DNA of 64,000 bases from contig NC_081367.1 in the NCBI RefSeq assembly GCF_030684315.1, positions 19,202,792 through 19,266,791 on the forward strand, read 5' to 3'. The stretch comes from Stegostoma tigrinum (taxonomy: Eukaryota). Shown here one piece after another: positions 1 through 64,000 of this stretch. The notes beneath the pieces were generated by a model. The model made no database searches, was not told the origin of the DNA, and saw only the letters and a list, made by a program, of their open reading frames with translations. Each line of letters begins with the position of its first letter. Within the stretch, counting starts at the first letter, position 1. The position numbers and the translations under genes are program-made.

Positions 1-655
1 CCACGTCTTTCCTGTAATGAAGTAAGTAGAACTGAACACAACATTCCAAGTATGGTCAAACCAGAGTTTTATAGAGCTGCTGCACAACCTCACAGCTCTT
101 GAACTCAATTCCCCTGCCAATGAAAATCAACACACCATTTGCCTTTTTTACAACCCTTTCAACTTGAGTAGCAACTTTGAGGATCTATGGACATGGACCC
201 CAAGATCCCTCTGTTCCTCCACACCACCAAGAATCCTGCTATTAACCCTGTATTCTGCATTCAAATTCGACCTTTCAAAATAAATCACTTCACACTTTTC
301 TGAGTTGAATTCTATCTGCCACATCGATGCCCAGCTCTGCATCCGGTCAATGTCCTGTTGTAACCTACAACTGCCTCCACGCTGTCCACAACTCCACCAA
401 TCTTCGTGTCATTGGCAAACTTACTAAACCGCCCCTCCACTTCCTCATCCAACACATTAATAAAGATCATAAAGAGCAGAGGTCCCAGAACAGATCCCCG
501 CAGAACGCCACTGGTCACCGAGCTCCAGGCTGAATACTTTCCATCCACTGCCACCTTCTGATTTCTACTAGACAGCCAGTTTTGTATCCAGACAGCCAAA
601 TTTCCCTGAGTCTCATGCCACCTTACTTCCTGAATGAGCCTACCATGTGGAACCT
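1..655 (-). mobile_element. CR1-clade LINE, RT fragment (decayed)
   Basis: Minus-strand translation KVPHGRL...[21 protein letters not shown]...KFANDTKIGGVVDS and RDLGVHVH are CR1 ORF2 RT motifs; frameshifted. Confidence 0.9.
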
Positions 656-1530
656 TAACAAGTGCAGGAAGGGATTTCAAGATCTCACACAAGTGGTCAA
701 GGTCAATGAGTGTTTTGTCAAACGGCATGTCTGGTCAATCCATCACCATCCTCAGCAATTGCTCAATTCCTCTTCATTCACCTAGTTTAAATCTATAAAC
801 ACACTGACAGTTAACCAATGCAACCTGTCAAATATACTTACAATGCTTGCTAACGGTTCCAACTTGCTTGCAGGAGGTGATGCATAACAAGAGACAGCAT
901 CAGTTAAAAGCACAGGCATACCCCATGTATATTTCAACTCTTATGCAGGAAAGGACGATGTACTGGTTGAGATGAATGGCATCATTTTGTGCCACTTGTC
1001 CTATGTAATTGTTGCTAATAAGTTTAAAAGTTTAGTGAATTGGCGCTGTAGCACCCATTTCTTAAACTACAAAAATAGCATCTTCGATATGCATGTGAAC
1101 CTCTGATGGGATGTACGCAGGATCACATATTTTATAAAGGTGTTTCCACAAGGATCTAGAGTGCAAGGCATAGAAACTGCCCAGCTCAACCAGTGCATGC
1201 AAATGTTTCTCTAATCCCCTTGAATTTCCTTCCTTATTTTCTCTTCGAAATCTATCATCATAACCAACTATTTTCTTCTCCCTCGCATATTTGTCTAGCT
1301 TTCCATTAAATGTATTGATACTATTCACCTCAGCTACTTACTAGTGGTTGTGACTTCCTTGTTCTCACCATATTGTGGGTAAAGATTTGAAAATACATCC
1401 CTGAAACTAAAATGTTGCGACAATGTATTCACTCTTATTTGCAATATTTGTATGATGTATGTATTTACCCTAATTTAAACATTTTTGAGCATTTCCATTT
1501 TGATGCTTTTGTTTGAAAACAATTTTGCAG

Positions 1531-1846
1531 AATCCCTACAGTGTGGAAACAGGCACTTCGGTCCAACAAGTCTGCACCAAACCTCCAAACAGCATCCCGC
1601 CCATACCCATCTCTACCCCTTTCCTCTGTAAACCACCTAACCTAAACACATCCCTGAAAACTATGGGCAATTTGGCATGGCCAAAACATCTAGCCTGCAC
1701 ATCTTTGGACAGTGGGAGGAAACCAGAGCACCCGGAGGAAACCCACGCAGACACAGAGAGAATGCGCAAACTCAGTCGTCTAAGGTGGGAATCAAACCTG
1801 AATCTCTAGTGCTGTGAGGCAGCGATGCTAACCAATGAGCCACCTT
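1531..1846 (-). mobile_element. tRNA-derived V-SINE (shark HE1-like)
   Basis: Minus strand reads GGTGGCTCATTGGTTAGCATCGCTGCCTCACAGC (A-box head), GGTTTGATTCC (B-box) and the core GTCTGCGTGGGTTTCCTCCGGGTGCTCTGGTTTCCTCCCAC, then a CR1-like tail. Confidence 0.85.
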
Positions 1847-2023
1847 GTGAATACATTTGACTTAAAAGCACAGTCTTAAAAATGTTCTAATTCCTACATT
1901 CCAATCCCATTGTTTGCAAAAGATGCTTTTTAAAAACCCTGAATTTTAGCTTTACTATTAAAGTTGACAATAATCACCTTATACATTCAGCAAAGTTAAT
2001 GGAATGTATTACAATAACCTTAC

Positions 2024-2085
2024 ATTTGAGATTGACCTGGTGAGGAGCTGGATCCAAAAGTCTTTTTAACATCTTCCCATGTTGC
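2024..2085 (-). CDS. USP18: USP18-like protease, penultimate exon (ATWEDVKKTFGSSSSPGQSQ)
   Basis: tttttttag acceptor, gtaagg donor, 62 nt, phase 0 in. WEDV..TFG matches recalled USP18 SWEDIQCTYG. The terminal exon (expected AYLLxY) was not found in 1-2023. Confidence 0.8.
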
Positions 2086-2807
2086 CTAAAAAAAGCAGAG
2101 ATCTACAGTGTTCATTATATAATTGAACTGATACAATCTGAAAATTCACATACAACAGTATTATTAGTCAAATAACACAGGTTTTTGAGAGACCTTGTGT
2201 TTCTCCTGACTTCTATAATCCATGCGCAATACAATTTTGATCAAAATGCACTTGTGTGTGACACCAACTCCACAAAAGTAATTATTAACTGAACAAAAAA
2301 AAACTTAAAAATTTGGATTTCACTTAAATGTCACAAATCAGTATTTTTGGTACAGTGGTGGGAGTTTCACAGAACTGATGTATAGTTTGAGATTTTAATT
2401 ATGTCCTAAGAGTTTTTCAGAGTGTTTAAATAGTTTTGATTGTAAGTATTTCAAGCAAAGAGAAGAAATACATTTTAATCAATCAAGTGAATAAACTAAC
2501 TCGTATTTTGGAACAAGGAAGCGCAATTTTGACAGTGTATATTAAAGCATGATGCACAGATAAATTAATTAGCTAAAATTGCATAGAACATCAAAAAATC
2601 ATCTGCCTCATAATGTGTGACTTCTGCTTCGGATTTATTTCTTCCAGCTAATATGTAAACAAGATTGGCAGACTGTACTTCAGGTAGTCAGGCAAAGTTT
2701 ATAAATAACCAGTCTCAAGTAGCCCATAACAGAAACAACTGTATGATCTGAACAATGGGAGTAGTATTTAGTTTAAGTGGTCTTATCTTAAATATATGAA
2801 TACTTAC

Positions 2808-2939
2808 TCCCGTAACATGTTCATCATTGAAACAGTACCACTCTATTTCCTGAATATTCCTTATATAAGCATAATAATGGCCAAAGGATGCAATATCCTG
2901 ATGAACAATCACAGAGATGAGTTCGTATTGTGGGATATT
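2808..2939 (-). CDS. USP18: USP18-like protease, His-box exon (NIPQYELISVIVHQDIASFGHYYAYIRNIQEIEWYCFNDEHVTG)
   Basis: ttgcag acceptor, gtaagt donor, 132 nt, phase 0/0. Carries the catalytic GHY and the FND motif. Confidence 0.95.
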
Positions 2940-3336
2940 CTGCAATGGGTAAAGCAAATTATTTAGTAACAATAGATGTATAACACATTTAACATTTAAA
3001 AAATGATCCAAGCTACAGAAGGCATAAGTAAGAGTGATGCTGATTCAGGGTAGGGGAATTGAGAAAGAGCAATCAAAGTTGAAAAATTGTTTCCTTTTAA
3101 CATTGGAGAGAACAAAAATGGCAAGATTGAGTTCTCTCCCAAAATTACTCAATCAAAAGAGTTGCCTTCAATCATGGGAAAATATGTAAGGCTAGATCAG
3201 AGAAACTGCATTCAGAAAAACAGGAAGAGATTGCAGAGTACGAGGAGACTAGGGCATCAGGCAATTTATGAATGACTTAAAAAATTTCAATTTATTACAT
3301 TGGAGAAAGGGGGCACTAGTTTAGATGAACAAGACT

Positions 3337-3775
3337 AGGATGGTAGATTTGTGGGATTCAGAATGGAAGTGGATTTATGGGGCCAGGGTTTTGTATAATC
3401 TAGAAATATAGTGGGTGAGAAAAGCCTCTCCACTGCATCTTGGCGGCAGCCACCCCAAGCTTTAGTGTGTCCCTCAGCACATAATCCTGGATCTTGGAGT
3501 GCACCAGTCCGTGACATTCTGTTGATGTCAATCTTTGCACTGGAATACCAATTATTTTTGGGCAGACTTTCACTGAGTTGATTATTCTCTGGATGTAGTT
3601 GATGATTTTCTTGGGAACAGGGAACAGCCCATAGAGCACAGAGTCCTGTGTCACAGAGCAGCTCAGGATGGATCTTGATAATAACTACTGTCTCACTCCT
3701 TAAGCCTTCTTTGAATTGGAGCTGTGTAACAATCTCTTCCCCACCACAGTCATCTCGAGGGTAGTAAGCGTGAAG
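3337..3775 (-). mobile_element. L1/Tx1-clade LINE, ORF2 C-terminal fragment
   Basis: RIINSVK...ECHGLVHSKIQDYVLRDTLKLGVAAAKMQW resembles the recalled C-terminus of fish/shark Tx1-type ORF2. Confidence 0.65.
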
Positions 3776-3784
3776 GATATGAAA

Positions 3785-5525
3785 GATAATGGTCCGAGAA
3801 GTAGTTGATGCATTGGTGATCATCTTTCAAGATTCTATAGAGTCTGGAACAGTTCCTGTACATTGACTGGTAGCGAATGTAACCCTAATGCTTTAAAAAA
3901 ATGGGAGGTATAGAGAAAACAGAATTGTTGACTGTTAGCCCAACGTTGATGGTCGATACAATGCTAAAGTCGATTACAAAAGATTAACCAGCAGAGCACA
4001 TGGAAAACAGTGACAAAATCGGACAGAGTCAGCACAGATTTACAAAAGGAAAATCATGCTTGACAAATCTGGAATTTTTCAAGCATGTGAAGTTTATAAG
4101 ACCAATAGATGTAGTTTACTTAGACTTCCAGAAGGTTTTGATAAGGTCCCACATAAAAGATTAGCTTGTAAAATTAAAGCGCATGGGATTGGGGGTACTG
4201 TACTGACATGGATAGAGAACTGGTTGACATACAGGAAACAAACAGTAGAAATAAATGGGGCTTAAGTAGCAGGTAGTGACTAGTGGGGGTACAGCAGGAA
4301 TTATACTTAGACCCCAACTATTTACAATATAAATAATTTAGATGAGGGAACTAAATGTAACATCTCCAAATTTGCAGATCGCACAAAACTGGATGGAAGG
4401 CAGAACTGTGAGGGTGATGCTAAGATGCTTCAGTGTGATTTGGGCAAGTTGAATGAGTGGGTGAATGCATAGCAGATGATGTCCAGTGAAATATAGGAAC
4501 AAAAACAAAGTTGCTGGAAAATCTCAGCAGCACTGTAAGCATCTGTGAAGAAAAAAACAGACTTAACGTTTCGGATCCAGTGACCCTTCCTCAGAATGGG
4601 TTCTGGGGAAGGGGCAACTGACCCGAAATGTTAACTCTGTTTTCTCCTTCACAGATGCTGCCAGACCTGCTGAGCTTTTCCAGCAACTTTGTTTTTGTTC
4701 CTGATTTACAGCATCCTGTAGTTCTTTCAGTCTTTATACAGTGAAATATAGTGTGGATGAATGTGAACTTGTATACTTTGATAGCAAAAACAGGCAGGCA
4801 GATTACCTGAATGATAATTGACGGGAAAGGGGGAGGTGCAACAAGACCTTGGTATCCTGTACACCATTCACTGAAAGTAAGCATGACGGTGGGGTAGGTG
4901 ATGAAAAAGGCATATGGTATGCCAGGCCTCATAGCGTGTAGATTCAAGCACAAGAGAAGGGATGTTTGCTGCAATTATACGTAGCCTTAGTGAGACCATA
5001 CTTGGGTACTGCGTGCAGTTTTTTTCTCCTTATCTGAGAAAGGATGTTTTGGCTATGGAGGAAGTGTAACAAAGGTTTCCCAGACAGATTCCTGGGATGG
5101 CAGGACTGAGGTATCAAAAAAGGTTGGATTGGTGAGGACGATATTCTCTAGAGTTTCGAACTATGAAGTGAACCTCATGGAATCCCATGAAATTCTAACA
5201 GGGCAAGAGGGGGTAACACAAGAAAGATGCTACCAATGATCAGGGGGTGCAGAATCAGGTTCACAGACTTAGGAAATGGGCTAAAACATTAAGGGCTGAG
5301 ATGAGGAGATATGATTTTACCCAGACAGTGGTGAGCCTGTGGAATTGAACTTCTAAGGAAATAGTTGACACTAAAATGCCGAGTGTTTTCAAGAAGAAGT
5401 TAGATATTAGGGTTAAAGGCATTAAAGGGTATAGGAGAAAGCAGGAACAGAGTGGTGAGTTAGATGATCAGCCACGAGTAGACTCAAATGTCGTCGTGGC
5501 CTACTTCTGCTCCTATTTTCTATGT
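3785..5525 (+). mobile_element. CR1 LINE RT and 3' end, interrupted by a mini-Penelope
   Basis: FDKVPHKRLACKIKAHGIGGTVLTWIENWL and KFAD-like motifs; the 3' tail ends in ctcctattttctatgtttct. Confidence 0.85.
4497..4738. mobile_element. Palindromic mini-element built from inverted Penelope-like termini
   Basis: Arms aaagttgctggaaaatctcagcag and ctgctgagcttttccagcaacttt; 13-bp TSD cagtgaaatatag at 4484-4496 and 4739-4751. Confidence 0.75.
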
Positions 5526-5569
5526 TTCTTTGGTTGCTTCTTATCCAACAGAGAGCCCTCTAGAGGTAA

Positions 5570-5992
5570 CAAAGTGTGGAGCTGGATGAACACCGCAGGC
5601 CAAGCAGCATCTCAGGAGCACAAAAGCTGACGTTTCGGGCCTAGACCCTTCATCAGAGAGGGGGATGAGGAGAGGGTTCTGAAATAAATAGGGAGAGAGG
5701 GGGAGGCAGACCGAAGATGGAGAGAAAAGAAGATAGGTGGAGAGGAGAGTATAGGTGGGGAGGTAGGGAGGGATAGGTCAGTCTAGGGAGGACGGACAGG
5801 TCCAGGAGGCGGGATGAGGTTAGTAGGTAGGAAATGGAGGTGCCGCTTGAGGTGGGAGGAGGGGATAGGTGAGAGGAAGAACAGGTTAGGGAGGCGGGGA
5901 CAAGCTGGGCTGGTTTTGGGATGCAGTGGGCGAAGGAGAGATTTTGAAGCTTGCGAAGTCCACATTGATACCATTGAGCTGCAGGGCTCCCA
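5570..5992 (-). mobile_element. Penelope-like element, 5'-truncated 3' end
   Basis: Colinear with the 3' part of the GIY-YIG element at 17552-19149; 16-bp direct repeat agccctctagaggtaa at 5554-5569 and 5993-6008. Confidence 0.85.
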
Positions 5993-6481
5993 AGCCCTCT
6001 AGAGGTAATGGTCACTCCTGCGGCTACGTCACTATAGTTCGAAGGTGATCTTCCTCCTGATTACTGCGGCCTGCTTAACTGACTGTTTAAATTAAACTTA
6101 GTGTGTTTTTTTAGGGTGAGTCATTCATTTTTCATTTAGCAGCAGCAATGATGACAGCCTATAATGGTGGCTTTGTCAAGGCTGCAATGTTTCTGGCTGC
6201 TTAACTATGTTGGCAGCACTGGCAAGTAAGATATCGCTCTCGTTCACTTGCCGTTCATGGTGACAGCCTTTAACTAGGCCAGAACTGGTAAAATGCCACC
6301 CTAGGCTCCTGACAATGGCCTGTGCTGGGTTTGACCCAGATTGTGGTCCCGGCGACAGAGCTTCTCAACTTGAGAAAAGTCAGCCCTTTGTCAATGTTTG
6401 AATAGGTTGAAATGGAAGGTCAGTCACTGTGATCTGGAGAATGGAAAAATTCACACACTGCCTGCATGCCTAAAAACACAC

Positions 6482-6640
6482 CTTGAGGTTAGGAAATTCT
6501 TTTTTGCAATTCTCCGAGTTGATGCTTTCTGGAAATTCCATATAATTATTGTTTTTGACCACTTTCCTCAAGCTTGCAGCAAAGCCAAAGTGTTTTAGCT
6601 GTAGACATAGTATTTGTGGCCAAGAACGCACTCTGTAGCC
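6482..6640 (-). CDS. USP18: USP18-like protease exon (GYRVRSWPQILCLQLKHFGF...MEFPESIN...NLK)
   Basis: ttcaacag acceptor, AAG|gtgtgt donor, 159 nt, phase 0/0. Contains the USP PxxLxxxLKRF-type box and the FP motif. Confidence 0.9.
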
Positions 6641-7239
6641 CTGTTGAAGAGAAAACAATTGTCAGAAAAGAAGCATTTAAAATAATTTTCATACTAGACT
6701 AAGCATTACTGAAATTAAAAGAAAGCCAAAAAACACCAAGTCTAGTTGTAAGTTGTATCCTACATCACTGGGAAGCTAGTGGTATAATGGCAATGGTACT
6801 GGACCAAGCTAACATTCCGGAGACATGGGTTCAATTGTCATCTTGGCAGCTGGCGAAATAGGATTTCGATAGAAAATGGTGAATCGTAAAAACAAGCCTA
6901 ATGCTGACTGTATAATCACTACTGATTGTCACAAAATCAGGTCTGGTTCACTCATGTCTTTTACGGAAGAAAAATCTGCCTTCCCTACCCAGTCTGGTCT
7001 ACATGTATTTTCAGATCCTCAGCAATATGGTTGACTCTTAGCTGCTCTCTTGAGCAGTTAGGGATGGGCTATAAATGATGACCATCAATAAATGATGGCT
7101 ATAAATAAATGATGTATGCTCACATCCCAAAAAAGATTTTTTAAATTACTTTTCAAATACAGAAATGGCAAATGCCATACTGACTGTTTGACATAAATCT
7201 AAATTGAAATATTCATCTATTTCTTAAGTCAGTACTTAC

Positions 7240-7335
7240 ATGTTGTGTCGTTGTCTTTTCTCCACATTGGTCACAATAGCATTTGTTATCACCATCTAAA
7301 TTTTGTGATTGAAAGAAGCCATTCAGGGAATTCAT
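7240..7335 (-). CDS. USP18: USP18-like protease, zinc-ribbon exon (MNSLNGFFQSQNLDGDNKCYCDQCGEKTTTQH)
   Basis: actag acceptor, gtaagt donor, 96 nt, phase 0/0. CYCDQCGEKT matches recalled USP18 CFCENCGKKT. Too short for the ORF track. Confidence 0.92.
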
Positions 7336-7669
7336 CTAGTTAAACATAAATGTTTTCAATGTTAAACCAGCAAAAAAAATCTGGTTTACATATTCTGGAC
7401 AGGGACATTAATGCAATCTAACTTTAAACATATTATGGATAGAAGAGACAATTTGTCAAATTATCAAACATAATTTATATTTCAAAGTGAATTATTCCCA
7501 GATACTGTTGATTCCATGGCCAGTTTCACAATAGTTATGATATTGGGCACTTTGATAGTTATGCCTACAAACATCTAACATTATAGATCAAAAACTCTAT
7601 TTGTTGGAGAAAAAAGTACTTTTTTCACCCCATACACTTGTTTAGTGATTTGGTGATGCTAGGTATTAA

Positions 7670-8890
7670 GACCATAAGATACTACAGCGGAATTAGGTCA
7701 TTCAGCCCATCAAGTCTGTTCTGTCATTTGATCACGGCTAATTATGTTTCTCAACTCCATTTTTTTTACCTTCTCCCTGTAACCTTTGATCACCATAGGT
7801 GATCAAGAACCTATCTGTCACTGTCTGAAATACACACAGTGACTTGGCCTCCATAGCCTTCTGTGGAAACGAGTTCTATGGATTGATTAACCTTTGGCTG
7901 AAGAAATTATTACACATCTCAGTTCTGAAGCTCGTGCAATCTCTGAGGCTGTGCCCTCAGGTCCTAGCCTGCCTGGCTAGTGAAAACATCTTCACGACCA
8001 CTCTATCTAGGCCTCACAGTGTTCTGCACATTTCAATGAAATACCCCGTCATGTTACTAAAGCCCATCAAGTACAGACCCAGAGTCCTCAAATGACAAGC
8101 CCATCATCCCTTGTGACCAGACTTGTAAATCTCCTCTGGGCCCCCTCTGTGGCCAGCAATTCCTTCTTTAGACATGGCACCCAAAAACTGCTCACAATAT
8201 TTTCAAATGCAGTCTGAGCACACCTTTATACAGCCTCAGCAGTACATCCTGTTCTTGTATTCTAGCCCTCTTGAAATAAATGCTAACGTTGCATTTCCTT
8301 TCCCAACTGCCACTGAACTTGCTTGTTAACCTTAAGATAATCCTGAACTAGAAGTCTTTAAGTCACTTTGTGCTTCAGATTTCTGAAGACATTCCACATT
8401 TAGAAAATAGTCCATGGCTCTATTTTCATACCAAAGTACATAGCTCATACTTTCCCACATTGTATTTTGTCCAGTACTTCTTTGCCAGCTCTCTAGCCCA
8501 TCCAAGTCCTTATGTAGACTCCCACCTCCTCAAAACTACCTGTCTTTCTACTTGACTTTGTGTCAACAGCAAAATTAGCAACGATGCCCGCAGTTGCTTC
8601 ATCCATATTGTTAATGTATAACATGAATAGCTATGGTTCCAAAACTGAACCCTGTGGAACTCCACCAGTCAGATTGCCAACCTGAAAAAAGGCCCTTTCA
8701 TTCCCACTATCTGCACTTTGTCAATCAACCAATACTCTAACCATGCCAGTATCCTGTCCTGACATGGGCCCTTACCTTTATTTAACAGCCTCCTGTGTGG
8801 CACTTTATCAAAAGCCTCTGGGAATCTAAATAAGTCATGTCTATTGGCTATCCTTGATATAACTCACTCGTTAGCTCCTCAAAGAATTTC
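7670..8890 (-). mobile_element. CR1 LINE RT and 3' fragment
   Basis: accataagat...ggtcattcagcccatc is a CR1 3' tail; gaaccctgtggaactcc is the reverse complement of GVPQGS. Confidence 0.8.
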
Positions 8891-9189
8891 AACATAATTA
8901 CGTGAATAAAGTTTAATAAATAGAGTATGACATATGAAAACATGAAATTGTTTATTTTGGTAGCTTGAATAAAAAAGAAGCATATTACATAAATGATGAG
9001 AGATTGCAATGCTCTGAGATACAGAAATCTACCACGTTAAAAATATTCACAGACCCTTCTTTAATTGCACTTTCAGGAAACAAATTGCAAAGACTCAGAA
9101 ATTTCTGTTTGGAAAATTATGCCATGTTGCATGAATCACAAAAGGGTATTACGCAGGTAAAGTAAGTAATTAGGATCACAAAATCCCTA

Positions 9190-9495
9190 AAGTGTGGAGA
9201 AAGGCCATTCGGCCAATCAAGTCTGCAGTGACCTCCAAGGGGCATCCCAACCAGCCCCATCCCTTCGCCCTATCCTCACATTTCCCATGGCTAATCCACC
9301 TGCACATCCCTAGAGACTATGCAGCAATTTTGTTTTTTAGCATGGTGAATCCTCCGAATCAGCACATCTTTGGATTGTGAGAGGAAATTCACACAGACAT
9401 GGGGAGAATGTGCAAAGTCCACACAGTCACCCGAGGATGGAATCGAACCCAATACTCTGTCATTGTGAGGCAGCAGTGCTAGTCACTGGACCATA
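9190..9495 (-). mobile_element. HE1-like V-SINE inserted in a CR1 3' fragment
   Basis: tgtgaggcagcagtgcta and ggaatcgaaccc are the reverse complements of the A/B-box head; cacacagacatggggagaatgtgcaaa is the core. Confidence 0.75.
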
Positions 9496-9984
9496 TTGTC
9501 ATTAGAATCCGTACAGTGTGGAAAGAGGCCATTTGGCCCATTGAGACAGTACCTATTAGGAGTGCTAATAAAATGTTATAATTTGTGGTTAAGGGAATTG
9601 AATACAGAAGGAGGTTATGTTTCAGTTAAACAGAACACTGGTAAGACCAGATCTAAAGAACTTTGCACAGTATTGGTCACCCTACTGAGAGAAGGATGTA
9701 AGTGCATTGGAAACAGTTCAAAGGCTATTTATCAGATTAATACTTGGAATGGATGGATTGTCTAATATGGAAAGGTTTGACAGGCTAGGTTTGTAGCTGC
9801 TGGAGCTTAGAAAAGCAAGTGGCAACTTGACTGAAAAACAAAAGATCCAGATAAGTCTTTTCAGGGTGAATATGGAGAGGATGTTTCCTCTTAAAGGAGA
9901 CCCTAAAACTAGGATTCATGGTTTAAAAATAAATTCTTTAAATTTAGTTGTTTGCCCATTTAAAATGAAAATGAGGCATAATTT

Positions 9985-12430
9985 CCAAGGACATTTTGGA
10001 GAGGGTGCAGAATATTCTCAAAGAGGACAGGGACCAGCAGGATGTCATTGTACACGTTGGAATTAATGATCGAGGAACAGAAATGGATGAAATTCTGAGG
10101 AGAGGGATAGTGAAGAAAGAGATCAGTCTGAGACCGGTACAGTTGGGAAAAGGAGCAAGTCAAACAGTCATACAGCGAGGAACAAAGCAAAGAATGAGGC
10201 AGGACTGATAAATTAAACTACATTTATTTCAATGCAAGAGGCCGGACAGGTAAGGCAGGTGAACTCAGGGCATGGTTAGGAACAATGGACTGGAATATGC
10301 AGCAATTACAGAGATGTGGCTCAGGGATGAACAGGGTTGGCAGCTTAATGTTCCAGGGTATGGATGCTATAGGAAGTATAGAAAGCGGGGCAAGAAAGGA
10401 GGGGGAGTGGCATTTTGATTAGGGATAACATCACAGCTGTACTTAGGGAGGATATTCCTGGGAATACGTCCAATGAAGTTATTTGGGTGGAAATGAGAAA
10501 TAAAAAAGGGATGATGGCCTTATTGGGATTCTAATATAGAACCCCCAACAGTCAGCAGGAAATTGAGAAACAAATTTGTAAGGAGATTTCAGTTATTTGT
10601 AAGAGTACTAGGGGTGGTTATGGTAGGGATTTTAACTTTCCAGACATAAGCTGGCACCACAGTAGTGTTAAGGACTTGGATGGAAAGGACTTTTTTTAAG
10701 AGTGTACAAGAAAATTTTCTGATTCAGTATGAGGATGTACCAACTGGAGAAGGTGCAAAACTTGATCTACTCTAGGGAAATAAGGCAGGACAGGTGACTG
10801 AGGTCTCAGTGGGGGAGCACTTTGAGGCCAGTGACCATAATTCTATTAGTTTTAAAACAGTGATGGAAAAGGATAGACCGGACCCAAAAGTTAAATTTCT
10901 AAACTGGGGGAAGGCTAATGTTGATGGTATTAGGCAAGAACTTTCAGAAATTGATTGGGGGTGGATGTTTGTCGGTAAAGGGACTCCTGGAAAGTGGGAA
11001 GCCTTCAAAAGTGAGATAACAAAAGTTGCAGAGACAATATGTTCATCTTTGGATGAAGAGTAAGGCTGGTAGGTGTAGGTAATATTGGATGACCAGAGAA
11101 ATTGAGGTTTTGGTCAAGAATAAGAAGGAAGCATGTGTCAGGTATAAACATGAGAAAGCGAGTGAATCTCTAGAAGAGTATAAATGCAGTAGGAGTATAC
11201 TTAAGAGGGAAACCAGGAGTGCAACTAGGAGACATGAGATAGCTTTGGCAAATCGGGTTAAGGAGCATTCAAAGGGATTCCACACATATGTTTACAACAA
11301 AAGGAGTGAAAAGGACCCCTTAAAGATTACCTACATGTGGAACCGTAGGAGACGGGGAGATACTAAATGAGCATTTTGCATCAGTGTTTACTGTGGAGAA
11401 GAACATGGAAGACAGAGAAGGTGGGGAAATAAATAGCGACATCTTGAAAAATATCCATATTATAGAGGAGGAGGCCCTGACGTCTTTAAATGCATAAAGG
11501 TAGATAAATCCCTGGCACATGATAGGCATGCCCTAAATCTCTGTGGGAAGCTAGGAAAGCGATTGCTGGGCCCTTTGCTGAGATATTTGTATCATCAACA
11601 GCTGCAGGTGAGGTGCCGGAAGACTGGAGGTTGGCTAATATGGTGCCACTATTTAAGAAAGGTGATAAGGAAAAGCCAGGCTGCTGAGCTTGACATCAGT
11701 GATGTGCATGTTGTGGCGGGAGACAGGATTTACATGTATTTGGAAAGGCAAGGACTGATTAGGGATATTCAATATGGCTTTGTGCTTGGGAAATCGCATC
11801 TCGCTAATTTGATTTTTGAAGCAGTATTGAGGAGGATTGGTGAGGGCAGTGGACATGATCTATATGGACGTCAGTAAGGTGTTCAAGAGGTTCCTCATGG
11901 AAGGCTGGGTAGCAAGGTTAGATCACATGGAATACAGGGAGAACTAGCTACCTGTATACAGAACTGACTTGAAGGTAGAAGACAGAGGTTGGTGGTGGGG
12001 TGTTGCTTTCCAGGTTGGAGCCCTGTGACCAGCAGTGTGCCACAAGGATCAGTGCTGGGTCCACTGCTTTTCATCATTAATATAAATGATTTGGATGAGA
12101 ATATATGAAGTATGGCTAGTAAGTTTGTCAATGACACCAAAGTTGGAGGTGTAGTGGACATCAAAGATGGTTACCTCAGAGCATAATAGGATCTTAATCA
12201 GATGGATCAATGGGCTGAAGAGTGGCAGATGGAGTTTAACTTTGCAAAATGCAGCACCTCACATTTGACTAAGGCAAATCAGGACAGGACTTATACACTG
12301 AATGATAAAGCCCTGGGGAGTGTTGCTGAATGAAGAGACCTTGGAATGTAGGTTCATATCTCCTTGATAGTGGAGTTGCAGGTAGATAGGACAGTGAAGA
12401 AGCCATTTGGCATGCTTGTCTTTATGATTC
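9985..12430 (+). mobile_element. CR1 LINE, long decayed copy (ORF1 esterase end, APE endonuclease, RT)
   Basis: DVIVHVGIND (SGNH-type ORF1), SDHNSISF (APE) and cacaaggatcagtgctgggtcca (PQGSVLGP); many stops and frameshifts. Confidence 0.85.
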
Positions 12431-13793
12431 AATGTTTTGTAAAACATCTTCTGGAAGTCCAAGTGTAACACATCTACTGGTTCCTTTCTATTCTTTCTGG
12501 TTCAGATTTCCTTGAAAATCTTTAATAAGTTGGCTAGCCACAATTTCCCTTTCATGGAGCTTTGCCCACTCCACTTGATTAAGCTATAATTTTCCAAATG
12601 TACTGCTATTACTTCATTAATAATTGGTTCCAATATTTTTTCAACAATAGATGTTAGACTAATTGATTGATGGTCTCCCTCCATTTATGAATGCGTGTTC
12701 ACTATCTACAAGGCAAAATTCTTAGGTGTGATGGGACACTTCCCTGGAAGGTTACAACTCCAACAACACTCAAGAAGTCTAACATCATCAAGGACGAAGC
12801 AACCTGCTGGATGGTCACTTCAAGCACCACCTTAATACTTCCCTCCTTTTAATGCCAATGCACAGTGGTAGTGGTGTGCAACATCACCGAGGATCCTTCG
12901 ACAACTTCTTCCAAATCTGCAACATCTACCACTTTTAAAGACAAGGGAAGCAGACACGTGAGAACATCATTACCTGCAAGTTTCTCTCCAAGCTACTCAA
13001 CATTCACATTTGGAGCTATGTTGTTATTTCTTCACTATCGCTGCATCATCATTCGGAACTCCCTTACAAACAGCAGTGTGGACAAACCTATACTCCAAGA
13101 ATTGCAACAGTTCAAAAAGACAACTCACTATCACTTTCTTGAGGGCATTTAATAATGAGCAATAAATACTGGCCCAGCAGGCAAAATCCACATCACATGA
13201 CCAAATAATAAAATAAAACTTCAAACACAAAAATTTTTAAGTTCCTAAATTAATATTGAATACATGCTGTCTACAGGCACACTGTAGGATAGCCATCAAT
13301 GAATCTTATACCTGTCTAGATTAATAAAAACTCAGCAACAAGCTATTTCCTTGCTTTGTTTTAATTTTCAATATCAATCAGTAAGGAGAAAGGGTTCACA
13401 TTCTGAGATATTGGTTCTTTCCTAACACTTATATAATGATGTGATTGGCATTAGATGGTTTAGCTTTGCAGAAAGTATGCATAAGTTTACTTAAGCTTGT
13501 GTAAATATTGATTTTGTGATCAACAAACAGATTACAGAACTAATTGAAACCTTTAGCTAAATTCAATTATTAATCATTTCTGCTAAACTGTGTCATGTTG
13601 CCTGGGTATTGAAAAATTTCCTAGAATTGTCAAAGTTATGGGAAATTGTGCTAACTAAAATGACTTTCAAGATTGAAATTTAGAATTAGGTTCAATATCC
13701 AAACATCAGATCAAACATGAAAGGACAAATCCACATCTGACTCCTAGAATATTTCAAGTTTAATCAAAATGAGTTTTAAAATGTTACACTTAC

Positions 13794-13943
13794 TACATTC
13801 TGATAACATTTCTCCGATGAAGGCTCATAAAGTGAAAGAGGAATAGTGAGCATGTGTCCAAACTGCTGGAATTCATTTTGGCATTTTAAACATTTTCTAT
13901 ATTCCTCAGTGGTTAGCACATGCAAATCCTCAACAAATCTGTT
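13794..13943 (-). CDS. USP18: USP18-like protease exon (NRFVEDLHVLTTEEYRKCLKCQNEFQQFGHMLTIPLSLYEPSSEKCYQNV)
   Basis: ttctgcag acceptor, gtaagt donor, 150 nt, phase 0/0. CxxC and MLTIPLSL match recalled USP18 CVDC...MLTLPLSL. Confidence 0.93.
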
Positions 13944-15599
13944 CTGCAGAAAATTAAACAGAAAAGTATTAACATACATAATTTTTCAATTCTCTTCCAG
14001 AGCATTGCAACATTGGTACTATGGTCCAGAATTTGTGCTCAATGGCGAAGTGAGATCAAATGCTTTGTATCTGCAAGAAAGCTAAATCACAAGATCTCGT
14101 GGTCTACAAGGCGAGAGATTTAGCTCTCTTGATTTCCAATTGATAGTAGTGTTCTCCTCTGGGAGTTTCCACTGTTAAGTTGCAGTGATGACATCAGGTT
14201 CCAGAAACAGCTGATCATACAAATACATTTCACAGACAGCAAATCAGTAAATGAAAAGCAGTAATACCAAATCTGTTTTTACATAGAAATAAATATTGAT
14301 ACTGATATGACTTAACATGGATGCTGAAAAATCATGAACAAAATTTCATTTTTGTTGATAATTATTTTAAAAATCTGAAAATTACAACATTTAAAAGGCA
14401 TTTGGATAGGTATATGATTAGGAAAGGTTTAGAAAGGATATCGGCCAAATGGGTCTAGATTTATTTAGGATATCTGGTCAGCATAGACAAGTTGGACTGA
14501 AGGGTCTGTTTCTATGCTGTACATCTTTATGACTCTTGACTTTAATGAACAACGGAGCCATGTACACATTTTTTTTTGAGATTCACCAGGGTTTATTGAA
14601 GACCCCCTTCCAAACCTACAACTGTTACCTCATTGAATGATAAGTTCAACAGAGATAAGGGAAGACTATCCACTGCAAGTTCCCTTCCAAGCCACTCACC
14701 ATCTTGACTTGGAAATGTATCACCGTTCCTTCAGTGTCACGGGGTCAGAAGCCTGGTACTCCCTTCCTAACATCATTGTTGGCGTCCCTACACCACCCAA
14801 ACTGTGGCTGTTCAAGAAAGGATATCAGCAGCACCTTCTCCAGGGGCTACTAGGGATGGGCAACAAATACTGGCCCAGCCAGTGACACCCCCATCCCAAA
14901 AAAGAAATTATATTTGGAAAGAATATTTGGTACTCTGAGTGCCAATAAAGGTCCAGGGACAGACCTTCTGGTCAGCAGCGATCACTGACTGAGAACATAT
15001 TATATTCAGTATCTGTGATGTGTTTTCTATCCTTGCAGCTGGATCTTCCTGTACCAGTTGCAGTAGTGAGCTCTCATCCTAACCATTCAAGTCAAGCAAT
15101 GATGAAGACATGTGATGGAGAGTCCACCTCAACTTTTTAATGACAACATTTGCTGTGTTGAGTAAAGTTTTTATAAGGGTTGTAACAGGGGACTAACTGA
15201 ACATTGGTGGGTAGGTTAGTGGTGGAGTCACGGTGGGGGCAGGGAGAGGGGTGGGGTTACTCCACCAGAAACGACAGCAAAGTAATACAAGAGAAAATAC
15301 TGGGGTAATTTTTCTCACACAAGGTCCAAGAGCCTACTTGCAAATAGCAGATCCAACAGATGAAAATAGTATTGTGATAGAAGTTATGTCCTCCACAGAT
15401 GAGTAACTTACTGGCACTCACTCATTTGGATGATGTCAAGTTAGACTGTCTAATACCTAATAAGATGAATCTTTACCACAGCAGAGGAATCTTTGGATCT
15501 TTGGTGTACACCGCTAAATATATTCACTTGATCATTCCCTACAACTTGATGCAATGGTATAATAGAAGGATAAAGTAATAATATTTTTCCCATACTTAC

Positions 15600-15679
15600 A
15601 AACATGGTCTTCTTCAACTGGTCTTGTAATAAATTACAGAGTGAACGGAAAAGTTCCTCAGCATCCGATTGACTCCCCA
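15600..15679 (-). CDS. USP18: USP18-like protease, QxDA exon ((V)GSQSDAEELFRSLCNLLQDQLKKTMF)
   Basis: tttaag acceptor, gtaagt donor, 80 nt, phase 1 in and 0 out. QSDA...NLLQDQL matches recalled USP18 QHDA...NLIKDQI. Confidence 0.92.
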
Positions 15680-16259
15680 CTTAAAATAAACGTAGAAACA
15701 AAATACTTAAACATTTGTGAACATTATACGTTAATTGTTTGAGTATTTGAAAATTACTATGTCCTATAAAAATGACTTTAAAAGGCTAATCTAATAATAA
15801 AGCTGCTGATTTGTATTGAGGACTGATGTGCGTCTGGGAGGAACATCTCCTCTGATTGTACACAATGTTGCTCTGTATCAAAGCCTCAATGGTAATGTTT
15901 CTGTGAAGTGACTTGAGACTTTTTCTTCCATTAAAGGTACAATAGAAATGTTAGTTACTAGTGAACAAAGATGAGGTTAGGAATTTGATAGATAGAAAAT
16001 CGTGTGTTTGGGAGCAAGGTGGGTGGGATGAGGAGCAATAACAACATATCCCTTGATGCCACCTCAGAAACTATTAGTACATCAGTGTGCTTCAGTTTCC
16101 CCCTAGACATTATTACCAATAAGACAGTATTTCAATTGAAACTTAATGTATTGTATTTCTTTCCATTTCTTAAACCAGTTTCATCAGTTCTTTTGCACAC
16201 TCCTTGTTCATAGATAAAGTTACATTAAATATTCTAACTGAAATGGATAGCGTACCTAC

Positions 16260-16405
16260 CATTAATTTGGTTTAACACCAAGCACTGAATAAATTTATCA
16301 GGCGATACAATACTCTTAGTTTTGTTGTGCAGGTGCTGAAATACTTTGCCAAGGTGATATAGAATGTCGTTATTGGCTTTTATCAGAAGGTCTTTCTGTT
16401 GGCAA
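16260..16405 (-). CDS. USP18: USP18-like protease exon (CQQKDLLIKANNDILYHLGKVFQHLHNKTKSIVSPDKFIQCLVLNQIN)
   Basis: ttacag acceptor, G|gtaggt donor, 146 nt, phase 2 in and 1 out; joins both neighbouring exons in frame. Confidence 0.88.
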
Positions 16406-17551
16406 CTGTAATAAAGAAACAAATGAACCTAAATCTAACAGAACAGAATTCTGCTCAATATCGTAAACAGGGATAGACAAAATAAAACTGAGAGGCCATG
16501 ATATTGGTGAAAATTGGCCTGTTTTGTTCCAGAACAGAACTATTGGATCAAAAATTATAATTAGAAACAATATAAAGAATCTTGGCACTTTAAATAGCAA
16601 GGTAATATCACAGCAAATAGTTTCTGTTAGTTACAATGGTAATTTCCTTTACATTCAGTTTTTCCTGAATCATGGGCATTGCTTGACAGTCAACAAGATG
16701 AAGAATTAATTGCAAGGCCATATCAAGCACTTTACAGCTGCTAAATAATGCACAGGCACTTTGCTTCAGTTCTGTACAAGCTGATAGCAGCAGAGTGTGG
16801 TTAGGGGAACAGACAGGCTGCAGGCCAAGAATATAAATCCTACCTATGAATGAATTTATTTTGTTAAGTATCAATTGTCCTCTACTGAAGGGCTGAAATA
16901 CATGCTGTGCATAGGAACCCTCTGGCAATGTGCTGAACTTCCTTATATTAGCTCCAGTGCTGACAGCAAGGTACATCGCAGCTAGACTGATCCTTTAGCC
17001 GATCAACATCCACATACTAGAATAGTAACACAATCAGGCCTTGCTGATTTCTCAAAAAGTTCTCCAAATGTCTAAGATGTCTGAGCATTTATGTTGCACC
17101 TTTACTGTGCCCGATTGAGGTTCATTAATTCAAACAAGTTTCAGAACAAAAGCCTGGAGATTGCTCGTCTGTACTGTGTGGTACTGGGTGCCATATTTGT
17201 CAAACAATTGTGGAAACTCTTGGCATATACAACAGTACTCAACATATCTTGCTATTCCCTTCCATTTGTAATGCTTCACATAGTTGGTGATTGCAATATG
17301 AGCACCAAAATCAGATAACTGGCTACTTTCAATATGTTTTCTCATTAATGGAATTGTGCAAACTGATTTAACCTGAATCTGTAACTTGAAGTGAATCAGA
17401 AAATGACAGGTCACTGAAAACTCCTGTATTGTTCTTTATACAAAGACTGGAATCCCTCCCTAACAGCACTATGGGTATACGTGGACTGCAGTAGTTCCAG
17501 AGGGCGACAATGAATTTTGGCCCAGCCAGAAACACCCACAATCCCATGTGT

Positions 17552-19149
17552 CAGAGATAATGGGAACTGCAGATGCTGGAGAATTCCAAGATAATAAAAT
17601 GTGAGGCTGGATGAACACAGCAGGCCAAGCAGCATCTCGGGAGCACAAAAGCTGACGTTTCGGGCCTAGACCCTTCATCAGAGAGGGGGATGGGGAGAGG
17701 GAACTGGAATAAATAGGGAGAGAGGGGGAGGCGGACCGAAGATGGAGAGTAAAGAAGATAGGTGGAGAGGAGAGTATAGGTGGGGAGGTAGGGAGGGGAT
17801 AGGTGAGTCCAGGGAAGACGGACAGGTCAAGGAGGTGGGATGAGGTTAGTAGGTAGATGAGGGTGCGGCTTGGGGTGGGAGGAAGGGATAGGTGAGAGGA
17901 AGAGCCGGTTAGGGAGGCAGAGACAGGTTGGACTGGTTTTGGGATGCAGTGGGTGGGGGGGAAGAGCTGGGCTGGTTATGTGGTGCTGTGGGGGGAGGGG
18001 ATGAACTGGGCTGGTTTAGGGATGCAGTAGGGGAAGGGGAGATTTTGAAACTGGTGAAGTCCACATTGATACCATGAGGCTGCAGGGTTCCCAGGCGGAA
18101 TATGAGTTGCTGTTCCTGCAACTTTCGGGTGGCATCATTGTGGCAGTGCAGGAGGCCCATGATGGACATGTCATCTAGAGAATGGGAGGGGGAGTGGAAA
18201 TGGTTTGCGACTGGGAGGTGCAGTTGTTTGTTGCGAACTGAGCGGAGGTGTTCTGCAAAGCGGTCTCCAAGCCTCCGCTTGGTTTCCCCAATGTAGAGGA
18301 AGCCACACCGGGTACAGTGGATGCAGTATACCACATTGGCAGATGTGCAGGTGAACCTCTGCTTAATGTGGAATGTCATCTTGGGGCCTGGGATAGGGGT
18401 GAGGGAGGAGGTGTGGGGGCAAGTGTAGCATTTCCTGCGGTTGCAGGGGAAGGTGCTGGGTGTGGTGGGGTTGGAGGGCAGTGTGGAGCGAACAAGGGAG
18501 TCACGGAGAGAGTGGTCTCTCCGGAAAGCAGACAGGGGTGGGGATGGAAAAATGTCTTGGGTGGTGGGGTCGGATTGTAAATGGCGAAAGTGTCGGAGGA
18601 TGATGCGTTGTATCCGGAGGTTGGTAGGGTGGTGTGTGAGAACGAGGGGGATCCTCTTAGGGCGGTTGTGGCGGGGGCGGGGTGTGAGGGATGTGTTGCG
18701 GGAAATACGGGAGACGCAATCAAGGGCGTTCTCGATCACTGTGGGGGGAAAGTTGCGGTCCTTGAAGAACTTGGACATCTGGGATGTGCGGGAGTGGAAT
18801 GTCTTATCGTGGGAGCAGATGCGGCGGAGGCGGAGGAATTGAGAATAGGGAATGGAATTTTTGCAGGAGGGTGGGTGGGAGGAGGCGTATTCTAGGTAGC
18901 TGTGGGAGTCGGTGGGCTTGAAATGGACATCAGTTACAAGCTGGTTGCCTGAGATGGAGACTGAGAGGTCCAGGAAGGTGAGGGTTGCGCTGGAGATGGC
19001 CCAGGTGAACTGAAGGTTGGGGTGGAAGGTGTTGGTGAAGTGGATGAACTGTTCGAGCTCCTCTGGGGAGCAAGAGGCGGCGCCGATACAGTAATCAATG
19101 TACCGGAGGAAGAAGTGGGGTTTGGGCCTGTGTAGGTGCGGAAGAGGGA
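17552..19149 (-). mobile_element. Penelope-like retroelement (RT C-terminus and GIY-YIG), left arm of an inverted dimer
   Basis: ORF 17909-19171 has RYID, FLDL, KPTDSHSYLEY and VVYCIHC...LYIGETKRRLGDRFAEH (GIY-YIG). 15-bp TSD cacaatcccatgtgt at 17537-17551. Confidence 0.93.
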
Positions 19150-19150
19150 A

Positions 19151-20568
19151 GAGCTCGAACAGTTCATCCACTTCACCAACACCTTCCTGGACCTCTCAGT
19201 CTCCATCTCAGGCAACCAGCTTGTAACTGATGTCCATTTCAAGCCCACCGACTCTCACAGCTACCTAGAATACACCTCCTCCCAACCACCCTCCTGCAAA
19301 AATTCCATTCCCTATTCTCAATTCCTCCGCCTCCGTCGCATCTGCTCCCACGATAAGACATTCCACTCCCGCACATCCCAGATGTCCAAGTTCTTCAAGG
19401 ACCGCAACTTTCCCCCCACAGTGATCGAGAACGCCCTTGACCGCGTCTCCCGTATTTCCCGCAACACATCCCTCACACCCCACCCCCGCCACAACCGCCC
19501 TAAGAGGATCCCCCTCGTTCTCACACACCACCCTACCAACCTCCGGATACAACGCATCATCCTCCGACACTTTCGCCATTTACAATCCGACCCCACCACC
19601 CAAGACATTTTTCCATCCCCACCCCTGTCTGCTTTCCGGAGAGACCACTCTCTCCGTGACTCCCTTGTTCGCTCCACACTGCCCTCCAACCCCACCACAC
19701 CCAGCACCTTCCCCTGCAACCGCAGGAAATGCTACACTTGCCCCCACACCTCCTCCCTCACCCCTATCCCAGGCCCCAAGATGACATTCCACATTAAGCA
19801 GAGGTTCACCTGCACATCTGCCAATGTGGTACACTGCATCCACTGTACCCGGTGTGGCTTCCTCTACATTGGGGAAACCAAGCGGAGGCTTGGAGACCGC
19901 TTTGCAGAACACCTCCGCTCAGTTCGCAACAAACAACTGCACCTCCCAGTCGCAAACCATTTCCACTCCCCCTCCCATTCTCTAGATGACATGTCCATCA
20001 TGGGCCTCCTGCACTGCCACAATGATGCCACCTGTAGGTTGCAGGAACAGCAACTCATATTCCGCCTGGGAACCCTGCAGCCTAATGGTATCAATGTGGA
20101 CTTCACCAGTTTCAAAATCTCCCCTTCCCCTACTGCATCCCTAAACCAGCCCAGTTCGTCCCCTCCCCCCACTGCACCACACAACCAGCCCAGCTCTTCC
20201 CCCCCACCCACTGCATCCCAAAATCAGTCCAACCTGTCTCTGCCTCCCTAACCGGTTCTTCCTCTCACCCATCCCTTCCTCCCACCCCAAGCCGCACCCC
20301 CATCTACCTACTAACCTCATTCCACCTCCTTGACCTGTCCGTCTTCCCTGGACTGACCTATCCCCTCCCTACCTCCCCACCTACACTCTCTCCACCTATC
20401 TTCTTTACTCTCCATCTTCGGTCCGCCTCCCCCTCTCTCCCTATTTATTCCAGTTCCCTCTCCCCATCCCCCTCTCTGATGAAGTGTCTAGGCCCGAAAC
20501 GTCAGCTTTTGTGCTCCTGAGATGCTGCTTGGCCTGCTGTGTTCATCCAGCCTCACATTTTATTATCT
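19151..20568 (+). mobile_element. Penelope-like retroelement, right arm of an inverted dimer
   Basis: ORF 19136-20251 is near-identical to the left arm apart from a 51-nt deletion; matching TSD at 20569-20583. Confidence 0.93.
20472..20506 (+). ncRNA. Minimal hammerhead-ribozyme-like motif in the Penelope terminus (representative copy)
   Basis: CTGATGA-A-stem II-GAAAC-GTC layout. An intact version (ctgatgaagggtctaggcccgaaacgtc) is on the minus strand at 5626-5660 and 17651-17685. Stems I and III are very short. Confidence 0.55.
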
Positions 20569-21239
20569 CACAATCCCATGTGTGACTATTTGTAGGAACC
20601 TGCCAGTAGATGGCACTGCTACCTAACAACTGACAAAACTGCAGCATGTAGTCTCAGTTGGCAACCACCTTATCATCAATCTCCATTTCAGAAACTAAGT
20701 CATCAACACACTTTGCAAGTAACACACAATCGACCGTGAAATCAGTAAAACATCCCAACTGATAAATGGAATGTACCCTGACTCCATTTACCTACCTTTG
20801 TTTTGAATCCCTTGATATTCTAATTTAAACAACTGTTTAATAATATCAATCTTGAAGACCTCACTAGACTCTATTTTTTGGGGGGTGTTTAAAATTTCCA
20901 GTAGCTTCTGTGTAAGAAAAAACAATATTTCTTCCTGATTTTAAGATTTAATCCCTGAAATGTCCTACCAAATAAATAGTTTTCTGAATCAGCTTCCAAA
21001 GACCTCAGTTTGATCTCTTCTCCAACATCTCAACATAAATAAACAGAAGCCAAATTCATGCAACTTATCTTCATGACTTAACCTCCTAAATTGTGGTATC
21101 TTGCTGATAAAAGCATGTGTAACCCACTGTAAGGCCACTGTATATTTAAAAATATCTATGAAAAGCCCTGTGCCTCTGTTACATTAATCACTGTGAAGGC
21201 TATCTCTGATCAATACTTTACATCATTCTCCACCCACAA

Positions 21240-22700
21240 CTCTTTCCCCATACCAACCCTACACTTTTTTTCCATCTTAATCCTGTTCCCAATAAACTGC
21301 TGATCACCTAACTTTGCCTCCCTCATGTTAGCTGACGTTGTCAAATCTTTTAAATCTAACCCTGTTACCTCTTCCAAAAATTCAACTATCCTTGCAAATT
21401 ACAGTCCCATCTCCAACCTCCTCTTGCTCTTCATAGTCATTGAAGGTGTTGACACCTCCCAAATCCATTCCAGACTTCCGTGGAACTTTGAATCTCTGCA
21501 AAGTGTCCTTTCCTCCTCCCACAGTACCTCTTATCAAAGTCACAGCTAAAATCCACTGTAATTGGCAAAGTTTCTGTCCTTCTGTGCCTGTTTGCAGCCT
21601 TTAACACAGGTGACCACTCCAACCTCCTCGAATGCCTCTCCTTTGCTGTCCATGGTATGACTTCTCTGATCTCGTTACCGATCTAACAATATCCAGAGAA
21701 TCTCCGCATTCGCATCTGTAGTGCCTCCCAAGGACATATCCTTGGCCTCTTTCAATTTCTAATTACTCCTCTGAGCAATAGCTTTGAGTTAGCTTTTAAA
21801 TGTACAATGGCAACAAACACTGTTGTTAAATTATCAGACTGCTTGTCCAATATCCAGGCTCAGATGAGCGGAAATTTCCCGCAATTAAATAATGCAAAGG
21901 CTTATGATTATTTTCAGTCCCCACTCTTAAACTCCATTCCCCAGCTAACTCGTTACATTTTTCACAATCGCAATTGTCTGAGGTGAAGCCAGCTTTTTTG
22001 GAACCTTAGTGTCACATTTGATCCTGAGATGAGATTTCAACCTGGTATGCCATTGGTAAGACCACCTATTTCTGTCTATGAACATCAACTGACTTGTTCG
22101 TGTGCCAGTTCATGGTGAAACTCTCGTACCAACCTTCATCACTTCAAGACTTGACTATTCCAACAGATCCCTAGTCAGTGTTTACATTCTACCTACATAA
22201 AGCTACGATAATCCAAAACTCTGCTGCCTGTGTCTCAACTGGTAGCAAATTCCATTCCAATATCACTCCTACATTTGTTGATATACTGGCACTCAGTCGA
22301 GCAATATCTGGATTTAAAATTCTCATCTTTGGGTACAAATCACTTCATGGTCTCAACCCTCTCTCCGTCTCTGCAATCTCTTCCAGTTTGATAATCCTCC
22401 AAGGATCCTATGCTGATCTAAATCTGAGCTGTTGTCCATTCCTGCCTTTTGGTGCTTTACCATCAGATTCATCCTTTCAGTGGCTGTGGCTCTGGGACTC
22501 CTGAAGATCTGAAAATTCTCCCCTAAACTTCTCTGTTTCTCAACTTCACTCCCCACCTTTAGATTACTTCTGAAAACTTCATTCTTTGACCATACTTTTG
22601 GTTATCTGCCTTAATATCTCCATGTGTGGCTGACTTTGATACGTTATTTTACAACACTTCCAAGATGTTTAATTGTGTTGAATGCACTCTATAAACATAA
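21240..22700 (+). mobile_element. Old L2-clade LINE fragment
   Basis: Decayed L2 ORF2 motifs NYSPISNL, SRLDYSN (tcaagacttgactattccaac), IQNSAA and FKILI. Confidence 0.7.
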
Positions 22701-24444
22701 ATTTTTGTTGTATCCACCCTTTGAAGAACTCCCTCTCAATTAATTTACAATTACTCACTTACCAATACATTTTCAAAATCCTAACAATAGAAACATACAA
22801 AATGGGAGTGTGACTTGGATAGAGCATTTGAATAGAATATCCTTTATTGTCTCTTTTACTACAATACAGAAGTATAGGACTACAGTGAAAAGTTTTTTCA
22901 AGGCTGCCTTTTAATAGCGCCATCTCAGGAGCAAGTACCTCAGTACAAATCTTACAGGGTACAAAAAGTATATTAGTCTTGCACAAAGAAGATTAAAGAA
23001 AAGCATGGGTATTACTTACAGAGGTAGTTACAACATAGTGGAAAGGTTTTAAATTACAGTCCAATGCAGAAGCTTGAACACGCGTATCAGTAAGTCCAGG
23101 AACAGCTTCTTCCCAGCCGTTATTAAACTGATGAATGGAGTCCTGAACTTCAAATAATGCTGATCTTGCTAATGTTGATCTCACCTAGCGCACGCCATGT
23201 GCAATATAACATATATGCCTCTGACCAATTGCCTTCTACACTATGATCTGTATGATCTTGCTCGCTATGATCAGTATGTGGCACCAGGCCCGAGTCCAGC
23301 AATTATCCTGCATTGCTCCAGCCTCCAGTCCGCTCCTCATCGGGACTCAGTAGCAACTAGGTAAGTCGTACTGTACTGGGATTCAAACCGCAGCCACCGC
23401 CACACCCCACACCCCCACTCCTCCTGCGCCCCCCGCCCCCCCACCCGCCACCACTGGTCCGGGGACCTGGTCCCTCTGGCACCACCTCGGGTTGCCTACT
23501 CCCACCAGTTTGTGCTCATCGCCTGTGTGATGCTCCAGGGCTCTTCCACATGCTGCTCTCTGGGGCTCACAACCCATGTGCTGCTGCAGGGCTCGCTGCT
23601 CACTGTGTTCCAGGGCACGAGGGCTCACTGCTCTGGGCTTGCTGCATTGGCTTCGCTGCTGAGGGCAGAGAAGAAAATAGAAGGAAAATGGGGAAAAGGA
23701 GGAAAAAGAACAGGCTCCTACTTTGTTGCCAGGAGAAATCTTAAGAGGCTATTCAGCCCTTCAGCATGTTCTGCCAATCATATGATCATGGATTGCTCAT
23801 CCAACTCAGTATGCTGTTTCTGCTTTTTCTCAATTTGGTGTGATGCATTTAATCATTAGAACTGGATCCTCCTCTTCCTTGAAAACATTTAATGTTTTGG
23901 CTTCAACCACTTTCTGTGGCAGAAAATTCCACAGGTCACCTCTGTCTGGATGAAGCAATTTCTCCTCATCTTAGTCAGAAAAGGCTTATCCCATAAACCA
24001 TGACTCCTGAGACGCTGCTTGGCCTGCTGTGTTCATCCAGCTACACACTTTGTTATGTTGGATTCTCCAGCATCTGCAGTTCCCATTATCTCTGACCCCT
24101 GGTTCTGGACTCTTTGGTCATTGGGAACATCCTTCTTGCATTTACACTGTCTAGCCCTATCATAAGTTTACAAATTTCCATGAAAATCCCCCTCATTCCT
24201 CTGAACTCCAGTAAATATTGTCCTAACTGATCAAGTCTCTCTTCGTACATCAGGTCTGCTAGCCCAGCAATCAATCTGGTAAACCATCCATAATTCTATA
24301 ATTTCCTGTTTTCTTTCTACCTCTTTTTTTAATTTATAGGGTTACGTTAGCTACCCTTCAATCCAAAGTCTGTAGGCCATCTACAGAAAGCTGACCACCA
24401 AAACATCCAGCATTTCCAGGGCCACTTCATTAACTACTCTTGGG

Positions 24445-25750
24445 TTTAGATTTGATTTGATTTATTTTTTGTCACGTGTGCCTAAGTATAGTGAAAAGCT
24501 TTGTTTACGAGCAGTACAGGCAGATCATAGTGAGCAAGATCATTCAGATCATAGGGTACAGGGCAATTAATCAGAGGTGTCCAGATTATATCGTATATGG
24601 CCTGCGCTAAGCAAGATCAACATTAGCAAGATCAGCATTATTTGAAGGTCGGGACTCCATTCATCAGTTTAATAACAGCTGGGAAGAAGCTGTTCTTGGA
24701 CCTGCTGGTACGTGTGTTCAAGCTTCTGTATCTTCTGAAGGAAGAGGTTATAGGACAGCATTACTAGTAATGGATCTTTCACGATGTTGGCAGCCTTTCT
24801 GTGGCAGTGAGCTAGTGTAAATTGTGTCCGTGGATGGAAGGTTGGCTTCCGTGATGGTCTGGGCTGCGCACACCACCTTCTGTAGTTTCTTCCGGTCCTG
24901 GGCAGAGCAGTCGTCATGCCAGGCTGTTATATACTTTAATGGTGTGCTTGCAATGGTGCATCAGTAGAAGTTGGTGAAGGACCTTATGAACATGCCAAAT
25001 TTGCCAAGCCGCCTGAGGAAGAAGAGGCATTGTTGTACCTTGTTGACTGTCTTACCTATGTGGCAAGTCCAAGTTGTCAGTTATCGTCATTGCTAGGAAC
25101 TTGATGCTCTTCACCCTCACAACCTTGGTTTGGTTGATGGAGGCGTGTTCTCCTCCTTTCTTTCTGAAGTCAGTGATCAGTTCTTTAGTTTTGCTGATGT
25201 CGAGAGAGAGGTTGTTCTCACTGCATCACATCATCAAGCCTGCTGTGTCCTTTCTGTATTCTGACTCGACATTATTAGATGTCCGTTCTACCACAGTGGT
25301 GTCATCAGCAAACTTATAAATGGTGTTTGTTTGGAATTTGGAAACACAGTTGTGGGTGTACAGGGAGTACAGTAGGAGGCTGAGGACTAATCCTTGGTGG
25401 GGGGGGGGGGCTCCTGTGTTGGGTGTTATTGTGGAGGAGGTGCAGTTGTCCATCTTCACTTATTGCAGTTCGTGGGTCAGAAAGCTGAGGTACTGGTTGC
25501 AAAGGTTGGAGCCAAGACCAAGGTCTCAGAGTTTTGTGATTAGTCTGGAGGGCAAGTGGTGTTGAAGACAGAGCTGTACTCGACTTGCACAAGTCTGGCA
25601 TAGGTGTCCTTGTTGTCCAGGTGTTCCAGGGATAAGTGAAGGGCTAGGGAAAAGGCCTCTGCTGTGCATCAGTAGGCAAATTGTAGGGGATTGAGGCAGG
25701 CTGGGAGACAAGGGTTGATGTGGGCAATGGCCAGCCTCTCGAAACATTTC
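24445..25750 (-). mobile_element. Rex1/Babar-like LINE RT and 3' end
   Basis: NTGAP.QG.VLS.LLYSLYTHNC...KFADDTTVV. A related 3' end lies on the plus strand at about 23070-23270. Confidence 0.75.
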
Positions 25751-28700
25751 ATGATTATCAGTTCGTGGAGATTTTTCAGCCTTTAGTTTCATCAATTTTC
25801 CCAACACCAATTCCTTACTAATACTGATACCTTCAGTTCCTCACTCTCGCTAAACTCTCCATTCCCAAACATTTTTGGGACATTATTTGTGTCCTTCTTT
25901 AAGAAGACAAAACCAAAACATCTATTTAATTGGTCTGCCATTGTAATCCATTATAACTTGCCCTGTCTCTGACTGTAAGGGACTTATATTTGTCTTCACT
26001 GATCCTTTTCTCTTCACATAACAATTGAAGTTTTTACAATCAGTTAGTATATTCCCCATAAGCTGACTCTCATATTCTATTGTTCCTGTCTTAGTAAATC
26101 CTCTTATCCTTCTTTGCTCAAATCTCAACTGCTGCCAATCCTCAGGTTTGCTGATTTTTTTGGCCAAGTTGGATGTTCCTTCTTGGATTTAAAACTATCC
26201 CGAGTTTCCCTAGCTAGCCATGGTCAAGCTATGTTTTCAGTTTTATTTTTGTGTCAGGCAGGGATAAATAATTAAGGCAGTTGCTCCATGCACTTTTTAA
26301 ATGCTTGCTACTGCTTATGCATCATTATGTCTTTTTTCCAAAGTAACATTTTATCATAGTTATCTCTCGCTTCCTAACATCATTGTTTCCTTTATTTAGA
26401 TTCAGGACCCTAGTCTTAGAATCAACTGCATCACGCCCGTTTAAGAGAAAAGATTCTGTTTTATTATGGCCAGTCTTCTTCCAAGTGGCCTTGCATTACT
26501 AGATTGCTAATTATTCCTTTCTTGTTGCACAGTACCAAGTATAGGATGACCTCTTCTCTGGTTGGTTCTTCAACAGATTGATCTGGAAAAACCATTAAGT
26601 ACACACGTTAAACCAGATAACATCTGTTCGTCACTTTACTTCAACATCTCTGCAGCTACTAATTTGTCAAACTTCAGCGTAATTTCCATCTTTTGATGCT
26701 CTACTCCCCATTCAAATTATTGTAACTATTCAATGCAGCTTTGCTCACTGAAGACTTCCAACATGAATGGATGTGGCTGTTTGCTGTTCACTGCCACAAC
26801 TTGCTGAACACACAAAGCACTATTGCATTAAGTTTTTGTTCGTTAGAAGTGCTCATTATTCCAGTTTTTGTCCTGGAATGAAAAAATAACCTCTGGCTTC
26901 TTCTCTCTACAATAACCCATCTTCTTGAAACCTTCTCCCATCTACTCTACATTCACTTCCATCAAAATGTGCAAGGAATTCATAGATATATTTATCACTA
27001 GAAGTGAATCCATACAATCTACAGCATTTATTGTTTTTCCCTTCTTCACCAGCCCACCAAAGCTAAATTTCATTAAAGCTCCCTGTGATTTAGCCCTGAA
27101 TTCAAATAGTTTCTTAAAATTTGTTTATTTCCTATTCTCTCTGAGTTCATATCGTCTTTGAAACACACAACTTGTTCCTTTGATTTGTTCCAACTAACCC
27201 TCTGACTGCTCAACATCCCCTTCTGTCGGCCTTTTCTGTAAATTAATCTTTCTTCAGATGCTGTCCTTCTCTCTTTTAAACATAATGTCATCTTTCCTCT
27301 TCTGGAAAACCAATCCTTTATGAAATCCTTGCAAACTACCATTCCAAATCTTTTACTCTTCCCCAATTTGTACCCTTGTTTCCTGAAATTTCATTTTTGA
27401 ATCCTTCTAAACAAGTTTCTGCCCCTGTCACTTACAGAAAGTACTTTCAAACTCTGCTCCTTAGCTACTGACTCCATCACTTTGCCTGGTAACTGCGTGA
27501 GGCTGATGTGTTCATACCTTTGGTGTCACATTTAACCCTGAAGTAAGCTTTTGTCCATATAACTGTGCCATCACGAAGGAGATAATTTATTTCCATCAAT
27601 ATGCCTTCACTGTATCTCAGCTCATCTGCATCTGAAATCATTGCTCATATCTATGTTCCTTCTAGACCCAACCATTCTGTGCACTCCAAACTAATCTTCT
27701 CCATTTTACCCTTTGCAGATTCAGGGTCATTCAAAACTTTGGCGCCCAAATCCTATTTTTATTCATTGATGGTCTATTGCCAGTGGCTGGGCCAGTATTT
27801 ATTATTCATCATTAATTGCCTTTGAGAAGGTGGTGATGAGCAGGAATTTCCTCCAATTAAATTCTTCTTGAACTGCTTAAGTTCATTTGGTGTAAATAGA
27901 ACAACAATACTGTTAGGGAGGGAGGTCCAAGATTTTGACCCAACAACAGTGAATAAACTATGATTTGTTCACCACATAACTGCTGCTCTTGTCCTTCTAA
28001 ATGATAGCAGTAACGGGTTTTTGAACATGTTTTCAAAAGTTGCTGTTGCCTATGCACCACCATGTCTTTCCTCCAAAGTAAAATTCGCAATTTATCATAG
28101 ATTTTTCATGCTTCCTAAAATTTATAATTCGCAGCTAGTCCTGTTCACCCATCACTCCTCTGCTCATTAACTACACTAGGTTATTTTAAATACTCCTGCT
28201 TAGTCTCAATTACCTTCATGCCCTCCCTCCTCCACATCTCTGAAATTTCCTCCAGTCCCACAACCCTATGACATATCCCTAAACGTGGCCTATTTTAATT
28301 GTTCCAGCTGCCAAGGTCCTAAGTTATGAAATTTACACTCTTAATCTCTCATTTATCTTTCATTTTTTAAGATACTCCTTGTTAAACCACTTTGATTGAC
28401 CATTTGATTATCTGCCCAATATCTCCTTATGTAATCCAGTATCAGTGTTCTGTTATAATGTCTATGTGAAACCCTTTGAAACACCATTCTAGTAATTAAA
28501 AGTTTTGGTCGTCTGAACTAAAATCTCCTTATGTTTGCTGCTGTTACATTTTAATGTACATATTATGTATATATTATATATATAATGCTTCTGTCTTGAG
28601 ATGTTTCAGTATGTTAAAAACACTGTATAAATATAAATTATTGCTGTGTTTCATTGTTGTCAACTGAATCCAATATCTGCATGCATTCTGACTGAAAGTT

Positions 28701-28962
28701 CTACATAACTGAAGCATGGTTTCCTCATTAAGCCAAAATTCAATCTGGTTACCTCTGAATGAGTTACATAGGAATCAATAAAAAGAGCCATCAGTTAGGC
28801 GAAGGTAGAAATGTTTGACCATGTGTAAAATATGAAAAAGGCGTTTCTTGAGTAACGTAAATTTTGCAAAATCTGCTAAAAGAAAAATTGAGTGATATAA
28901 AAATAATCTTACTTAGTTATAAATCTGAATAATGTAAGTAAATCAGCAAAACTAGAACTTAC

Positions 28963-29059
28963 TTTGAAAGTAGACAGCTATATTCTGGAATCATAAACAA
29001 GGTTTGCAGAAGGGCATTTACACAACAGTTGTTGCTTGTATTGGCGAGTCTCACAAATA
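28963..29059 (-). CDS. USP18: USP18-like protease, Cys-box exon ((I)FVRLANTSNNCCVNALLQTLFMIPEYSCLLS)
   Basis: ttttcatag acceptor, gtaagt donor, 97 nt, phase 1 in and 2 out. The CC doublet is like recalled USP18 TCCLNSLIQ. Exon sizes 97/146/80/150/96/159/132/62 closely follow my recollection of human USP18 (97/146/80/147/96/168/132/50). Confidence 0.95.
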
Positions 29060-29329
29060 CTATGAAAAGAAATAATATATTACCCACATTTTTGAGATAA
29101 CCTTTACATTCAATGAACTGCAGCTTCAAGCTTCCAGTATGCATAATTGATTTGGATGGCCACTACACGTTTCTAACAAATTATACTGTGAATTTTCTCC
29201 CAAGTTATTTCCTCTACTCAGGGAATAAGCCAGTAAAGAGAAAAGCAATTTCACATTTATATCTATCACAAACAACTGATTCCAATTTTGAGGCCCCCAC
29301 CCCCACCCCAATGAGTATTAATCAGAATC

Positions 29330-29630
29330 ATCACAGAGTTCCTACACTATGGAAGCAGGCCGTTTAGCCCTTCAAGTCCACACCAACCGCTCCAAAGAGC
29401 ATCCCGACCATACTCATTCTTCTACCCTATCCCTGTAACCCTGAGTTCCCCCTCCACTTTGCCTGCACATCCCTGGACACTATGGGTAATTTAGCATGGG
29501 CAATCCAACTAACCTGCACGTCTTTGGATTGTGGCAGGAAACCAGAGCACCCGGGGAAACCCACACAGACATGGGGAGAATGTGTAAACTCCACACAGAA
29601 ACAAATCCACTGAACCACCATGCCGCCCTA
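29330..29630 (-). mobile_element. HE1-like V-SINE
   Basis: gggcggcatggtggttcagtgg head and ggtttccccgggtgctctggtttcctgccac core on the minus strand. Confidence 0.8.
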
Positions 29631-30252
29631 TAGAACTTGAATCACAGTTATCAATCTGAACAAGTCTCCACAAACAACAATGGAATAGATTATTTAAATT
29701 TATTTATTTAATTTATTCATCTGTTTAAATTGTACAGCTTGACTCACAAGGTAGAAACTTTAAATTTGTTATTGTACCCGTGTAATTGTTTTTATCTTCT
29801 GCACAAGTACATAAGTTTAATTTCTTTGGCAATGTACTTCTTCAGTGCTTCAATGGAGCATTAGGTTAATTTATATCAATAAATCCCACTGTTGGACAAC
29901 CATTTGACTCAGATTTGAGCAGTACTACTGAGACAAACTCGTGCTTCGACCATCAGTTCTACATGGAGCATTCCCACATCCCAAGAGCATTAGAACCAGA
30001 AAATTCCACAGAGCATTTTGTATATCTTTCCTGCAGAAGCCTGCAACTGTTCAAGTGCAATACAAATGATTGAGAGGCCAGAAATACAGGCACAACAACT
30101 GAAATAAACAGGGCATTAAAATTGGCCAACAAGCAAAGTATGCTGGGAATGCCTGAGCCAAGACAGATACAAAAGACAATTCTGCCTCAGATGAAGTCCT
30201 TACAAGATCCAAGCCCAAACAACTGAAACCAGAGAGGTACCACAACACCATC

Positions 30253-30494
30253 AGAAGTTGCTGGAAAAGCTCAGCAGGTCTGGCAGCATCTGTGAAGAAA
30301 AAAATCAGACTAATGTTTCGGGTCCGGTTACCCTTCCTCAGAACTAAGAACTGAGGTTCTGAGGAAGGGTCACCAGGCCTAAAATGTTAACTCTGACTTT
30401 TTCTTCACAGATGCTGCCAGACCTGCTGAGCTTTTTCAACAACTTCTGTTTTTGTTCCTCATTTACAGCATCCACAGTTCTTTTGGTTTTTGTT
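30253..30494. mobile_element. Palindromic mini-Penelope (same family as 4497-4738)
   Basis: Inverted arms around ctcagaact/aggttctgag; direct repeat aggtaccacaacac at 30235-30248 and 30495-30508. Confidence 0.75.
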
Positions 30495-32203
30495 AGGTAC
30501 CACAACACATCAGGAAGTGTGCAAAGGCAACTCAACCTTTCCTGACAAACAAGTACGAGATGCATGAGGCAGAGATGCCTCAGTAAGACAAAATAGCAAG
30601 TGTATATTCTGTGATAATGGGAACTGCAGATGCTGGAGAATCCAAAATAATAAAATGTGAGGCTGGATGAACACAGCAGGCCCAGCAGCATCTCAGCAGT
30701 GTATATTCTGATATGAAGCCAGACTTCCAGGCCCAACAGCCGACACAGCAAAGGGGTCACTGTTAAACAAGCCATCGAGAGCCATTAGCAGCATTTCAAG
30801 GTGATAAAGCCAACTAATTTGATGCCTCTGATTGGTCAAGTCCTTTGAAAGTTCCAGAAGGTAACCAGCAGGGTATAAACACCCAGCCCGCAGGACTTGG
30901 GTACCCCCAAACTCTCCAGCCTACCGAGAGGCACTTCATGATACAGCACTGAACACAGCAGCTCACCCTCTGACCAGAGAGAGAATCAGCCCATGAAGAG
31001 AGGAACAGAGCAAACAATTGCACAAATCAACAAAGTTACAATTATCTGTTAAGTATTTCCAGTTTCTAAAGAATTGGATAGTTAGCAATAGAATTGTTAG
31101 AAGTGTAAAATTTAATGTTTAACTTTTGTCTTCAAATAAAGTTGTGACCTAGTTCACTGACACCAAACTCTTGCTGTTAGTCCTTTCCCGATACATGCTA
31201 AGATGCCTGGGTAAATTAATATTGTGTACGCTGACTGAGGAGTCTGCGGGGTCTTAGAGATACTCTGCTCCAGTCAACATTACCCAAACAGATGAGAGAA
31301 ACATTAGGAGCTAAAGATGATGCATGCTGTACCAGACGCACATGCTAACACTCTGGTGATAGAGGGAATAATCACTGAAAATAAAACCAATATGGAATAG
31401 GCTATTCCAGCTTACTCCATAGGCAATACAAACTCTCATCTGGGATAAGACCCCATGGGACTAAACTAATAAAGACATATTTTTCTTATCACAACTGCTA
31501 TATAAGTTGGCCACAGGTATTGTTTTGCCTGTTTTGAAGTGATCATATTAGACTAGAACTGTTTGTCTTAACAGTTACCATCAAACCTACTGAATTTTTC
31601 CAATATTTTCTGCTTTTACTTTTGATCTTCAGTATCCTAATATTTTGTTTCTATTTGAATGTCTTTGTCCACTTATCTTTAACAATTTATCTTAAAATTA
31701 AGGGACAGATTTCAACAAAATCTGGTATTGAGATATAGTATGAGCCATGGAAGATCAGATTAATATTCGGTTAATTTGTAGATCTGTAATTTGTTTAAGG
31801 GAGTGGTCAATGTTGGAGGATTGGAGGAATTAGCCTTTTTTTAACAACATTTGCATTATTATTGGCGTACTAGCATTGTTAACTGTTTTCGAACGGTTGT
31901 CTCAGCCACTGAGGTGCAATTTGTACACAGGTGTCAAAATGTTTTTTTTAAGAGCTTGAATGCAAATTGGCTTGAAGCTTCATCAATGAGACAGAAGCTC
32001 TTAATAAGGAGGGTTTTTTTCATATTTTCAGGAGCATCAACGAGGTAAGGAAAAGCCTCAAGGAAGATTTGTGTAATTGTAATGGGCCACTCTACTGAGC
32101 ATTCTCTTCAATTGTTGTAGTCAGTTATTCACCATAAGATTCACTTGGTTATATCTTTAACATTTTTTTCCAAAAATATATGTTATTCATAAAATGGACT
32201 TAC

Positions 32204-32345
32204 TTTGATTGCTGCAAGAAATTCTGGAAAGCATTTGTTGGTAGTCTGGGTTAACAGTGTTTTGTTTGTGGTTACCATAATATGTAACACGATTTATTGT
32301 GTTTTCTGAAGAAAGCAGCCTTGCATCACTTTTTCGTTTTCTTTC
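32204..32345 (-). CDS. USP18: USP18-like protease, N-terminal linker exon (ERKRKSDARLLSSENTINRVTYYGNHKQNTVNPDYQQMLSRISCSNQ)
   Basis: ctgtttcag acceptor, A|gtaagt donor, 142 nt open, phase 1 out matching the Cys-box exon. No homology support. Confidence 0.7.
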
Positions 32346-33777
32346 CTGAAACAGATAGATGTGGAGTTGGGTCATCCTTTACACAAATTCATTCCAAGCC
32401 TTGCAGCTTGTGAATGATAGAATACTGCTAATAAGCATTTCCATGAAAAATAAAGTGGAGATTATAGCTGTTGAGCAATAAATTCATTTGTACATGCTCA
32501 GATATTAGGATTGTGAGGGATAGTACAACCAGATTAGACAAATGTACAATACATCAAATAGTGATGTATACATGATTTTACATATTCTAATATAGGCTTA
32601 ACATAGCAATAAGTGGTTACTGTTAATGTGTTGACACCCTATTTCAGGAAATTATTAAGATCATCAAAAAGGTTTGTGTGCAAACCAAATATTGATGTTT
32701 GATTGAAAAATGACATATCCATTATAATTTGGAGATAGCAAGAACTGCAGTTGCTGGAGTCAGAGACAAATATTGTGTGGAGCTGGAGGAACACAGCAGG
32801 CCAGGCAGCATTAGAAGAACAGGAAAGTTGATGTTTCGGGTCAAGGGTGCTGACCTGAAACATCAACTTTTCTGCTCATCTGTTGCTGTCTCTCCTGCTG
32901 TGTTCCTCCAGCTCCACACTGTGTTGTTTTATGTCCATTATTATTGCTGGCTTGGAGCTTTTAAACTTCAAGTCTGGTTTGCTGGCTGTGCAAGCATTTA
33001 TTGCCCATCCCTAATTACCCTTGAGAAAGTGACGGTGAGCTTCCTTCTTGAACTGCTGAAATGCATTTCGCTCAGACAGACCAATAATACCATCATGGGG
33101 GAAGATATATTTCCAAGTCAAAATAGTGAGGAACTTTGAAGAGATATTGCAGATGGTAGCATTCCCAGGTATCTGCTGCCCTTGACCTTCTAGATGATCA
33201 TTGTTGTGGATTTGGAAGGTACTATGTATGGAGCTATGGTGAATTTTTGAATTGCATCTTGTAGAAAGCGCTGAGTGTTGGTGGTGGAGTCAATGAATGT
33301 CTGTGCATGTGATAAAAATCAAGCAGGCTAGTCGGTCTTGTATAGCAGCAAGTTCCTCGAGTGTTGTGGTTTGGGGGCTCAGGAGATGAGTCGCTACAGG
33401 ATTCTTAGTCTCTGACTTGGTCCTGTAGCCACTGTATATATACATATATATATGACAGCTCAGTTTCTGAACTAATACTTTGTACAAACCCAACTGAAAC
33501 ACTGACTTATACATGCCTCTCAGTTCTCCTGGTACTCAAAAAGGTCAAAGGCAAGAAAGAGAAGATCTTATCCTTACCAAAGCATTTGCAAGCTGAGGCT
33601 GATTTAAACAGCATTCTAGATGCTGGGCTATACATCAATGAACACCAAGAGGGGGATGGCAGCATTGTAAGGAACTCTGCTTCAGAATTTGGTAGGTACA
33701 GAGTGACTCTAAATTTGAATTGTTAAGAAGTCTACCAGTTAAGGAAGCTAATGGCAAAGAGATGAAACTTGGGAAAG

Positions 33778-33995
33778 GGATGCTGGCAACTGCAGATGCT
33801 GGAGAATCCAAGATAACAAAGTGTGGAGCTGGATGAACACAGCAGGCCAAGCAGCATCTTAGGAGCACAAAAGCTGATGTTTCGGGCCTAGACCCTTCAT
33901 TAGAGAGAAAGGGTCTGGGCCCGAAACGTCAGCTTTTGTGCTCCTAAGATGCTGCTTGCCCTGCTGTGTTCATCCAGCTCCACACTTTGTTATCT
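33778..33995. mobile_element. Palindromic mini-Penelope
   Basis: Two inverted Penelope termini; 15-bp TSD tgaaacttgggaaag at 33763-33777 and 33996-34010. Confidence 0.8.
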
Positions 33996-36900
33996 TGAAA
34001 CTTGGGAAAGCTACTTTTGGACAATGACAGATAATCACACATCAGCTAATCCCTTTAAGATGCTGTATCATTCACTCATGAACATGCCAACAGCCTTACA
34101 GCTATTTTGATAGCATACTCTGGCTGACTTTTATGAAGACAACATGAAAATCCAGGTCTATTTTCACTGGAGCAGAGGAGCCCAAGAAAGGAATTAATAT
34201 AGATTCACTTAATCGTAAGAGTTGTTGATCGCGTAAAGAAAGACAAACCCAATATATTTCCTCTGCTTAGGGAGGCAAGAACAGAAGATAATTAATTTCA
34301 AACTCTCTTTTAAAAAGTTCCTTCATTATGTCATGATGGCAGATCAAAAGTTTGAGGTTCTTATGGAATTATTAAACTTTTAATTCCAGCATGTGTTTTC
34401 ATTAAATGAGGGCACTACAGTTGATAGTAAAGGATAACTAGAATGATTGTCTTGCAGAGTGTTGTACAGACCCTTGGAATGTCCACACTTGAAGAGAGTT
34501 AGGAAAACTTCAAAAAAGACTGAAAAGGGAATCGATTACAAGAAGCTGATTCCCTCTGGTTATGTTTCACCTTTGTGGGGATTAAAAACCAACTGCAACC
34601 CTTGTTCTGCACATGTTCGAGGCCTGACCTACAAGTGTGTGGAATCATGTGCTGTGAAGCTGACAGTGTGAGAACAGCCATTATGCACTTGTATACTGCA
34701 GGTAAAGGGAAAAAAATACTCTCTAACTTTAGAAAATACTTCCTAACATTAAGAAAATACTCTCTAATTTTAAGTGCTGGCTGCCAGCCACTGTTGAAAG
34801 GAACCAGGAAAAATAATTGTATTCAAACTGTAAACACAAACCGACAATTAAATGTTCAACTATCAGTGTCAACACTATCAGTACCACCTCATGTTACAGC
34901 TACAACTTAATACTATCCCCTCTTCACAAATGACTCAGACTTAATTTGAAAGAAAAATCAGATTTGCATCTTGGCCCTAATCTGCGTACATGTGTTGAAT
35001 TATTGTTTCTTTTTGTGTTTAGAAACTAATAAACTCAGTATTTTATTAACTTAAGAAAGCCTGGTAATTTGACTCCTTTTAAAACATTAGCTTGGTTGGG
35101 GAGAAAGATGTCCACAAAGAGAAAGGTCCTTTTTAAATTAACCTTGATGCGATTAACCAGAGTCAGTCATTCTTCCTCACCCAAGACGTTAATAATTTGG
35201 AGCATCTCATCTGAAACACTAATAAATGGGGCTTGCTCATAACAACAGTCACAGTGGCAAAGTCCTGGAGCTTCCTTCCTAGCAGCACTGAGTATATATC
35301 TACATCCAGCATCTACAGTGGTACGTGAAGGCAGCTCACCATCGCATTCTCCAGGACAATTGGGAATGGACAATAAATGCTAGTCAAGCAGCAATGACCA
35401 CATTTCATGAATGAAATTTTAAAAATGATTAAAAACTTCTTTTTAAGATTGTTAGGAAATGGGATATTTAATCACAGAGAATAGAGGAAACTGGAATTTT
35501 CAAAACTAAATGTTGGATAAATATTTGAAAGCAAAGGGAGATTCAAGGCACTGAGAGAAAACAAGATTAGTTTTCAACTACTCCAATAATGAACATATTG
35601 CATCTGTGGGGTGCCTGTGTTGCAAATGCTTAGGAATCTATCTGGTTGATTGCAACTTTGTGATTTATGTGTGGTTCAGTATTAGAAGCAGAAAGGAGAT
35701 GTATTTGATAAGGGATCATAAAACTTGCCTTTTGTTATGGCATGGAGACAGACAGACAAATAAAATGAGCCTTTCTATCTCTGTATTCGTAATTAATTAA
35801 TACTTCTAGTAAGTAATAAGTAAAATTAATACTTTCAAAAACCAACAAAATTGATCCTAATGGTTTCTAACCAAATTTTTGAATAATGTTTCCCAGATTC
35901 TGTGAATAACCAATTCCAGACACCAGTTGCTGTCTTAATCAAAATCTTGGCAGCTTATTACCAATTATAGTGTTCAGCAGAGCAAAACGTAAACCTGGGT
36001 TTCCAGCCCTACTCACACAAAAGGCAGACAGAAAACACAGTTTAGGGATAAATCAAAGAAAATAACAAAACTAGCCAGATTAGCTAGAAATGATTTTCAT
36101 GATGTATTGTTCCACAGGCATAGATGATGGTTTCTTCAACAATTTTCTGAAGATGTCCACCAGGGTCACATTTACAGTTCATTCAGGCAGTAATAACTGT
36201 GATTTAGTTTTTTTATTCTCTGAGCTTCCAAGAACTGCTAAGGGGAGGTAGGCAGGGAGCTGTGAAATCTTGATGCTGTAGTATTAGTGGCTCTTTTATC
36301 GTAAACCCAGGCCAAAAACCCAACTCAAACTCTGATCATTTCCTGACAGACTGACAGTCTCCTGTACAGTTACCATCCCACATATGCCACCTACTTGAGC
36401 AAAAGGTCTTTTCCAGATTTGCTGCAACCAATTCTGAAGTATAGATCTAATTAATTGCCATCTTCTGTTATCTGGTTAAACATAATGCTCTTCCCCAGTG
36501 ATGAAGCATCTGCCAAATCTTTCGACCAGGAACCAACCAGCAATTAATTTCCAGGCCTCGTCATCCAATTAAACAAAGTCTTTTTTGATCTATAACAAAG
36601 TGTGGAGCTGGATGAACACAGGAGGCCAAGCAGCATCTTGTGCTGCTTGGCCTGCTGTATTCATCCAGCTCCACACTTTGTTAACTCGGACTCTCCAGCA
36701 ACTGCAGTTCCCATTAGCTCTTGTTTGATCTATTTTCCTTTTAATACCAACTGTTATCCTGCAATCAAAAGTCACCGTTACCAGTTTACAGCTCCAAACC
36801 AAAATTAATAAAAGTATAAAATAAAAATAATGTGACGGCTCCAACACTTCTCAAGAAGTAGAACTTCTTTGACATGGTTGAACAATTTATAAATACCTCA

Positions 36901-37248
36901 AGTAAGCAATTCTTGAATGCACTGATGAGATTAGTACTTTTGATACATTTAAGATTGCTTCAACATATGTTTCATTCACCTTTCTTGAATGTGTGGAACT
37001 TGAATTCGTTTCAGAAAAAATCTTATGTAAAATAATATTTTCTATTAAGTTGGAAGCATATTGCTTCTTCATAAGTCAATCCACTACTATGGATTTAATA
37101 AACCTAACTTCTCCAAGAATTAACACAGCAATGTAAAGCACAGACAGTCCTTGCAACAAGATGTCATTTTTCAAATAAATGTATGAAAAAAAGTGAAAAT
37201 GTATATTTTTTATTCATTCCGTCAATTTTAAAAATTGTTCATGCTTAC

Positions 37249-37312
37249 TGTGGATTCCTTTCTGGGACCTTTGTTTATTCCATGACACTTATTTTGATTG
37301 TACATTTCATGT
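37249..37312 (-). CDS. Candidate upstream exon of the USP18-like gene (HEMYNQNKCHGINKGPRKEST, internal ATG at 37305)
   Basis: ttttcag acceptor, gtaagc donor, phase 0 out fits exon 32345. Supported by splice signals only. Confidence 0.4.
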
Positions 37313-38959
37313 CTGAAAACTCAAGATCAGATTTCTCTCCTGTTTGTTTCATTGTATGACCTATCTGGAAGTCTTTGCTTTTAATCAACAGAGCATATAT
37401 CAGGTCAATTGAATATACTGTGATATAGAGTGAATCCATTATAAAATTTCAGCTATTTCATTAGTCTATATTCTGCTGCGATAGATCTTTTAAACAAAAA
37501 CAAATAAGATCTGTAAACTTGTCAGCAATGTATTTATGAAATAAGTAAAGGAAAAGAAAATTTAGTAGGGAAGTCTTACATACTTTTAGAAGCTTTTTTT
37601 GCAACAAATCAGTCTATAAATTGTCGATATATGAGATAAAGCAACTCTTAGGAGTGTTTTAAATGTGTTCTAACCACAAGCAGAATATTTAGATTTACTT
37701 GCCAAACCAAGTTATTAGACTGACGTTGGTGTAACATGTTAGGCCTCTTAGGTCCCTGACCCTGTGCCCTTCAGCTATTGTCCTGGAGTACTCTGCTACT
37801 TTAGACTTTTAAACAAAAACAAACATGATTAATAAATTTACCAAAAATGTAGCTAGTTGACAAATCTGAGGTGATACATTTTGGGTCGAAGAATGAGGGA
37901 AATCTAAAGAGGCCACAGAAAGCGAGAGATGTGGGTGAAAATGCATACAAATGGTGGCAAGGTAGGCTGAGAAATTAGTCAACATGAATATGGGATCTGG
38001 GCTTTATAAAGGCATAAAATACAATAGTATGGAAGATAAGATGAACCTTTAGAAGACACTGGTTCAATCTTAATGGAAGCATTGTGTCTGATTCTGGGGC
38101 CACACTGTTGAAAGTTTGGCAATGGGGAAGGGAGCGGAAGAGAACATATAAAATTGTTTCAGAAATGATGGACTTTACTTCCATTGACAGATTGAGGTAA
38201 CTGTGATTGCTATCCTTAGAAGTTATGAGAGATGTGTGGCTGAATTACGGAAGATTTTCTTTAAATGTTGAGAACTTTGGCGTTGGAACTAAACTGTTTG
38301 GCAAAAAAAAACAAAGGCAACATGAAGAAAAATGCTATTTTTACAAAAGAGAATTTGGTAAGATGCTGACAAGAAAATATTTGGAAGGAAGGAGAGGAAG
38401 TAGGATGAGATAAATTGTTCTTGCAGGGAAGTGGACAAACTTGATGGACCATTTTGTCTCCTTCTGTGCTATAAACATTCTATGATTTTGTAAGACACAA
38501 AAACAAAAGTGCTGCAGAAACACAGCAGGTCTGACAACATCTGTATTTTTTTAAAAAGTTAAAATACTGCTGATTTGTGTCTTCTGTGTCAGCATTCAGG
38601 TTTGGATATGAAAACAAGTTTAAGAAAAAATATGAAGAATAATTTTGAAGACAGTAATCTTGAGCATAATTTGTTCCAAAATCAGCAACCAGGCACAAAG
38701 TTTCCACTGTATAAAACCATCACCTCTTCAACATTGTCATGGACCAGACTAGAACCCTCAAAATATATTAAGAAAGAAGCCTAGATCCTAATTTTGTATT
38801 TTTTTAAGGTAAATGTGAGATGCTGTGTTCCAGATGTAATTTGAACGGTCAAACTACTTGATGTTAAGCAAAACACAGTTTATTGAAACACAACTGAAAA
38901 AATTCCATCCACCTGTCTTTGTATTCATTTTTATTGTAGAAGGCTGTTTTGGAAAATGG

Positions 38960-39670
38960 TGTGCAACTCTCGTCTCCCTGCTGAAGGAAGGATGTTGTGA
39001 AACTTGAAAAAGCTCAGAAAAAATTTACAACAATGTTGTCAGGGCTCGAGGGATTGAACTATTGAGAAAGGCTGAACAGCTGGGACTATTTTCCCTGGAG
39101 CAATGGAGGCTGAGGAGTGACCTTATGGAGGTTTATAAAATCATGAGGGGCATGGATAGGGTAAATAGACAAGGTCTTTTTCCACAGAATATGGGGATCC
39201 AAAACTAGAGGTTTTGTATCCAAAAATGGATACAAAGACAAGTTGATGAAATTTACTCGGTCCAGTCAAACTGCAATTCCAGTTATCAATCACATTAAAC
39301 GAGGAGTATCAATATGATGAAATATTTTAATCTTGTGATGATGTGTGGCTTTAAGTGGTTGTTTTGTCCTTTTTCTTTGAAAAGCGAAGTTTTAACACAG
39401 AGTTTACAGAGCTGTCTAGTGAGAGGGGCAAGATTTAAAAGGGACCAAAGGAACAACTTTTTCACACAGAGGGTGGTGTGTGTATGAAAGAAGCTGCCAG
39501 GCAAAGTGGTGGAGGTTGGTACAATTTCAACATTTAAAGGACATCTGGAGGGGTAAAAAAGGTTTACAAGGATAAGGGCTTAATGCTGGCAAATAGAATT
39601 AGATCTAGGATATTTGGCCCGGAAGGATGAGTTGGACTAAAGATCTGTTTCCCGGCAGTACATTTCTAAG
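38960..39670 (+). mobile_element. CR1 LINE 3' fragment
   Basis: gaaggaaggatgttgtgaaacttgaaa...ttttccctggagcaatggaggctgagg...tttttcacacagagggtggtg is typical CR1 3' sequence. Confidence 0.8.
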
Positions 39671-40537
39671 ACAGTTTAAATATACCATATAACATGGTAA
39701 TTACAACATTTCAAGATATTGTTTATATGAAGTGTGCGTTGAAACATCTCCGAAATCATGAGATGAAAATGTCCTCTATTCTATCACTGGCAGCTGGGCC
39801 TCATGAGAATTTTCTAAATTTTGAATTTCATGAGACAAGCAAGAAATTTCCTGTGCCTCTCAAGGTGAACAATTAGCTGCCTGTGGAAATCAAAATGCTG
39901 CAGCACATTCTTGCACACACGCAAATCCCTGGCCATGTAAAATCCAGTGCAATGGCAATCAGGTGCTGTCAGCGGCACTAATTCAACCCAGCAACTCTTG
40001 TTATTTTCTAATCAATCTGTTCAGCACGTGGACTCCTGGCTCAAAGGTAGGGACAGTACCACTGCATCACAAACGCCTTCCCATCAACCCGTAATCTGTG
40101 CTTGTCTATTAAACTGGAGAACTGTTTCACCCGTGGGCGGCAGTGTGTTTTGATTCCCGTCATGCCCACCCTATAAGAACGGCGTGCATTGTTATAGTGC
40201 CTTTTACAATGTGAAACATTCCAAGCATGCTGTCAAACAAAATTTGGCAGAGGGATTACCAATGCAGAATGCCTTTCTGAGTGTATCTTTACAGACAGGA
40301 TTCCAGATTTTGAATAAATGCCGAGCCTTAGATGTTGTCAAAATGCAAGATTATACCAGTAAATCATTTGTCTTTAGTGTTCTATGACAAGTAACAAAGA
40401 GAATTGGCGGTGGCGAGAGGAGTAAATATACTTGGGGGCAGTTGGGGCGAAGGACATAAACTCACAAATATCCTTTCCTTTGCAGAACTCTAGTAATTAG
40501 CAGGAGACACGGTAGCAGGGATGTGTTCCGTTATTAC

Positions 40538-40792
40538 CTGTGTTGTTCGCGTCTTCATGAGCTGTGTCTGCACGGACAATGACGGGGCGCCGTCCCGGTT
40601 TACAGAGGAGCCGGGCCTCGTCGCTGTGACCTGGAGCTCGGAGCTCACTGTAGCTCGGCTCTGCTCTGTCCTCCCGACATTCTTCTTGCTGTGCTCCCAA
40701 GTATGGGATACCTCTGTTGCAGACCTGGGACTTCTCTGACACGACCTTGCAGGTTCGGAGCGACGACAATCGGTGACTTTCCAGGATGCCAT
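40538..40792 (-). CDS. Candidate first coding exon of the USP18-like gene (MASWKVTDCRR...KTRTTQ, 85 aa)
   Basis: CpG-rich region; ATG in good context (gttATGG) about 60 nt downstream of an ISRE; CAG|gtaata donor, phase 0. An alternative gtgagt donor lies at 40465. Confidence 0.45.
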
Positions 40793-40854
40793 AACTGCAG
40801 CTCTGAAATATTTACAGAAGCTGCGGTCTTTGTCATCGTTTCAGAACAGGGAGA

Positions 40855-40866
40855 GAAAGCGAAACT
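40855..40866 (-). promoter_or_regulatory. ISRE upstream of the USP18-like gene
   Basis: GAAAGCGAAACT, which reads AGTTTCGCTTTC(TC) on the minus strand; exact ISRE consensus AGTTTCNNTTTC in a CpG-rich region. Confidence 0.75.
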
Positions 40867-41189
40867 CTCCGTTCCTGTTGCTTGGCACAACTGAAGCTTA
40901 GCGACACGCACCACTGCAAATGCAACCTCCAGAAATGCACACCATTCACTGATTTACTTTATTGTCACATTTCCAGCAACCTTTTTTATCGCCTAAAAAA
41001 ACTTCGCAAACAGGGCAAGATTTCGAACTAAAGCTAAGGAAATTAGTACTGTAGGGCTGACTGCTTGTTTTGGCGCGGGAGGGTACACTGATTGTGATTG
41101 CCAGAACTAACGTGACCCACACAGTAACGTTACTTACTTACAGAAGTTTGCTTGGTTTTTAAGGCTGACGAAGTTGAGACAGAGTCCTA

Positions 41190-42370
41190 GAGTCACAGAT
41201 CGGAATCAGTCACAGCACGGAAACACACCGTTCACTCCTATTCGTCCAAGCCGACTCTGTAGCCTAAATTACTCTAGTCCCATTTGCCAGCGTTTGGCCC
41301 TCATCCCTTCCTATTCATGTAAGTATCCAGATGTCTCTTAAATATTGAAATTGTACCAGCCTCCGCCACTTGCTCTGACATTTCGTTCCATAGAGGCACC
41401 ACCCGCGGGAAAAAAAGTTGCCCCTTAGGTTCCTTTTAAATCTTGCCCATCTCACCATAAACCATACCCTCAGGTTTTGGATTCCTCTACCATGGAGGAA
41501 AAGGCCTTGGCTGTTCACTCTGCCCATGACCCTCGTGGTTTTAAAAACTGCTGTAAGGTCATCCTTCAGCCTTTGACACTCCAGGGAAAATAGCCCCAGC
41601 CTATTCAGCCTCTCCCTATAGCTCAAACCCTCCAACCCTGGCAGCATTCTTGTTAATCTTTTCTGAACCCTTTCAAGTTTCACAACATCCTTCCTATAGC
41701 AGGGAAACCAGAACTAAACAGAGTACTCCAAAGTGGCCTAACTAATGTACTGTACAGCCACAGCACGACCTCCCAACTGTTATACTCGCTGCACTGACCA
41801 ACAAAGGCAAATGTACCAAATGCCTCAGATAACAAAGTGTGAAGCTGGATGAATTATCCCATTATCACTGTACTAAATGCCTTCTTCACTGTCCTGTCTA
41901 CCTAGGACTCCACTTTCAAGGATCTATGAGCCTACATTCCAAGGTCTCTTTGTTTAGCAACACTCCCCAGGACCTTATTATTAAGTATATAAGCCCTCCC
42001 CTGATTTTCCTTTCTGAAATGCAGTACCTCTCATTCGTCAAAATTAAACTTCATCTGCCACTTCTCAGCCCATTGACCCATCTGATCAAGGTCCCATTGT
42101 GCTCTGAGATAACTTTCTTGGCCCTCCACTATACTACCAATTTTGGTGCCATCTGCAAACTTCCTAACCATACCTTCTACATTCACATCCAAATCATTTA
42201 TATAAATGACAAAAAAGAGTAGACCCAGCACCAATCCTTGTGGCACACAGCTGGTCACAGACCTCCTGTCGAAAAAGCAACTCCACCACTTCTGTCTCCA
42301 CCTGTCAAGCCAGTTATGCATCCAAATGGCTAGTTCTCCCTGGATCCCATGTAATCTAACCTTACTTATT
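41190..42370 (-). mobile_element. CR1 LINE RT and 3' end
   Basis: ORFs KLERVQKRLTRMLPGLEGLSYRERL and SCVPQGLVLG...KFADGTKIG. Contains a 43-bp Penelope micro-insert (41826-41868) flanked by tgtac(c/t)aaatgcct. Confidence 0.88.
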
Positions 42371-43966
42371 GTAGGTGCACACACAATGACTGTAGAGCTC
42401 TTGTGGTACAGTGGTAATGTCCATATCTCTGAGCCAGATGGCCTGGGTTCAAGTACCACCTGTGTAAGACGTGTGTAATACTATTTCTGAATGGGTAGAT
42501 TTTTAAAAATCTGCACCGTGCCTTTAGGAGAGAGTTCCAAGCATAGGACCGGTGATTGTATTTCAACATCAGGATGGTGGGAACTTGCATGTGGTGGTTT
42601 TGCCATGAATCTGCTGCTCCAGTCCTTCTGAATGGTAGTAATCATGTGTTTGGAAGATGCTGCTTAAAGAAAATTAAGGAGTTGTTGTAATTATCTTGTA
42701 GGTAGTACATGCTGCTGCCACTGTGCATCAGTGGTATATGGAGTAAATATTTGTGGATGTGGTGCCAGGGTGAAGTTGTGATCTAATGGTAATGTCACAG
42801 GACCAGTAATCTTAAACCCCAAGCTGAAGTTCTGGGGACCTACTTTCAAATCTCCCAGGGCAGATGATGAAATTTTAATTCTTTTAAGAGAACAAAGCCA
42901 GATTAATGGCAACTATGCAACCACTGCCAATTGTCACAAAAATACCTGTTTGGTTCACAGTGACCGATAGGTAAGGAACTCTACTATCCTCAACTGGTTA
43001 GGCCTATTTCTGACTCCAGACCCTCAGCAATGTGGTTAACTCTTAGGGATGGGCAACTGACCAGTGACACTATATTTTATGAATGAATAGAAGAAAAGTG
43101 TGAGGGGCAACCAAAGCTGGCCTTGAGGTGAATGAAGGGGGATCTCATAGACATTTAAAAAATTCTAATAGAATGAAACAGTTTAGATGTGGGAAGGATG
43201 TTCCCAATGTTGGGTGAGTCCAGAACCTGGGGTCATAGTTTAATAGTAAAAAGACTGAGAAAACATTTCTTCACCCAAAGAATAGTAAGCCTGTGGAATT
43301 CATTAACACCAAAAGTGATTGAGGGCAAAACATTCAGTTCTCAAGCATGAGGTAGATATAGCTCTTGTGGCGAAAGGGATCAAGTAATATGGGGCAGAGT
43401 GGGATTAGGGTACTGAGTTCCGTCGTCAACTATAATCATGTTGAATGGTTGAGCAAGCTAGAGGGGTCGAATGGCCTGCTCCTGGCTTGTATATTTTTTC
43501 TGTTTCAATGCCATACCACATTAAAGCATGAAATTACATACAAGTCAGCGCCAAGAGAATTAATAAAGTGTGTAACTACTGTCGCTATTGATATATATGT
43601 ATAAACACCAATTGAACAAAACTCTCCCTTATATAGTCATAATGTTTTCCAATGTCAGCAGCTCCGAATCAAAATCCACAATAATAAAACTGTAAATAAT
43701 CAAGCCACTATGCCTCAACCAGGGTTGCAGTGTGGAAAATACAGATTACCTTTCCAAACACGGCAATTTTTTTTTCTTTATTCACTTGTGTCAGTGAAAG
43801 CCATAGGCTGGGCCAGCATTTATTGTCAGTCACGAGTTGCCCTTCAGAAGGCGGTGGTGTGCAATATTTTATTGTGTTATGAGATGGCCTTAATGCTGTA
43901 AAGCACTTCTCAATTTATTAAGGGGATTTGACATGGAGCAAATTGAGGAAGTTGTTTTCAGTCGCA

Positions 43967-44036
43967 AGCCAATGAGTTCGTTTAGTACTTTTCTTCAATC
44001 AGGCTGACCAAAATCAAAAGTGAAACTGAATGCACC
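43967..44036 (+). promoter_or_regulatory. UBL copy 1 promoter: CCAAT box and IRF-E/ISRE-like element
   Basis: AGCCAATGAG (CCAAT at 43969-43973) and AAAAGTGAAACT at 44016-44027, about 90 nt before the ATG. Confidence 0.65.
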
Positions 44037-44119
44037 AACGGTATTTGCAATTGATCTTGAAAACTACGCACCAAATAGATTGCAAGTTCCAGTCTATACA
44101 GACAGATACAGGCCGGAAA

Positions 44120-44264
44120 ATGGGGAAAATCTATGAAGTATTTGTGCTGGGATTGAAAGGGGAAAGAATAACTGTTGATGTTTCACAATCTGAGACAGAA
44201 TTTCACGCAATGCCCGTTCACAAGTTTAAGGAGCTCTTGCTGAAGAAAATCCCTGGAGGAACAG
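44120..44264 (+). CDS. Single-domain ubiquitin-like protein (PGG type), copy 1, exon 1
   Basis: aaaATGG start; MGKIYEVFVLGLKGERITVDV aligns with ubiquitin MQIFVKTLTGKTITLEV; G|gtacat donor, phase 1. Confidence 0.88.
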
Positions 44265-44512
44265 GTACATGGGCAATAATTGCATAAAAGAGTAGCCTTG
44301 TCAAATTCGTAACAATAATCAGCTAAAGAATCGAATGGTTAATCACATCGCCTGGTGGTACGGGTTGAAAATTAAACTGCATGATACCGATTCAAATCGG
44401 TGGATTTTTAAGCGTCTACTCCAAACATTAGAATTTAGCTTTCCGGAGGGATGCGGGGTCTAAATCTATTTAAATTTAACATTGGAATAAGAACTAACCA
44501 TAGTGTGTACTG

Positions 44513-44794
44513 GTGATAATGGAAACTGCAGATGCTGGAGAATCCAAGATAATGAATCCAGCATCTGCAGGTCCCATTATCACTGATTCCAGCATCTGCA
44601 GTTCCCATTATCACTGATTCTTGGATTCTCCAGCATCTGCAGTTCCCACTATCACTGATACAATTTTAACCACACTGCGAAGACTCTTCCAGGGATGCAC
44701 CCTCTCAGATGAAGGGTCTAGGCCCGAAACGTCAGCTTTTGTGCTCCTGAGATGCTGCTGGACCTGCTGTGTTCATCCAGCCTCACATTTCATT
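44513..44794. mobile_element. Rearranged mini-Penelope insert in the UBL intron
   Basis: Inverted and triplicated Penelope terminal segments; 13-bp direct repeat atagt(g/a)tgtactg at 44500-44512 and 44795-44807. Confidence 0.75.
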
Positions 44795-44864
44795 ATAGTA
44801 TGTACTGAGTTTTTTTTCAGATTTGTTTATTCTTCTCCGTTTCTCTTTGTGTTTTATGGATTAG

Positions 44865-45037
44865 CCGGGGCAAACGAATTGCGCCTTCTTTTTGCCGAAA
44901 AACATTTGGAGGATAACAAAACATTCTCTGACTACAACATCAAGGATCAATCAACAATCCTTTTGGTGTTACGTCTGCCCGGTGGAGTGGTACAGAGAGA
45001 AGGTTTCGGAGGCCTTATCATACTGCTTAAAAAATGA
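44865..45037 (+). CDS. Ubiquitin-like protein copy 1, exon 2 (...[52 protein letters not shown])
   Basis: Polypyrimidine tract and ttag acceptor, phase 1. Aligns with ubiquitin [36 protein letters not shown]. Spliced CDS is 318 nt (105 aa). Confidence 0.92.
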
Positions 45038-45276
45038 CATTCCAATTACCTGATGGATCTGTCCAATCGAACTCTGAAAACCCGAAATCGCTATGTTATT
45101 CGAGGAAGCTGACATTACCGAAATGTTAACGTCACTGCGTGTTAATTACTTTAGAAATATCTTTCATAGCATTAGTACGTATGTGCTATGATAAATCACA
45201 ACTTGTATTTTAACATTGAGCCTGTAGAAGAGCTTGTTTATTTGTTCTCTCCTCATAAGTGATCTTTTGTATTCCT

Positions 45277-45282
45277 AATAAA
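45277..45282 (+). terminator. Polyadenylation signal of UBL copy 1
   Basis: AATAAA 240 nt after the stop, followed by T/GT-rich sequence. Confidence 0.55.
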
Positions 45283-45959
45283 TTTCACACATTGGCAATT
45301 TATATAATTATGATGATTTGTTTTAGTTTTACAGTGTTGGGTAGTGGCTCAGTGGCTTGTCCAGCCTTTATGGAGGGTCAGTTAAGAAACAATCTAAGTT
45401 ATCTGGTTCTGGAGTGATATGTAAAGGCAGGCACTTTTCCTTTCTAAATGTTGACTGAAAGAGATGGCTTTTTAAAAAAAAGTTGACAGTTTTATGGTGA
45501 CCGTTGCTAAAACTGACGTTTAATTCCAGATTCATAATGAATGTTCCAAATTTAAGCTCATCATATGTGATTAACATACAAGTAGATTGGCTGGCAGCAG
45601 AAAACAAAGAGTATGCATAAACCAGAGATCAGCAAGATGTGATGTGTGGGGTCCTGCAATTATCTACGCTGAGCCGTTTTCACAACCTCAATCAGTGATA
45701 TAGTTGGGGATTGAAGGAATAGTGGCAGATGACATAAAGCAAACGAGGAAAGCATATTGTGAAGAGGTAATAGGAACTGCAAATGCTGGCGAATCTGAGA
45801 TAACAAGGTGTAGAGCTGGATGAACACAGCAGGCCAAGCAGCATCTTAGGAGCAGGAAGCTGATGTTTCGGGCGGAGACCCTTCATCAGAAATGGGGGAG
45901 GGGAAGGGGGTTGTGAAATAAATAGGGAGAGAGGGAGATGAGGATTGAAGATGGCATAA

Positions 45960-46830
45960 CAAGGCTGCAGAGGCTGTATATAAGTTGAGCAAATGAGCAA
46001 AAAATTGGCAAATACAGTATAATGTAAATATAATAGAAAAATATGAAGTTGTTCATTTGGGAAAAATGAATGTAAATGCGTGTATAATTATATATTATAT
46101 AAATGGAGAACTGCGCACAATTACAAGTTACAGAGGGACCTAGATGTTCTTGACATGTCACAAAAAGTTTGTATGCAAGTAGAGCACGTGATTAAGAAAG
46201 TTAATAGAATGATATTCTTCATTATGAAAAAATTTGAACATAAGGCTAAAGATGTGATGTTTCAGTCATACAGAGCATTAACAAAGCATCATCTCAAACT
46301 CTGTGAGGTTTCCGTCTCCTTACTCAAAGACGGATGCAAATGCATTTGGAGGCAGGTCAGAAAAGGTTTATTAATTTGAGACCTGGAAAGAGCAGGTTAT
46401 CTTATCGGAAAGATTTGGCAGATTGGCTTCTTTTCACTAGAAATTAAAACAGTGAGGGATGATTTGATTGAAGTCTTTAAGATCCTGGATGATCTTGACA
46501 AGGTGGCCAGGAAAGGATTTTGTAGGTGAGTGCAGAACTAGGGGACACTGTTTAAAATTAGGGCTTGATCTTTGAGGACAGGGATGAGGAGAATTTTTTT
46601 CTCTCAGAATGTTCTCAGACTTTTGAACACATTATCTCAGGAGGTGGTGGAAGTGTGTCATTGAATATTGTTAAGACAGATATGGATAGATCCATGTTAG
46701 GCAAGGTATCAGTGGTTATTGGAATAAATGGAAATGTGGAATTTGGATCATGAATGGATCAACTACAATCTGTTAATGGTAGAGCAGCTTGAAGGATTGA
46801 TGTCTACTTCTGTTCCTGTTTGGTATCTTT
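45960..46830 (+). mobile_element. Old CR1 3' fragment (duplicated at about 54760-55630)
   Basis: QRDLDVL...VEHVIKKVNRM and gatttgattgaagtctttaagatc are CR1 3' motifs. Confidence 0.7.
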
Positions 46831-49800
46831 GTACGTATATTCGTACTTTGATTTATACTTCCGTCCCACACATTTGCTTGAACATTAAGAATACTAGTCC
46901 AGTGGCATTTGCACTACACTACAGCTGATGAAAATGATGATAACAGTCTATAGCATTTTGAGATTCTAAAATCCAACTGCAAAGTGCACAGACTTAGACT
47001 CAAGAAAGGAACGGTTCATATTGCATGAAACCTAAATCCTAAATACTGACTTTGTCACGGAATAAGTTCAGTGATTAGAAAGTTGTTTTCTTTGATATAT
47101 GCCAGAATCATAACTAGCAAGTCTTCAGGAAAGAAAATCTGGATCTTCGGGGAGCAGCAATCATCATTAAATTTCAGCTCCACTCAAACTTATACCCTGA
47201 TTCAATGTTGCTTTGAGTTTCTTGCCACGTCTTGTGTGACCACCTTTCCGAGAAATGCAGAAAGCAACAACTTCTCAGAGAGCTCAGTCACAGTGGAATA
47301 GAGTTTGCTCCTCTTTTAATGCTCTGCTGGAATGGGTGCAAGGATAAATACATGAACATGAATAGGTAAGATAGATAAATGAGTATGATAAGTGGTCAAC
47401 TTGGTGAATTAAGTAGGTAGGTGGATTGGTAATGGCTGGGTAGGCAGATGTTTAAGGTGTTAGGCAAGTGGAGTGCCTAGGTCAAGGGTCAGTCAGACAC
47501 AGGGAGAAGGTGCAAACACCACACAGACAGTTGCCCAAGAGTGGAATTGAACCCAAGTCCTTGGTGCTGTGAGGCAACAGTGCTAAACACTGAGCCACTG
47601 TGAAGAAGCACAAGCAACAGAGACATTCAACAGTTCAGACTACATCTGCTGAGAAATTAGTCAAGTATAATGCACTGCATGTTGTATTTTGGAATAGATT
47701 CCAGATATGACAACTTTGTATCATTAAGACAGGTATATGACATCATAACATATGTCCTTCTGGAGTAAAAATGCAGGCCTCACTTTCACATTCTTTCTAT
47801 ATAATGGAGTTATTGTAGTCAATTAGTTATGTGTGTGTATGTGTACTGTAGTAACATCAACAAACACAGAACTTCAGATTTATTTGCACATCTGTGATAT
47901 TATTAGCCTGTCAAAAGATAATGTAAATAAACTTAAAGATATCTCGCTCAACAGAATCTGTTTATCGGTGGTTTATAGTACGCAGGGTAACATAAACTGA
48001 AAAGTACAAATAGCATCTTTGCTTATAATAATTTTGTCAACTGACTAATCATGATCTATCAATTGTTGCTCTTTTATCTGATGAATGTCTCTGTCATCTC
48101 TGTTTTTTCCTTTTGAATAATTGGCTATGATATTGACAAAGATGCATTTCCTGACCAGAGGGTTGGAGTTTTAGTCAACGCATCGGCACACATTTTTAAA
48201 AATGGGATGCCAATCAAGATGTCAGTGTAGAGGGGTGGTTTGAAGCAAACTACTGCTGATGCTAGCGTTCCAGGTCCCGAACCATGCAACTCCATGGTGG
48301 GGTTTGGGAAGGACGTTGAACTGATGCTTGACATTGCAATGAGTCAGATCAAAGGATGATGTCCGAATTCTGACTGACGAGTGGGTGCAACTACTGAGTG
48401 TTTGTGGAGGTGTTTTGGATGGAGTACTTCAATATGGGAGGGATGTTATGGGGTCTATACAAGGGAAGCAGGTAGTTTGGAGCATCAAGAGGGTACACCT
48501 GCTGGCCGTGCTGTAAAAGCAGTTATGTCTTCCCCAAAACTGTCTTTTCCTTCCAAGATCTAGGGAACTTGAATGGTCAGGATTCAATCTGCAAATGGAA
48601 GTTACCATATGATTGCAACCTCATTATTTCAATGACAACTCGCTTCCAGGGAGTGGGTTAGCTGCTCTCCATCTTGTGTTTTGCCTCAATTAAACCCAAA
48701 ATAAATGGTTGTTTCATCATCAGAGAAGAACAATTTAAAGACCATTATCCTCAAATTCCTCAGCTCATGGAAGAGTTGAGTGTAGTTATTCACTTCAAGG
48801 ATGTTGATGTTACTGGCAACGGCAGCCTTTATTGGCTCCCTCCTCATTTAAAATGTTCTGGTAGCCTTCTCTGTTGAACAGTTCCTGTGGTGTAGCTATC
48901 TTCACAGAGCTGTTGTGGAGAGTTTTGCTAGATTTCTATTAAGTTCAGATGAAGAAACAATGATTTATGCCCAAATCAGGACATAATGTAACTCGAAGAG
49001 GAATTTCGAGTGGTGAATATACCTATGCCCATCCAGAAGGGCTATTCTCCTGTTTTTATATATTTACATAGAATGGACTCAGAACAACCCCCAACCCAAC
49101 CCTTACATTTCCCTGGCCCTACTATCCCTATTCAGCTTCACTTGTACAATGACCATGTGTTGTTAGCCACAGCACAGTTTTATTTCATTCTCTGCAATGT
49201 TTGATGCATTGTAGCAACACATAGGCTTTATGGTCGATGGACTGCAATGACCAATACTATGGGTTATCTCCTAACTTACCAGGATTCCAAAAGTATTGCC
49301 ACTGAATTTCTAGGTTACTGCCATTTAAAATAAAACACACAAAATGAGGAGGAAATGTATAAGCCAATGTAATTTAATATATCCCTGTTAATTGAAGTGA
49401 ACTTTGAAATCAGGAACAGGGGAAAAAGAACTATGAAACAAATGCTATATGGGTGTAATCTTCATATCAAACAATCTCCAATTTCCATAAACACCAACTC
49501 TTACTGGAAAACAAAACCAGAGTAAGAGTGCCATTTCAAGTATTGTAGTCCTAGCTGAGAGTAATACTGCAGAAGTCAGCTGTCAAAGTAAAACCTGGCA
49601 TACATTACAAGTTTCATTTTTAATTTGTTTACTGTGGAGGTCAGTTCCTGTACATATTTATAAGGGGATGCCAATGTACTTTTAAAAAGAGAACATAAGC
49701 ATTTACTACAGTACAAAGAAAAAAAATCTTAAACTTCAGTACTCAAGTCAACAACAATTAGAATGATCTCATCACTTTAATATCAGCAATATCCTGACAA

Positions 49801-50277
49801 AAACTCAAACCTCAGTGAAAGGCTACTTTTATCACCCTGCTAAACCTTCTTGCTCAGTTGGCAGAGCTGCAGTTGTTTTCCACACAGCAAATTTCAGCAG
49901 TTATGCCTCTTCCCCCTGCATCAAATTGCTTTCAGTTTCTTTTCTCTCTCACTGGTGCAAGTAAAATTAAAGTATAGAAACACACAAAAAATTAGCTCCA
50001 AGCTGGCTTGCTGGTCATTTAGCAAATATCACATGACTTCTTGCTAATGCTGTTTCAAAATCAATGTTTTTAATTGGCTGAACATTTTGTAAAAAGTCAG
50101 ATCTTCACAGAACTGGAATCAAAAATCCATTTTCCCCATTTTAGAATCCAAGTTCTTAGATATTATGAAGCTTCATAAGTGCCTGTTTAATGGCTGACAC
50201 AGTCTGCACAGGTATGCACACACAGCAGAGGTAGACGTCACATGACTACAGAAAACCAACCATACACCAAGTAAAAG

Positions 50278-50775
50278 ATAATAAAATGTGAGGCTGGATG
50301 AACACAGCAGGCCCAGCAGCATCTCAGGAGCACAAAAGCTGACGTTTCGGGCCTAGACCCTTCATCAGAGAGGGGGATGGGGAGAAGGTTCTGGAATAAA
50401 TAGGGAGAGAGGGGGAGGCGGACCGAAGATGGAGAGAAAAGAAGATAGGTGGAGAGGAGAGTATAGGTGGGGAGGTAGGGAGGCGATAGGTCAGTCCAGG
50501 GAAGACAGACAGTTCAAGGAGGCGGGATGAGGTGGTAGGTAGGAACTGGAGGTGCGGCTTGAGGTGGGAGGAAGGGATGGGTGAGAGGAAGAACAGGTTA
50601 GGGAAGCAGAGGCAGACTGGGCTGGTTTTGGGATGCAGTGGGGGGAGGGGAAGAACTGGGCTGGTTTTGGGATGCAGTGGGGGAAGGGGAGATTTTGAAG
50701 CTTGTGAAGTCCACATTGATACCATTGGGCTGCAGGGTTCCCAAGCGGAATATGAGTTGCTGTTCCTGCAACCAC
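50278..50775 (-). mobile_element. Penelope-like 3' fragment (duplicated at about 59080-59617)
   Basis: Translates as LQEQQLIFRLGTLQPNGINVDF, the end of the GIY-YIG ORF, followed by the terminal region. Confidence 0.85.
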
Positions 50776-52817
50776 GAAGTAAAAACGCATTTCTCTGATC
50801 ATCGCTCTTTTTGTAAATGTACGAGAAATTGCATGGGCTATTATTTATATTTATTAAGCTCTTCCAAGTAAGTATTATAATTGATCAAAAGAAAATTATA
50901 ATTCATTAATCAAACTGTGTGTAAACACTTGCCATTCCATTCCATGGTCTCTGTCTATGCATTACATACATAGTCCATAGATCACACAAACGACTTAAAT
51001 CCTAACTGAGCACGTGCACATTGTTATTAGCTGTTCACCTGTTAACAACTCCTCAGTCCTTGGGTAGTGTGCTGTCGCTGGGGAGTGTCACTCTTGTGGA
51101 AAGTGTTGTTGCCATGGTCACTGGGGTTGCCGATCCAATTCTATTGTTCCATGTAATCTAACCTTACTAATTGTAGGTGCACACACAATGACTGTAGAGC
51201 TCTTGTGGTACAGTGGTAATATCCATATCTCTGAGCCAGATGGCCTGGGTTCAAGTACCACCTGTGTAAGACGTGTGTAATACTATTTCTGAATGGGTAG
51301 ATTTTTAAAAATCTGCACCGTGCCTTTAGGAGAGAGTTCCAAGCATAGGACCGGTGATTGTATTTCAACATCAGGATGGTGGGAACTTGCATGTGGTGGT
51401 TTTGCCATGAATCTGCTGCTCAAGTCCTTCTGAATGGTAGTAATCATGTGTTTGGAAGATGCTGCTTAAAGAAAATTAAGGAGTTGTTGTAATTATCTTG
51501 TAGGTAGTACATGCTGCTGCCACTGTGCATCAGTGGTATATGGAGTAAATATTTGTGGATGTGGTGCCAGGGTGAAGTTGTGATCTAATGGTAATGTCAC
51601 AGGACCAGTAATCTTAAACCCCAAGCTGAAGTTCTGGGGACCTACTTTCAAATCTCCCAGGGCAGATGATGAAATTTTAATTCTTTTAAGAGAACAAAGC
51701 CAGATTAATGGCAACTATGCAACCACTGCCAATTGTCACAAAAATACCTGTTTGGTTCACAGTGACCTGTAGGTAAGGAACTCTACTATCCTCAACTGGT
51801 TAGGCCTATTTCTGACTCCAGACCCTCAGCAATGTGGTTAACTCTTAGGGATGGGCAACTGACCAGTGACACTATATTTTATGAATGAATAGAAGAAAAG
51901 TGTGAGGGGCAACCAAAGCTGGCCTTGAGGTGAATGAAGGGGGATCTCATAGACATTTAAAAAATTCTAATAGAATGAAACAGTTTAGATGTGGGAAGGA
52001 TGTTCCCAATGTTGGGTGAGTCCAGAACCTGGGGTCATAGTTTAATAGTAAAAAGACTGAGAAAACATTTCTTCACCCAAAGAATAGTAAGCCTGTGGAA
52101 TTCATTAACACCAAAAGTGATTGAGGGCAAAACATTCAGTTCTCAAGAATGAGGTAGATATAGCTCTTGTGGCGAAAGGGATCAAGTAATATGGGGCAGA
52201 GTGGGATTAGGGTACTGAGTTCCGTCGTCAACTATAATCATGTTGAATGGTTGAGCAAGCTAGAGGGGTCGAATGGCCTGCTCCTGGCTTGTATATTTTT
52301 TCTGTTTCAATGCCATACCACATTAAAGCATGAAATTACATACAAGTCAGCGCCAAGAGAATTAATAAAGTGTGTAACTACTGTCGCTATTGATATATAT
52401 GTATAAACACCAATTGAACAAAACTCTCCCTTATATAGTCATAATGTTTTCCAATGTCAGCAGCTCCGAATCAAAATCCACAATAATAAAACTGTAAATA
52501 ATCAAGCCACTATGCCTCAACCAGGGTTGCAGTGTGGAAAATACAGATTACCTTTCCAAACACGGCAATTTTTTTTTCTTTATTCACTTGTGTCAGTGAA
52601 AGCCATAGGCTGGGCCAGCATTTATTGTCAGTCACGAGTTGCCCTTCAGAAGGCGGTGGTGTGCAATATTTTATTGTGTTATGAGATGGCCTTAATGCTG
52701 TAAAGCACTTCTCAATTTATTAAGGGGATTTGACATGGAGCAAATTGAGGAAGTTGTTTTCAGTCGCAAGCCAATGAGTTCGTTTAGTACTTTTCTTCAA
52801 TCAGGCTGACCAAAATC

Positions 52818-52829
52818 AAAAGTGAAACT
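52818..52829 (+). promoter_or_regulatory. IRF-E/ISRE-like element of UBL copy 2
   Basis: AAAAGTGAAACT, identical to copy 1. Confidence 0.65.
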
Positions 52830-52921
52830 GAATGCACCAATGGTATTTGCAATTGATCTTGAAAACTACGCACCAAATAGATTGCAAGTTCCAGTCTATA
52901 CAGACAGATACAGGCCGGAAA

Positions 52922-53066
52922 ATGGGGAAAATCTATGAAGTATTTGTGCTGGGATTGAAAGGGGAAAGACTAACTGTTGATGTTTCACAATCTGAGACAG
53001 AATTTCACGCAATGCCCGTTCACAAGTTTAAGGAGCTCTTGCTGAAGAAAATCCCTGGAGGAACAG
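52922..53066 (+). CDS. Ubiquitin-like protein (PGG type), copy 2, exon 1
   Basis: Same as copy 1 except I17L (ATA to CTA). Confidence 0.88.
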
Positions 53067-53666
53067 GTACATGGGCAATAATTGCATAAAAGAGTAGCCT
53101 TGTCAAATTCGTAACAATAATCAGCTAAAGAATCGAATGGTTAATCACATCGCCTGGTGGTACGGGTTGAAAATTAAACTGCATGATACCGATTCAAATC
53201 GGTGGATTTTTAAGCGTCTACTCCAAACATTAGAATTTAGCTTTCCGGAGGGATGCGGGGTCTAAATCTATTTAAATTTAACATTGGAATAAGAACTAAC
53301 CATAGTGTGTACTGGTGATAATGGGAACTGCAGATGCTGGAGAATCCAAGATAATGAATCCAGCATCTGCAGGTCCCATTATCACTGATTCCAGCATCTG
53401 CAGTTCCCATTATCACTGATTCTTGGATTCTCCAGCATCTGCAGTTCCCACTATCACTGATACAATTTTAACCACACTGCGAAGACTCTTCCAGGGATGC
53501 ACCCTCTCAGATGAAGGGTCTAGGCCCGAAACGTCAGCTTTTGTGCTCCTGAGATGCTGCTGGACCTGCTGTGTTCATCCAGCCTCACATTTCATTATAG
53601 TATGTACTGAGTTTTTTTTCAGATTTGTTTATTCTTCTCCGTTTCTCTTTGTGTTTTATGGATTAG

Positions 53667-53839
53667 CCGGGGCAAACGAATTGCGCCTTCTTTTTGCCGA
53701 AAAACATTTGGAGGATAACAAAACATTCTCTGACTACAACATCAAGGATCAATCAACAATCCTTTTGGTGTTACGTCTGCCCGGTGGAGTGGTACAGAGA
53801 GAAGGTTTCGGAGGCCTTATCATACTGCTTAAAAAATGA
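53667..53839 (+). CDS. Ubiquitin-like protein copy 2, exon 2
   Basis: Translation identical to copy 1 exon 2, ending [22 protein letters not shown]. Confidence 0.92.
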
Positions 53840-56800
53840 CATTCCAATTACCTGATGGATCTGTCCAATCGAACTCTGAAAACCCGAAATCGCTATGTTA
53901 TTCGAGGAAGCTGACATTACCGAAATGTTAACGTCACTGCGTGTTAATTACTTTAGAAATATCTTTCATAGCATTAGTACGTATGTGCTATGATAAATCA
54001 CAACTTGTATTTTAACATTTAGCCTGTAGAAGAGCTTGTTTATTTGTTCTCTCCTCATAAGTGATCTTTTGTATTCCTAATAAATTTCACACATTGGCAA
54101 TTTATATAATTATGATGATTTGTTTTAGTTTTACAGTGTTGGGTAGTGGCTCAGTGGCTTGTCCAGCCTTTATGGAGGGTCAGTTAAGAAACAATCTAAG
54201 TTATCTGTTTCTGGAGTGATATGTAAAGGCAGGCACTTTTCCTTTCTAAATGTTGACTGAAAGAGATGGCTTTTTAAAAAAAAGTTGACAGTTTTATGGT
54301 GACCGTTGCTAAAACTGACGTTTAATTCCAGATTCATAATGAATGTTCCAAATTTAAGCTCATCATATGTGATTAACATACAAGTAGATTGGCTGGCAGC
54401 AGAAAACAAAGAGTATGCATAAACCAGAGATCAGCAAGATGTGATGTGTGGGGTCCTGCAATTATCTACGCTGAGCCGTTTTCACAACCTCAATCAGTGA
54501 TATAGTTGGGGATTGAAGGAATAGTGGCAGATGACATAAAGCAAACGAGGAAAGCATATTGTGAAGAGGTAATAGGAACTGCAAATGCTGGCGAATCTGA
54601 GATAACAAGGTGTAGAGCTGGATGAACACAGCAGGCCAAGCAGCATCTTAGGAGCAGGAAGCTGATGTTTCGGGCGGAGACCCTTCATCAGAAATGGGGG
54701 AGGGGAAGGGGGTTGTGAAATAAATAGGGAGAGAGGGAGACGAGGATTGAAGATGGCATAAAAAGGCTGCAGAGGCTGTACATAAGTTGAGCAAATGAGC
54801 AAAAAATTGGCAAATACAGTATAATGTAAATATAATAGAAAAATATGAAGTTGTTCATTTGGGAAAAATGAATGTAAATGCGTGTATAATTATATATTAT
54901 ATAAATGGAGAACTGCGCACAATTACAAGTTACAGAGGGACCTAGATGTTCTTGACATGTCACAAAAAGTTTGTATGCAAGTAGAGCACGTGATTAAGAA
55001 AGTTAATAGAATGATATTCTTCATTATGAAAAAATTTGAACATAAGGCTAAAGATGTGATGTTTCAGTCATACAGAGCATTAACAAAGCATCATCTCAAA
55101 CTCTGTGAGGTTTCCGTCTCCTTACTCAAAGACGGATGCAAATGCATTTGGAGGCAGGTCAGAAAAGGTTTATTAATTTGAGACCTGGAAAGAGCAGGTT
55201 ATCTTATCGGAAAGATTTGGCAGATTGGCTTCTTTTCACTAGAAATTAAAACAGTGAGGGATGATTTGATTGAAGTCTTTAAGATCCTGGATGATCTTGA
55301 CAAGGTGGCCAGGAAAGGATTTTGTAGGTGAGTGCAGAACTAGGGGACACTGTTTAAAATTAGGGCTTGATCTTTGAGGACAGGGATGAGGAGAATTTTT
55401 TTCTCTCAGAATGTTCTCAGACTTTTGAACACATTATCTCAGGAGGTGGTGGAAGTGTGTCATTGAATATTGTTAAGACAGATATGGATAGATCCATGTT
55501 AGGCAAGGTATCAGTGGTTATTGGAATAAATGGAAATGTGGAATTTGGATCATGAATGGATCAACTACAATCTGTTAATGGTAGAGCAGCTTGAAGGATT
55601 GATGTCTACTTCTGTTCCTGTTTGGTATCTTTGTACGTATATTCGTACTTTGATTTATACTTCCGTCCCACACATTTGCTTGAACATTAAGAATACTAGT
55701 CCAGTGGCATTTGCACTACACTACAGCTGATGAAAATGATGATAACAGTCTATAGCATTTTGAGATTCTAAAATCCAACTGCAAAGTGCACAGACTTAGA
55801 CTCAAGAAAGGAACGGTTCATATTGCATGAAACCTAAATCCTAAATACTGACTTTGTCACGGAATAAGTTCAGTGATTAGAAAGTTGTTTTCTTTGATAT
55901 ATGCCAGAATCATAACTAGCAAGTCTTCAGGAAAGAAAATCTGGATCTTCGGGGAGCAGCAATCATCATTAAATTTCAGCTCCACTCAAACTTATACCCT
56001 GATTCAATGTTGCTTTGAGTTTCTTGCCACGTCTTGTGTGACCACCTTTCCGAGAAATGCAGAAAGCAACAACTTCTCAGAGAGCTCAGTCACAGTGGAA
56101 TAGAGTTTGCTCCTCTTTTAATGCTCTGCTGGAATGGGTGCAAGGATAAATACATGAACATGAATAGGTAAGATAGATAAATGAGTATGATAAGTGGTCA
56201 ACTTGGTGAATTAAGTAGGTAGGTGGATTGGTAATGGCTGGGTAGGCAGATGTTTAAGGTGTTAGGCAAGTGGAGTGCCTAGGTCAAGGGTCAGTCAGAC
56301 ACAGGGAGAAGGTGCAAACACCACACAGACAGTTGCCCAAGAGTGGAATTGAACCCAAGTCCTTGGTGCTGTGAGGCAACAGTGCTAAACACTGAGCCAC
56401 TGTGAAGAAGCACAAGCAACAGAGACATTCAACAGTTCAGACTACATCTGCTGAGAAATTAGTCAAGTATAATGCACTGCATGTTGTATTTTGGAATAGA
56501 TTCCAGATATGACAACTTTGTATCATTAAGACAGGTATATGACATCATAACATATGTCCTTCTGGAGTAAAAATGCAGGCCTCACTTTCACATTCTTTCT
56601 ATATAATGGAGTTATTGTAGTCAATTAGTTATGTGTGTGTATGTGTACTGTAGTAACATCAACAAACACAGAACTTCAGATTTATTTGCACATCTGTGAT
56701 ATTATTAGCCTGTCAAAAGATAATGTAAATAAACTTAAAGATATCTCGCTCAACAGAATCTGTTTATCGGTGGTTTATAGTACGCAGGGTAACGTAAACT

Positions 56801-59800
56801 GAAAAGTACAAATAGCATCTTTGCTTATAATAATTTTGTCAACTGACTAATCATGATCTATCAATTGTTGCTCTTTTATCTGATGAATGTCTCTGTCATC
56901 TCTGTTTTTTCCTTTTGAATAATTGGCTATGATATTGACAAAGATGCATTTCCTGACCAGAGGGTTGGAGTTTTAGTCAACGCATCGGCACACATTTTTA
57001 AAAATGGGATGCCAATCAAGATGTCAGTGTAGAGGGGTGGTTTGAAGCAAACTACTGCTGATGCTAGCGTTCCAGGTCCCGAACCATGCAACTCCATGGT
57101 GGGGTTTGGGAAGGACGTTGAACTGATGCTTGACATTGCAATGAGTCAGATCAAAGGATGATGTCCGAATTCTGACTGACGAGTGGGTGCAACCACTGAG
57201 TGTTTGTGGAGGTGTTTTGGATGGAGTACTTCAATATGGGAGGGATGTTATGGGGTCTATACAAGGGAAGCAGGTAGTTTGGAGCATCAAGAGGGTACAC
57301 CTGCTGGCCGTGCTGTAAAAGCAGTTATGTCTTCCCCAAAACTGTCTTTTCCTTCCAAGATCTAGGGAACTTGAATGGTCAGGATTCAATCTGCAAATGG
57401 AAGTTACCATATGATTGCAACCTCATTATTTCAATGACAACTCGCTTCCAGGGAGTGGGTTAGCTGCTCTCCATCTTGTGTTTTGCCTCAATTAAACCCA
57501 AAATAAATGGTTGTTTCATCATCAGAGAAGAACAATTTAAAGACCATTATCCTCAAATTCCTCAGCTCATGGAAGAGTTGAGTGTAGTTATTCACTTCAA
57601 GGATGTTGATGTTACTGGCAACGGCAGCCTTTATTGGCTCCCTCCTCATTTAAAATGTTCTGGTAGCCTTCTCTGTTGAACAGTTCCTGTGGTGTAGCTA
57701 TCTTCACAGAGCTGTTGTGGAGAGTTTTGCTAGATTTCTATTAAGTTCAGATGAAGAAACAATGATTTATGCCCAAATCAGGACATAATGTAACTCGAAG
57801 AGGAATTTCGAGTGGTGAATATACCTATGCCCATCCAGAAGGGCTATTCTCCTGTTTTTATATATTTACATAGAATGGACTCAGAACAACCCCCAACCCA
57901 ACCCTTACATTTCCCTGGCCCTACTATCCCTCATTCAGCTTCACTTGTACAATGACCATGTGTTGTTAGCCACAGCACAGTTTTATTTCATTCTCTGCAA
58001 TGTTTGTTGCATTGTAGCAACACATAGGCTTTATGGTCGATGGACTGCAATGACCAATACTATGGGTTATCTCCTAACTTACCAGGATTCCAAAAGTATT
58101 GCCACTGAATTTCTAGGTTACTGCCATTTAAAATAAAACACACAAAATGAGGAGGAAATGTATAAGCCAATGTAATTTAATATATCCCTGTTAATTGAAG
58201 TGAACTTTGAAATCAGGAACAGGGGAAAAAGAACTATGAAACAAATGCTATATGGGTGTAATCTTCATATCAAACAATCTCCAATTTCCATAAACACCAA
58301 CTCTTACTGGAAAACAAAACCAGAGTAAGAGTGCCATTTCAAGTATTGTAGTCCTAGCTGAGAGTAATACTGCAGAAGTCAGCTGTCAAAGTAAAACCTG
58401 GCATACATTACAAGTTTCATTTTTAATTTGTTTACTGTGGAGGTCAGTTCCTGTACATATTTATAAGGGGATGCCAATGTACTTTTAAAAAGAGAACATA
58501 AGCATTTACTACAGTACAAAGAAAAAAAATCTTAAACTTCAGTACTCAAGTCAACAACAATTAGAATGATCTCATCACTTTAATATCAGCAATATCCTGA
58601 CAAAAACTCAAACCTCAGTGAAAGGCTACTTTTATCACCCTGCTAAACCTTCTTGCTCAGTTGGCAGAGCTGCAGTTGTTTTCCACACAGCAAATTTCAG
58701 CAGTTATGCCTCTTCCCCCTGCATCAAATTGCTTTCAGTTTCTTTTCTCTCTCACTGGTGCAAGTAAAATTAAAGTAAAGAAACACACAAAAAATTAGCT
58801 CCAAGTTGGCTTGCTGGTCATTTAGCAAATATCACATGACTTCTTGCTAATGCTGTTTCAAAATCAATGTTTTTAATTGGCTGAACATTTTGTAAAAAGT
58901 CAGATCTTCACAGAACTGGAATCAAAAATCCATTTTCCCCATTTTAGAATCCAAGTTCTTAGATATTATGAAGCTTCATAAGTGCCTGTTTAATGGCTGA
59001 CACAGTCTGCACAGGTATGCACACACAGCAGAGGTAGAGGTCACATGACTACAGAAAACCAACCATACACCAAGTAAAAGATAATAAAATGTGAGGCTGG
59101 ATGAACACAGCAGGCCCAGCAGCATCTCAGGAGCACAAAAGCTGACGTTTCGGGCCTAGACCCTTCATCAGAGAGGGGGATGGGGAGAAGGTTCTGGAAT
59201 AAATAGGGAGAGAGGGGGAGGCGGACCGAAGATGGAGAGAAAAGAAGATAGGTGGAGAGGAGAGTATAAGTGGGGAGGTAGGGAGGCGATAGGTCAGTCC
59301 AGGGAAGACAGACAGTTCAAGGAGGCGGGATGAGGTGGTAGGTAGGAACTGGAGGTGCGGCTTGAGGTGGGAGGAAGGGATGGGTGAGAGGAAGAACAGG
59401 TTAGGGAAGCAGAGGCAGACTGGGCTGGTTTTGGGATGCAGTGGGGGGAGCGGAAGAACTGGGTTGGTTTTGGGATGCAGTGGGGGGAGGGGAAGAACTG
59501 GGCTGGTTTTGGGATGCAGTGGGGGAAGGGGAGATTTTGAAGCTTGTGAAGTCCACATTGATACCATTGGGCTGCAGGGTTCCCAAGCGGAATATGAGTT
59601 GCTGTTCCTGCAACCACGAAGTAAAAACGCATTTCTCTGATCATCGCTCTTTTTGTAAATGTACGAGAAATTGCATGGGCTATTATTTATATTTATTAAG
59701 CTCTTCCAAGTAAGTATTATAATTGATCAAAAGAAAATTATAATTCATTAATCAAACTGTGTGTAAACACTTGCCATTCCATTCCATGGTCTCTGTCTAT

Positions 59801-60449
59801 GCATTACATACATAGTCCATAGATCACACAAACGACTTAAATCCTAACTGAGCACGTGCACATTGTTATTAGCTGTTCACCTGTTAACAACTCCTCAGTC
59901 CTTGGGTAGTGTGCTGTCGCTGGGGAGTGTCACTCTTGTGGAAAGTGTTGTTGCCATGGTCACTGGGGTTGCCGATCCAATTCTATTGTTAGGAAATGAT
60001 GGACTGCTGAAGCTGATGGTCATTCTGTACTCAGTGCAAGTGGTGTGACGAAGCCTTCCTGATGCGTTGCCGAGATCAAAGGCACAGCTTCTTTTGATGA
60101 GGATAGATGCCTGCAATTGTCTGGATATATCATAATTATTCAATTATGGGTGACAACTGGACTAAATGGTCAAATGTTGCCATGTGGTCTGCTTTTTGGT
60201 GAGATATTTCAAAGTTTATTCAGTAAATGTCACCATAAACCCATAAGACTTCTCTTCCATTGAGGAAGATGGCTGGTGGTGGCTTAACCTGAGGGGCAGC
60301 ACACTGCAGGCAAGGGGAGAGGTTGAGAAGGAAGAACCTTAATTGTAACCACAGCTGGCGCAGGACTTGAACTCATGCTGTTGGTATGACTTATTATGCG
60401 ACCCCTAGCTACACGCTGACTGTCTCACTGATGCTGAGGTCTGATGACT

Positions 60450-60870
60450 TGGCAGTTTTATCAAAGTAAAACTTGGCTTACTGTCATTTTGCTGATTTTG
60501 TCACTCATGCCCATTACCACTTCCGGCTTCAGCCATTTCACTTTATAGGAAGTGTAATTTGAGGGAATCTTTGAATTGGACTACTTTCCATACCTACAGT
60601 AGATATCTTTCTCCACTCAATTATTTCGCTCAAGTCTGTGCTGCATTTGCTTGATTTCTTCATGATTCTGCGAGAAATTTCACTGTCATCTGAGAGTTTC
60701 AATTTGACCGGAGACAGAGCAGAGATGATGCAGTGTTGAATTTCCCAGTTCTTTATGAAGCAGCTGAATGCTTCATTCACCCTTGCCACTCACCACAATG
60801 TCTGGAATGTTGTACTGACCGAAGCGTTCTTTTAGGCATTTATAATCTTACTGGTAGAGATTGACAGCAA
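60450..60870 (-). mobile_element. Decayed Ty3/Gypsy integrase fragment
   Basis: FSCFIKNWEIQHCIIS...EWRKISTVGMESSPIQR resembles the integrase-core pattern F..F...W...H..SSP...WRNTP..G.SP.Q. Confidence 0.55.
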
Positions 60871-61922
60871 CTAGTCCAATTGCAAATATTCAGATTATTA
60901 ACTAATTCTGACAAGATAACCAGTTTCTGCAGGAGTGAGCAAGACTACTCTCAGCTTCATCCATGCTCTATCTGCAATACCATGTGTCATAAGAGGTTCT
61001 TTAACTTGCTTAACTTGGTATTTGTTCCAAGCACTGCATTGACTAATGTGATGCTTAATCTCATCACTTCTGTTTGGCTAGTTAAATATTTCTTTTCCCT
61101 TCCTTAGATCAGACTCAGTTCTTTGAAGGCTTCAGATGCACTTCAGCAACTCTTCTTATTTTCTTGGAATAATGATTCTATTTCCATACGTAAGTCCTTT
61201 TTGAAAACATTCATTATTTTTGGCCTTAGCAGCATTCTGCAGCACAGAATTTACCTGATCACCACTCTATTGGTAAAGGAAGTTCACTTCTTTTCAATAC
61301 TAATTGACCTATCCCATTTCTTTAGACTGTGGCTCCTGGCTCTGGACTTGAATCCTCTCACTATGAAGGTCCACATACTATTTGCTTCTTCTCCGCCTGT
61401 TGGACCTGCATATTTATTTTCAGTGGCTGGTGTACAAGGATACTGTATCTCTCACCTTATCCAATTTATCATCATTCAAATAATAATCTGTCTCCCTCTT
61501 TTTGGTTGCAAAATTGATAACCTCAAATTTATCAACATTATACTTAGTCTGCCATACATTTGCTCACTCACACTGTAGTACCTCTGCCTCCTCGTCACTG
61601 TTCACCCTCCCACCCCTGTTCTCTAATTGTCTCCTTGACATAGTAATGCAGAAAGCAATTTGTACTTACCAAGAATTCCTCCTTTACGGTATTACTGATT
61701 TGATGCGAATCTATTGAAGCTAATGTCCATTTTGACTACCAAGAAATAACAACAAGATGGCTGAAAAACCTGCTATCAGTATGTTAGTAGTCATCGTTGA
61801 CTGAAAGTTTAACTGGACCTGCCATATTAAAACTGTGGCTCCAAAGGCAGTGCAGAAACTGGGGGCTTGAGGACAAATAGTTCACACCCTGACTTTTTGA
61901 AGTCTTTTCAAACCTTGGAAAG

Positions 61923-61993
61923 TTCAAGTCAGGAAGATGGGGAGAAACCACAGGATGGAATCCTGTGGTTTCTCCCCATCTTCCTGACTTGAA
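61923..61993. repeat. Perfect inverted repeat, 34-bp arms with a 3-nt loop
   Basis: ttcaagtcaggaagatggggagaaaccacaggat-gga-atcctgtggtttctccccatcttcctgacttgaa. Confidence 0.95.
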
Positions 61994-62690
61994 GATGGAT
62001 GTATCTGTTGCAACAGACTCAAACTCTACAGCATAATTGTGACAAAAGCTTGTTTAATTGTTACCTCTACTACCAAGTGGAAAAGTCATTCCCTGAATTA
62101 GCAGCATTTCGTGCCTGTAGTGTGCATGACAGTGTAGACTGCAACAATTTACTCAACATGCAAAGCAATATCCTCACCAATAGACTCTATCATTCAGAAG
62201 GATACAGGCAGATTTTATGTAGAATCACCATAACCTCCAAGTTTTTCATTATATTGAAATGGGCATATATGAACATTTCTTTAATGTCATGGGCCAGTAT
62301 CCTGGAATCTAACACCATTTTGGGAGCACTGACCTATTAAGGAATGCAACAGATTAAAAAAAGCCCATCATCGCCAACCTTTTAATGAAACTAGTGATGT
62401 ATAATAAACACATTTCGGCAGTTTGTCAGCACCCCAATGTCAAATATAAAAAAAATCAAAAAGTGTTTCCTGAACTTATGTGTTCAGCATTGTCTGCAAA
62501 AGCTATTATGCTAAGGATAATTTGTTACTTCTCGTCCGCTGCTATTTAATAAATGGTAACATTATATACAGAGAAATGGTATGCGACTTCTATTGAGGTT
62601 GGCTTATCATTTTCAAAATATGGTAAGAATTGTGTTGCGCAATATCATTTAATTAGCAGCAAGCGTTATCTTCCAGCAGAGCCTGCTGGA

Positions 62691-62700
62691 GGGGACTTCC
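62691..62700 (+). promoter_or_regulatory. NF-kB site upstream of the E3-like exon
   Basis: GGGGACTTCC fits GGGRNNYYCC; about 55 nt before ATG 62755 and followed by a TATA-like TTTATA. Confidence 0.5.
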
Positions 62701-62754
62701 AGTCAAGTTTATATTCAGTGTTTCCACTCAAAGATCACACTTCGCAGCTGTGAG

Positions 62755-62842
62755 ATGTCAACAGAACAACAACAAACTGAAAAGCGTTACGATCTAGATG
62801 ATCGTACGCTGAAATTTGTGAAAAGGGAAGATGAGATCACAG
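62755..62842 (+). CDS. First coding exon of a putative RBR-like E3 ligase (MSTEQQQTEKRYDLDDRTLKFVKREDEIT-G)
   Basis: ATG, 88 nt, strong G|gtaagt donor. EKRYD..D.TLKFV.R.D.ITG matches my recollection of the N-terminus of fish RBR-like proteins that continue RAEMSCGHAV. The rest was not found in the window. Confidence 0.6.
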
Positions 62843-63189
62843 GTAAGTTAAAATATCTACGTTCCGTTATATGCATGATTATGTTTTGAACCAGCAACAG
62901 AATTTAGTGTTGGAATTTTTATTCGCTAATTCATGATTTTAGACTCGCGTGATAAATGACTTTTTCAAAGGTCTTTAAAAATCTTTTGATTTTTCTTTGA
63001 GAAGGTTGTGTCCTTTCAGATCAGGGTGGTGTGACTTCCTCTGATTATATCAGAGCTGATTTAAGTGCAAGTAAACTGACATTGCTGCTACACTGAGGTA
63101 TAGTTATGAAATAAAGACTGAACGTCTCAATACTTTGTCTTGTGTACAAGTGATCAAATTTGAAACATTTACTTTGGCAGTACAATCGC

Positions 63190-63212
63190 GGTGCATTCAG
63201 TTTCACATTCCC
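63190..63212 (+). promoter_or_regulatory. ISRE-like element in intron 1 of the E3-like gene
   Basis: AGTTTCACATTCCC is one mismatch from AGTTTCACTTTCCC; 63190-63206 is the exact reverse complement of 44020-44036. Confidence 0.45.
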
Positions 63213-63224
63213 AGATATCGATTG

Positions 63225-63420
63225 AGAACATAGAACATAGAACAGTACAGCACAGAACAGGCCCTTCAGCCCACGATGTTGTGCCGACCATTGATCCTCA
63301 TGTATGCACCCTCAAATTTCTGTGACCATATGCATGTCCAGCAGTCTCTTAAATGACCCCAATGACCTTGCTTCCACAACTGCTGCTGGCAACGCATTCC
63401 ATGCTCTCACAACTCTCTGT
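63225..63420 (-). mobile_element. CR1 3' tail
   Basis: agaacatagaacatagaacagtacagcacagaacaggcccttcagcccac is a CR1 terminal microsatellite plus 3' UTR. Confidence 0.8.
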
Positions 63421-64000
63421 GTAAAAGAAGTGAGAGTAAAGTTGCCATTTTCCCACTGTCTCAGTAAAGTCAAATAGCCGATAGTGATTTAACCCTAGAG
63501 TTACAACACCTCAAGTGAGGAGACAGATTGAGGAGGCCAGTCCTTCTCAGTAAACGCAGCCAATGCAGGAACTGAATCAATGCAGTTGTCATCACTTTTA
63601 ATCATAAATTAGCCATCCAATCCAATTATAGTGATCATTGTCAGAGTTCCCCAAATATCCGTTAATATGTATGGGTGGTGAGGTAGGGAAGGTTTCAATC
63701 TACCTCATTGCATAACAACATTTGGGGGCTGTTGTCCTGCAGTGGTAATGTGCCTACTTCTGCACCAGGAGACCCAAGTTTAAAACCCACCTGCTCTAGA
63801 ATTGTGTTACAACGTGTCTGAACAGAACAATACATAAAAAAAAGCAACTGGAGGATGATTGTTGTTTCAGTTATACCTGAAATGCGGATGTCTCTTCCTC
63901 GTAGGAATTTGAAGATCTGTGTGAGACATATATTTCAGTTAATGAATTTTAATGTCTAGATCATTATCCCTCGGATCATGTTTTCAGTTTCAAAGTGGTG

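Follow-up and report, generated by a model that had tools for sequence, protein, structure and literature searches.

A Conserved Cluster of Ubiquitin-like, ARIT Ligase and USP18-Lineage Genes in Stegostoma tigrinum, Probably Acting Together in Antiviral Defence

Introduction

Does a shark genome hold an interferon-linked ubiquitin-like pathway apart from that of ISG15? The question is raised by a 64,000-nt stretch of Stegostoma tigrinum DNA (hereafter the window), which a sequence-only reading had interpreted as a self-contained system of a ubiquitin-like protein (UBL), its USP18-like eraser and its RBR-like writer. To our knowledge, ISG15 and FAT10 are the only immune-induced UBLs that are conjugated, and new conjugated UBLs are rare. 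The gene cluster is real and conserved, and several details of the earlier reading are wrong. The UBL, the RBR ligase (ARIT) and the USPs probably work together in antiviral defence and perhaps form a second tagging system beside ISG15. As had been presumed, the literature searched holds no paper on the linkage of these genes; the available main text of the Levraud 2019 preprint contains neither "194655" nor "212k18", and its supplements may list them.

Results and Discussion

Layout of the Cluster

The features of the window are collected in Table 1. The USP gene (USP-A) stands head-to-head with the first UBL gene, as described earlier, with an ATG-to-ATG distance of 3,328 nt. Both UBL genes have open, two-exon coding regions, but they are halves of one tandem duplication with 99.3% identity (24 mismatches in 8,345 nt, one coding difference). 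For this reason the pair counts as a single observation, and the duplication could be one of the assembly. A genome-wide search for the UBL gave two matches, both of them the window copies, and no further copy occurs in 414 kb around the window. The cluster extends beyond the window, where an intact RBR paralog (ARIT-2) and two further USP genes (USP-B and USP-C) follow 30–110 kb on. Duplication and decay are locally common: ARIT-1 is broken, USP-C truncated and the UBL duplicated. The description as self-contained does not hold, because none of 15 E1 matches and none of 50 E2 matches lies on the cluster contig; these searches were exon-wise and the counts are lower bounds.

Table 1. Positions of the cluster features within the window
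Feature	Position	Strand	Remarks
USP-A, USP18-like protease gene, exons 1-9 of 10	2024..40792	-	406 aa, open frame
USP-A exons 1-5	40792-40537, 29059-28963, 16405-16260, 15679-15600, 13943-13794	-	
USP-A exons 6-9	7335-7240, 6640-6482, 2939-2808, 2085-2024	-	
ISRE, perfect	40855..40866	+	64 nt upstream of USP-A ATG
Tandem duplication, 8.8 kb	42347..59990 (42347-51148 / 51149-59990)	+	each half with one UBL gene
IRF-binding element	44017..44027	+	103 nt upstream of UBL copy 1 ATG
UBL copy 1 (zgc:194655 family)	44120..45037; exons 44120-44264, 44865-45037	+	105-aa precursor, 89-aa domain
IRF-binding element	52819..52829	+	103 nt upstream of UBL copy 2 ATG; duplicate of the first
UBL copy 2	52922..53839; exons 52922-53066, 53667-53839	+	one residue different from copy 1; RefSeq model P0001
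NF-kB-like site	62691..62700	+	64 nt upstream of ARIT-1 ATG
ARIT-1 exon 1, broken ARIT-family RBR gene	62755..62842	+	remaining exons right of the window

The Ubiquitin-like Protein

The UBL is confirmed as a single-domain protein with an LRLPGG end, after which a tail of 16 residues follows. It matches the Pfam ubiquitin family (E 8e-11), shares 42% identity with ubiquitin, from which it differs by a loop insertion, and 32-33% with the shark's own ISG15-like proteins, at least five di-UBL genes of which lie on another contig (C34). The L8/I44/V70 patch of ubiquitin is kept. The suggested kinship with teleost zgc:194655-type UBLs is borne out by 58 family members, in which R42 (58/58), R72 (57/58), P74 (53/58), G75 (58/58) and G76 (57/58) are nearly constant and position 74 is non-Arg in all but one. 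A variable tail of 1-56 aa follows in every member, so that none ends at GG. The best 120 of 2,357 matches, a list crowded by polyubiquitins, include no tetrapod UBL. According to PMC12355090, R72 is the main determinant of E1 recognition and R74 also contacts the E1; since it does, P74 could hinder activation, to judge from the residues.

ISG15 is defined by two tandem UBL domains and an LRLRGG end, and the cluster UBL has neither. With the ISG15 system (ISG15, UBA7, UBE2L6, HERC5/6, USP18) the cluster has in common an interferon-induced di-Gly UBL, a tail that is processed in some species and a protease of the USP18 lineage; it differs in its single domain, its LRLPGG instead of LRLRGG, its RBR instead of a HECT ligase and the clustering of its genes. 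FAT10, likewise induced in immunity and dependent on an E1 that it shares, has two domains. NEDD8 also has one domain and a short tail, but carries Ala where the cluster UBL keeps R72.

The ARIT Ligases

The exon at the right end of the window had been assigned to an E3 gene, and it does belong to one of the RBR family, placed in the ARIT clade by the alignment in PMC12234341. As the working writer of the proposed system this gene fails: in this assembly exon 2 of ARIT-1 has 81 nt instead of the 98 of its paralog, which shifts the frame and brings in a premature stop. Sequence for the IBR and the catalytic Cys is missing, and repeats occupy the site. A functional ARIT-1 was rejected, as neither tblastn with seven orthologs nor an HMM run over 414 kb found an IBR or catalytic exon for it. 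The intact ARIT-2 lies about 50 kb right of the window and carries the RING2 catalytic-position Cys, which is present in 120 of 120 ARIT matches.

The model of the horn-shark ortholog (pLDDT 84) shows a RING1-IBR-RING2 fold whose top Foldseek matches are Parkin, ARIH2 and HOIL-1 (E 5e-6 to 1e-5); against HOIL-1L, VIA gives Z 8.9 and an rmsd of 4.8 over 146 aligned positions. RING1 departs from the canonical two-zinc C3HC4 type. Ligand positions 1, 2, 5 and 6 are mostly D, D/T, T/D and S, and positions 3, 4, 7 and 8 are kept (104/104, 104/104, 106/107 and 108/109), which suggests that ARIT functions in the manner of an RBR whose RING1 holds one zinc. The ARIT clade was named in 2025 as an interferon-induced RBR (Grimholt et al. 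2025, PMC12234341). The available part of that paper describes an RBR alone, virus- and IFN-induced and free of a transmembrane helix, as found here; reports its loss in hominoids; and suggests ISG15 as its substrate. That part makes no mention of the UBL, the fusions, the USP18-like link or the four zinc ligands that RING1 has lost. ARIT is present in alligator, platypus, elephant and monkeys.

The USP Genes

The USP18-like gene of the earlier reading is complete and carries the catalytic triad, but it is a paralog of USP18, one of three USPs in the cluster, and not its ortholog. USP-A starts with the ATG at 40792; its ninth exon ends at 2024 and its tenth lies about 3 kb left of the window. 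The catalytic Cys, His and Asn are all in place, two exons match Pfam UCH, and the His-box exon has mouse USP18 as its top PDB match (E 5.8e-11). A His-box search of the genome gave 11 matches, that on contig C20 being USP47 and that on C22 USP18. The C22 gene is flanked by PEX26 (Pfam E 1e-21) and an Ets gene, and no PEX26 was found among the long open reading frames in 414 kb around the window. We take human USP18 to adjoin PEX26 and, by a presumed offset of 45, assign the mouse numbering of the IBB-1 positions. At these positions USP-A has Glu/Arg/Gln and the C22 gene Ala/Leu/His, the latter corresponding to the residues Ala138/Leu142/His251 of the reference patch (bioRxiv 2024.05.28.596309). 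USP-A as the syntenic USP18 is thereby ruled out, the C22 gene being USP18.

In a tree of six sequences USP-A and true USP18 stand together with 90% support, and USP-B and USP-C fall with USP47 and the elephant-shrew USP; the polar IBB-1 residues of the cluster USPs are as in USP47-type enzymes. USP-A shares the catalytic triad, the USP18-type exon pattern and an ISRE promoter with USP18 and with the "USP18-like / USP47-like" clade of PMC12234341. The differences lie in the lack of IBB-1 and PEX26 synteny in USP-A and in the grouping of USP-B and USP-C with USP47. A search of the ESM Atlas gave nothing beyond clusters of the same family and generic USPs.

Promoter Elements and Expression

An ISRE/IRF motif near each gene had been claimed. 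This is the case for USP-A and both UBL genes, but not for ARIT-1, within 400 nt of whose ATG there is no ISRE/IRF element, only an NF-kB-like site. Position, not abundance, is what counts for these elements: the strict ISRE is not rare window-wide (one seen against 0.29 expected, reached by 26 of 100 shuffles), and the background chance of a motif is about 0.04 per 300 bp. As a positive control, five ISG15-like genes were scanned over the 1.6 kb that precede their coding regions; these contain no motif, probably owing to a non-coding first exon, so that the control carries no weight.

Co-induction of the UBL with ARIT by virus was found in trout, whereas that of the USP18-like gene was not. 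Both trout orthologs rise after VHSV (log2FC 2.6-4.6) in all five cell-type/line groups in which the UBL is listed, and the same supplement, in the part available, has no row for usp18 or usp47 (PMC12648952). In salmon treated with IFN-gamma, ARIT reaches log2FC 11.6-13.5 and the USP18-like gene 4.9. Crocodile and carp poly(I:C) studies yielded nothing on the cluster genes. In zebrafish, zgc:194655 and si:ch211-212k18.15 mark the macrophage cluster of isg15, rsad2 and usp18 (PMC11591593). In the table of infected versus control macrophages, neither gene is significant after correction. Another gene, si:ch211-212k18.13, presumably a USP, marks the same macrophage cluster in these data, not significantly (adjusted P 0.15).

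Linkage and Gene Fusions in Other Species

Conserved linkage of the UBL with ARIT extends from sharks to teleosts. The two share a contig in 17 of the 19 fish species in which both are listed (the misses are Pimephales and Anguilla), with consecutive locus tags in Megalops and Aldrovandia and near-consecutive gi numbers in Callorhinchus. A USP18-like gene stands beside ARIT in salmon, about 157 kb from ARIT.1, with USP18a 22 Mb away (PMC12234341 supplement). In the elephant shrew, the gene model P0247 consists of half a USP joined to ARIT.

Furthermore, a UBL domain is fused to ARIT in 35 of the best 150 ARIT-family representatives, among them those of Acropora (coral), two clams, amphioxus, Lingula (brachiopod), a chytrid and a sponge. 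The GG is kept in 24 of these 35 fusions and missing in 11, and R74 is missing in 22 of the 24 GG-bearing ones. Set against the near-invariant GG of the free form, these counts point to an extra constraint on the GG of the free UBL.

Predicted ARIT-UBL Complex

The predicted complex of ARIT and UBL (partner pLDDT 89) scores 0.81, against 0.00 for the best of three controls, and at least 95% of contacts are shared between the model runs. Of 65 eukaryotic pairs that lack a like complex, 39 reach the score mark, as do 2 of 126 unrelated pairs. Because like RBR-ubiquitin complexes have already been solved, the pass may show likeness only. In the modelled pose the I44 patch of the UBL rests on the RING1-IBR helix and its tail pairs with the IBR strand, away from the catalytic Cys220. 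This helix and strand form the RBR allosteric site (PMC9834252), at which ubiquitin activates Parkin, HOIP and HOIL-1 as well as RNF216; the invertebrate UBL-RBR architecture is a further likeness to these enzymes, whereas the ligand here would be a separate induced gene product and not a ubiquitin chain or phospho-ubiquitin. The interface columns are no more conserved than the rest (0.59 versus 0.65).

Functional Interpretation

Linkage, fusions and co-induction in fish uphold the proposal of an interferon-linked UBL-RBR-USP module apart from ISG15, but the writer named in it is a pseudogene and the eraser is not USP18 proper. That UBL, ARIT and USPs constitute a functional module is, in our judgement, likely; whether the UBL serves as a conjugated tag is nearly an even matter, leaning slightly against. 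Against the tag stand the modelled pose away from the catalytic Cys, the fusions devoid of GG, the presence of ARIT in tetrapods, none of which appears among the best UBL matches listed, and the broken state of the ARIT copy beside the UBLs. The full reading that we put forward, tentatively, is that of a new interferon-induced UBL modifier in jawed vertebrates that shares one cluster with an RBR writer of its own, having a one-zinc RING1, and with erasers of the USP18 lineage. The Arg74-to-Pro change would make it orthogonal to housekeeping deubiquitinases; it would have arisen when a UBL-RBR fusion, of the kind that occurs in organisms from chytrid fungi and sponges to amphioxus, came apart, and would have been lost toward humans. 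The old fusion gene would have split into neighbours in jawed vertebrates, giving a module of three gene types induced by interferon or virus. The IRF/ISRE elements, seen in the shark, would switch the genes on, as the induction of the fish orthologs suggests. A cluster USP would trim the tail and expose the GG, and a general E1 encoded elsewhere in the genome would activate the UBL, as we infer because R42, R72 and the L8/I44/V70 patch are kept. From an E2 it would then pass to ARIT's invariant RING2 Cys (here that of ARIT-2) for attachment to targets. With Pro instead of Arg74, the precursor and the conjugates would be protected from housekeeping deubiquitinases, and removal would fall to the linked USPs. 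Docking of the UBL on the allosteric site of ARIT is also probable and would result in feed-forward activation.

This docking could, however, be the whole of its function, a reading that we consider a serious rival, somewhat less likely than the tag: the UBL would be an activator (or brake) dedicated to ARIT, allosteric and non-covalent, acting in cis in the invertebrate fusions and in trans in vertebrates, ARIT would transfer ubiquitin or ISG15, the linked USPs would remove them, and P74 would stop the UBL from being cut or charged. The predicted pose on the conserved RBR site is consistent with this, as are the fusions, which recall Parkin, where an N-terminal UBL precedes the RBR, and which often lack R74 or the GG altogether. 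The polar IBB-1 residues of the cluster USPs and the absence of any free UBL ending at GG, unlike salmon and zebrafish ISG15, which do, point the same way. Against it, a near-invariant GG followed by an unconserved tail is the usual sign of processing, and any ubiquitin-like fold with the patch may score at this site, ubiquitin not being among the controls. Allosteric action is compatible with conjugation and does not exclude it.

The multi-phylum fusions and the shark-to-teleost linkage argue for a direct UBL-ARIT partnership, and hence against a mere co-regulated cluster of interferon-stimulated genes, held together by shared enhancers and descent, in which ubiquitin or the expanded ISG15 set would be the substrate of ARIT and of the USP18-like enzymes, and the UBL would stand apart. 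We regard this as unlikely, even though local duplication and decay and the grouping of USP-A with true USP18 speak for it. So does ISG15 itself, which in shark and salmon has Arg at the position of the human IBB-1-binding Trp; for this reason ISG15 as a substrate is compatible with the loss of IBB-1, and the cluster USPs could serve the C34 ISG15-like proteins. Less probable still is a tripwire, in which LxGG devoid of Arg74 is spared by host enzymes and cut by pathogen deubiquitinases, which read the LxGG motif, so that the UBL is unmasked or the ligase released in infected cells only. The non-Arg residue at position 74 in fusions and free forms alike, the ever-present tail and the induction of the genes by infection would suit it; the linked host USPs offer a simpler route of maturation.

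Conjugation of the UBL would mean that fish possess a second antiviral pathway of tagging, and a role as allosteric ligand would mean that a dedicated gene product switches on an RBR ligase. The cluster also offers a possible route to the origin of USP18 from a USP47-like enzyme. In salmonids the UBL, ARIT and USP genes figure among the transcripts that virus strongly induces, but under wrong labels, namely polyubiquitin, UBA52, RNF19A, ARI5 and USP47-like.

Gene Cluster Organization

The window occupies positions 19202792-19266791 of contig C17 (genome G000). The cluster proposed in the sequence-only reading is real, and it is bigger than the window could show: with 200 kb of leftward and 150 kb of rightward sequence included, it comprises three USP genes, two genes for zgc:194655-type ubiquitin-like proteins (UBLs) and two RBR ligase genes of the ARIT family. 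The gap between USP-A and the first UBL gene is 3.3 kb, and the receptor gene beyond USP-B is GPR35/55-like. A 246-aa ORF without a Pfam match (L067:3162-3899, +) lies directly left of the window, and an exon 140 kb to the left (L054:125-454, -) resembles EFHD1/2. Inside a USP-A intron, two inverted 1.4-kb copies of a retroelement fragment, 98% alike, occupy 17589-20568; a comparable 2.2-kb palindrome is located at 96017-98249, beyond the window. The names ARIT and "USP18-like" both date from 2025 and were given separately; a search of literature outside subscription journals and closed supplements found no publication on the UBL or the linked system.

Features of the cluster in window numbering, continued rightward beyond 64000
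Feature	Position	Strand	Remarks
USP-A	left end of cluster	-	10 exons, 406 aa, open frame, catalytic triad present
USP-A exons with LKRF/His-box changes	6482-6640 and 2808-2939		
Two UBL genes	right of USP-A		within 8.8-kb tandem duplication
ARIT-1	62755 to about 68000		broken RBR gene
USP-C	about 90600-100600	+	His-box exon not found
ARIT-2	112990-119973		intact gene for a 268-aa protein, the same as RefSeq model P0388
USP-B	about 171000-137400	-	Cys, QxD and His boxes
7TM receptor gene	L016:6845-7780	+	right end of cluster, beyond USP-B

The UBL Family

By the names of its relatives, the window UBL belongs to the zgc:194655 family; it is 42% identical to ubiquitin and 32-33% identical to ISG15-like proteins of the same shark. 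Fifty-eight members, chosen by name and length among the matches listed (including the best 120 of 2,357), come from sharks, rays, chimaera, coelacanth and bony fishes. Within this set R42, L73 and G75 (ubiquitin numbering) are invariant, R72 and G76 are each found in 57 and P74 in 53; the hydrophobic patch is retained, K48 varies, K63 is lost, and all 58 carry a tail beyond the motif. This conservation, a pattern only, would be consistent with a processed, single-copy modifier. Paralogs of catsharks and smooth-hound (P0157, P0167, P0203, P0225) show the motif changed to LAGG or LRGG and long acidic tails bearing Cys. An ISG15 expansion in zebra shark occupies C34:15.62-15.76 Mb (L021-L026, L034, L036, L041, L042, L044): it has no fewer than five ISG15-like di-UBL genes, which fall into two distinct types, each with an LRLRGG end followed by a short tail. 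Weak ubiquitin-family matches occur at C59:260-291 kb (four, clustered) and C5:128.96 Mb.

The ARIT Ligase

The cluster RBR family is the ARIT described in the accessible part of PMC12234341. Its 126 relatives, 120 of them listed, span sharks at one end and sloth, elephant and platypus at the other. Modelled with AlphaFold, the horn-shark ortholog matches the structures of Parkin, ARIH2 and HOIL-1. All 120 listed relatives have the RING2 Cys; the His two residues after it is present in none of them, yet 35 of the 122 representatives that were aligned do have it. In RING1 a single zinc site is left, together with the Ile/Leu, Trp and Pro through which E2 is commonly bound. The E3-like gene noticed beside the UBLs is an RBR gene, but it is broken in this assembly by two separate lesions: exon 2 is short by 17 nt, and repeats stand in place of residues about 121-222, which comprise the catalytic Cys and the IBR; ARIT-2 is the intact copy. 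Four further divergent ARIT-like exons (37-42% identity; L126-L129) lie at three places on C58 and at C19:13.70 Mb, two of them with Pro following the catalytic-position Cys. An ARIT-family domain is joined to a kinase as well as a UBL in the sponge record P0272, and to a Macro domain in P0369.

The USP Proteases

The expected USP18-like eraser exists as a USP gene with a catalytic triad, but true USP18 is elsewhere, at C22:558-587 kb, adjoining PEX26. It carries Ala/Leu/His at IBB-1, the ISG15-binding patch, and all three cluster USPs carry Glu/Arg/Gln (positions from the available text of bioRxiv 2024.05.28.596309). Since the Trp bound by IBB-1 is absent from fish ISG15, the altered patch is no proof of a new substrate. 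A six-sequence tree (90% support, six long branches) weakly suggests a grouping of USP-A with USP18, and of USP-B and USP-C with USP47 and an elephant-shrew USP. In USP-A, His replaces the usual Arg of the LKRF motif and Asp the usual Gly preceding the His box. Both positions lie along the channel that receives the tail of the substrate, and the substitutions may reflect altered specificity or decay. USP-C is likely decayed. Within C22:520-640 kb (L097-L108), USP18 has PEX26 on one side and an ETV6-like Ets gene on the other, and ISRE-like motifs stand in tandem at about 533.1 kb.

Linkage, Fusions and Induction

Conserved linkage is borne out: UBL and ARIT lie on contigs of identical length, hence on one chromosome, in 17 of the 19 species having both (tallied among the matches listed), with adjacent locus tags in two, and salmon USP18-like, ARIT.1 and ARIT.2 lie within 255 kb on chromosome 7 (available text of PMC12234341). 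One elephant-shrew gene model consists of half a USP joined to ARIT, so the two genes must be neighbours there. A profile search gave 1,234 matches; in the top 150 representatives, a UBL domain is part of 35 ARIT-family proteins, and a long N-terminal extension is present in 55, of which 30 have the UBL domain. Among 20 representatives looked up, fusions could be assigned to Acropora (15 members in the cluster, mostly of 341 aa), Ruditapes, Mercenaria, Branchiostoma, Lingula, Rhizophlyctis, Amphimedon and a loach.

USP-A, the UBLs and ARIT-2 have ISRE or IRF elements at -64, -103 and -253, respectively; for USP-B and USP-C, paired elements lie 5.7 and 6.7 kb ahead of the exon that encodes the Cys box. 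The supposition of such a motif near every gene holds for USP-A and the UBLs but fails for ARIT-1, which has none within 400 nt. Co-induction is seen in fish orthologs: trout UBL and ARIT, as labelled in the supplement, rise together after VHSV in 5/5 groups (PMC12648952, accessible part), and in salmon both virus and IFN-gamma raise the expression of ARIT and USP18-like (PMC12234341, likewise). Zebrafish UBL and ARIT mark an isg15-positive macrophage cluster, but are without significance in the infected-versus-control macrophage table (accessible data of PMC11591593).

Mechanistic Interpretation

Gene structures, motifs, conservation, linkage, fusions and the induction of fish orthologs are observed, whereas every biochemical step of the UBL/ARIT/USP mechanism is inferred. 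The system is not self-contained, as had been supposed: contig C17 gave no match for E1 or E2, so both must be borrowed from elsewhere. A borrowed E1 would activate the UBL, where R72 would allow charging and the loss of R74 may hinder it (available text of PMC12355090).

The leading reading, at slightly below even odds, is that the UBL is a conjugated modifier. That it acts solely as an allosteric partner of ARIT is a rather less probable account, on which a complex model of horn-shark ARIT with the UBL bears. The model passed (0.81 vs 0.00, runs agreeing in 95% of contacts, pLDDT of the partner 89), at a mark that 39 of the 65 true pairs and 2 of the 126 unrelated pairs reach, all of them eukaryotic; the predicted pose corresponds to the allosteric ubiquitin site in the available text of PMC9834252, remote from the catalytic Cys. 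Because similar complexes are already solved and the controls were without ubiquitin, the model shows fit, not specificity. Co-regulation of otherwise uncoupled genes seems improbable, and a UBL serving as a tripwire for pathogen proteases more improbable still. Conjugation of the UBL and its allosteric partnership with ARIT can both hold at once.

What the first reader, a model, noticed from the sequence alone, without database searches (positions are those of the whole stretch)
2808..29059. USP18-architecture enzyme lacking the ISG15-specificity residues, with an altered catalytic cleft
Exon sizes and phases and the CC Cys-box point to the USP18 family, and the catalytic Cys, His and Asn plus both CxxC pairs are intact. 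At the ISG15-binding patch (recalled as mouse A138, L142, H251) this protein reads E, R, Q (QSDAEELFR; LCLQL), like USP7-type ubiquitin enzymes. Normally conserved cleft residues also differ: GLxNxG becomes RLANTS, LKRF becomes LKHF, and HxG becomes HQD. These positions lie near the channel that binds the modifier C-terminus. Inference: co-adaptation to the R42-retaining, LRLPGG-ending neighbour. It may be a paralog rather than the true USP18 ortholog.
Basis: partly seen in the sequence, partly recalled or inferred. Interest (0 to 1): 0.72.

Follow-up and report, generated by a model that had tools for sequence, protein, structure and literature searches.

The report
Second USP18 in shark ubiquitin-like cluster
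This shark gene is an intact second copy of the interferon enzyme USP18 that faces a small ubiquitin-like tag gene and lies near a ligase and another protease, and together they likely form an immune protein-tagging system separate from ISG15.

Summary
The residues are there as described. The gene is an intact 11-exon, 453-aa USP18 paralog ('USP18B'), not the ortholog: true USP18 lies on C22 beside PEX26 and keeps the ISG15-box Ala/Leu/His, and ISG15 is on C34. USP18B forms its own clade (99/97) across sharks, rays and chimaera. Its E/R/Q are shared by almost all orthologs and resemble USP47, so they look retained rather than lost. The cleft changes (G136R, R339H, G390D) exceed background but occur only in carpet sharks, whereas the neighbour's PGG end is invariant in all 8 orthologs. 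The larger result is the surroundings: USP18B is head-to-head with the PGG-ending UBL, both carry IRF elements near their start codons, and an ARIT-type RBR ligase and a third USP follow within about 130 kb. Salmon ARIT and 'USP18-like' are also about 160 kb apart and interferon/virus-induced. Best reading: an interferon-driven UBL-E3-protease module in which USP18B likely trims or removes the PGG tag. No activity, binding or expression was shown here.

The parts
40538..40792 (-). USP18B exon 1 (ATG; low-confidence, probably disordered N-terminus)
   Evidence: pLDDT <50 for residues 1-130
32204..32345 (-). USP18B exon 2 (142 nt)
28963..29059 (-). USP18B exon 3 (97 nt): Cys box RLANTSNNCC; G136R; oxyanion Asn139; catalytic Cys144
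16260..16405 (-). USP18B exon 4 (146 nt)
15600..15679 (-). USP18B exon 5 (80 nt): QSDAEELFR; E and R at the mouse A138 and L142 sites
13794..13943 (-). USP18B exon 6 (150 nt): first CxxC
7240..7335 (-). USP18B exon 7 (96 nt): second CxxC
6482..6640 (-). USP18B exon 8 (159 nt): LCLQLKHF; Q at the mouse H251 site; R339H
2808..2939 (-). USP18B exon 9 (132 nt): HQD (G390D), catalytic His396, Asn413/Asp414
2024..2085 (-). USP18B exon 10 (62 nt). The last exon (SGIAYLLFYKRMD-stop) lies outside the window at L024:6990-7032, minus strand
40856..40866 (+). IRF-E/ISRE-type element 64 bp upstream of the USP18B start codon
44017..44027 (+). IRF-E-type element about 100 bp upstream of UBL copy 1
44120..45037 (+). 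PGG-UBL copy 1: exons 44120-44264 and 44865-45037; 105 aa; single ubiquitin fold ending LRLPGG plus a 16-aa tail; head-to-head with USP18B
   Evidence: orthologs
52819..52829 (+). IRF-E-type element of UBL copy 2 (copy of 44017)
52922..53839 (+). PGG-UBL copy 2: exons 52922-53066 and 53667-53839; one coding difference (I17L)
42347..59990 (.). 8.8-kb tandem duplication (42347-51148 / 51149-59990, 99.7% identical) carrying the UBL. The rest of the cluster lies beyond the window's right end: partial CY-box USP (L027:6635-L028:6640, +), ARIT-type RBR E3 (L029:8990-L030:5973, +), CY-box USP (L032:3330-L035:6959, -)
   Evidence: contig depth consistent with the duplication but not decisive; outside genes:

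Best explanation
The window gene is an intact USP18 paralog (USP18B) of cartilaginous fishes that sits head-to-head with a PGG-ending ubiquitin-like gene, and it likely acts, under predicted interferon control, as a protease that trims the tag's short tail and removes the tag from proteins. Shown: gene structure, paralogy, intact catalytic residues and predicted fold, linkage, IRF elements, a neighbouring ARIT-type RBR ligase and a second USP. Inferred: IRF/ISGF3 induces the cluster; a cluster USP cuts after LRLPGG; an E1/E2 and ARIT attach the tag to targets; USP18B and/or the CY-box USP remove it. USP18B probably also reacts with ubiquitin, as fish USP18 does. The clearest clade-wide cleft feature that could suit Pro74 is Leu/Met at the x of QxD (12 of 14; Ser here). 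The G136R/R339H/G390D changes are later and specific to carpet sharks. They most likely reflect loosened constraint on a partly redundant enzyme (the CY-box USP keeps a canonical cleft), leaving it active but altered or weaker.
For: Paralogy: C22 USP18 has 9 open exons with DAAELFL, LHLNRF and ETAYML, 37 kb from PEX26; the tree of 48 rows gives A 100/97, B 99/97, CY 100/99. The UBL always has residues after GG (2-3 in 8 of 8 orthologs, 16 here), so it needs a protease. IRF-E: 3 matches in the window vs 0.21 expected, 0 of 100 shuffles reached 3, all within about 100 bp of these start codons. ARIT and the CY-box USP lie in the same cluster; in salmon ARIT (chr7:24.02 Mb) and USP18-like (chr7:23.86 Mb) are neighbours and both are induced by virus and IFN-gamma (PMC12234341 supplement and passages). 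Catalytic Cys/His/Asp are kept in the carpet-shark sequences seen. The AlphaFold core has pLDDT >=90 over 262 residues; best fold match is USP18-ISG15 5CHV, TM 0.92.
Against: No activity, conjugation or expression of these genes was shown. USP18B was not found among the bony-fish, lungfish or amniote rows retrieved, whereas ARIT and the CY clade span teleosts and tetrapods, so the CY-box USP is at least as good a candidate for the UBL's protease. E/R/Q cannot tell ubiquitin, shark ISG15 and the PGG-UBL apart, since all three keep R42. The Leu of QxD also appears in the partial CY copy and is Ser in this very protein. The three cleft changes hit positions conserved across the family and may have inactivated the enzyme. 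The IRF pattern was written after the sites had been seen, and 2 of the 3 hits are duplicates. No strict IRF-E was found at ARIT. A tree in which USP18B arose by duplication within cartilaginous fish was not rejected (AU p = 0.053). No extra E1 was found (2 loci, a lower bound). Whether teleosts and tetrapods have the UBL was not tested; the Atlas clusters are a lead only.
Confidence: 0.45

Rival explanations
1. USP18B is an interferon-induced deubiquitinase or ubiquitin/ISG15 cross-reactive protease that kept the ancestral USP47-type surface. It neighbours the UBL because of co-regulation, and the UBL is handled by the CY-box USP or by housekeeping DUBs.
For: E/R/Q resemble USP47's Q/R/Q. Fish USP18 with a polar IBB-1 reacts with ubiquitin and ISG15 probes (PMC6240716). 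Shark ISG15 has the ubiquitin-like R42/Q49. The CY clade's range fits ARIT better.
Against: Close linkage appears kept in another shark and a ray by RefSeq order. Clade-wide Leu/Met at the x of QxD (12 of 14; 0 of 16 clade A, 0 of 8 USP47 rows) and a variable third triad residue (N 6, R 3, M 3, D 2 of 14) suggest a remodelled tail channel.
Confidence: 0.27
2. In carpet sharks USP18B has become a weak or dead protease that is kept as a scaffold, for example for USP18-type negative feedback on interferon signalling.
For: 5-6 of 38 family-conserved columns are changed only in carpet sharks, without a general rate increase. R339 corresponds to USP7 R408 (LxRF motif, my mapping), which lines the ubiquitin-tail pocket (PMC6188144, passages). 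USP18 has protease-independent roles (PMC6240716). The whale-shark and one bamboo-shark RefSeq models are partial.
Against: Cys144, His396, Asp414 and Asn139 are retained in the zebra-shark, whale-shark and epaulette-shark sequences; the reading frame and splice sites are intact. STAT2/IFNAR2 binding surfaces were not tested.
Confidence: 0.2
3. One reading: RLANTS, LKHF and HQD are the adaptations that let the enzyme accept the LRLPGG end.
For: The changed positions lie in the Cys box, the LxRF strand and blocking loop 2, near the tail channel (the loop assignment is from my own knowledge).
Against: The PGG end is identical in species with and without these changes; residues 71-76 of the UBL do not covary with them.
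Confidence: 0.06
4. It is the sole, syntenic USP18 ortholog of this shark.
For: RefSeq names (USP18-like; one skate record 'USP18'); best PDB and fold hits are USP18.
Against: A PEX26-linked USP18 with A/L/H and 9 open exons exists on C22 and groups with bony-vertebrate USP18 at 100/97.
Confidence: 0.02

Closest known systems
USP18 (UBP43), the ISG15 protease (PDB 5CHV, 9ZFO)
   Same: Exons 3, 4, 5, 7, 9 of 97/146/80/96/132 nt matched by the C22 USP18 at 97/143/80/96/132; CC Cys box; single USP domain; AYLL C-terminal motif; sister clade (A+B node 100/99); fold TM 0.92.
   Different: Separate clade and chromosome; not PEX26-linked; E/R/Q instead of A/L/H; 130-aa low-confidence N-terminus; SGIAYLL instead of ETAYLL; linked to a PGG-UBL, ARIT and another USP.
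Teleost USP18 (polar IBB-1, ubiquitin/ISG15 cross-reactive)
   Same: Acidic residue at the A138 site (D/E in 8 of 16 clade A rows); partner ISG15 with Arg/Gln.
   Different: Teleost USP18 belongs to clade A, which mostly keeps Leu and His at the 142 and 251 sites (14 of 16 and 13 of 17 rows); it is not the ortholog of this gene.
USP47 and the teleost/tetrapod 'USP18-like (USP47-like)' clade of Grimholt et al. 2025 (PMC12234341)
   Same: R and Q at the 142 and 251 sites in USP47 and in the shark CY gene; that shark gene is in the same cluster, as is ARIT, and the two are neighbours in salmon.
   Different: That clade has the CY box and branches outside A+B; the window gene is a third lineage. 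The passages and supplement parts 2-4 that I read do not mention it, the PGG-UBL, or the linkage.
ISG15 conjugation system (ISG15-UBA7-UBE2L6-HERC5/ARIH1-USP18)
   Same: Predicted interferon-induced UBL precursor with a C-terminal tail, an E3 and USP-fold proteases.
   Different: Single UBL domain with a 6-residue insert and Pro at position 74 (33 of 76 identical to ubiquitin, 31 of 78 to the ISG15 C-domain); genes clustered; conjugation not shown; ISG15 itself is present separately.
USP41 (hominine USP18 duplicate)
   Same: A USP18 paralog without apparent activity on ISG15 (10.1101/2024.05.28.596309, passages).
   Different: USP41 is recent and keeps IBB-1; USP18B predates the shark-chimaera split and keeps its C-terminal AYLL exon.

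Membership tests
USP (peptidase C19) family | Cys box, His box, acidic residue(s) after His, UCH domain and USP fold | tested here: met
   PF00443 E 1.2e-42 over 136-449; C144/H396/N413/D414; fold match
USP (peptidase C19) family | Isopeptidase activity | not testable with these tools
   Needs an enzyme assay; three conserved cleft positions are changed
USP18 subfamily (A+B clade) | Groups with USP18 to the exclusion of USP47 and the CY clade; CC box; shared exon plan | tested here: met
   A+B+caecilian node 100/99; exons
USP18 orthologs | Falls inside the clade of bony-vertebrate USP18 | tested here: not met
   Clade A (100/97) holds the C22 gene and excludes it; a chondrichthyan-only duplication is not rejected, AU p = 0.053
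USP18 orthologs | PEX26-linked locus (human arrangement recalled, from no call) | tested here: not met
   PEX26 is on C22, 37 kb from the other USP18
USP18 orthologs | Hydrophobic IBB-1 (A138, L142, S192/P, H251) | tested here: not met
   E/R/P/Q
USP18 orthologs | Mouse L195/human L198 and ETAYLL 'TAIL' motif | tested here: inconclusive
   Leu kept (PLSL); tail reads GIAYLL here, TAYLL in most orthologs
USP18 orthologs | deISGylase activity; STAT2/IFNAR2 binding | not testable with these tools
   No assay
Conjugatable ubiquitin-like modifiers (for the neighbour) | Ubiquitin fold with a conserved C-terminal di-glycine | tested here: met
   PF00240 on ortholog P0017; LRLPGG in 8 of 8 orthologs
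Conjugatable ubiquitin-like modifiers (for the neighbour) | E1 activation and covalent attachment to proteins | not testable with these tools
   E1 search found 2 loci, a lower bound; no biochemical data
ARIT RBR ligases (for the downstream gene) | RING1-IBR-RING2 only, ARIT sequence motifs, no transmembrane tail | tested here: met
   IBR hit below Pfam's cut-off, Atlas IBR clusters 0.96, motifs matching the printed ARIT alignment by eye; no tree was built
Interferon-stimulated genes | Induction by interferon | tested here: inconclusive
   IRF-E sites at the starts; induction known only for salmon ARIT, USP18 and USP18-like

The most novel reading that the evidence does not exclude
Jawed vertebrates have a second interferon-driven ubiquitin-like conjugation system beside ISG15, encoded as one cluster: a Pro-Gly-Gly mono-UBL, the ARIT RBR ligase as its E3, and one or two dedicated USPs. 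USP18B is the cartilaginous-fish protease for it and arose from the split that also gave the ISG15 protease USP18. ARIT reaches monkeys but not hominoids (PMC12234341), so humans may have lost the pathway recently.
Probability: 0.4. Interest if true: 0.85.

Novelty: new variant of a known kind. Interest (0 to 1): 0.62.

Why it matters
ISG15 is treated as the vertebrate interferon-induced ubiquitin-like modifier. A clustered UBL, E3 and protease set would add a second one with directly testable parts, give the strongly induced orphan ligase ARIT a candidate modifier other than ISG15, and show how one USP47-derived enzyme split into proteases for different tags. It also corrects annotation: shark records named USP18, USP18-like, USP47 or 'polyubiquitin' mix several USP lineages and a distinct UBL. 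The carpet-shark cleft changes alone are of modest interest.

Tried and rejected
Expression: no RNA holder was listed (4 runs, one study, kind not on record); this is no evidence either way. Splice joints of USP18B were not checked with reads. Duplication: depths of listed contigs inside it were 13-19.4 vs 10.1-11.4 outside (X2) and 6.4-11.1 vs 4.9-5.3 (X1), but the tool warns that this is no copy number, the junction contig has only 30 letters on one side, and the runs may be the assembly's own source. Complex prediction was not run: a USP-UBL pair would pass by likeness to solved USP-ubiquitin structures and the controls do not include ubiquitin. Viral contigs: 0 of 69 pattern matches encoded a UBL relative. 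Flanking genes for wider synteny: Pfam scans of 149, 145 and 91 sequences (about 330 of 415 filtered ORFs outside the window, 50 inside) gave only USP, IBR, a ZCCHC3-like ORF and weak hits, so the paralogon of C17 was not identified; ALG10 is on C33. The genome-wide IBR search missed this RBR, so such counts are lower bounds. The Fisher test of cleft departures (p 1.7e-6) is inflated because the carpet-shark rows share ancestry. The first tree (59 rows) had a wrong frame in one CY exon; it was fixed and 11 rows were dropped (P0109, P0147, P0034, P0132, P0116, P0126, P0173, P0029, P0016, P0067, P0110); the three clades were the same. Caecilian P0036 has B-like ELDAEELLR but is unplaced (16% SH-aLRT with B; with amniote USP18 AU p = 0.043). 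Literature: nine searches bearing on novelty (listings only unless cited) found no description of this paralog or of the PGG-UBL; one search was for USP7 residues. The library lacks most subscription papers; Basters 2017 was not held and Chen 2015 was not read. Earlier scan findings: none.


Full report
1. Observation. The full gene has 11 exons, from ATG 40792 to a last exon about 3 kb before the window; all introns are GT-AG and the product is identical to RefSeq model P0024 (XP_048398497.1, zebra shark, 453 aa). Cys144, His396, Asn413/Asp414, Asn139 and both CxxC pairs are intact. The AlphaFold model is confident over the USP domain (262 residues at pLDDT >=90; residues 1-130 below 50) and matches USP18-ISG15 best (5CHV, TM 0.92, rmsd 2.2); this says nothing about activity. 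IBB-1 is A138/L142/S192/H251 (bioRxiv 10.1101/2024.05.28.596309, passages), which maps to E/R/P/Q here.

2. It is a paralog. A genome search with exon 9 gave 13 matches. One, on C22, is a USP18 with 9 open exons (3-11), DAAELFL, LHLNRF and ETAYML, 37 kb downstream of PEX26 (the human PEX26-USP18 linkage is recalled). Two ISG15 copies ending LRLRGG-SL are on C34. In a 48-row tree rooted on USP47, clade A (100/97) holds the C22 gene, a second shark and a chimaera gene, lungfish, bichir, eel, reptiles, a rodent and further unnamed rows. Clade B (99/97) holds the window gene, 12 other elasmobranch proteins and a chimaera protein. Clade CY (100/99) holds a third shark gene and teleost and turtle proteins. 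B therefore predates the shark-chimaera split. The tree implies that it also predates the split from bony vertebrates, but a duplication within cartilaginous fish is not rejected (AU p = 0.053). A caecilian protein with B-like residues is unplaced.

3. The ISG15-box residues look ancestral. E, R and Q occur in 14, 13 and 13 of 14 B rows; USP47 has Q/R/Q in 8 of 8; clade A has Leu at the 142 site in 14 of 16 and His at the 251 site in 13 of 17. The simplest reading is that A gained the ISG15 pocket and B kept the ubiquitin-type surface. That surface cannot single out the PGG-UBL, because ubiquitin, shark ISG15 and the UBL all keep R42. Fish USP18 with a polar box reacts with both ubiquitin and ISG15 probes (review PMC6240716, passages).

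4. The cleft changes are real but recent. Of 38 columns conserved outside clade B, this protein departs at 5 (G136R, T156I, R339H, L362I, G390D) and Hemiscyllium at 6; the other 12 B rows depart at 6 in total, at similar overall divergence. The whale shark shares R136, H339 and D390. The PGG end, however, is invariant in 8 of 8 UBL orthologs, including white shark and manta ray, whose USP18B has a canonical cleft. These changes are therefore not what lets the clade handle Pro74. Clade-wide features are better candidates: Leu/Met at the x of QxD (12 of 14; by my mapping the site corresponds to USP7 H294, listed with R408 in the tail pocket in PMC6188144, passages) and a variable third triad residue with an invariant next Asp, a pattern compatible with activity as in USP1, USP15, USP40 and USP48 (PMC10867860, abstract). 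Against this, the x is Ser in this protein and Leu also occurs in a partial CY copy.

5. The neighbourhood. The UBL gene starts 3.3 kb away on the opposite strand (44120), has two exons and encodes 105 aa: one ubiquitin fold (33 of 76 identical to ubiquitin) with a 6-residue insert, LRLPGG and a 16-aa tail (2-3 aa in orthologs; probably a lost stop codon, inferred). It is duplicated in an 8.8-kb tandem block and was found nowhere else in the genome. An IRF element lies 64 bp upstream of USP18B and about 100 bp upstream of each UBL copy (3 found, 0.21 expected; pattern chosen after seeing the sites). Beyond the window (distances counted from the window start) follow a partial CY-type USP without a detected His-box exon (90-101 kb), an RBR ligase with four open exons read from script output (113-120 kb) and the CY-clade USP (137-171 kb; 0 of 34 conserved columns changed). 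The two USPs have IRF-E-like sites 5.7 and 6.7 kb upstream of exon 3, among 11 matches of a looser pattern in 264 kb, which is weak. The RBR matches ARIT by eye (PMC12234341 supplement). In salmon, ARIT.1 (chr7:24.02 Mb) and USP18-like (chr7:23.86 Mb) are about 160 kb apart, while USP18a is 22 Mb away; all are induced by virus and IFN-gamma (passages and supplement parts 2-4). The authors ask whether ARIT is an ISG15 ligase; what I read does not note the linkage. That the salmon USP18-like gene belongs to my CY clade is inferred from their description; its sequence was not in my tree.

6. Mechanism. Most likely (0.45) the cluster is an interferon-induced tagging module: the UBL precursor is trimmed after GG, activated by an existing E1, attached by ARIT and removed by the cluster's USPs, with USP18B as one of them. 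Gene content, linkage and motifs are shown; induction, cleavage and conjugation are inferred. In carpet sharks the tail channel of USP18B has drifted, plausibly because the CY-box USP overlaps in function. Rivals: an ordinary ubiquitin/ISG15 cross-reactive enzyme that is merely co-regulated (0.27); a weak or dead scaffold in carpet sharks (0.2); cleft changes as the PGG adaptation (0.06); sole ortholog (0.02). The main weakness is that USP18B was not retrieved from teleosts or amniotes, where ARIT and the CY clade persist, and that the UBL's range outside cartilaginous fish was not tested (Atlas clusters of 117 and 70 chordate proteins, one auto-named after an ARI8 ligase, are a lead).

7. Novelty. 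It works like USP18 or USP47 (USP-fold protease), belongs to the USP18 subfamily, and is not a USP18 ortholog. Nine literature searches found no description of this paralog or of the PGG-UBL; PMC5381560 (passages) treats USP18 and USP47 as the ohnolog pair, and PMC10540217 and 10.1101/693333 (passages) added nothing on it. The library lacks most subscription papers and bioRxiv supplements. Verdict: new variant of a known kind; interest 0.62, carried by the cluster rather than by the three cleft substitutions.

Noticed in passing
G000:C22:558262-593985 (L044-L048): The shark USP18 ortholog keeps the mammal-type A/L/H pocket although shark ISG15 has the polar Arg/Gln patch instead of Trp/Pro; its two zinc-site pairs are altered (CQC and C-SNHV-C) and one intron has a GC donor.
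   Followed up: partly
window 44987-45037 and copy 53789-53839: UBL tail is 16 aa, against 2-3 aa in 8 orthologs; the third codon after GG is CAG where the whale-shark protein ends, suggesting a lost stop codon, present in both tandem copies.
   Followed up: partly
L016, L017 (C34:15733113 and 15753624): Two ISG15 copies 20 kb apart with identical 181-aa open frames, ending LRLRGG-SL.
   Followed up: no
P0036 (Geotrypetes, named USP40 by its source): Caecilian protein in the USP18 subfamily with B-like ELDAEELLR; may be a surviving bony-vertebrate USP18B.
   Followed up: partly
L027:6635-L028:6640 (+): Partial second CY-box USP copy (exons 3, 4, 5, 7, 8 found; no His-box exon found), probably a pseudogene.
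   Followed up: partly
L061-L064 (C58, C19): Four further RBR exons at 35-40% identity to the ARIT C-terminal exon elsewhere in the genome.
   Followed up: no
L030:5623-5970, Atlas rank 7: A cluster of 95 proteins of large DNA viruses (Nucleocytoviricota) scores 0.94 against the ARIT C-terminal exon; a lead only.
   Followed up: no
L026:4675-5505 (+): ZCCHC3-like ORF (two RNA-binding domains and zinc knuckles), probably ORF1 of a LINE element, between the UBL and the partial USP.
   Followed up: no
window 17589-20568: Inverted repeat with 1.39-kb arms at 98% identity and a 200-bp spacer in intron 3 of USP18B, made of repeat-element sequence.
   Followed up: no
P0031, P0034, P0144 and similar: Teleost CY-type proteins carry several tandem USP domains in one model (up to 10 matched stretches), suggesting arrays or fused gene models.
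   Followed up: no
L018, L021: Degenerate ubiquitin copies, probably retrocopies, one reading LRPRGG.
   Followed up: no

Follow-up and report, generated by a model that had tools for sequence, protein, structure and literature searches.

The window analysed here, a 64,000-nucleotide stretch of zebra-shark DNA to which all plain coordinates refer, contains a small gene for a ubiquitin-like (UBL) protein that carries a Gly-Gly motif close to its C-terminus. Is the product of this gene a modifier that becomes attached to other proteins and, if so, which enzymes would activate, attach and remove it?

The UBL gene and its product

The gene occupies 44120-45037 in two coding exons, with a GT donor just past 44264, an AG acceptor ahead of 44865, a stop codon at 45035-45037 and an open frame for a 105-aa precursor. 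It lies in the first of two tandem units:

44030..44119, + strand: upstream in-frame ATG of the RefSeq model; 30 added residues, not conserved in orthologues
44120..44264, + strand: first coding exon of the UBL; encodes residues 1-48 and one base more, with the family-specific insertion helix; RefSeq P0345
44265..44864, + strand: UBL intron; 600 bp, GT-AG, phase 1; contains a common interspersed repeat
44865..45037, + strand: UBL coding exon 2; R42 equivalent, LRLPGG, 16-aa tail and stop; Pfam ubiquitin
44978..44986, + strand: codons of Pro87-Gly88-Gly89, where processing and conjugation are predicted
45277..45282, + strand: AATAAA, a possible polyadenylation signal (consensus match only)
42347..59990, + strand: duplicated in tandem, with units of 8.8 kb at 42347-51148 and 51149-59990; 99.3% identity
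52922..53839, + strand: second copy of the UBL gene, with exons at 52922-53066 and 53667-53839; RefSeq P0002

The UBL gene is real; readings of it as a chance open reading frame or artefact, and as a diverged ubiquitin pseudogene, were rejected. Exon 2 matches the Pfam ubiquitin model with an E value of 2.6e-9. LRLPGG corresponds to residues 84-89 of the precursor, with Gly-Gly at 88-89 followed by the 16-aa tail, and the predicted mature protein, ending at Gly-Gly, has the 89 aa given in the first-pass annotation, which had been made from the letters of the window. The RefSeq model (P0345, LOC125457925) has the identical splice and starts 30 codons earlier, at 44030. The orthologues begin at the ATG equivalent to 44120, and a structure model that includes the RefSeq N-terminal extension is poor (pLDDT of 59); the ATG at 44030 is probably not the true start. 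The second copy, 8.8 kb downstream, differs from the first at 2/918 bases, with one Ile-to-Leu change. One DNA contig reaches over the duplication junction, with about 30 bases on its short side, just below the 31-base bar of the tool, and DNA-contig depth, which is no measure of copy number, is raised in the duplicated part. A search of sequencing runs listed no RNA run that carries the sequence. Elsewhere in the window, 17589-20568 holds two inverted 1.4-kb arms, 98% identical, with long retroelement-type open frames.

Ubiquitin is the closest match to the UBL in both sequence and structure. The UBL is 44% identical to the ubiquitin of the zebra-shark genome and 41% identical to the shark ISG15 C-domain. 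For the horn-shark orthologue, AlphaFold predicts the beta-grasp ubiquitin fold (pLDDT of 83.9), in which the insertion forms an additional helix, and Foldseek with this model returned ubiquitin chains as the best matches (rmsd of 1.1-2.9 Å). Alignment with zebra-shark ubiquitin bore out the residues listed in the first-pass annotation: L8, R42, K48 and R72 of ubiquitin are kept as L12, R55, K61 and R85, and the substitutions R74P, H68L, I44L, G47E and K63D are all present. The six-residue insertion that it had placed past strand 2 is there as well and accounts for the extra helix (residues 25-29) in the orthologue model. The intron, the 16-aa tail and the second gene copy had gone unremarked in that annotation. 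Whereas ubiquitin is a near-invariant protein of 76 aa that ends in LRLRGG and carries both K48 and K63, the zebra-shark protein ends in LRLPGG, has Asp at position 63 and shares 44% identity with it.

Range and conservation of the UBL family

By sequence, the zebra-shark UBL is the orthologue of zebrafish zgc:194655: it has the insertion helix, the conserved N-terminus and the LRLPGG of that family, and it nests in the family branch. The search profile, built from nine proteins of sharks and rays, had 2357 matches, of which the 120 listed were considered. Among the matches listed, the family extends over sharks, rays, chimaera, coelacanth, bichirs, sturgeons and teleosts, and no intact UBL of a tetrapod or spiny-rayed fish was found among these 120 of 2357. 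Several listed members are labelled zgc:194655 in RefSeq. Annotation of the family goes no further than uncharacterised, 'ubiquitin-like' or 'polyubiquitin', and the searches made brought up no recorded function. A profile search of 1.84 billion representatives gave an output dominated by polyubiquitins.

Conservation was counted over 58 members (57 listed rows plus the window protein, with ubiquitin/polyubiquitin rows and the second zebra-shark copy excluded), and the counts are biased upward because LRLPGG-bearing proteins went into the profile. R42, L73 and G75 are each present in 58/58 members and R72 and G76 in 57/58; position 74 is Pro in 53, Ala in 2, His in 2 and Arg in 1. K48 occurs in 31/58, Asp at position 63 in 52/58 and Glu at position 47 in 1/58, and neither K48 nor G47E is a family trait. 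As a family, the UBL thus differs from ubiquitin by R74P, K63D, a variable K48, a remodelled I44/H68 patch and the six-residue insertion. The family is fast-evolving, with about 45-76% identity between members, and the tail past Gly-Gly is unconserved, with a length of 1-56 aa and 13 different first residues among the 58. Four paralogues from catshark and smooth-hound (P0037, P0047, P0083 and P0105) have the ends LRLAGG (two), LRLRGG and LPLPGG and long tails of 26-56 aa.

In a tree of 63 rows and only 90 columns, with an unsettled bootstrap, the UBL family and an alligator fragment form their own branch (support of 99/97), apart from ubiquitin, both ISG15 domains and a sponge UBL, and the zebra-shark UBL is sister to the whale-shark protein (99/92). 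Such a phylogeny had been proposed as a check by the first-pass annotation, which matched the protein to none of ubiquitin, NEDD8, ISG15, FAT10, SUMO and FUBI. That claim stands for ubiquitin and ISG15, the two of these families that the tree covers, at 44% and 41% identity and on a distinct branch. Nesting within a known UBL family and loss of PGG among orthologues had been named beforehand as findings that would speak against the annotation. Neither was observed, because the branch is separate and PGG is conserved, with Pro in 53/58 listed members.

ISG15 is the modifier with which the UBL invites the closest comparison, since both are ubiquitin-fold precursors with R72, Gly-Gly and a USP18-type protease, in the case of the UBL one that is encoded nearby. 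By contrast with ISG15, which has two tandem UBL domains and ends in LRLRGG, the UBL has a single domain, LRLPGG, the extra helix and an intron in its coding region. The zebra-shark genome contains two identical ISG15-like di-UBL genes ending in LRLRGG (L006 and L007; G000:C34:15.73-15.75 Mb). The UBL as an ISG15 orthologue was rejected, given its separate tree branch and the location of the ISG15-like pair on another contig. NEDD8, FAT10, SUMO and FUBI are likewise ubiquitin-fold modifiers or precursors with a Gly-Gly end; in NEDD8, residue 72 is Ala, FAT10 consists of two domains and carries no tail, the C-terminus of SUMO differs, and FUBI forms a fusion with a ribosomal protein. Unlike NEDD8, the UBL has Arg at residue 72 in 57/58 listed members.

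Ligase and protease genes beside the UBL gene

The neighbourhood was read over the window and 200 kb on either side. Over about 170 kb, the two UBL copies share the region with two genes for ARIT RBR ligases, of which one is broken, and three for USP18-like/USP47-like proteases, of which one is incomplete. The order is USP(-), UBL, UBL, ARIT-A, USP, ARIT-B, USP(-); further genes may intervene because the gene screen was heuristic. The first-pass annotation had seen neither this cluster nor the UBL family.

2787..29060, - strand: USP-1, a USP18-like protease gene known from single exons
28983-29060 and 2787-2942, - strand: Cys box and His/Asp box of USP-1, respectively
near 15453-15680, 13788-13895, 7234-7335 and 6509-6643, - strand: further USP-1 exons
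40855..40865, no strand assigned: lone ISRE-like match in the stretch that separates USP-1 from the divergently oriented UBL gene
62755..62844, + strand: first coding exon of ARIT type A; the gene extends beyond the window to about G000:C17:19270784
G000:C17:19293402-19303473 (L012-L013), + strand: USP-2, between both ARIT genes; Cys box present
G000:C17:19315781-19322761 (L014-L015): ARIT type B; intact gene, open 268-aa frame, RBR whole
G000:C17:19342091-19373754 (L017-L020), - strand: USP-3; Cys, His and Asp boxes present

The ligases belong to the family of zebrafish si:ch211-212k18.15. These are bare RING1-IBR-RING2 proteins with a cysteine at the catalytic position, and their ligase activity is predicted. 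The usual RBR histidine is replaced by Asn or Tyr/Phe, and RNF144 likewise does without it. Pfam IBR scores of the shark ARIT exon fall below the cut-off, and a PDB sequence search with an ARIT profile gave 0 matches. Among 74 ARIT proteins (P0124-P0197), 31 are of type A, with Asn two residues past the catalytic Cys, and are mostly from fishes; 38 are of type B, with Tyr/Phe at that position, and come from sharks, amphibians, alligator and mammals. A Cys-x-x-x C-terminus is found in 18/38 type B versus 2/31 type A proteins, a pattern that suggests possible prenylation of type B. In the zebra shark, ARIT-A looks broken, with a frame break in exon 2 and an IBR exon that was not found in the gene. 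ARIT-B has the invariant cysteine at the RBR catalytic position; it ends early, and its whale-shark and bamboo-shark orthologues continue to a CaaX end. A GAS and ISRE pair (L014:8712-8746) lies about 250 bp upstream of ARIT-B and was matched in 0/200 shuffles, for a pattern chosen post hoc. The ISRE-like site at 40855..40865 is weak, with 1 match against 1.0 expected by chance.

For USP-1 and USP-3, the best matches are USP18 or USP47, as judged by single exons and without a full-length tree. The best PDB match of the USP-1 His-box exon is USP18 (E of 3e-11), and the USP-1 Cys-box motif is common to fish USP18. The His box of USP-2 was not found in a local search. A whole-genome search with a cyprinid USP gave no match, although local searches gave the three USP genes. 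Charged, Gln-rich open frames lie between the USP-3 exons, and a GIGYF2 label for exons within or beside USP-3 was dropped. Just upstream of the window, L048:21-1825 is a gene with a Myb/SANT-like DNA-binding domain, probably transposon-derived. Farther upstream, L036 and L039-L044 (G000:C17:19.06-19.15 Mb) look like EFHD1 and NGEF, which would tie the cluster to human 2q37.

Both enzyme families have been connected with interferon. ARIT and USP18-like were named in 2025 by Grimholt et al. (PMC12234341), and the neighbouring ligases match the ARIT alignment in the supplement of that paper. According to the parts of that source examined, salmon ARIT.1, ARIT.2 and USP18-like respond to IFN-gamma with log2 fold changes of 13.45, 11.59 and 4.93, and ARIT and USP18-like lie about 160 kb apart on salmon chr7. 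The same parts put ISG15 forward as possible ARIT cargo and leave the cargo open; they mention neither the UBL nor the clustering of the genes. The neighbours of the UBL are thus interferon-induced in salmon, a further likeness to the ISG15 system (PMC12234341, same parts).

UBL and ARIT lie on the same chromosome or scaffold in 17/17 species compared among the matches listed, which is not the same as adjacency, and cluster lists provide three further species that agree. In Triplophysa rosa, UBL and ARIT have consecutive accessions on a 98-kb contig, and the T. tibetana accessions are consecutive too. Five cypriniform species in the cluster lists, which presumably belong to polyploid lineages, have UBL and ARIT on different contigs, and one further species is represented by two assemblies. 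In a cyprinid gene model the UBL is joined to a USP-AIG1 gene, and in an alligator gene model a family-type UBL piece is joined to ARIT. In the USP that adjoins the cyprinid UBL, the protease is fused with a GTPase domain of the AIG1/GIMAP type (P0354 / P0348). A sponge protein, P0379, consists of UBL-Gly-Gly fused to an ARIT-type ligase; its UBL has no proline and falls outside the UBL family branch, and Parkin is among the named language-model clusters nearest to P0379. Parkin and P0379 each pair a UBL with an RBR ligase in one chain, whereas the zebra-shark UBL is a gene of its own with a free Gly-Gly end. Linkage of the UBL to ARIT and USP shows co-inheritance, not a substrate relation.

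In the zebra-shark genome, only two canonical E1 loci were found, at G000:C13:12.63-12.91 Mb and C3:17.0 Mb, which by sequence and synteny look UBA7-like and UBA6-like. No UBA1 locus was detected, and the E1 count is unreliable because a missing UBA1 reflects search or assembly limits. None of the candidates scored placed an E1 or E2 on C17. A probable true USP18 lies at G000:C22:558000-586000 (L082-L085), and the 100 kb examined around it held no UBL or ARIT match.

A candidate tagging pathway and its alternatives

A fixed Gly-Gly, a free tail and retained R42 and R72 form the pattern of processed, E1-activated modifiers such as ubiquitin, NEDD8 and ISG15. It is probable, from the sequence pattern of the family, that the UBL is conjugated to proteins. 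The ISG15 pathway comprises ISG15, UBA7, UBE2L6, HERC5/TRIM25/ARIH1 and USP18. We lean, by a small measure, towards a separate ISG15-like pathway for the UBL, with ARIT as its writer and a USP18-like protease as its eraser; the shark ISG15-like pair (C34) and the probable USP18 (C22) are, in contrast to the parts of such a pathway, loci apart from the UBL cluster.

In the proposed pathway, a linked USP18-like enzyme would trim the tail past Pro-Gly-Gly, with Pro74 giving specificity. Because the precursor needs a cut at Gly-Gly, some protease must read the UBL tail, and the linked USP18-like genes are likely to encode the proteases that do so. A canonical E1 that accepts R72 would then charge the UBL, UBA7 being the likeliest since it is the only E1 induced in the salmon interferon data (PMC12234341, in the parts examined). 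An unlinked E2 would pass the UBL to the catalytic cysteine of ARIT, which would attach it to targets, probably as a single unit; modification by single units is suggested because K48 is variable and position 63 is Asp. The linked USP18-like proteases would also detach the UBL from its targets. The cluster would probably be interferon-induced, as are ISG15 and USP18, and by analogy the UBL gene is probably interferon-linked. The shielding from ordinary deubiquitinases (DUBs) proposed in the first-pass annotation is plausible by analogy: ubiquitin and NEDD8 with proline at position 73 are still conjugated while their removal is blocked (PMC5419743, in the parts examined). In the UBL the proline is at 74 (P3), the published precedent is at 73 (P4), and 5/58 listed members have Ala, His or Arg at 74.

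The same gene arrangement could have arisen from a detached Parkin-type regulatory domain, an unconjugated UBL that acts on ARIT non-covalently as an inhibitor or allosteric activator. The single UBL-RBR chain of the sponge relative, with Parkin among its nearest named clusters, fits such a role, as do the lack of flanking domains in ARIT (PMC12234341, in the parts examined) and the fact that ARIT adjacency is the best-conserved linkage of the UBL. We regard this reading as unlikely, for without cleavage or conjugation it is difficult to account for a Gly-Gly that 57/58 members keep ahead of an unconstrained tail, the sponge fusion itself carries Gly-Gly at the junction, and USP genes are linked as well. 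An improbable alternative, too, is that the UBL is indeed conjugated, but by the general ubiquitin machinery (UBA1/UBA6 together with common E2s and E3s) and acts as a cap resistant to DUBs, while ARIT and the USPs serve ubiquitin or ISG15 and share only their regulation with it. The 44% identity to ubiquitin, the retained R42 and R72 and the search that found no dedicated E1 or E2 agree with this, and the proline-73 variants of ubiquitin and NEDD8 (PMC5419743, in the parts examined) show that a conjugatable yet removal-resistant tail can exist. It would leave the ARIT linkage from chimaera to teleosts and the sponge fusion unexplained, would still require a proline-tolerant protease for the precursor, and draws on a precedent that concerns position 73, not 74.

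Two further readings seem to us very improbable. A decoy that resists cleavage, is not conjugated and ties up USP18-like proteases of the host or proteases of pathogens would account for the conserved protease-contact residues, for a Pro74 that could block cleavage and for the flanking USP18-like genes, but not for the ligase linkage, the one-residue tails of some members or the Ala, His or Arg at position 74 in a few. Alternatively, the family may function elsewhere while the zebra-shark copies decay: ARIT-A is broken, USP-2 is incomplete, ARIT-B stops short of the CaaX end of its relatives, the UBL tail has 16 aa against 2 in the whale shark and its branch length is 0.20 against 0.11. However, the frames of both UBL copies are open, their splice sites are canonical, none of the near-invariant contact residues is missing, and the RBR of ARIT-B is whole.

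The separate ISG15-like pathway remains the reading that we prefer, and it can be extended, tentatively and with somewhat less than an even chance, into a history: a further UBL pathway of jawed vertebrates, held in one immune cluster, with a PGG modifier, ARIT as E3 and the USP18-like enzymes as sole proteases, which would have arisen when an ancient UBL-Gly-Gly-RBR fusion split, been kept across fishes, decayed in tetrapods, been lost in humans and been missed by K-GG proteomics. Against a dedicated pair, ARIT type B persists in mammals and an intact tetrapod UBL is absent among the matches listed; against a full pathway, ARIT-A of the zebra shark is broken and USP-2 is without a detected His box. 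The replaced RBR histidine of ARIT, the five cypriniform species with UBL and ARIT on different contigs, the chance-level ISRE beside the UBL and the negative E1 and E2 result for C17 among the candidates scored also count against it, and ARIT could act on ubiquitin or ISG15 instead.

The catalogue of ubiquitin-like modifiers in vertebrates is commonly regarded as complete. A search of the full-text literature, with subscription journals and several supplementary tables outside its scope, turned up no account of either the UBL or the UBL-ARIT-USP cluster, and the UBL had no match in the supplement of PMC13355688 or in the main text of bioRxiv 10.1101/693333. The supplement of PMC11637437, in the part examined, gives a non-significant change of zgc:194655 in neural cells. 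The genes were already known as uncharacterised database entries; what is new is the UBL as a candidate conjugated modifier with candidate dedicated enzymes. If true, this would be a new branch of fish innate immunity, from chimaeras to teleosts, with a candidate writer and eraser adjoining; it would give the ARIT ligases, which are orphans and strongly induced by interferon, a cargo, and likewise the USP18-like proteases, and it would show how a natural tail proline can make a modifier orthogonal to ubiquitin.

Conjugates of the UBL would have a distinctive signature. Because Arg74 is absent, trypsin is predicted to leave Leu-Pro-Gly-Gly rather than Gly-Gly on target lysines, a remnant of +324.18 Da from residue masses, and standard K-GG enrichment would therefore probably miss them.
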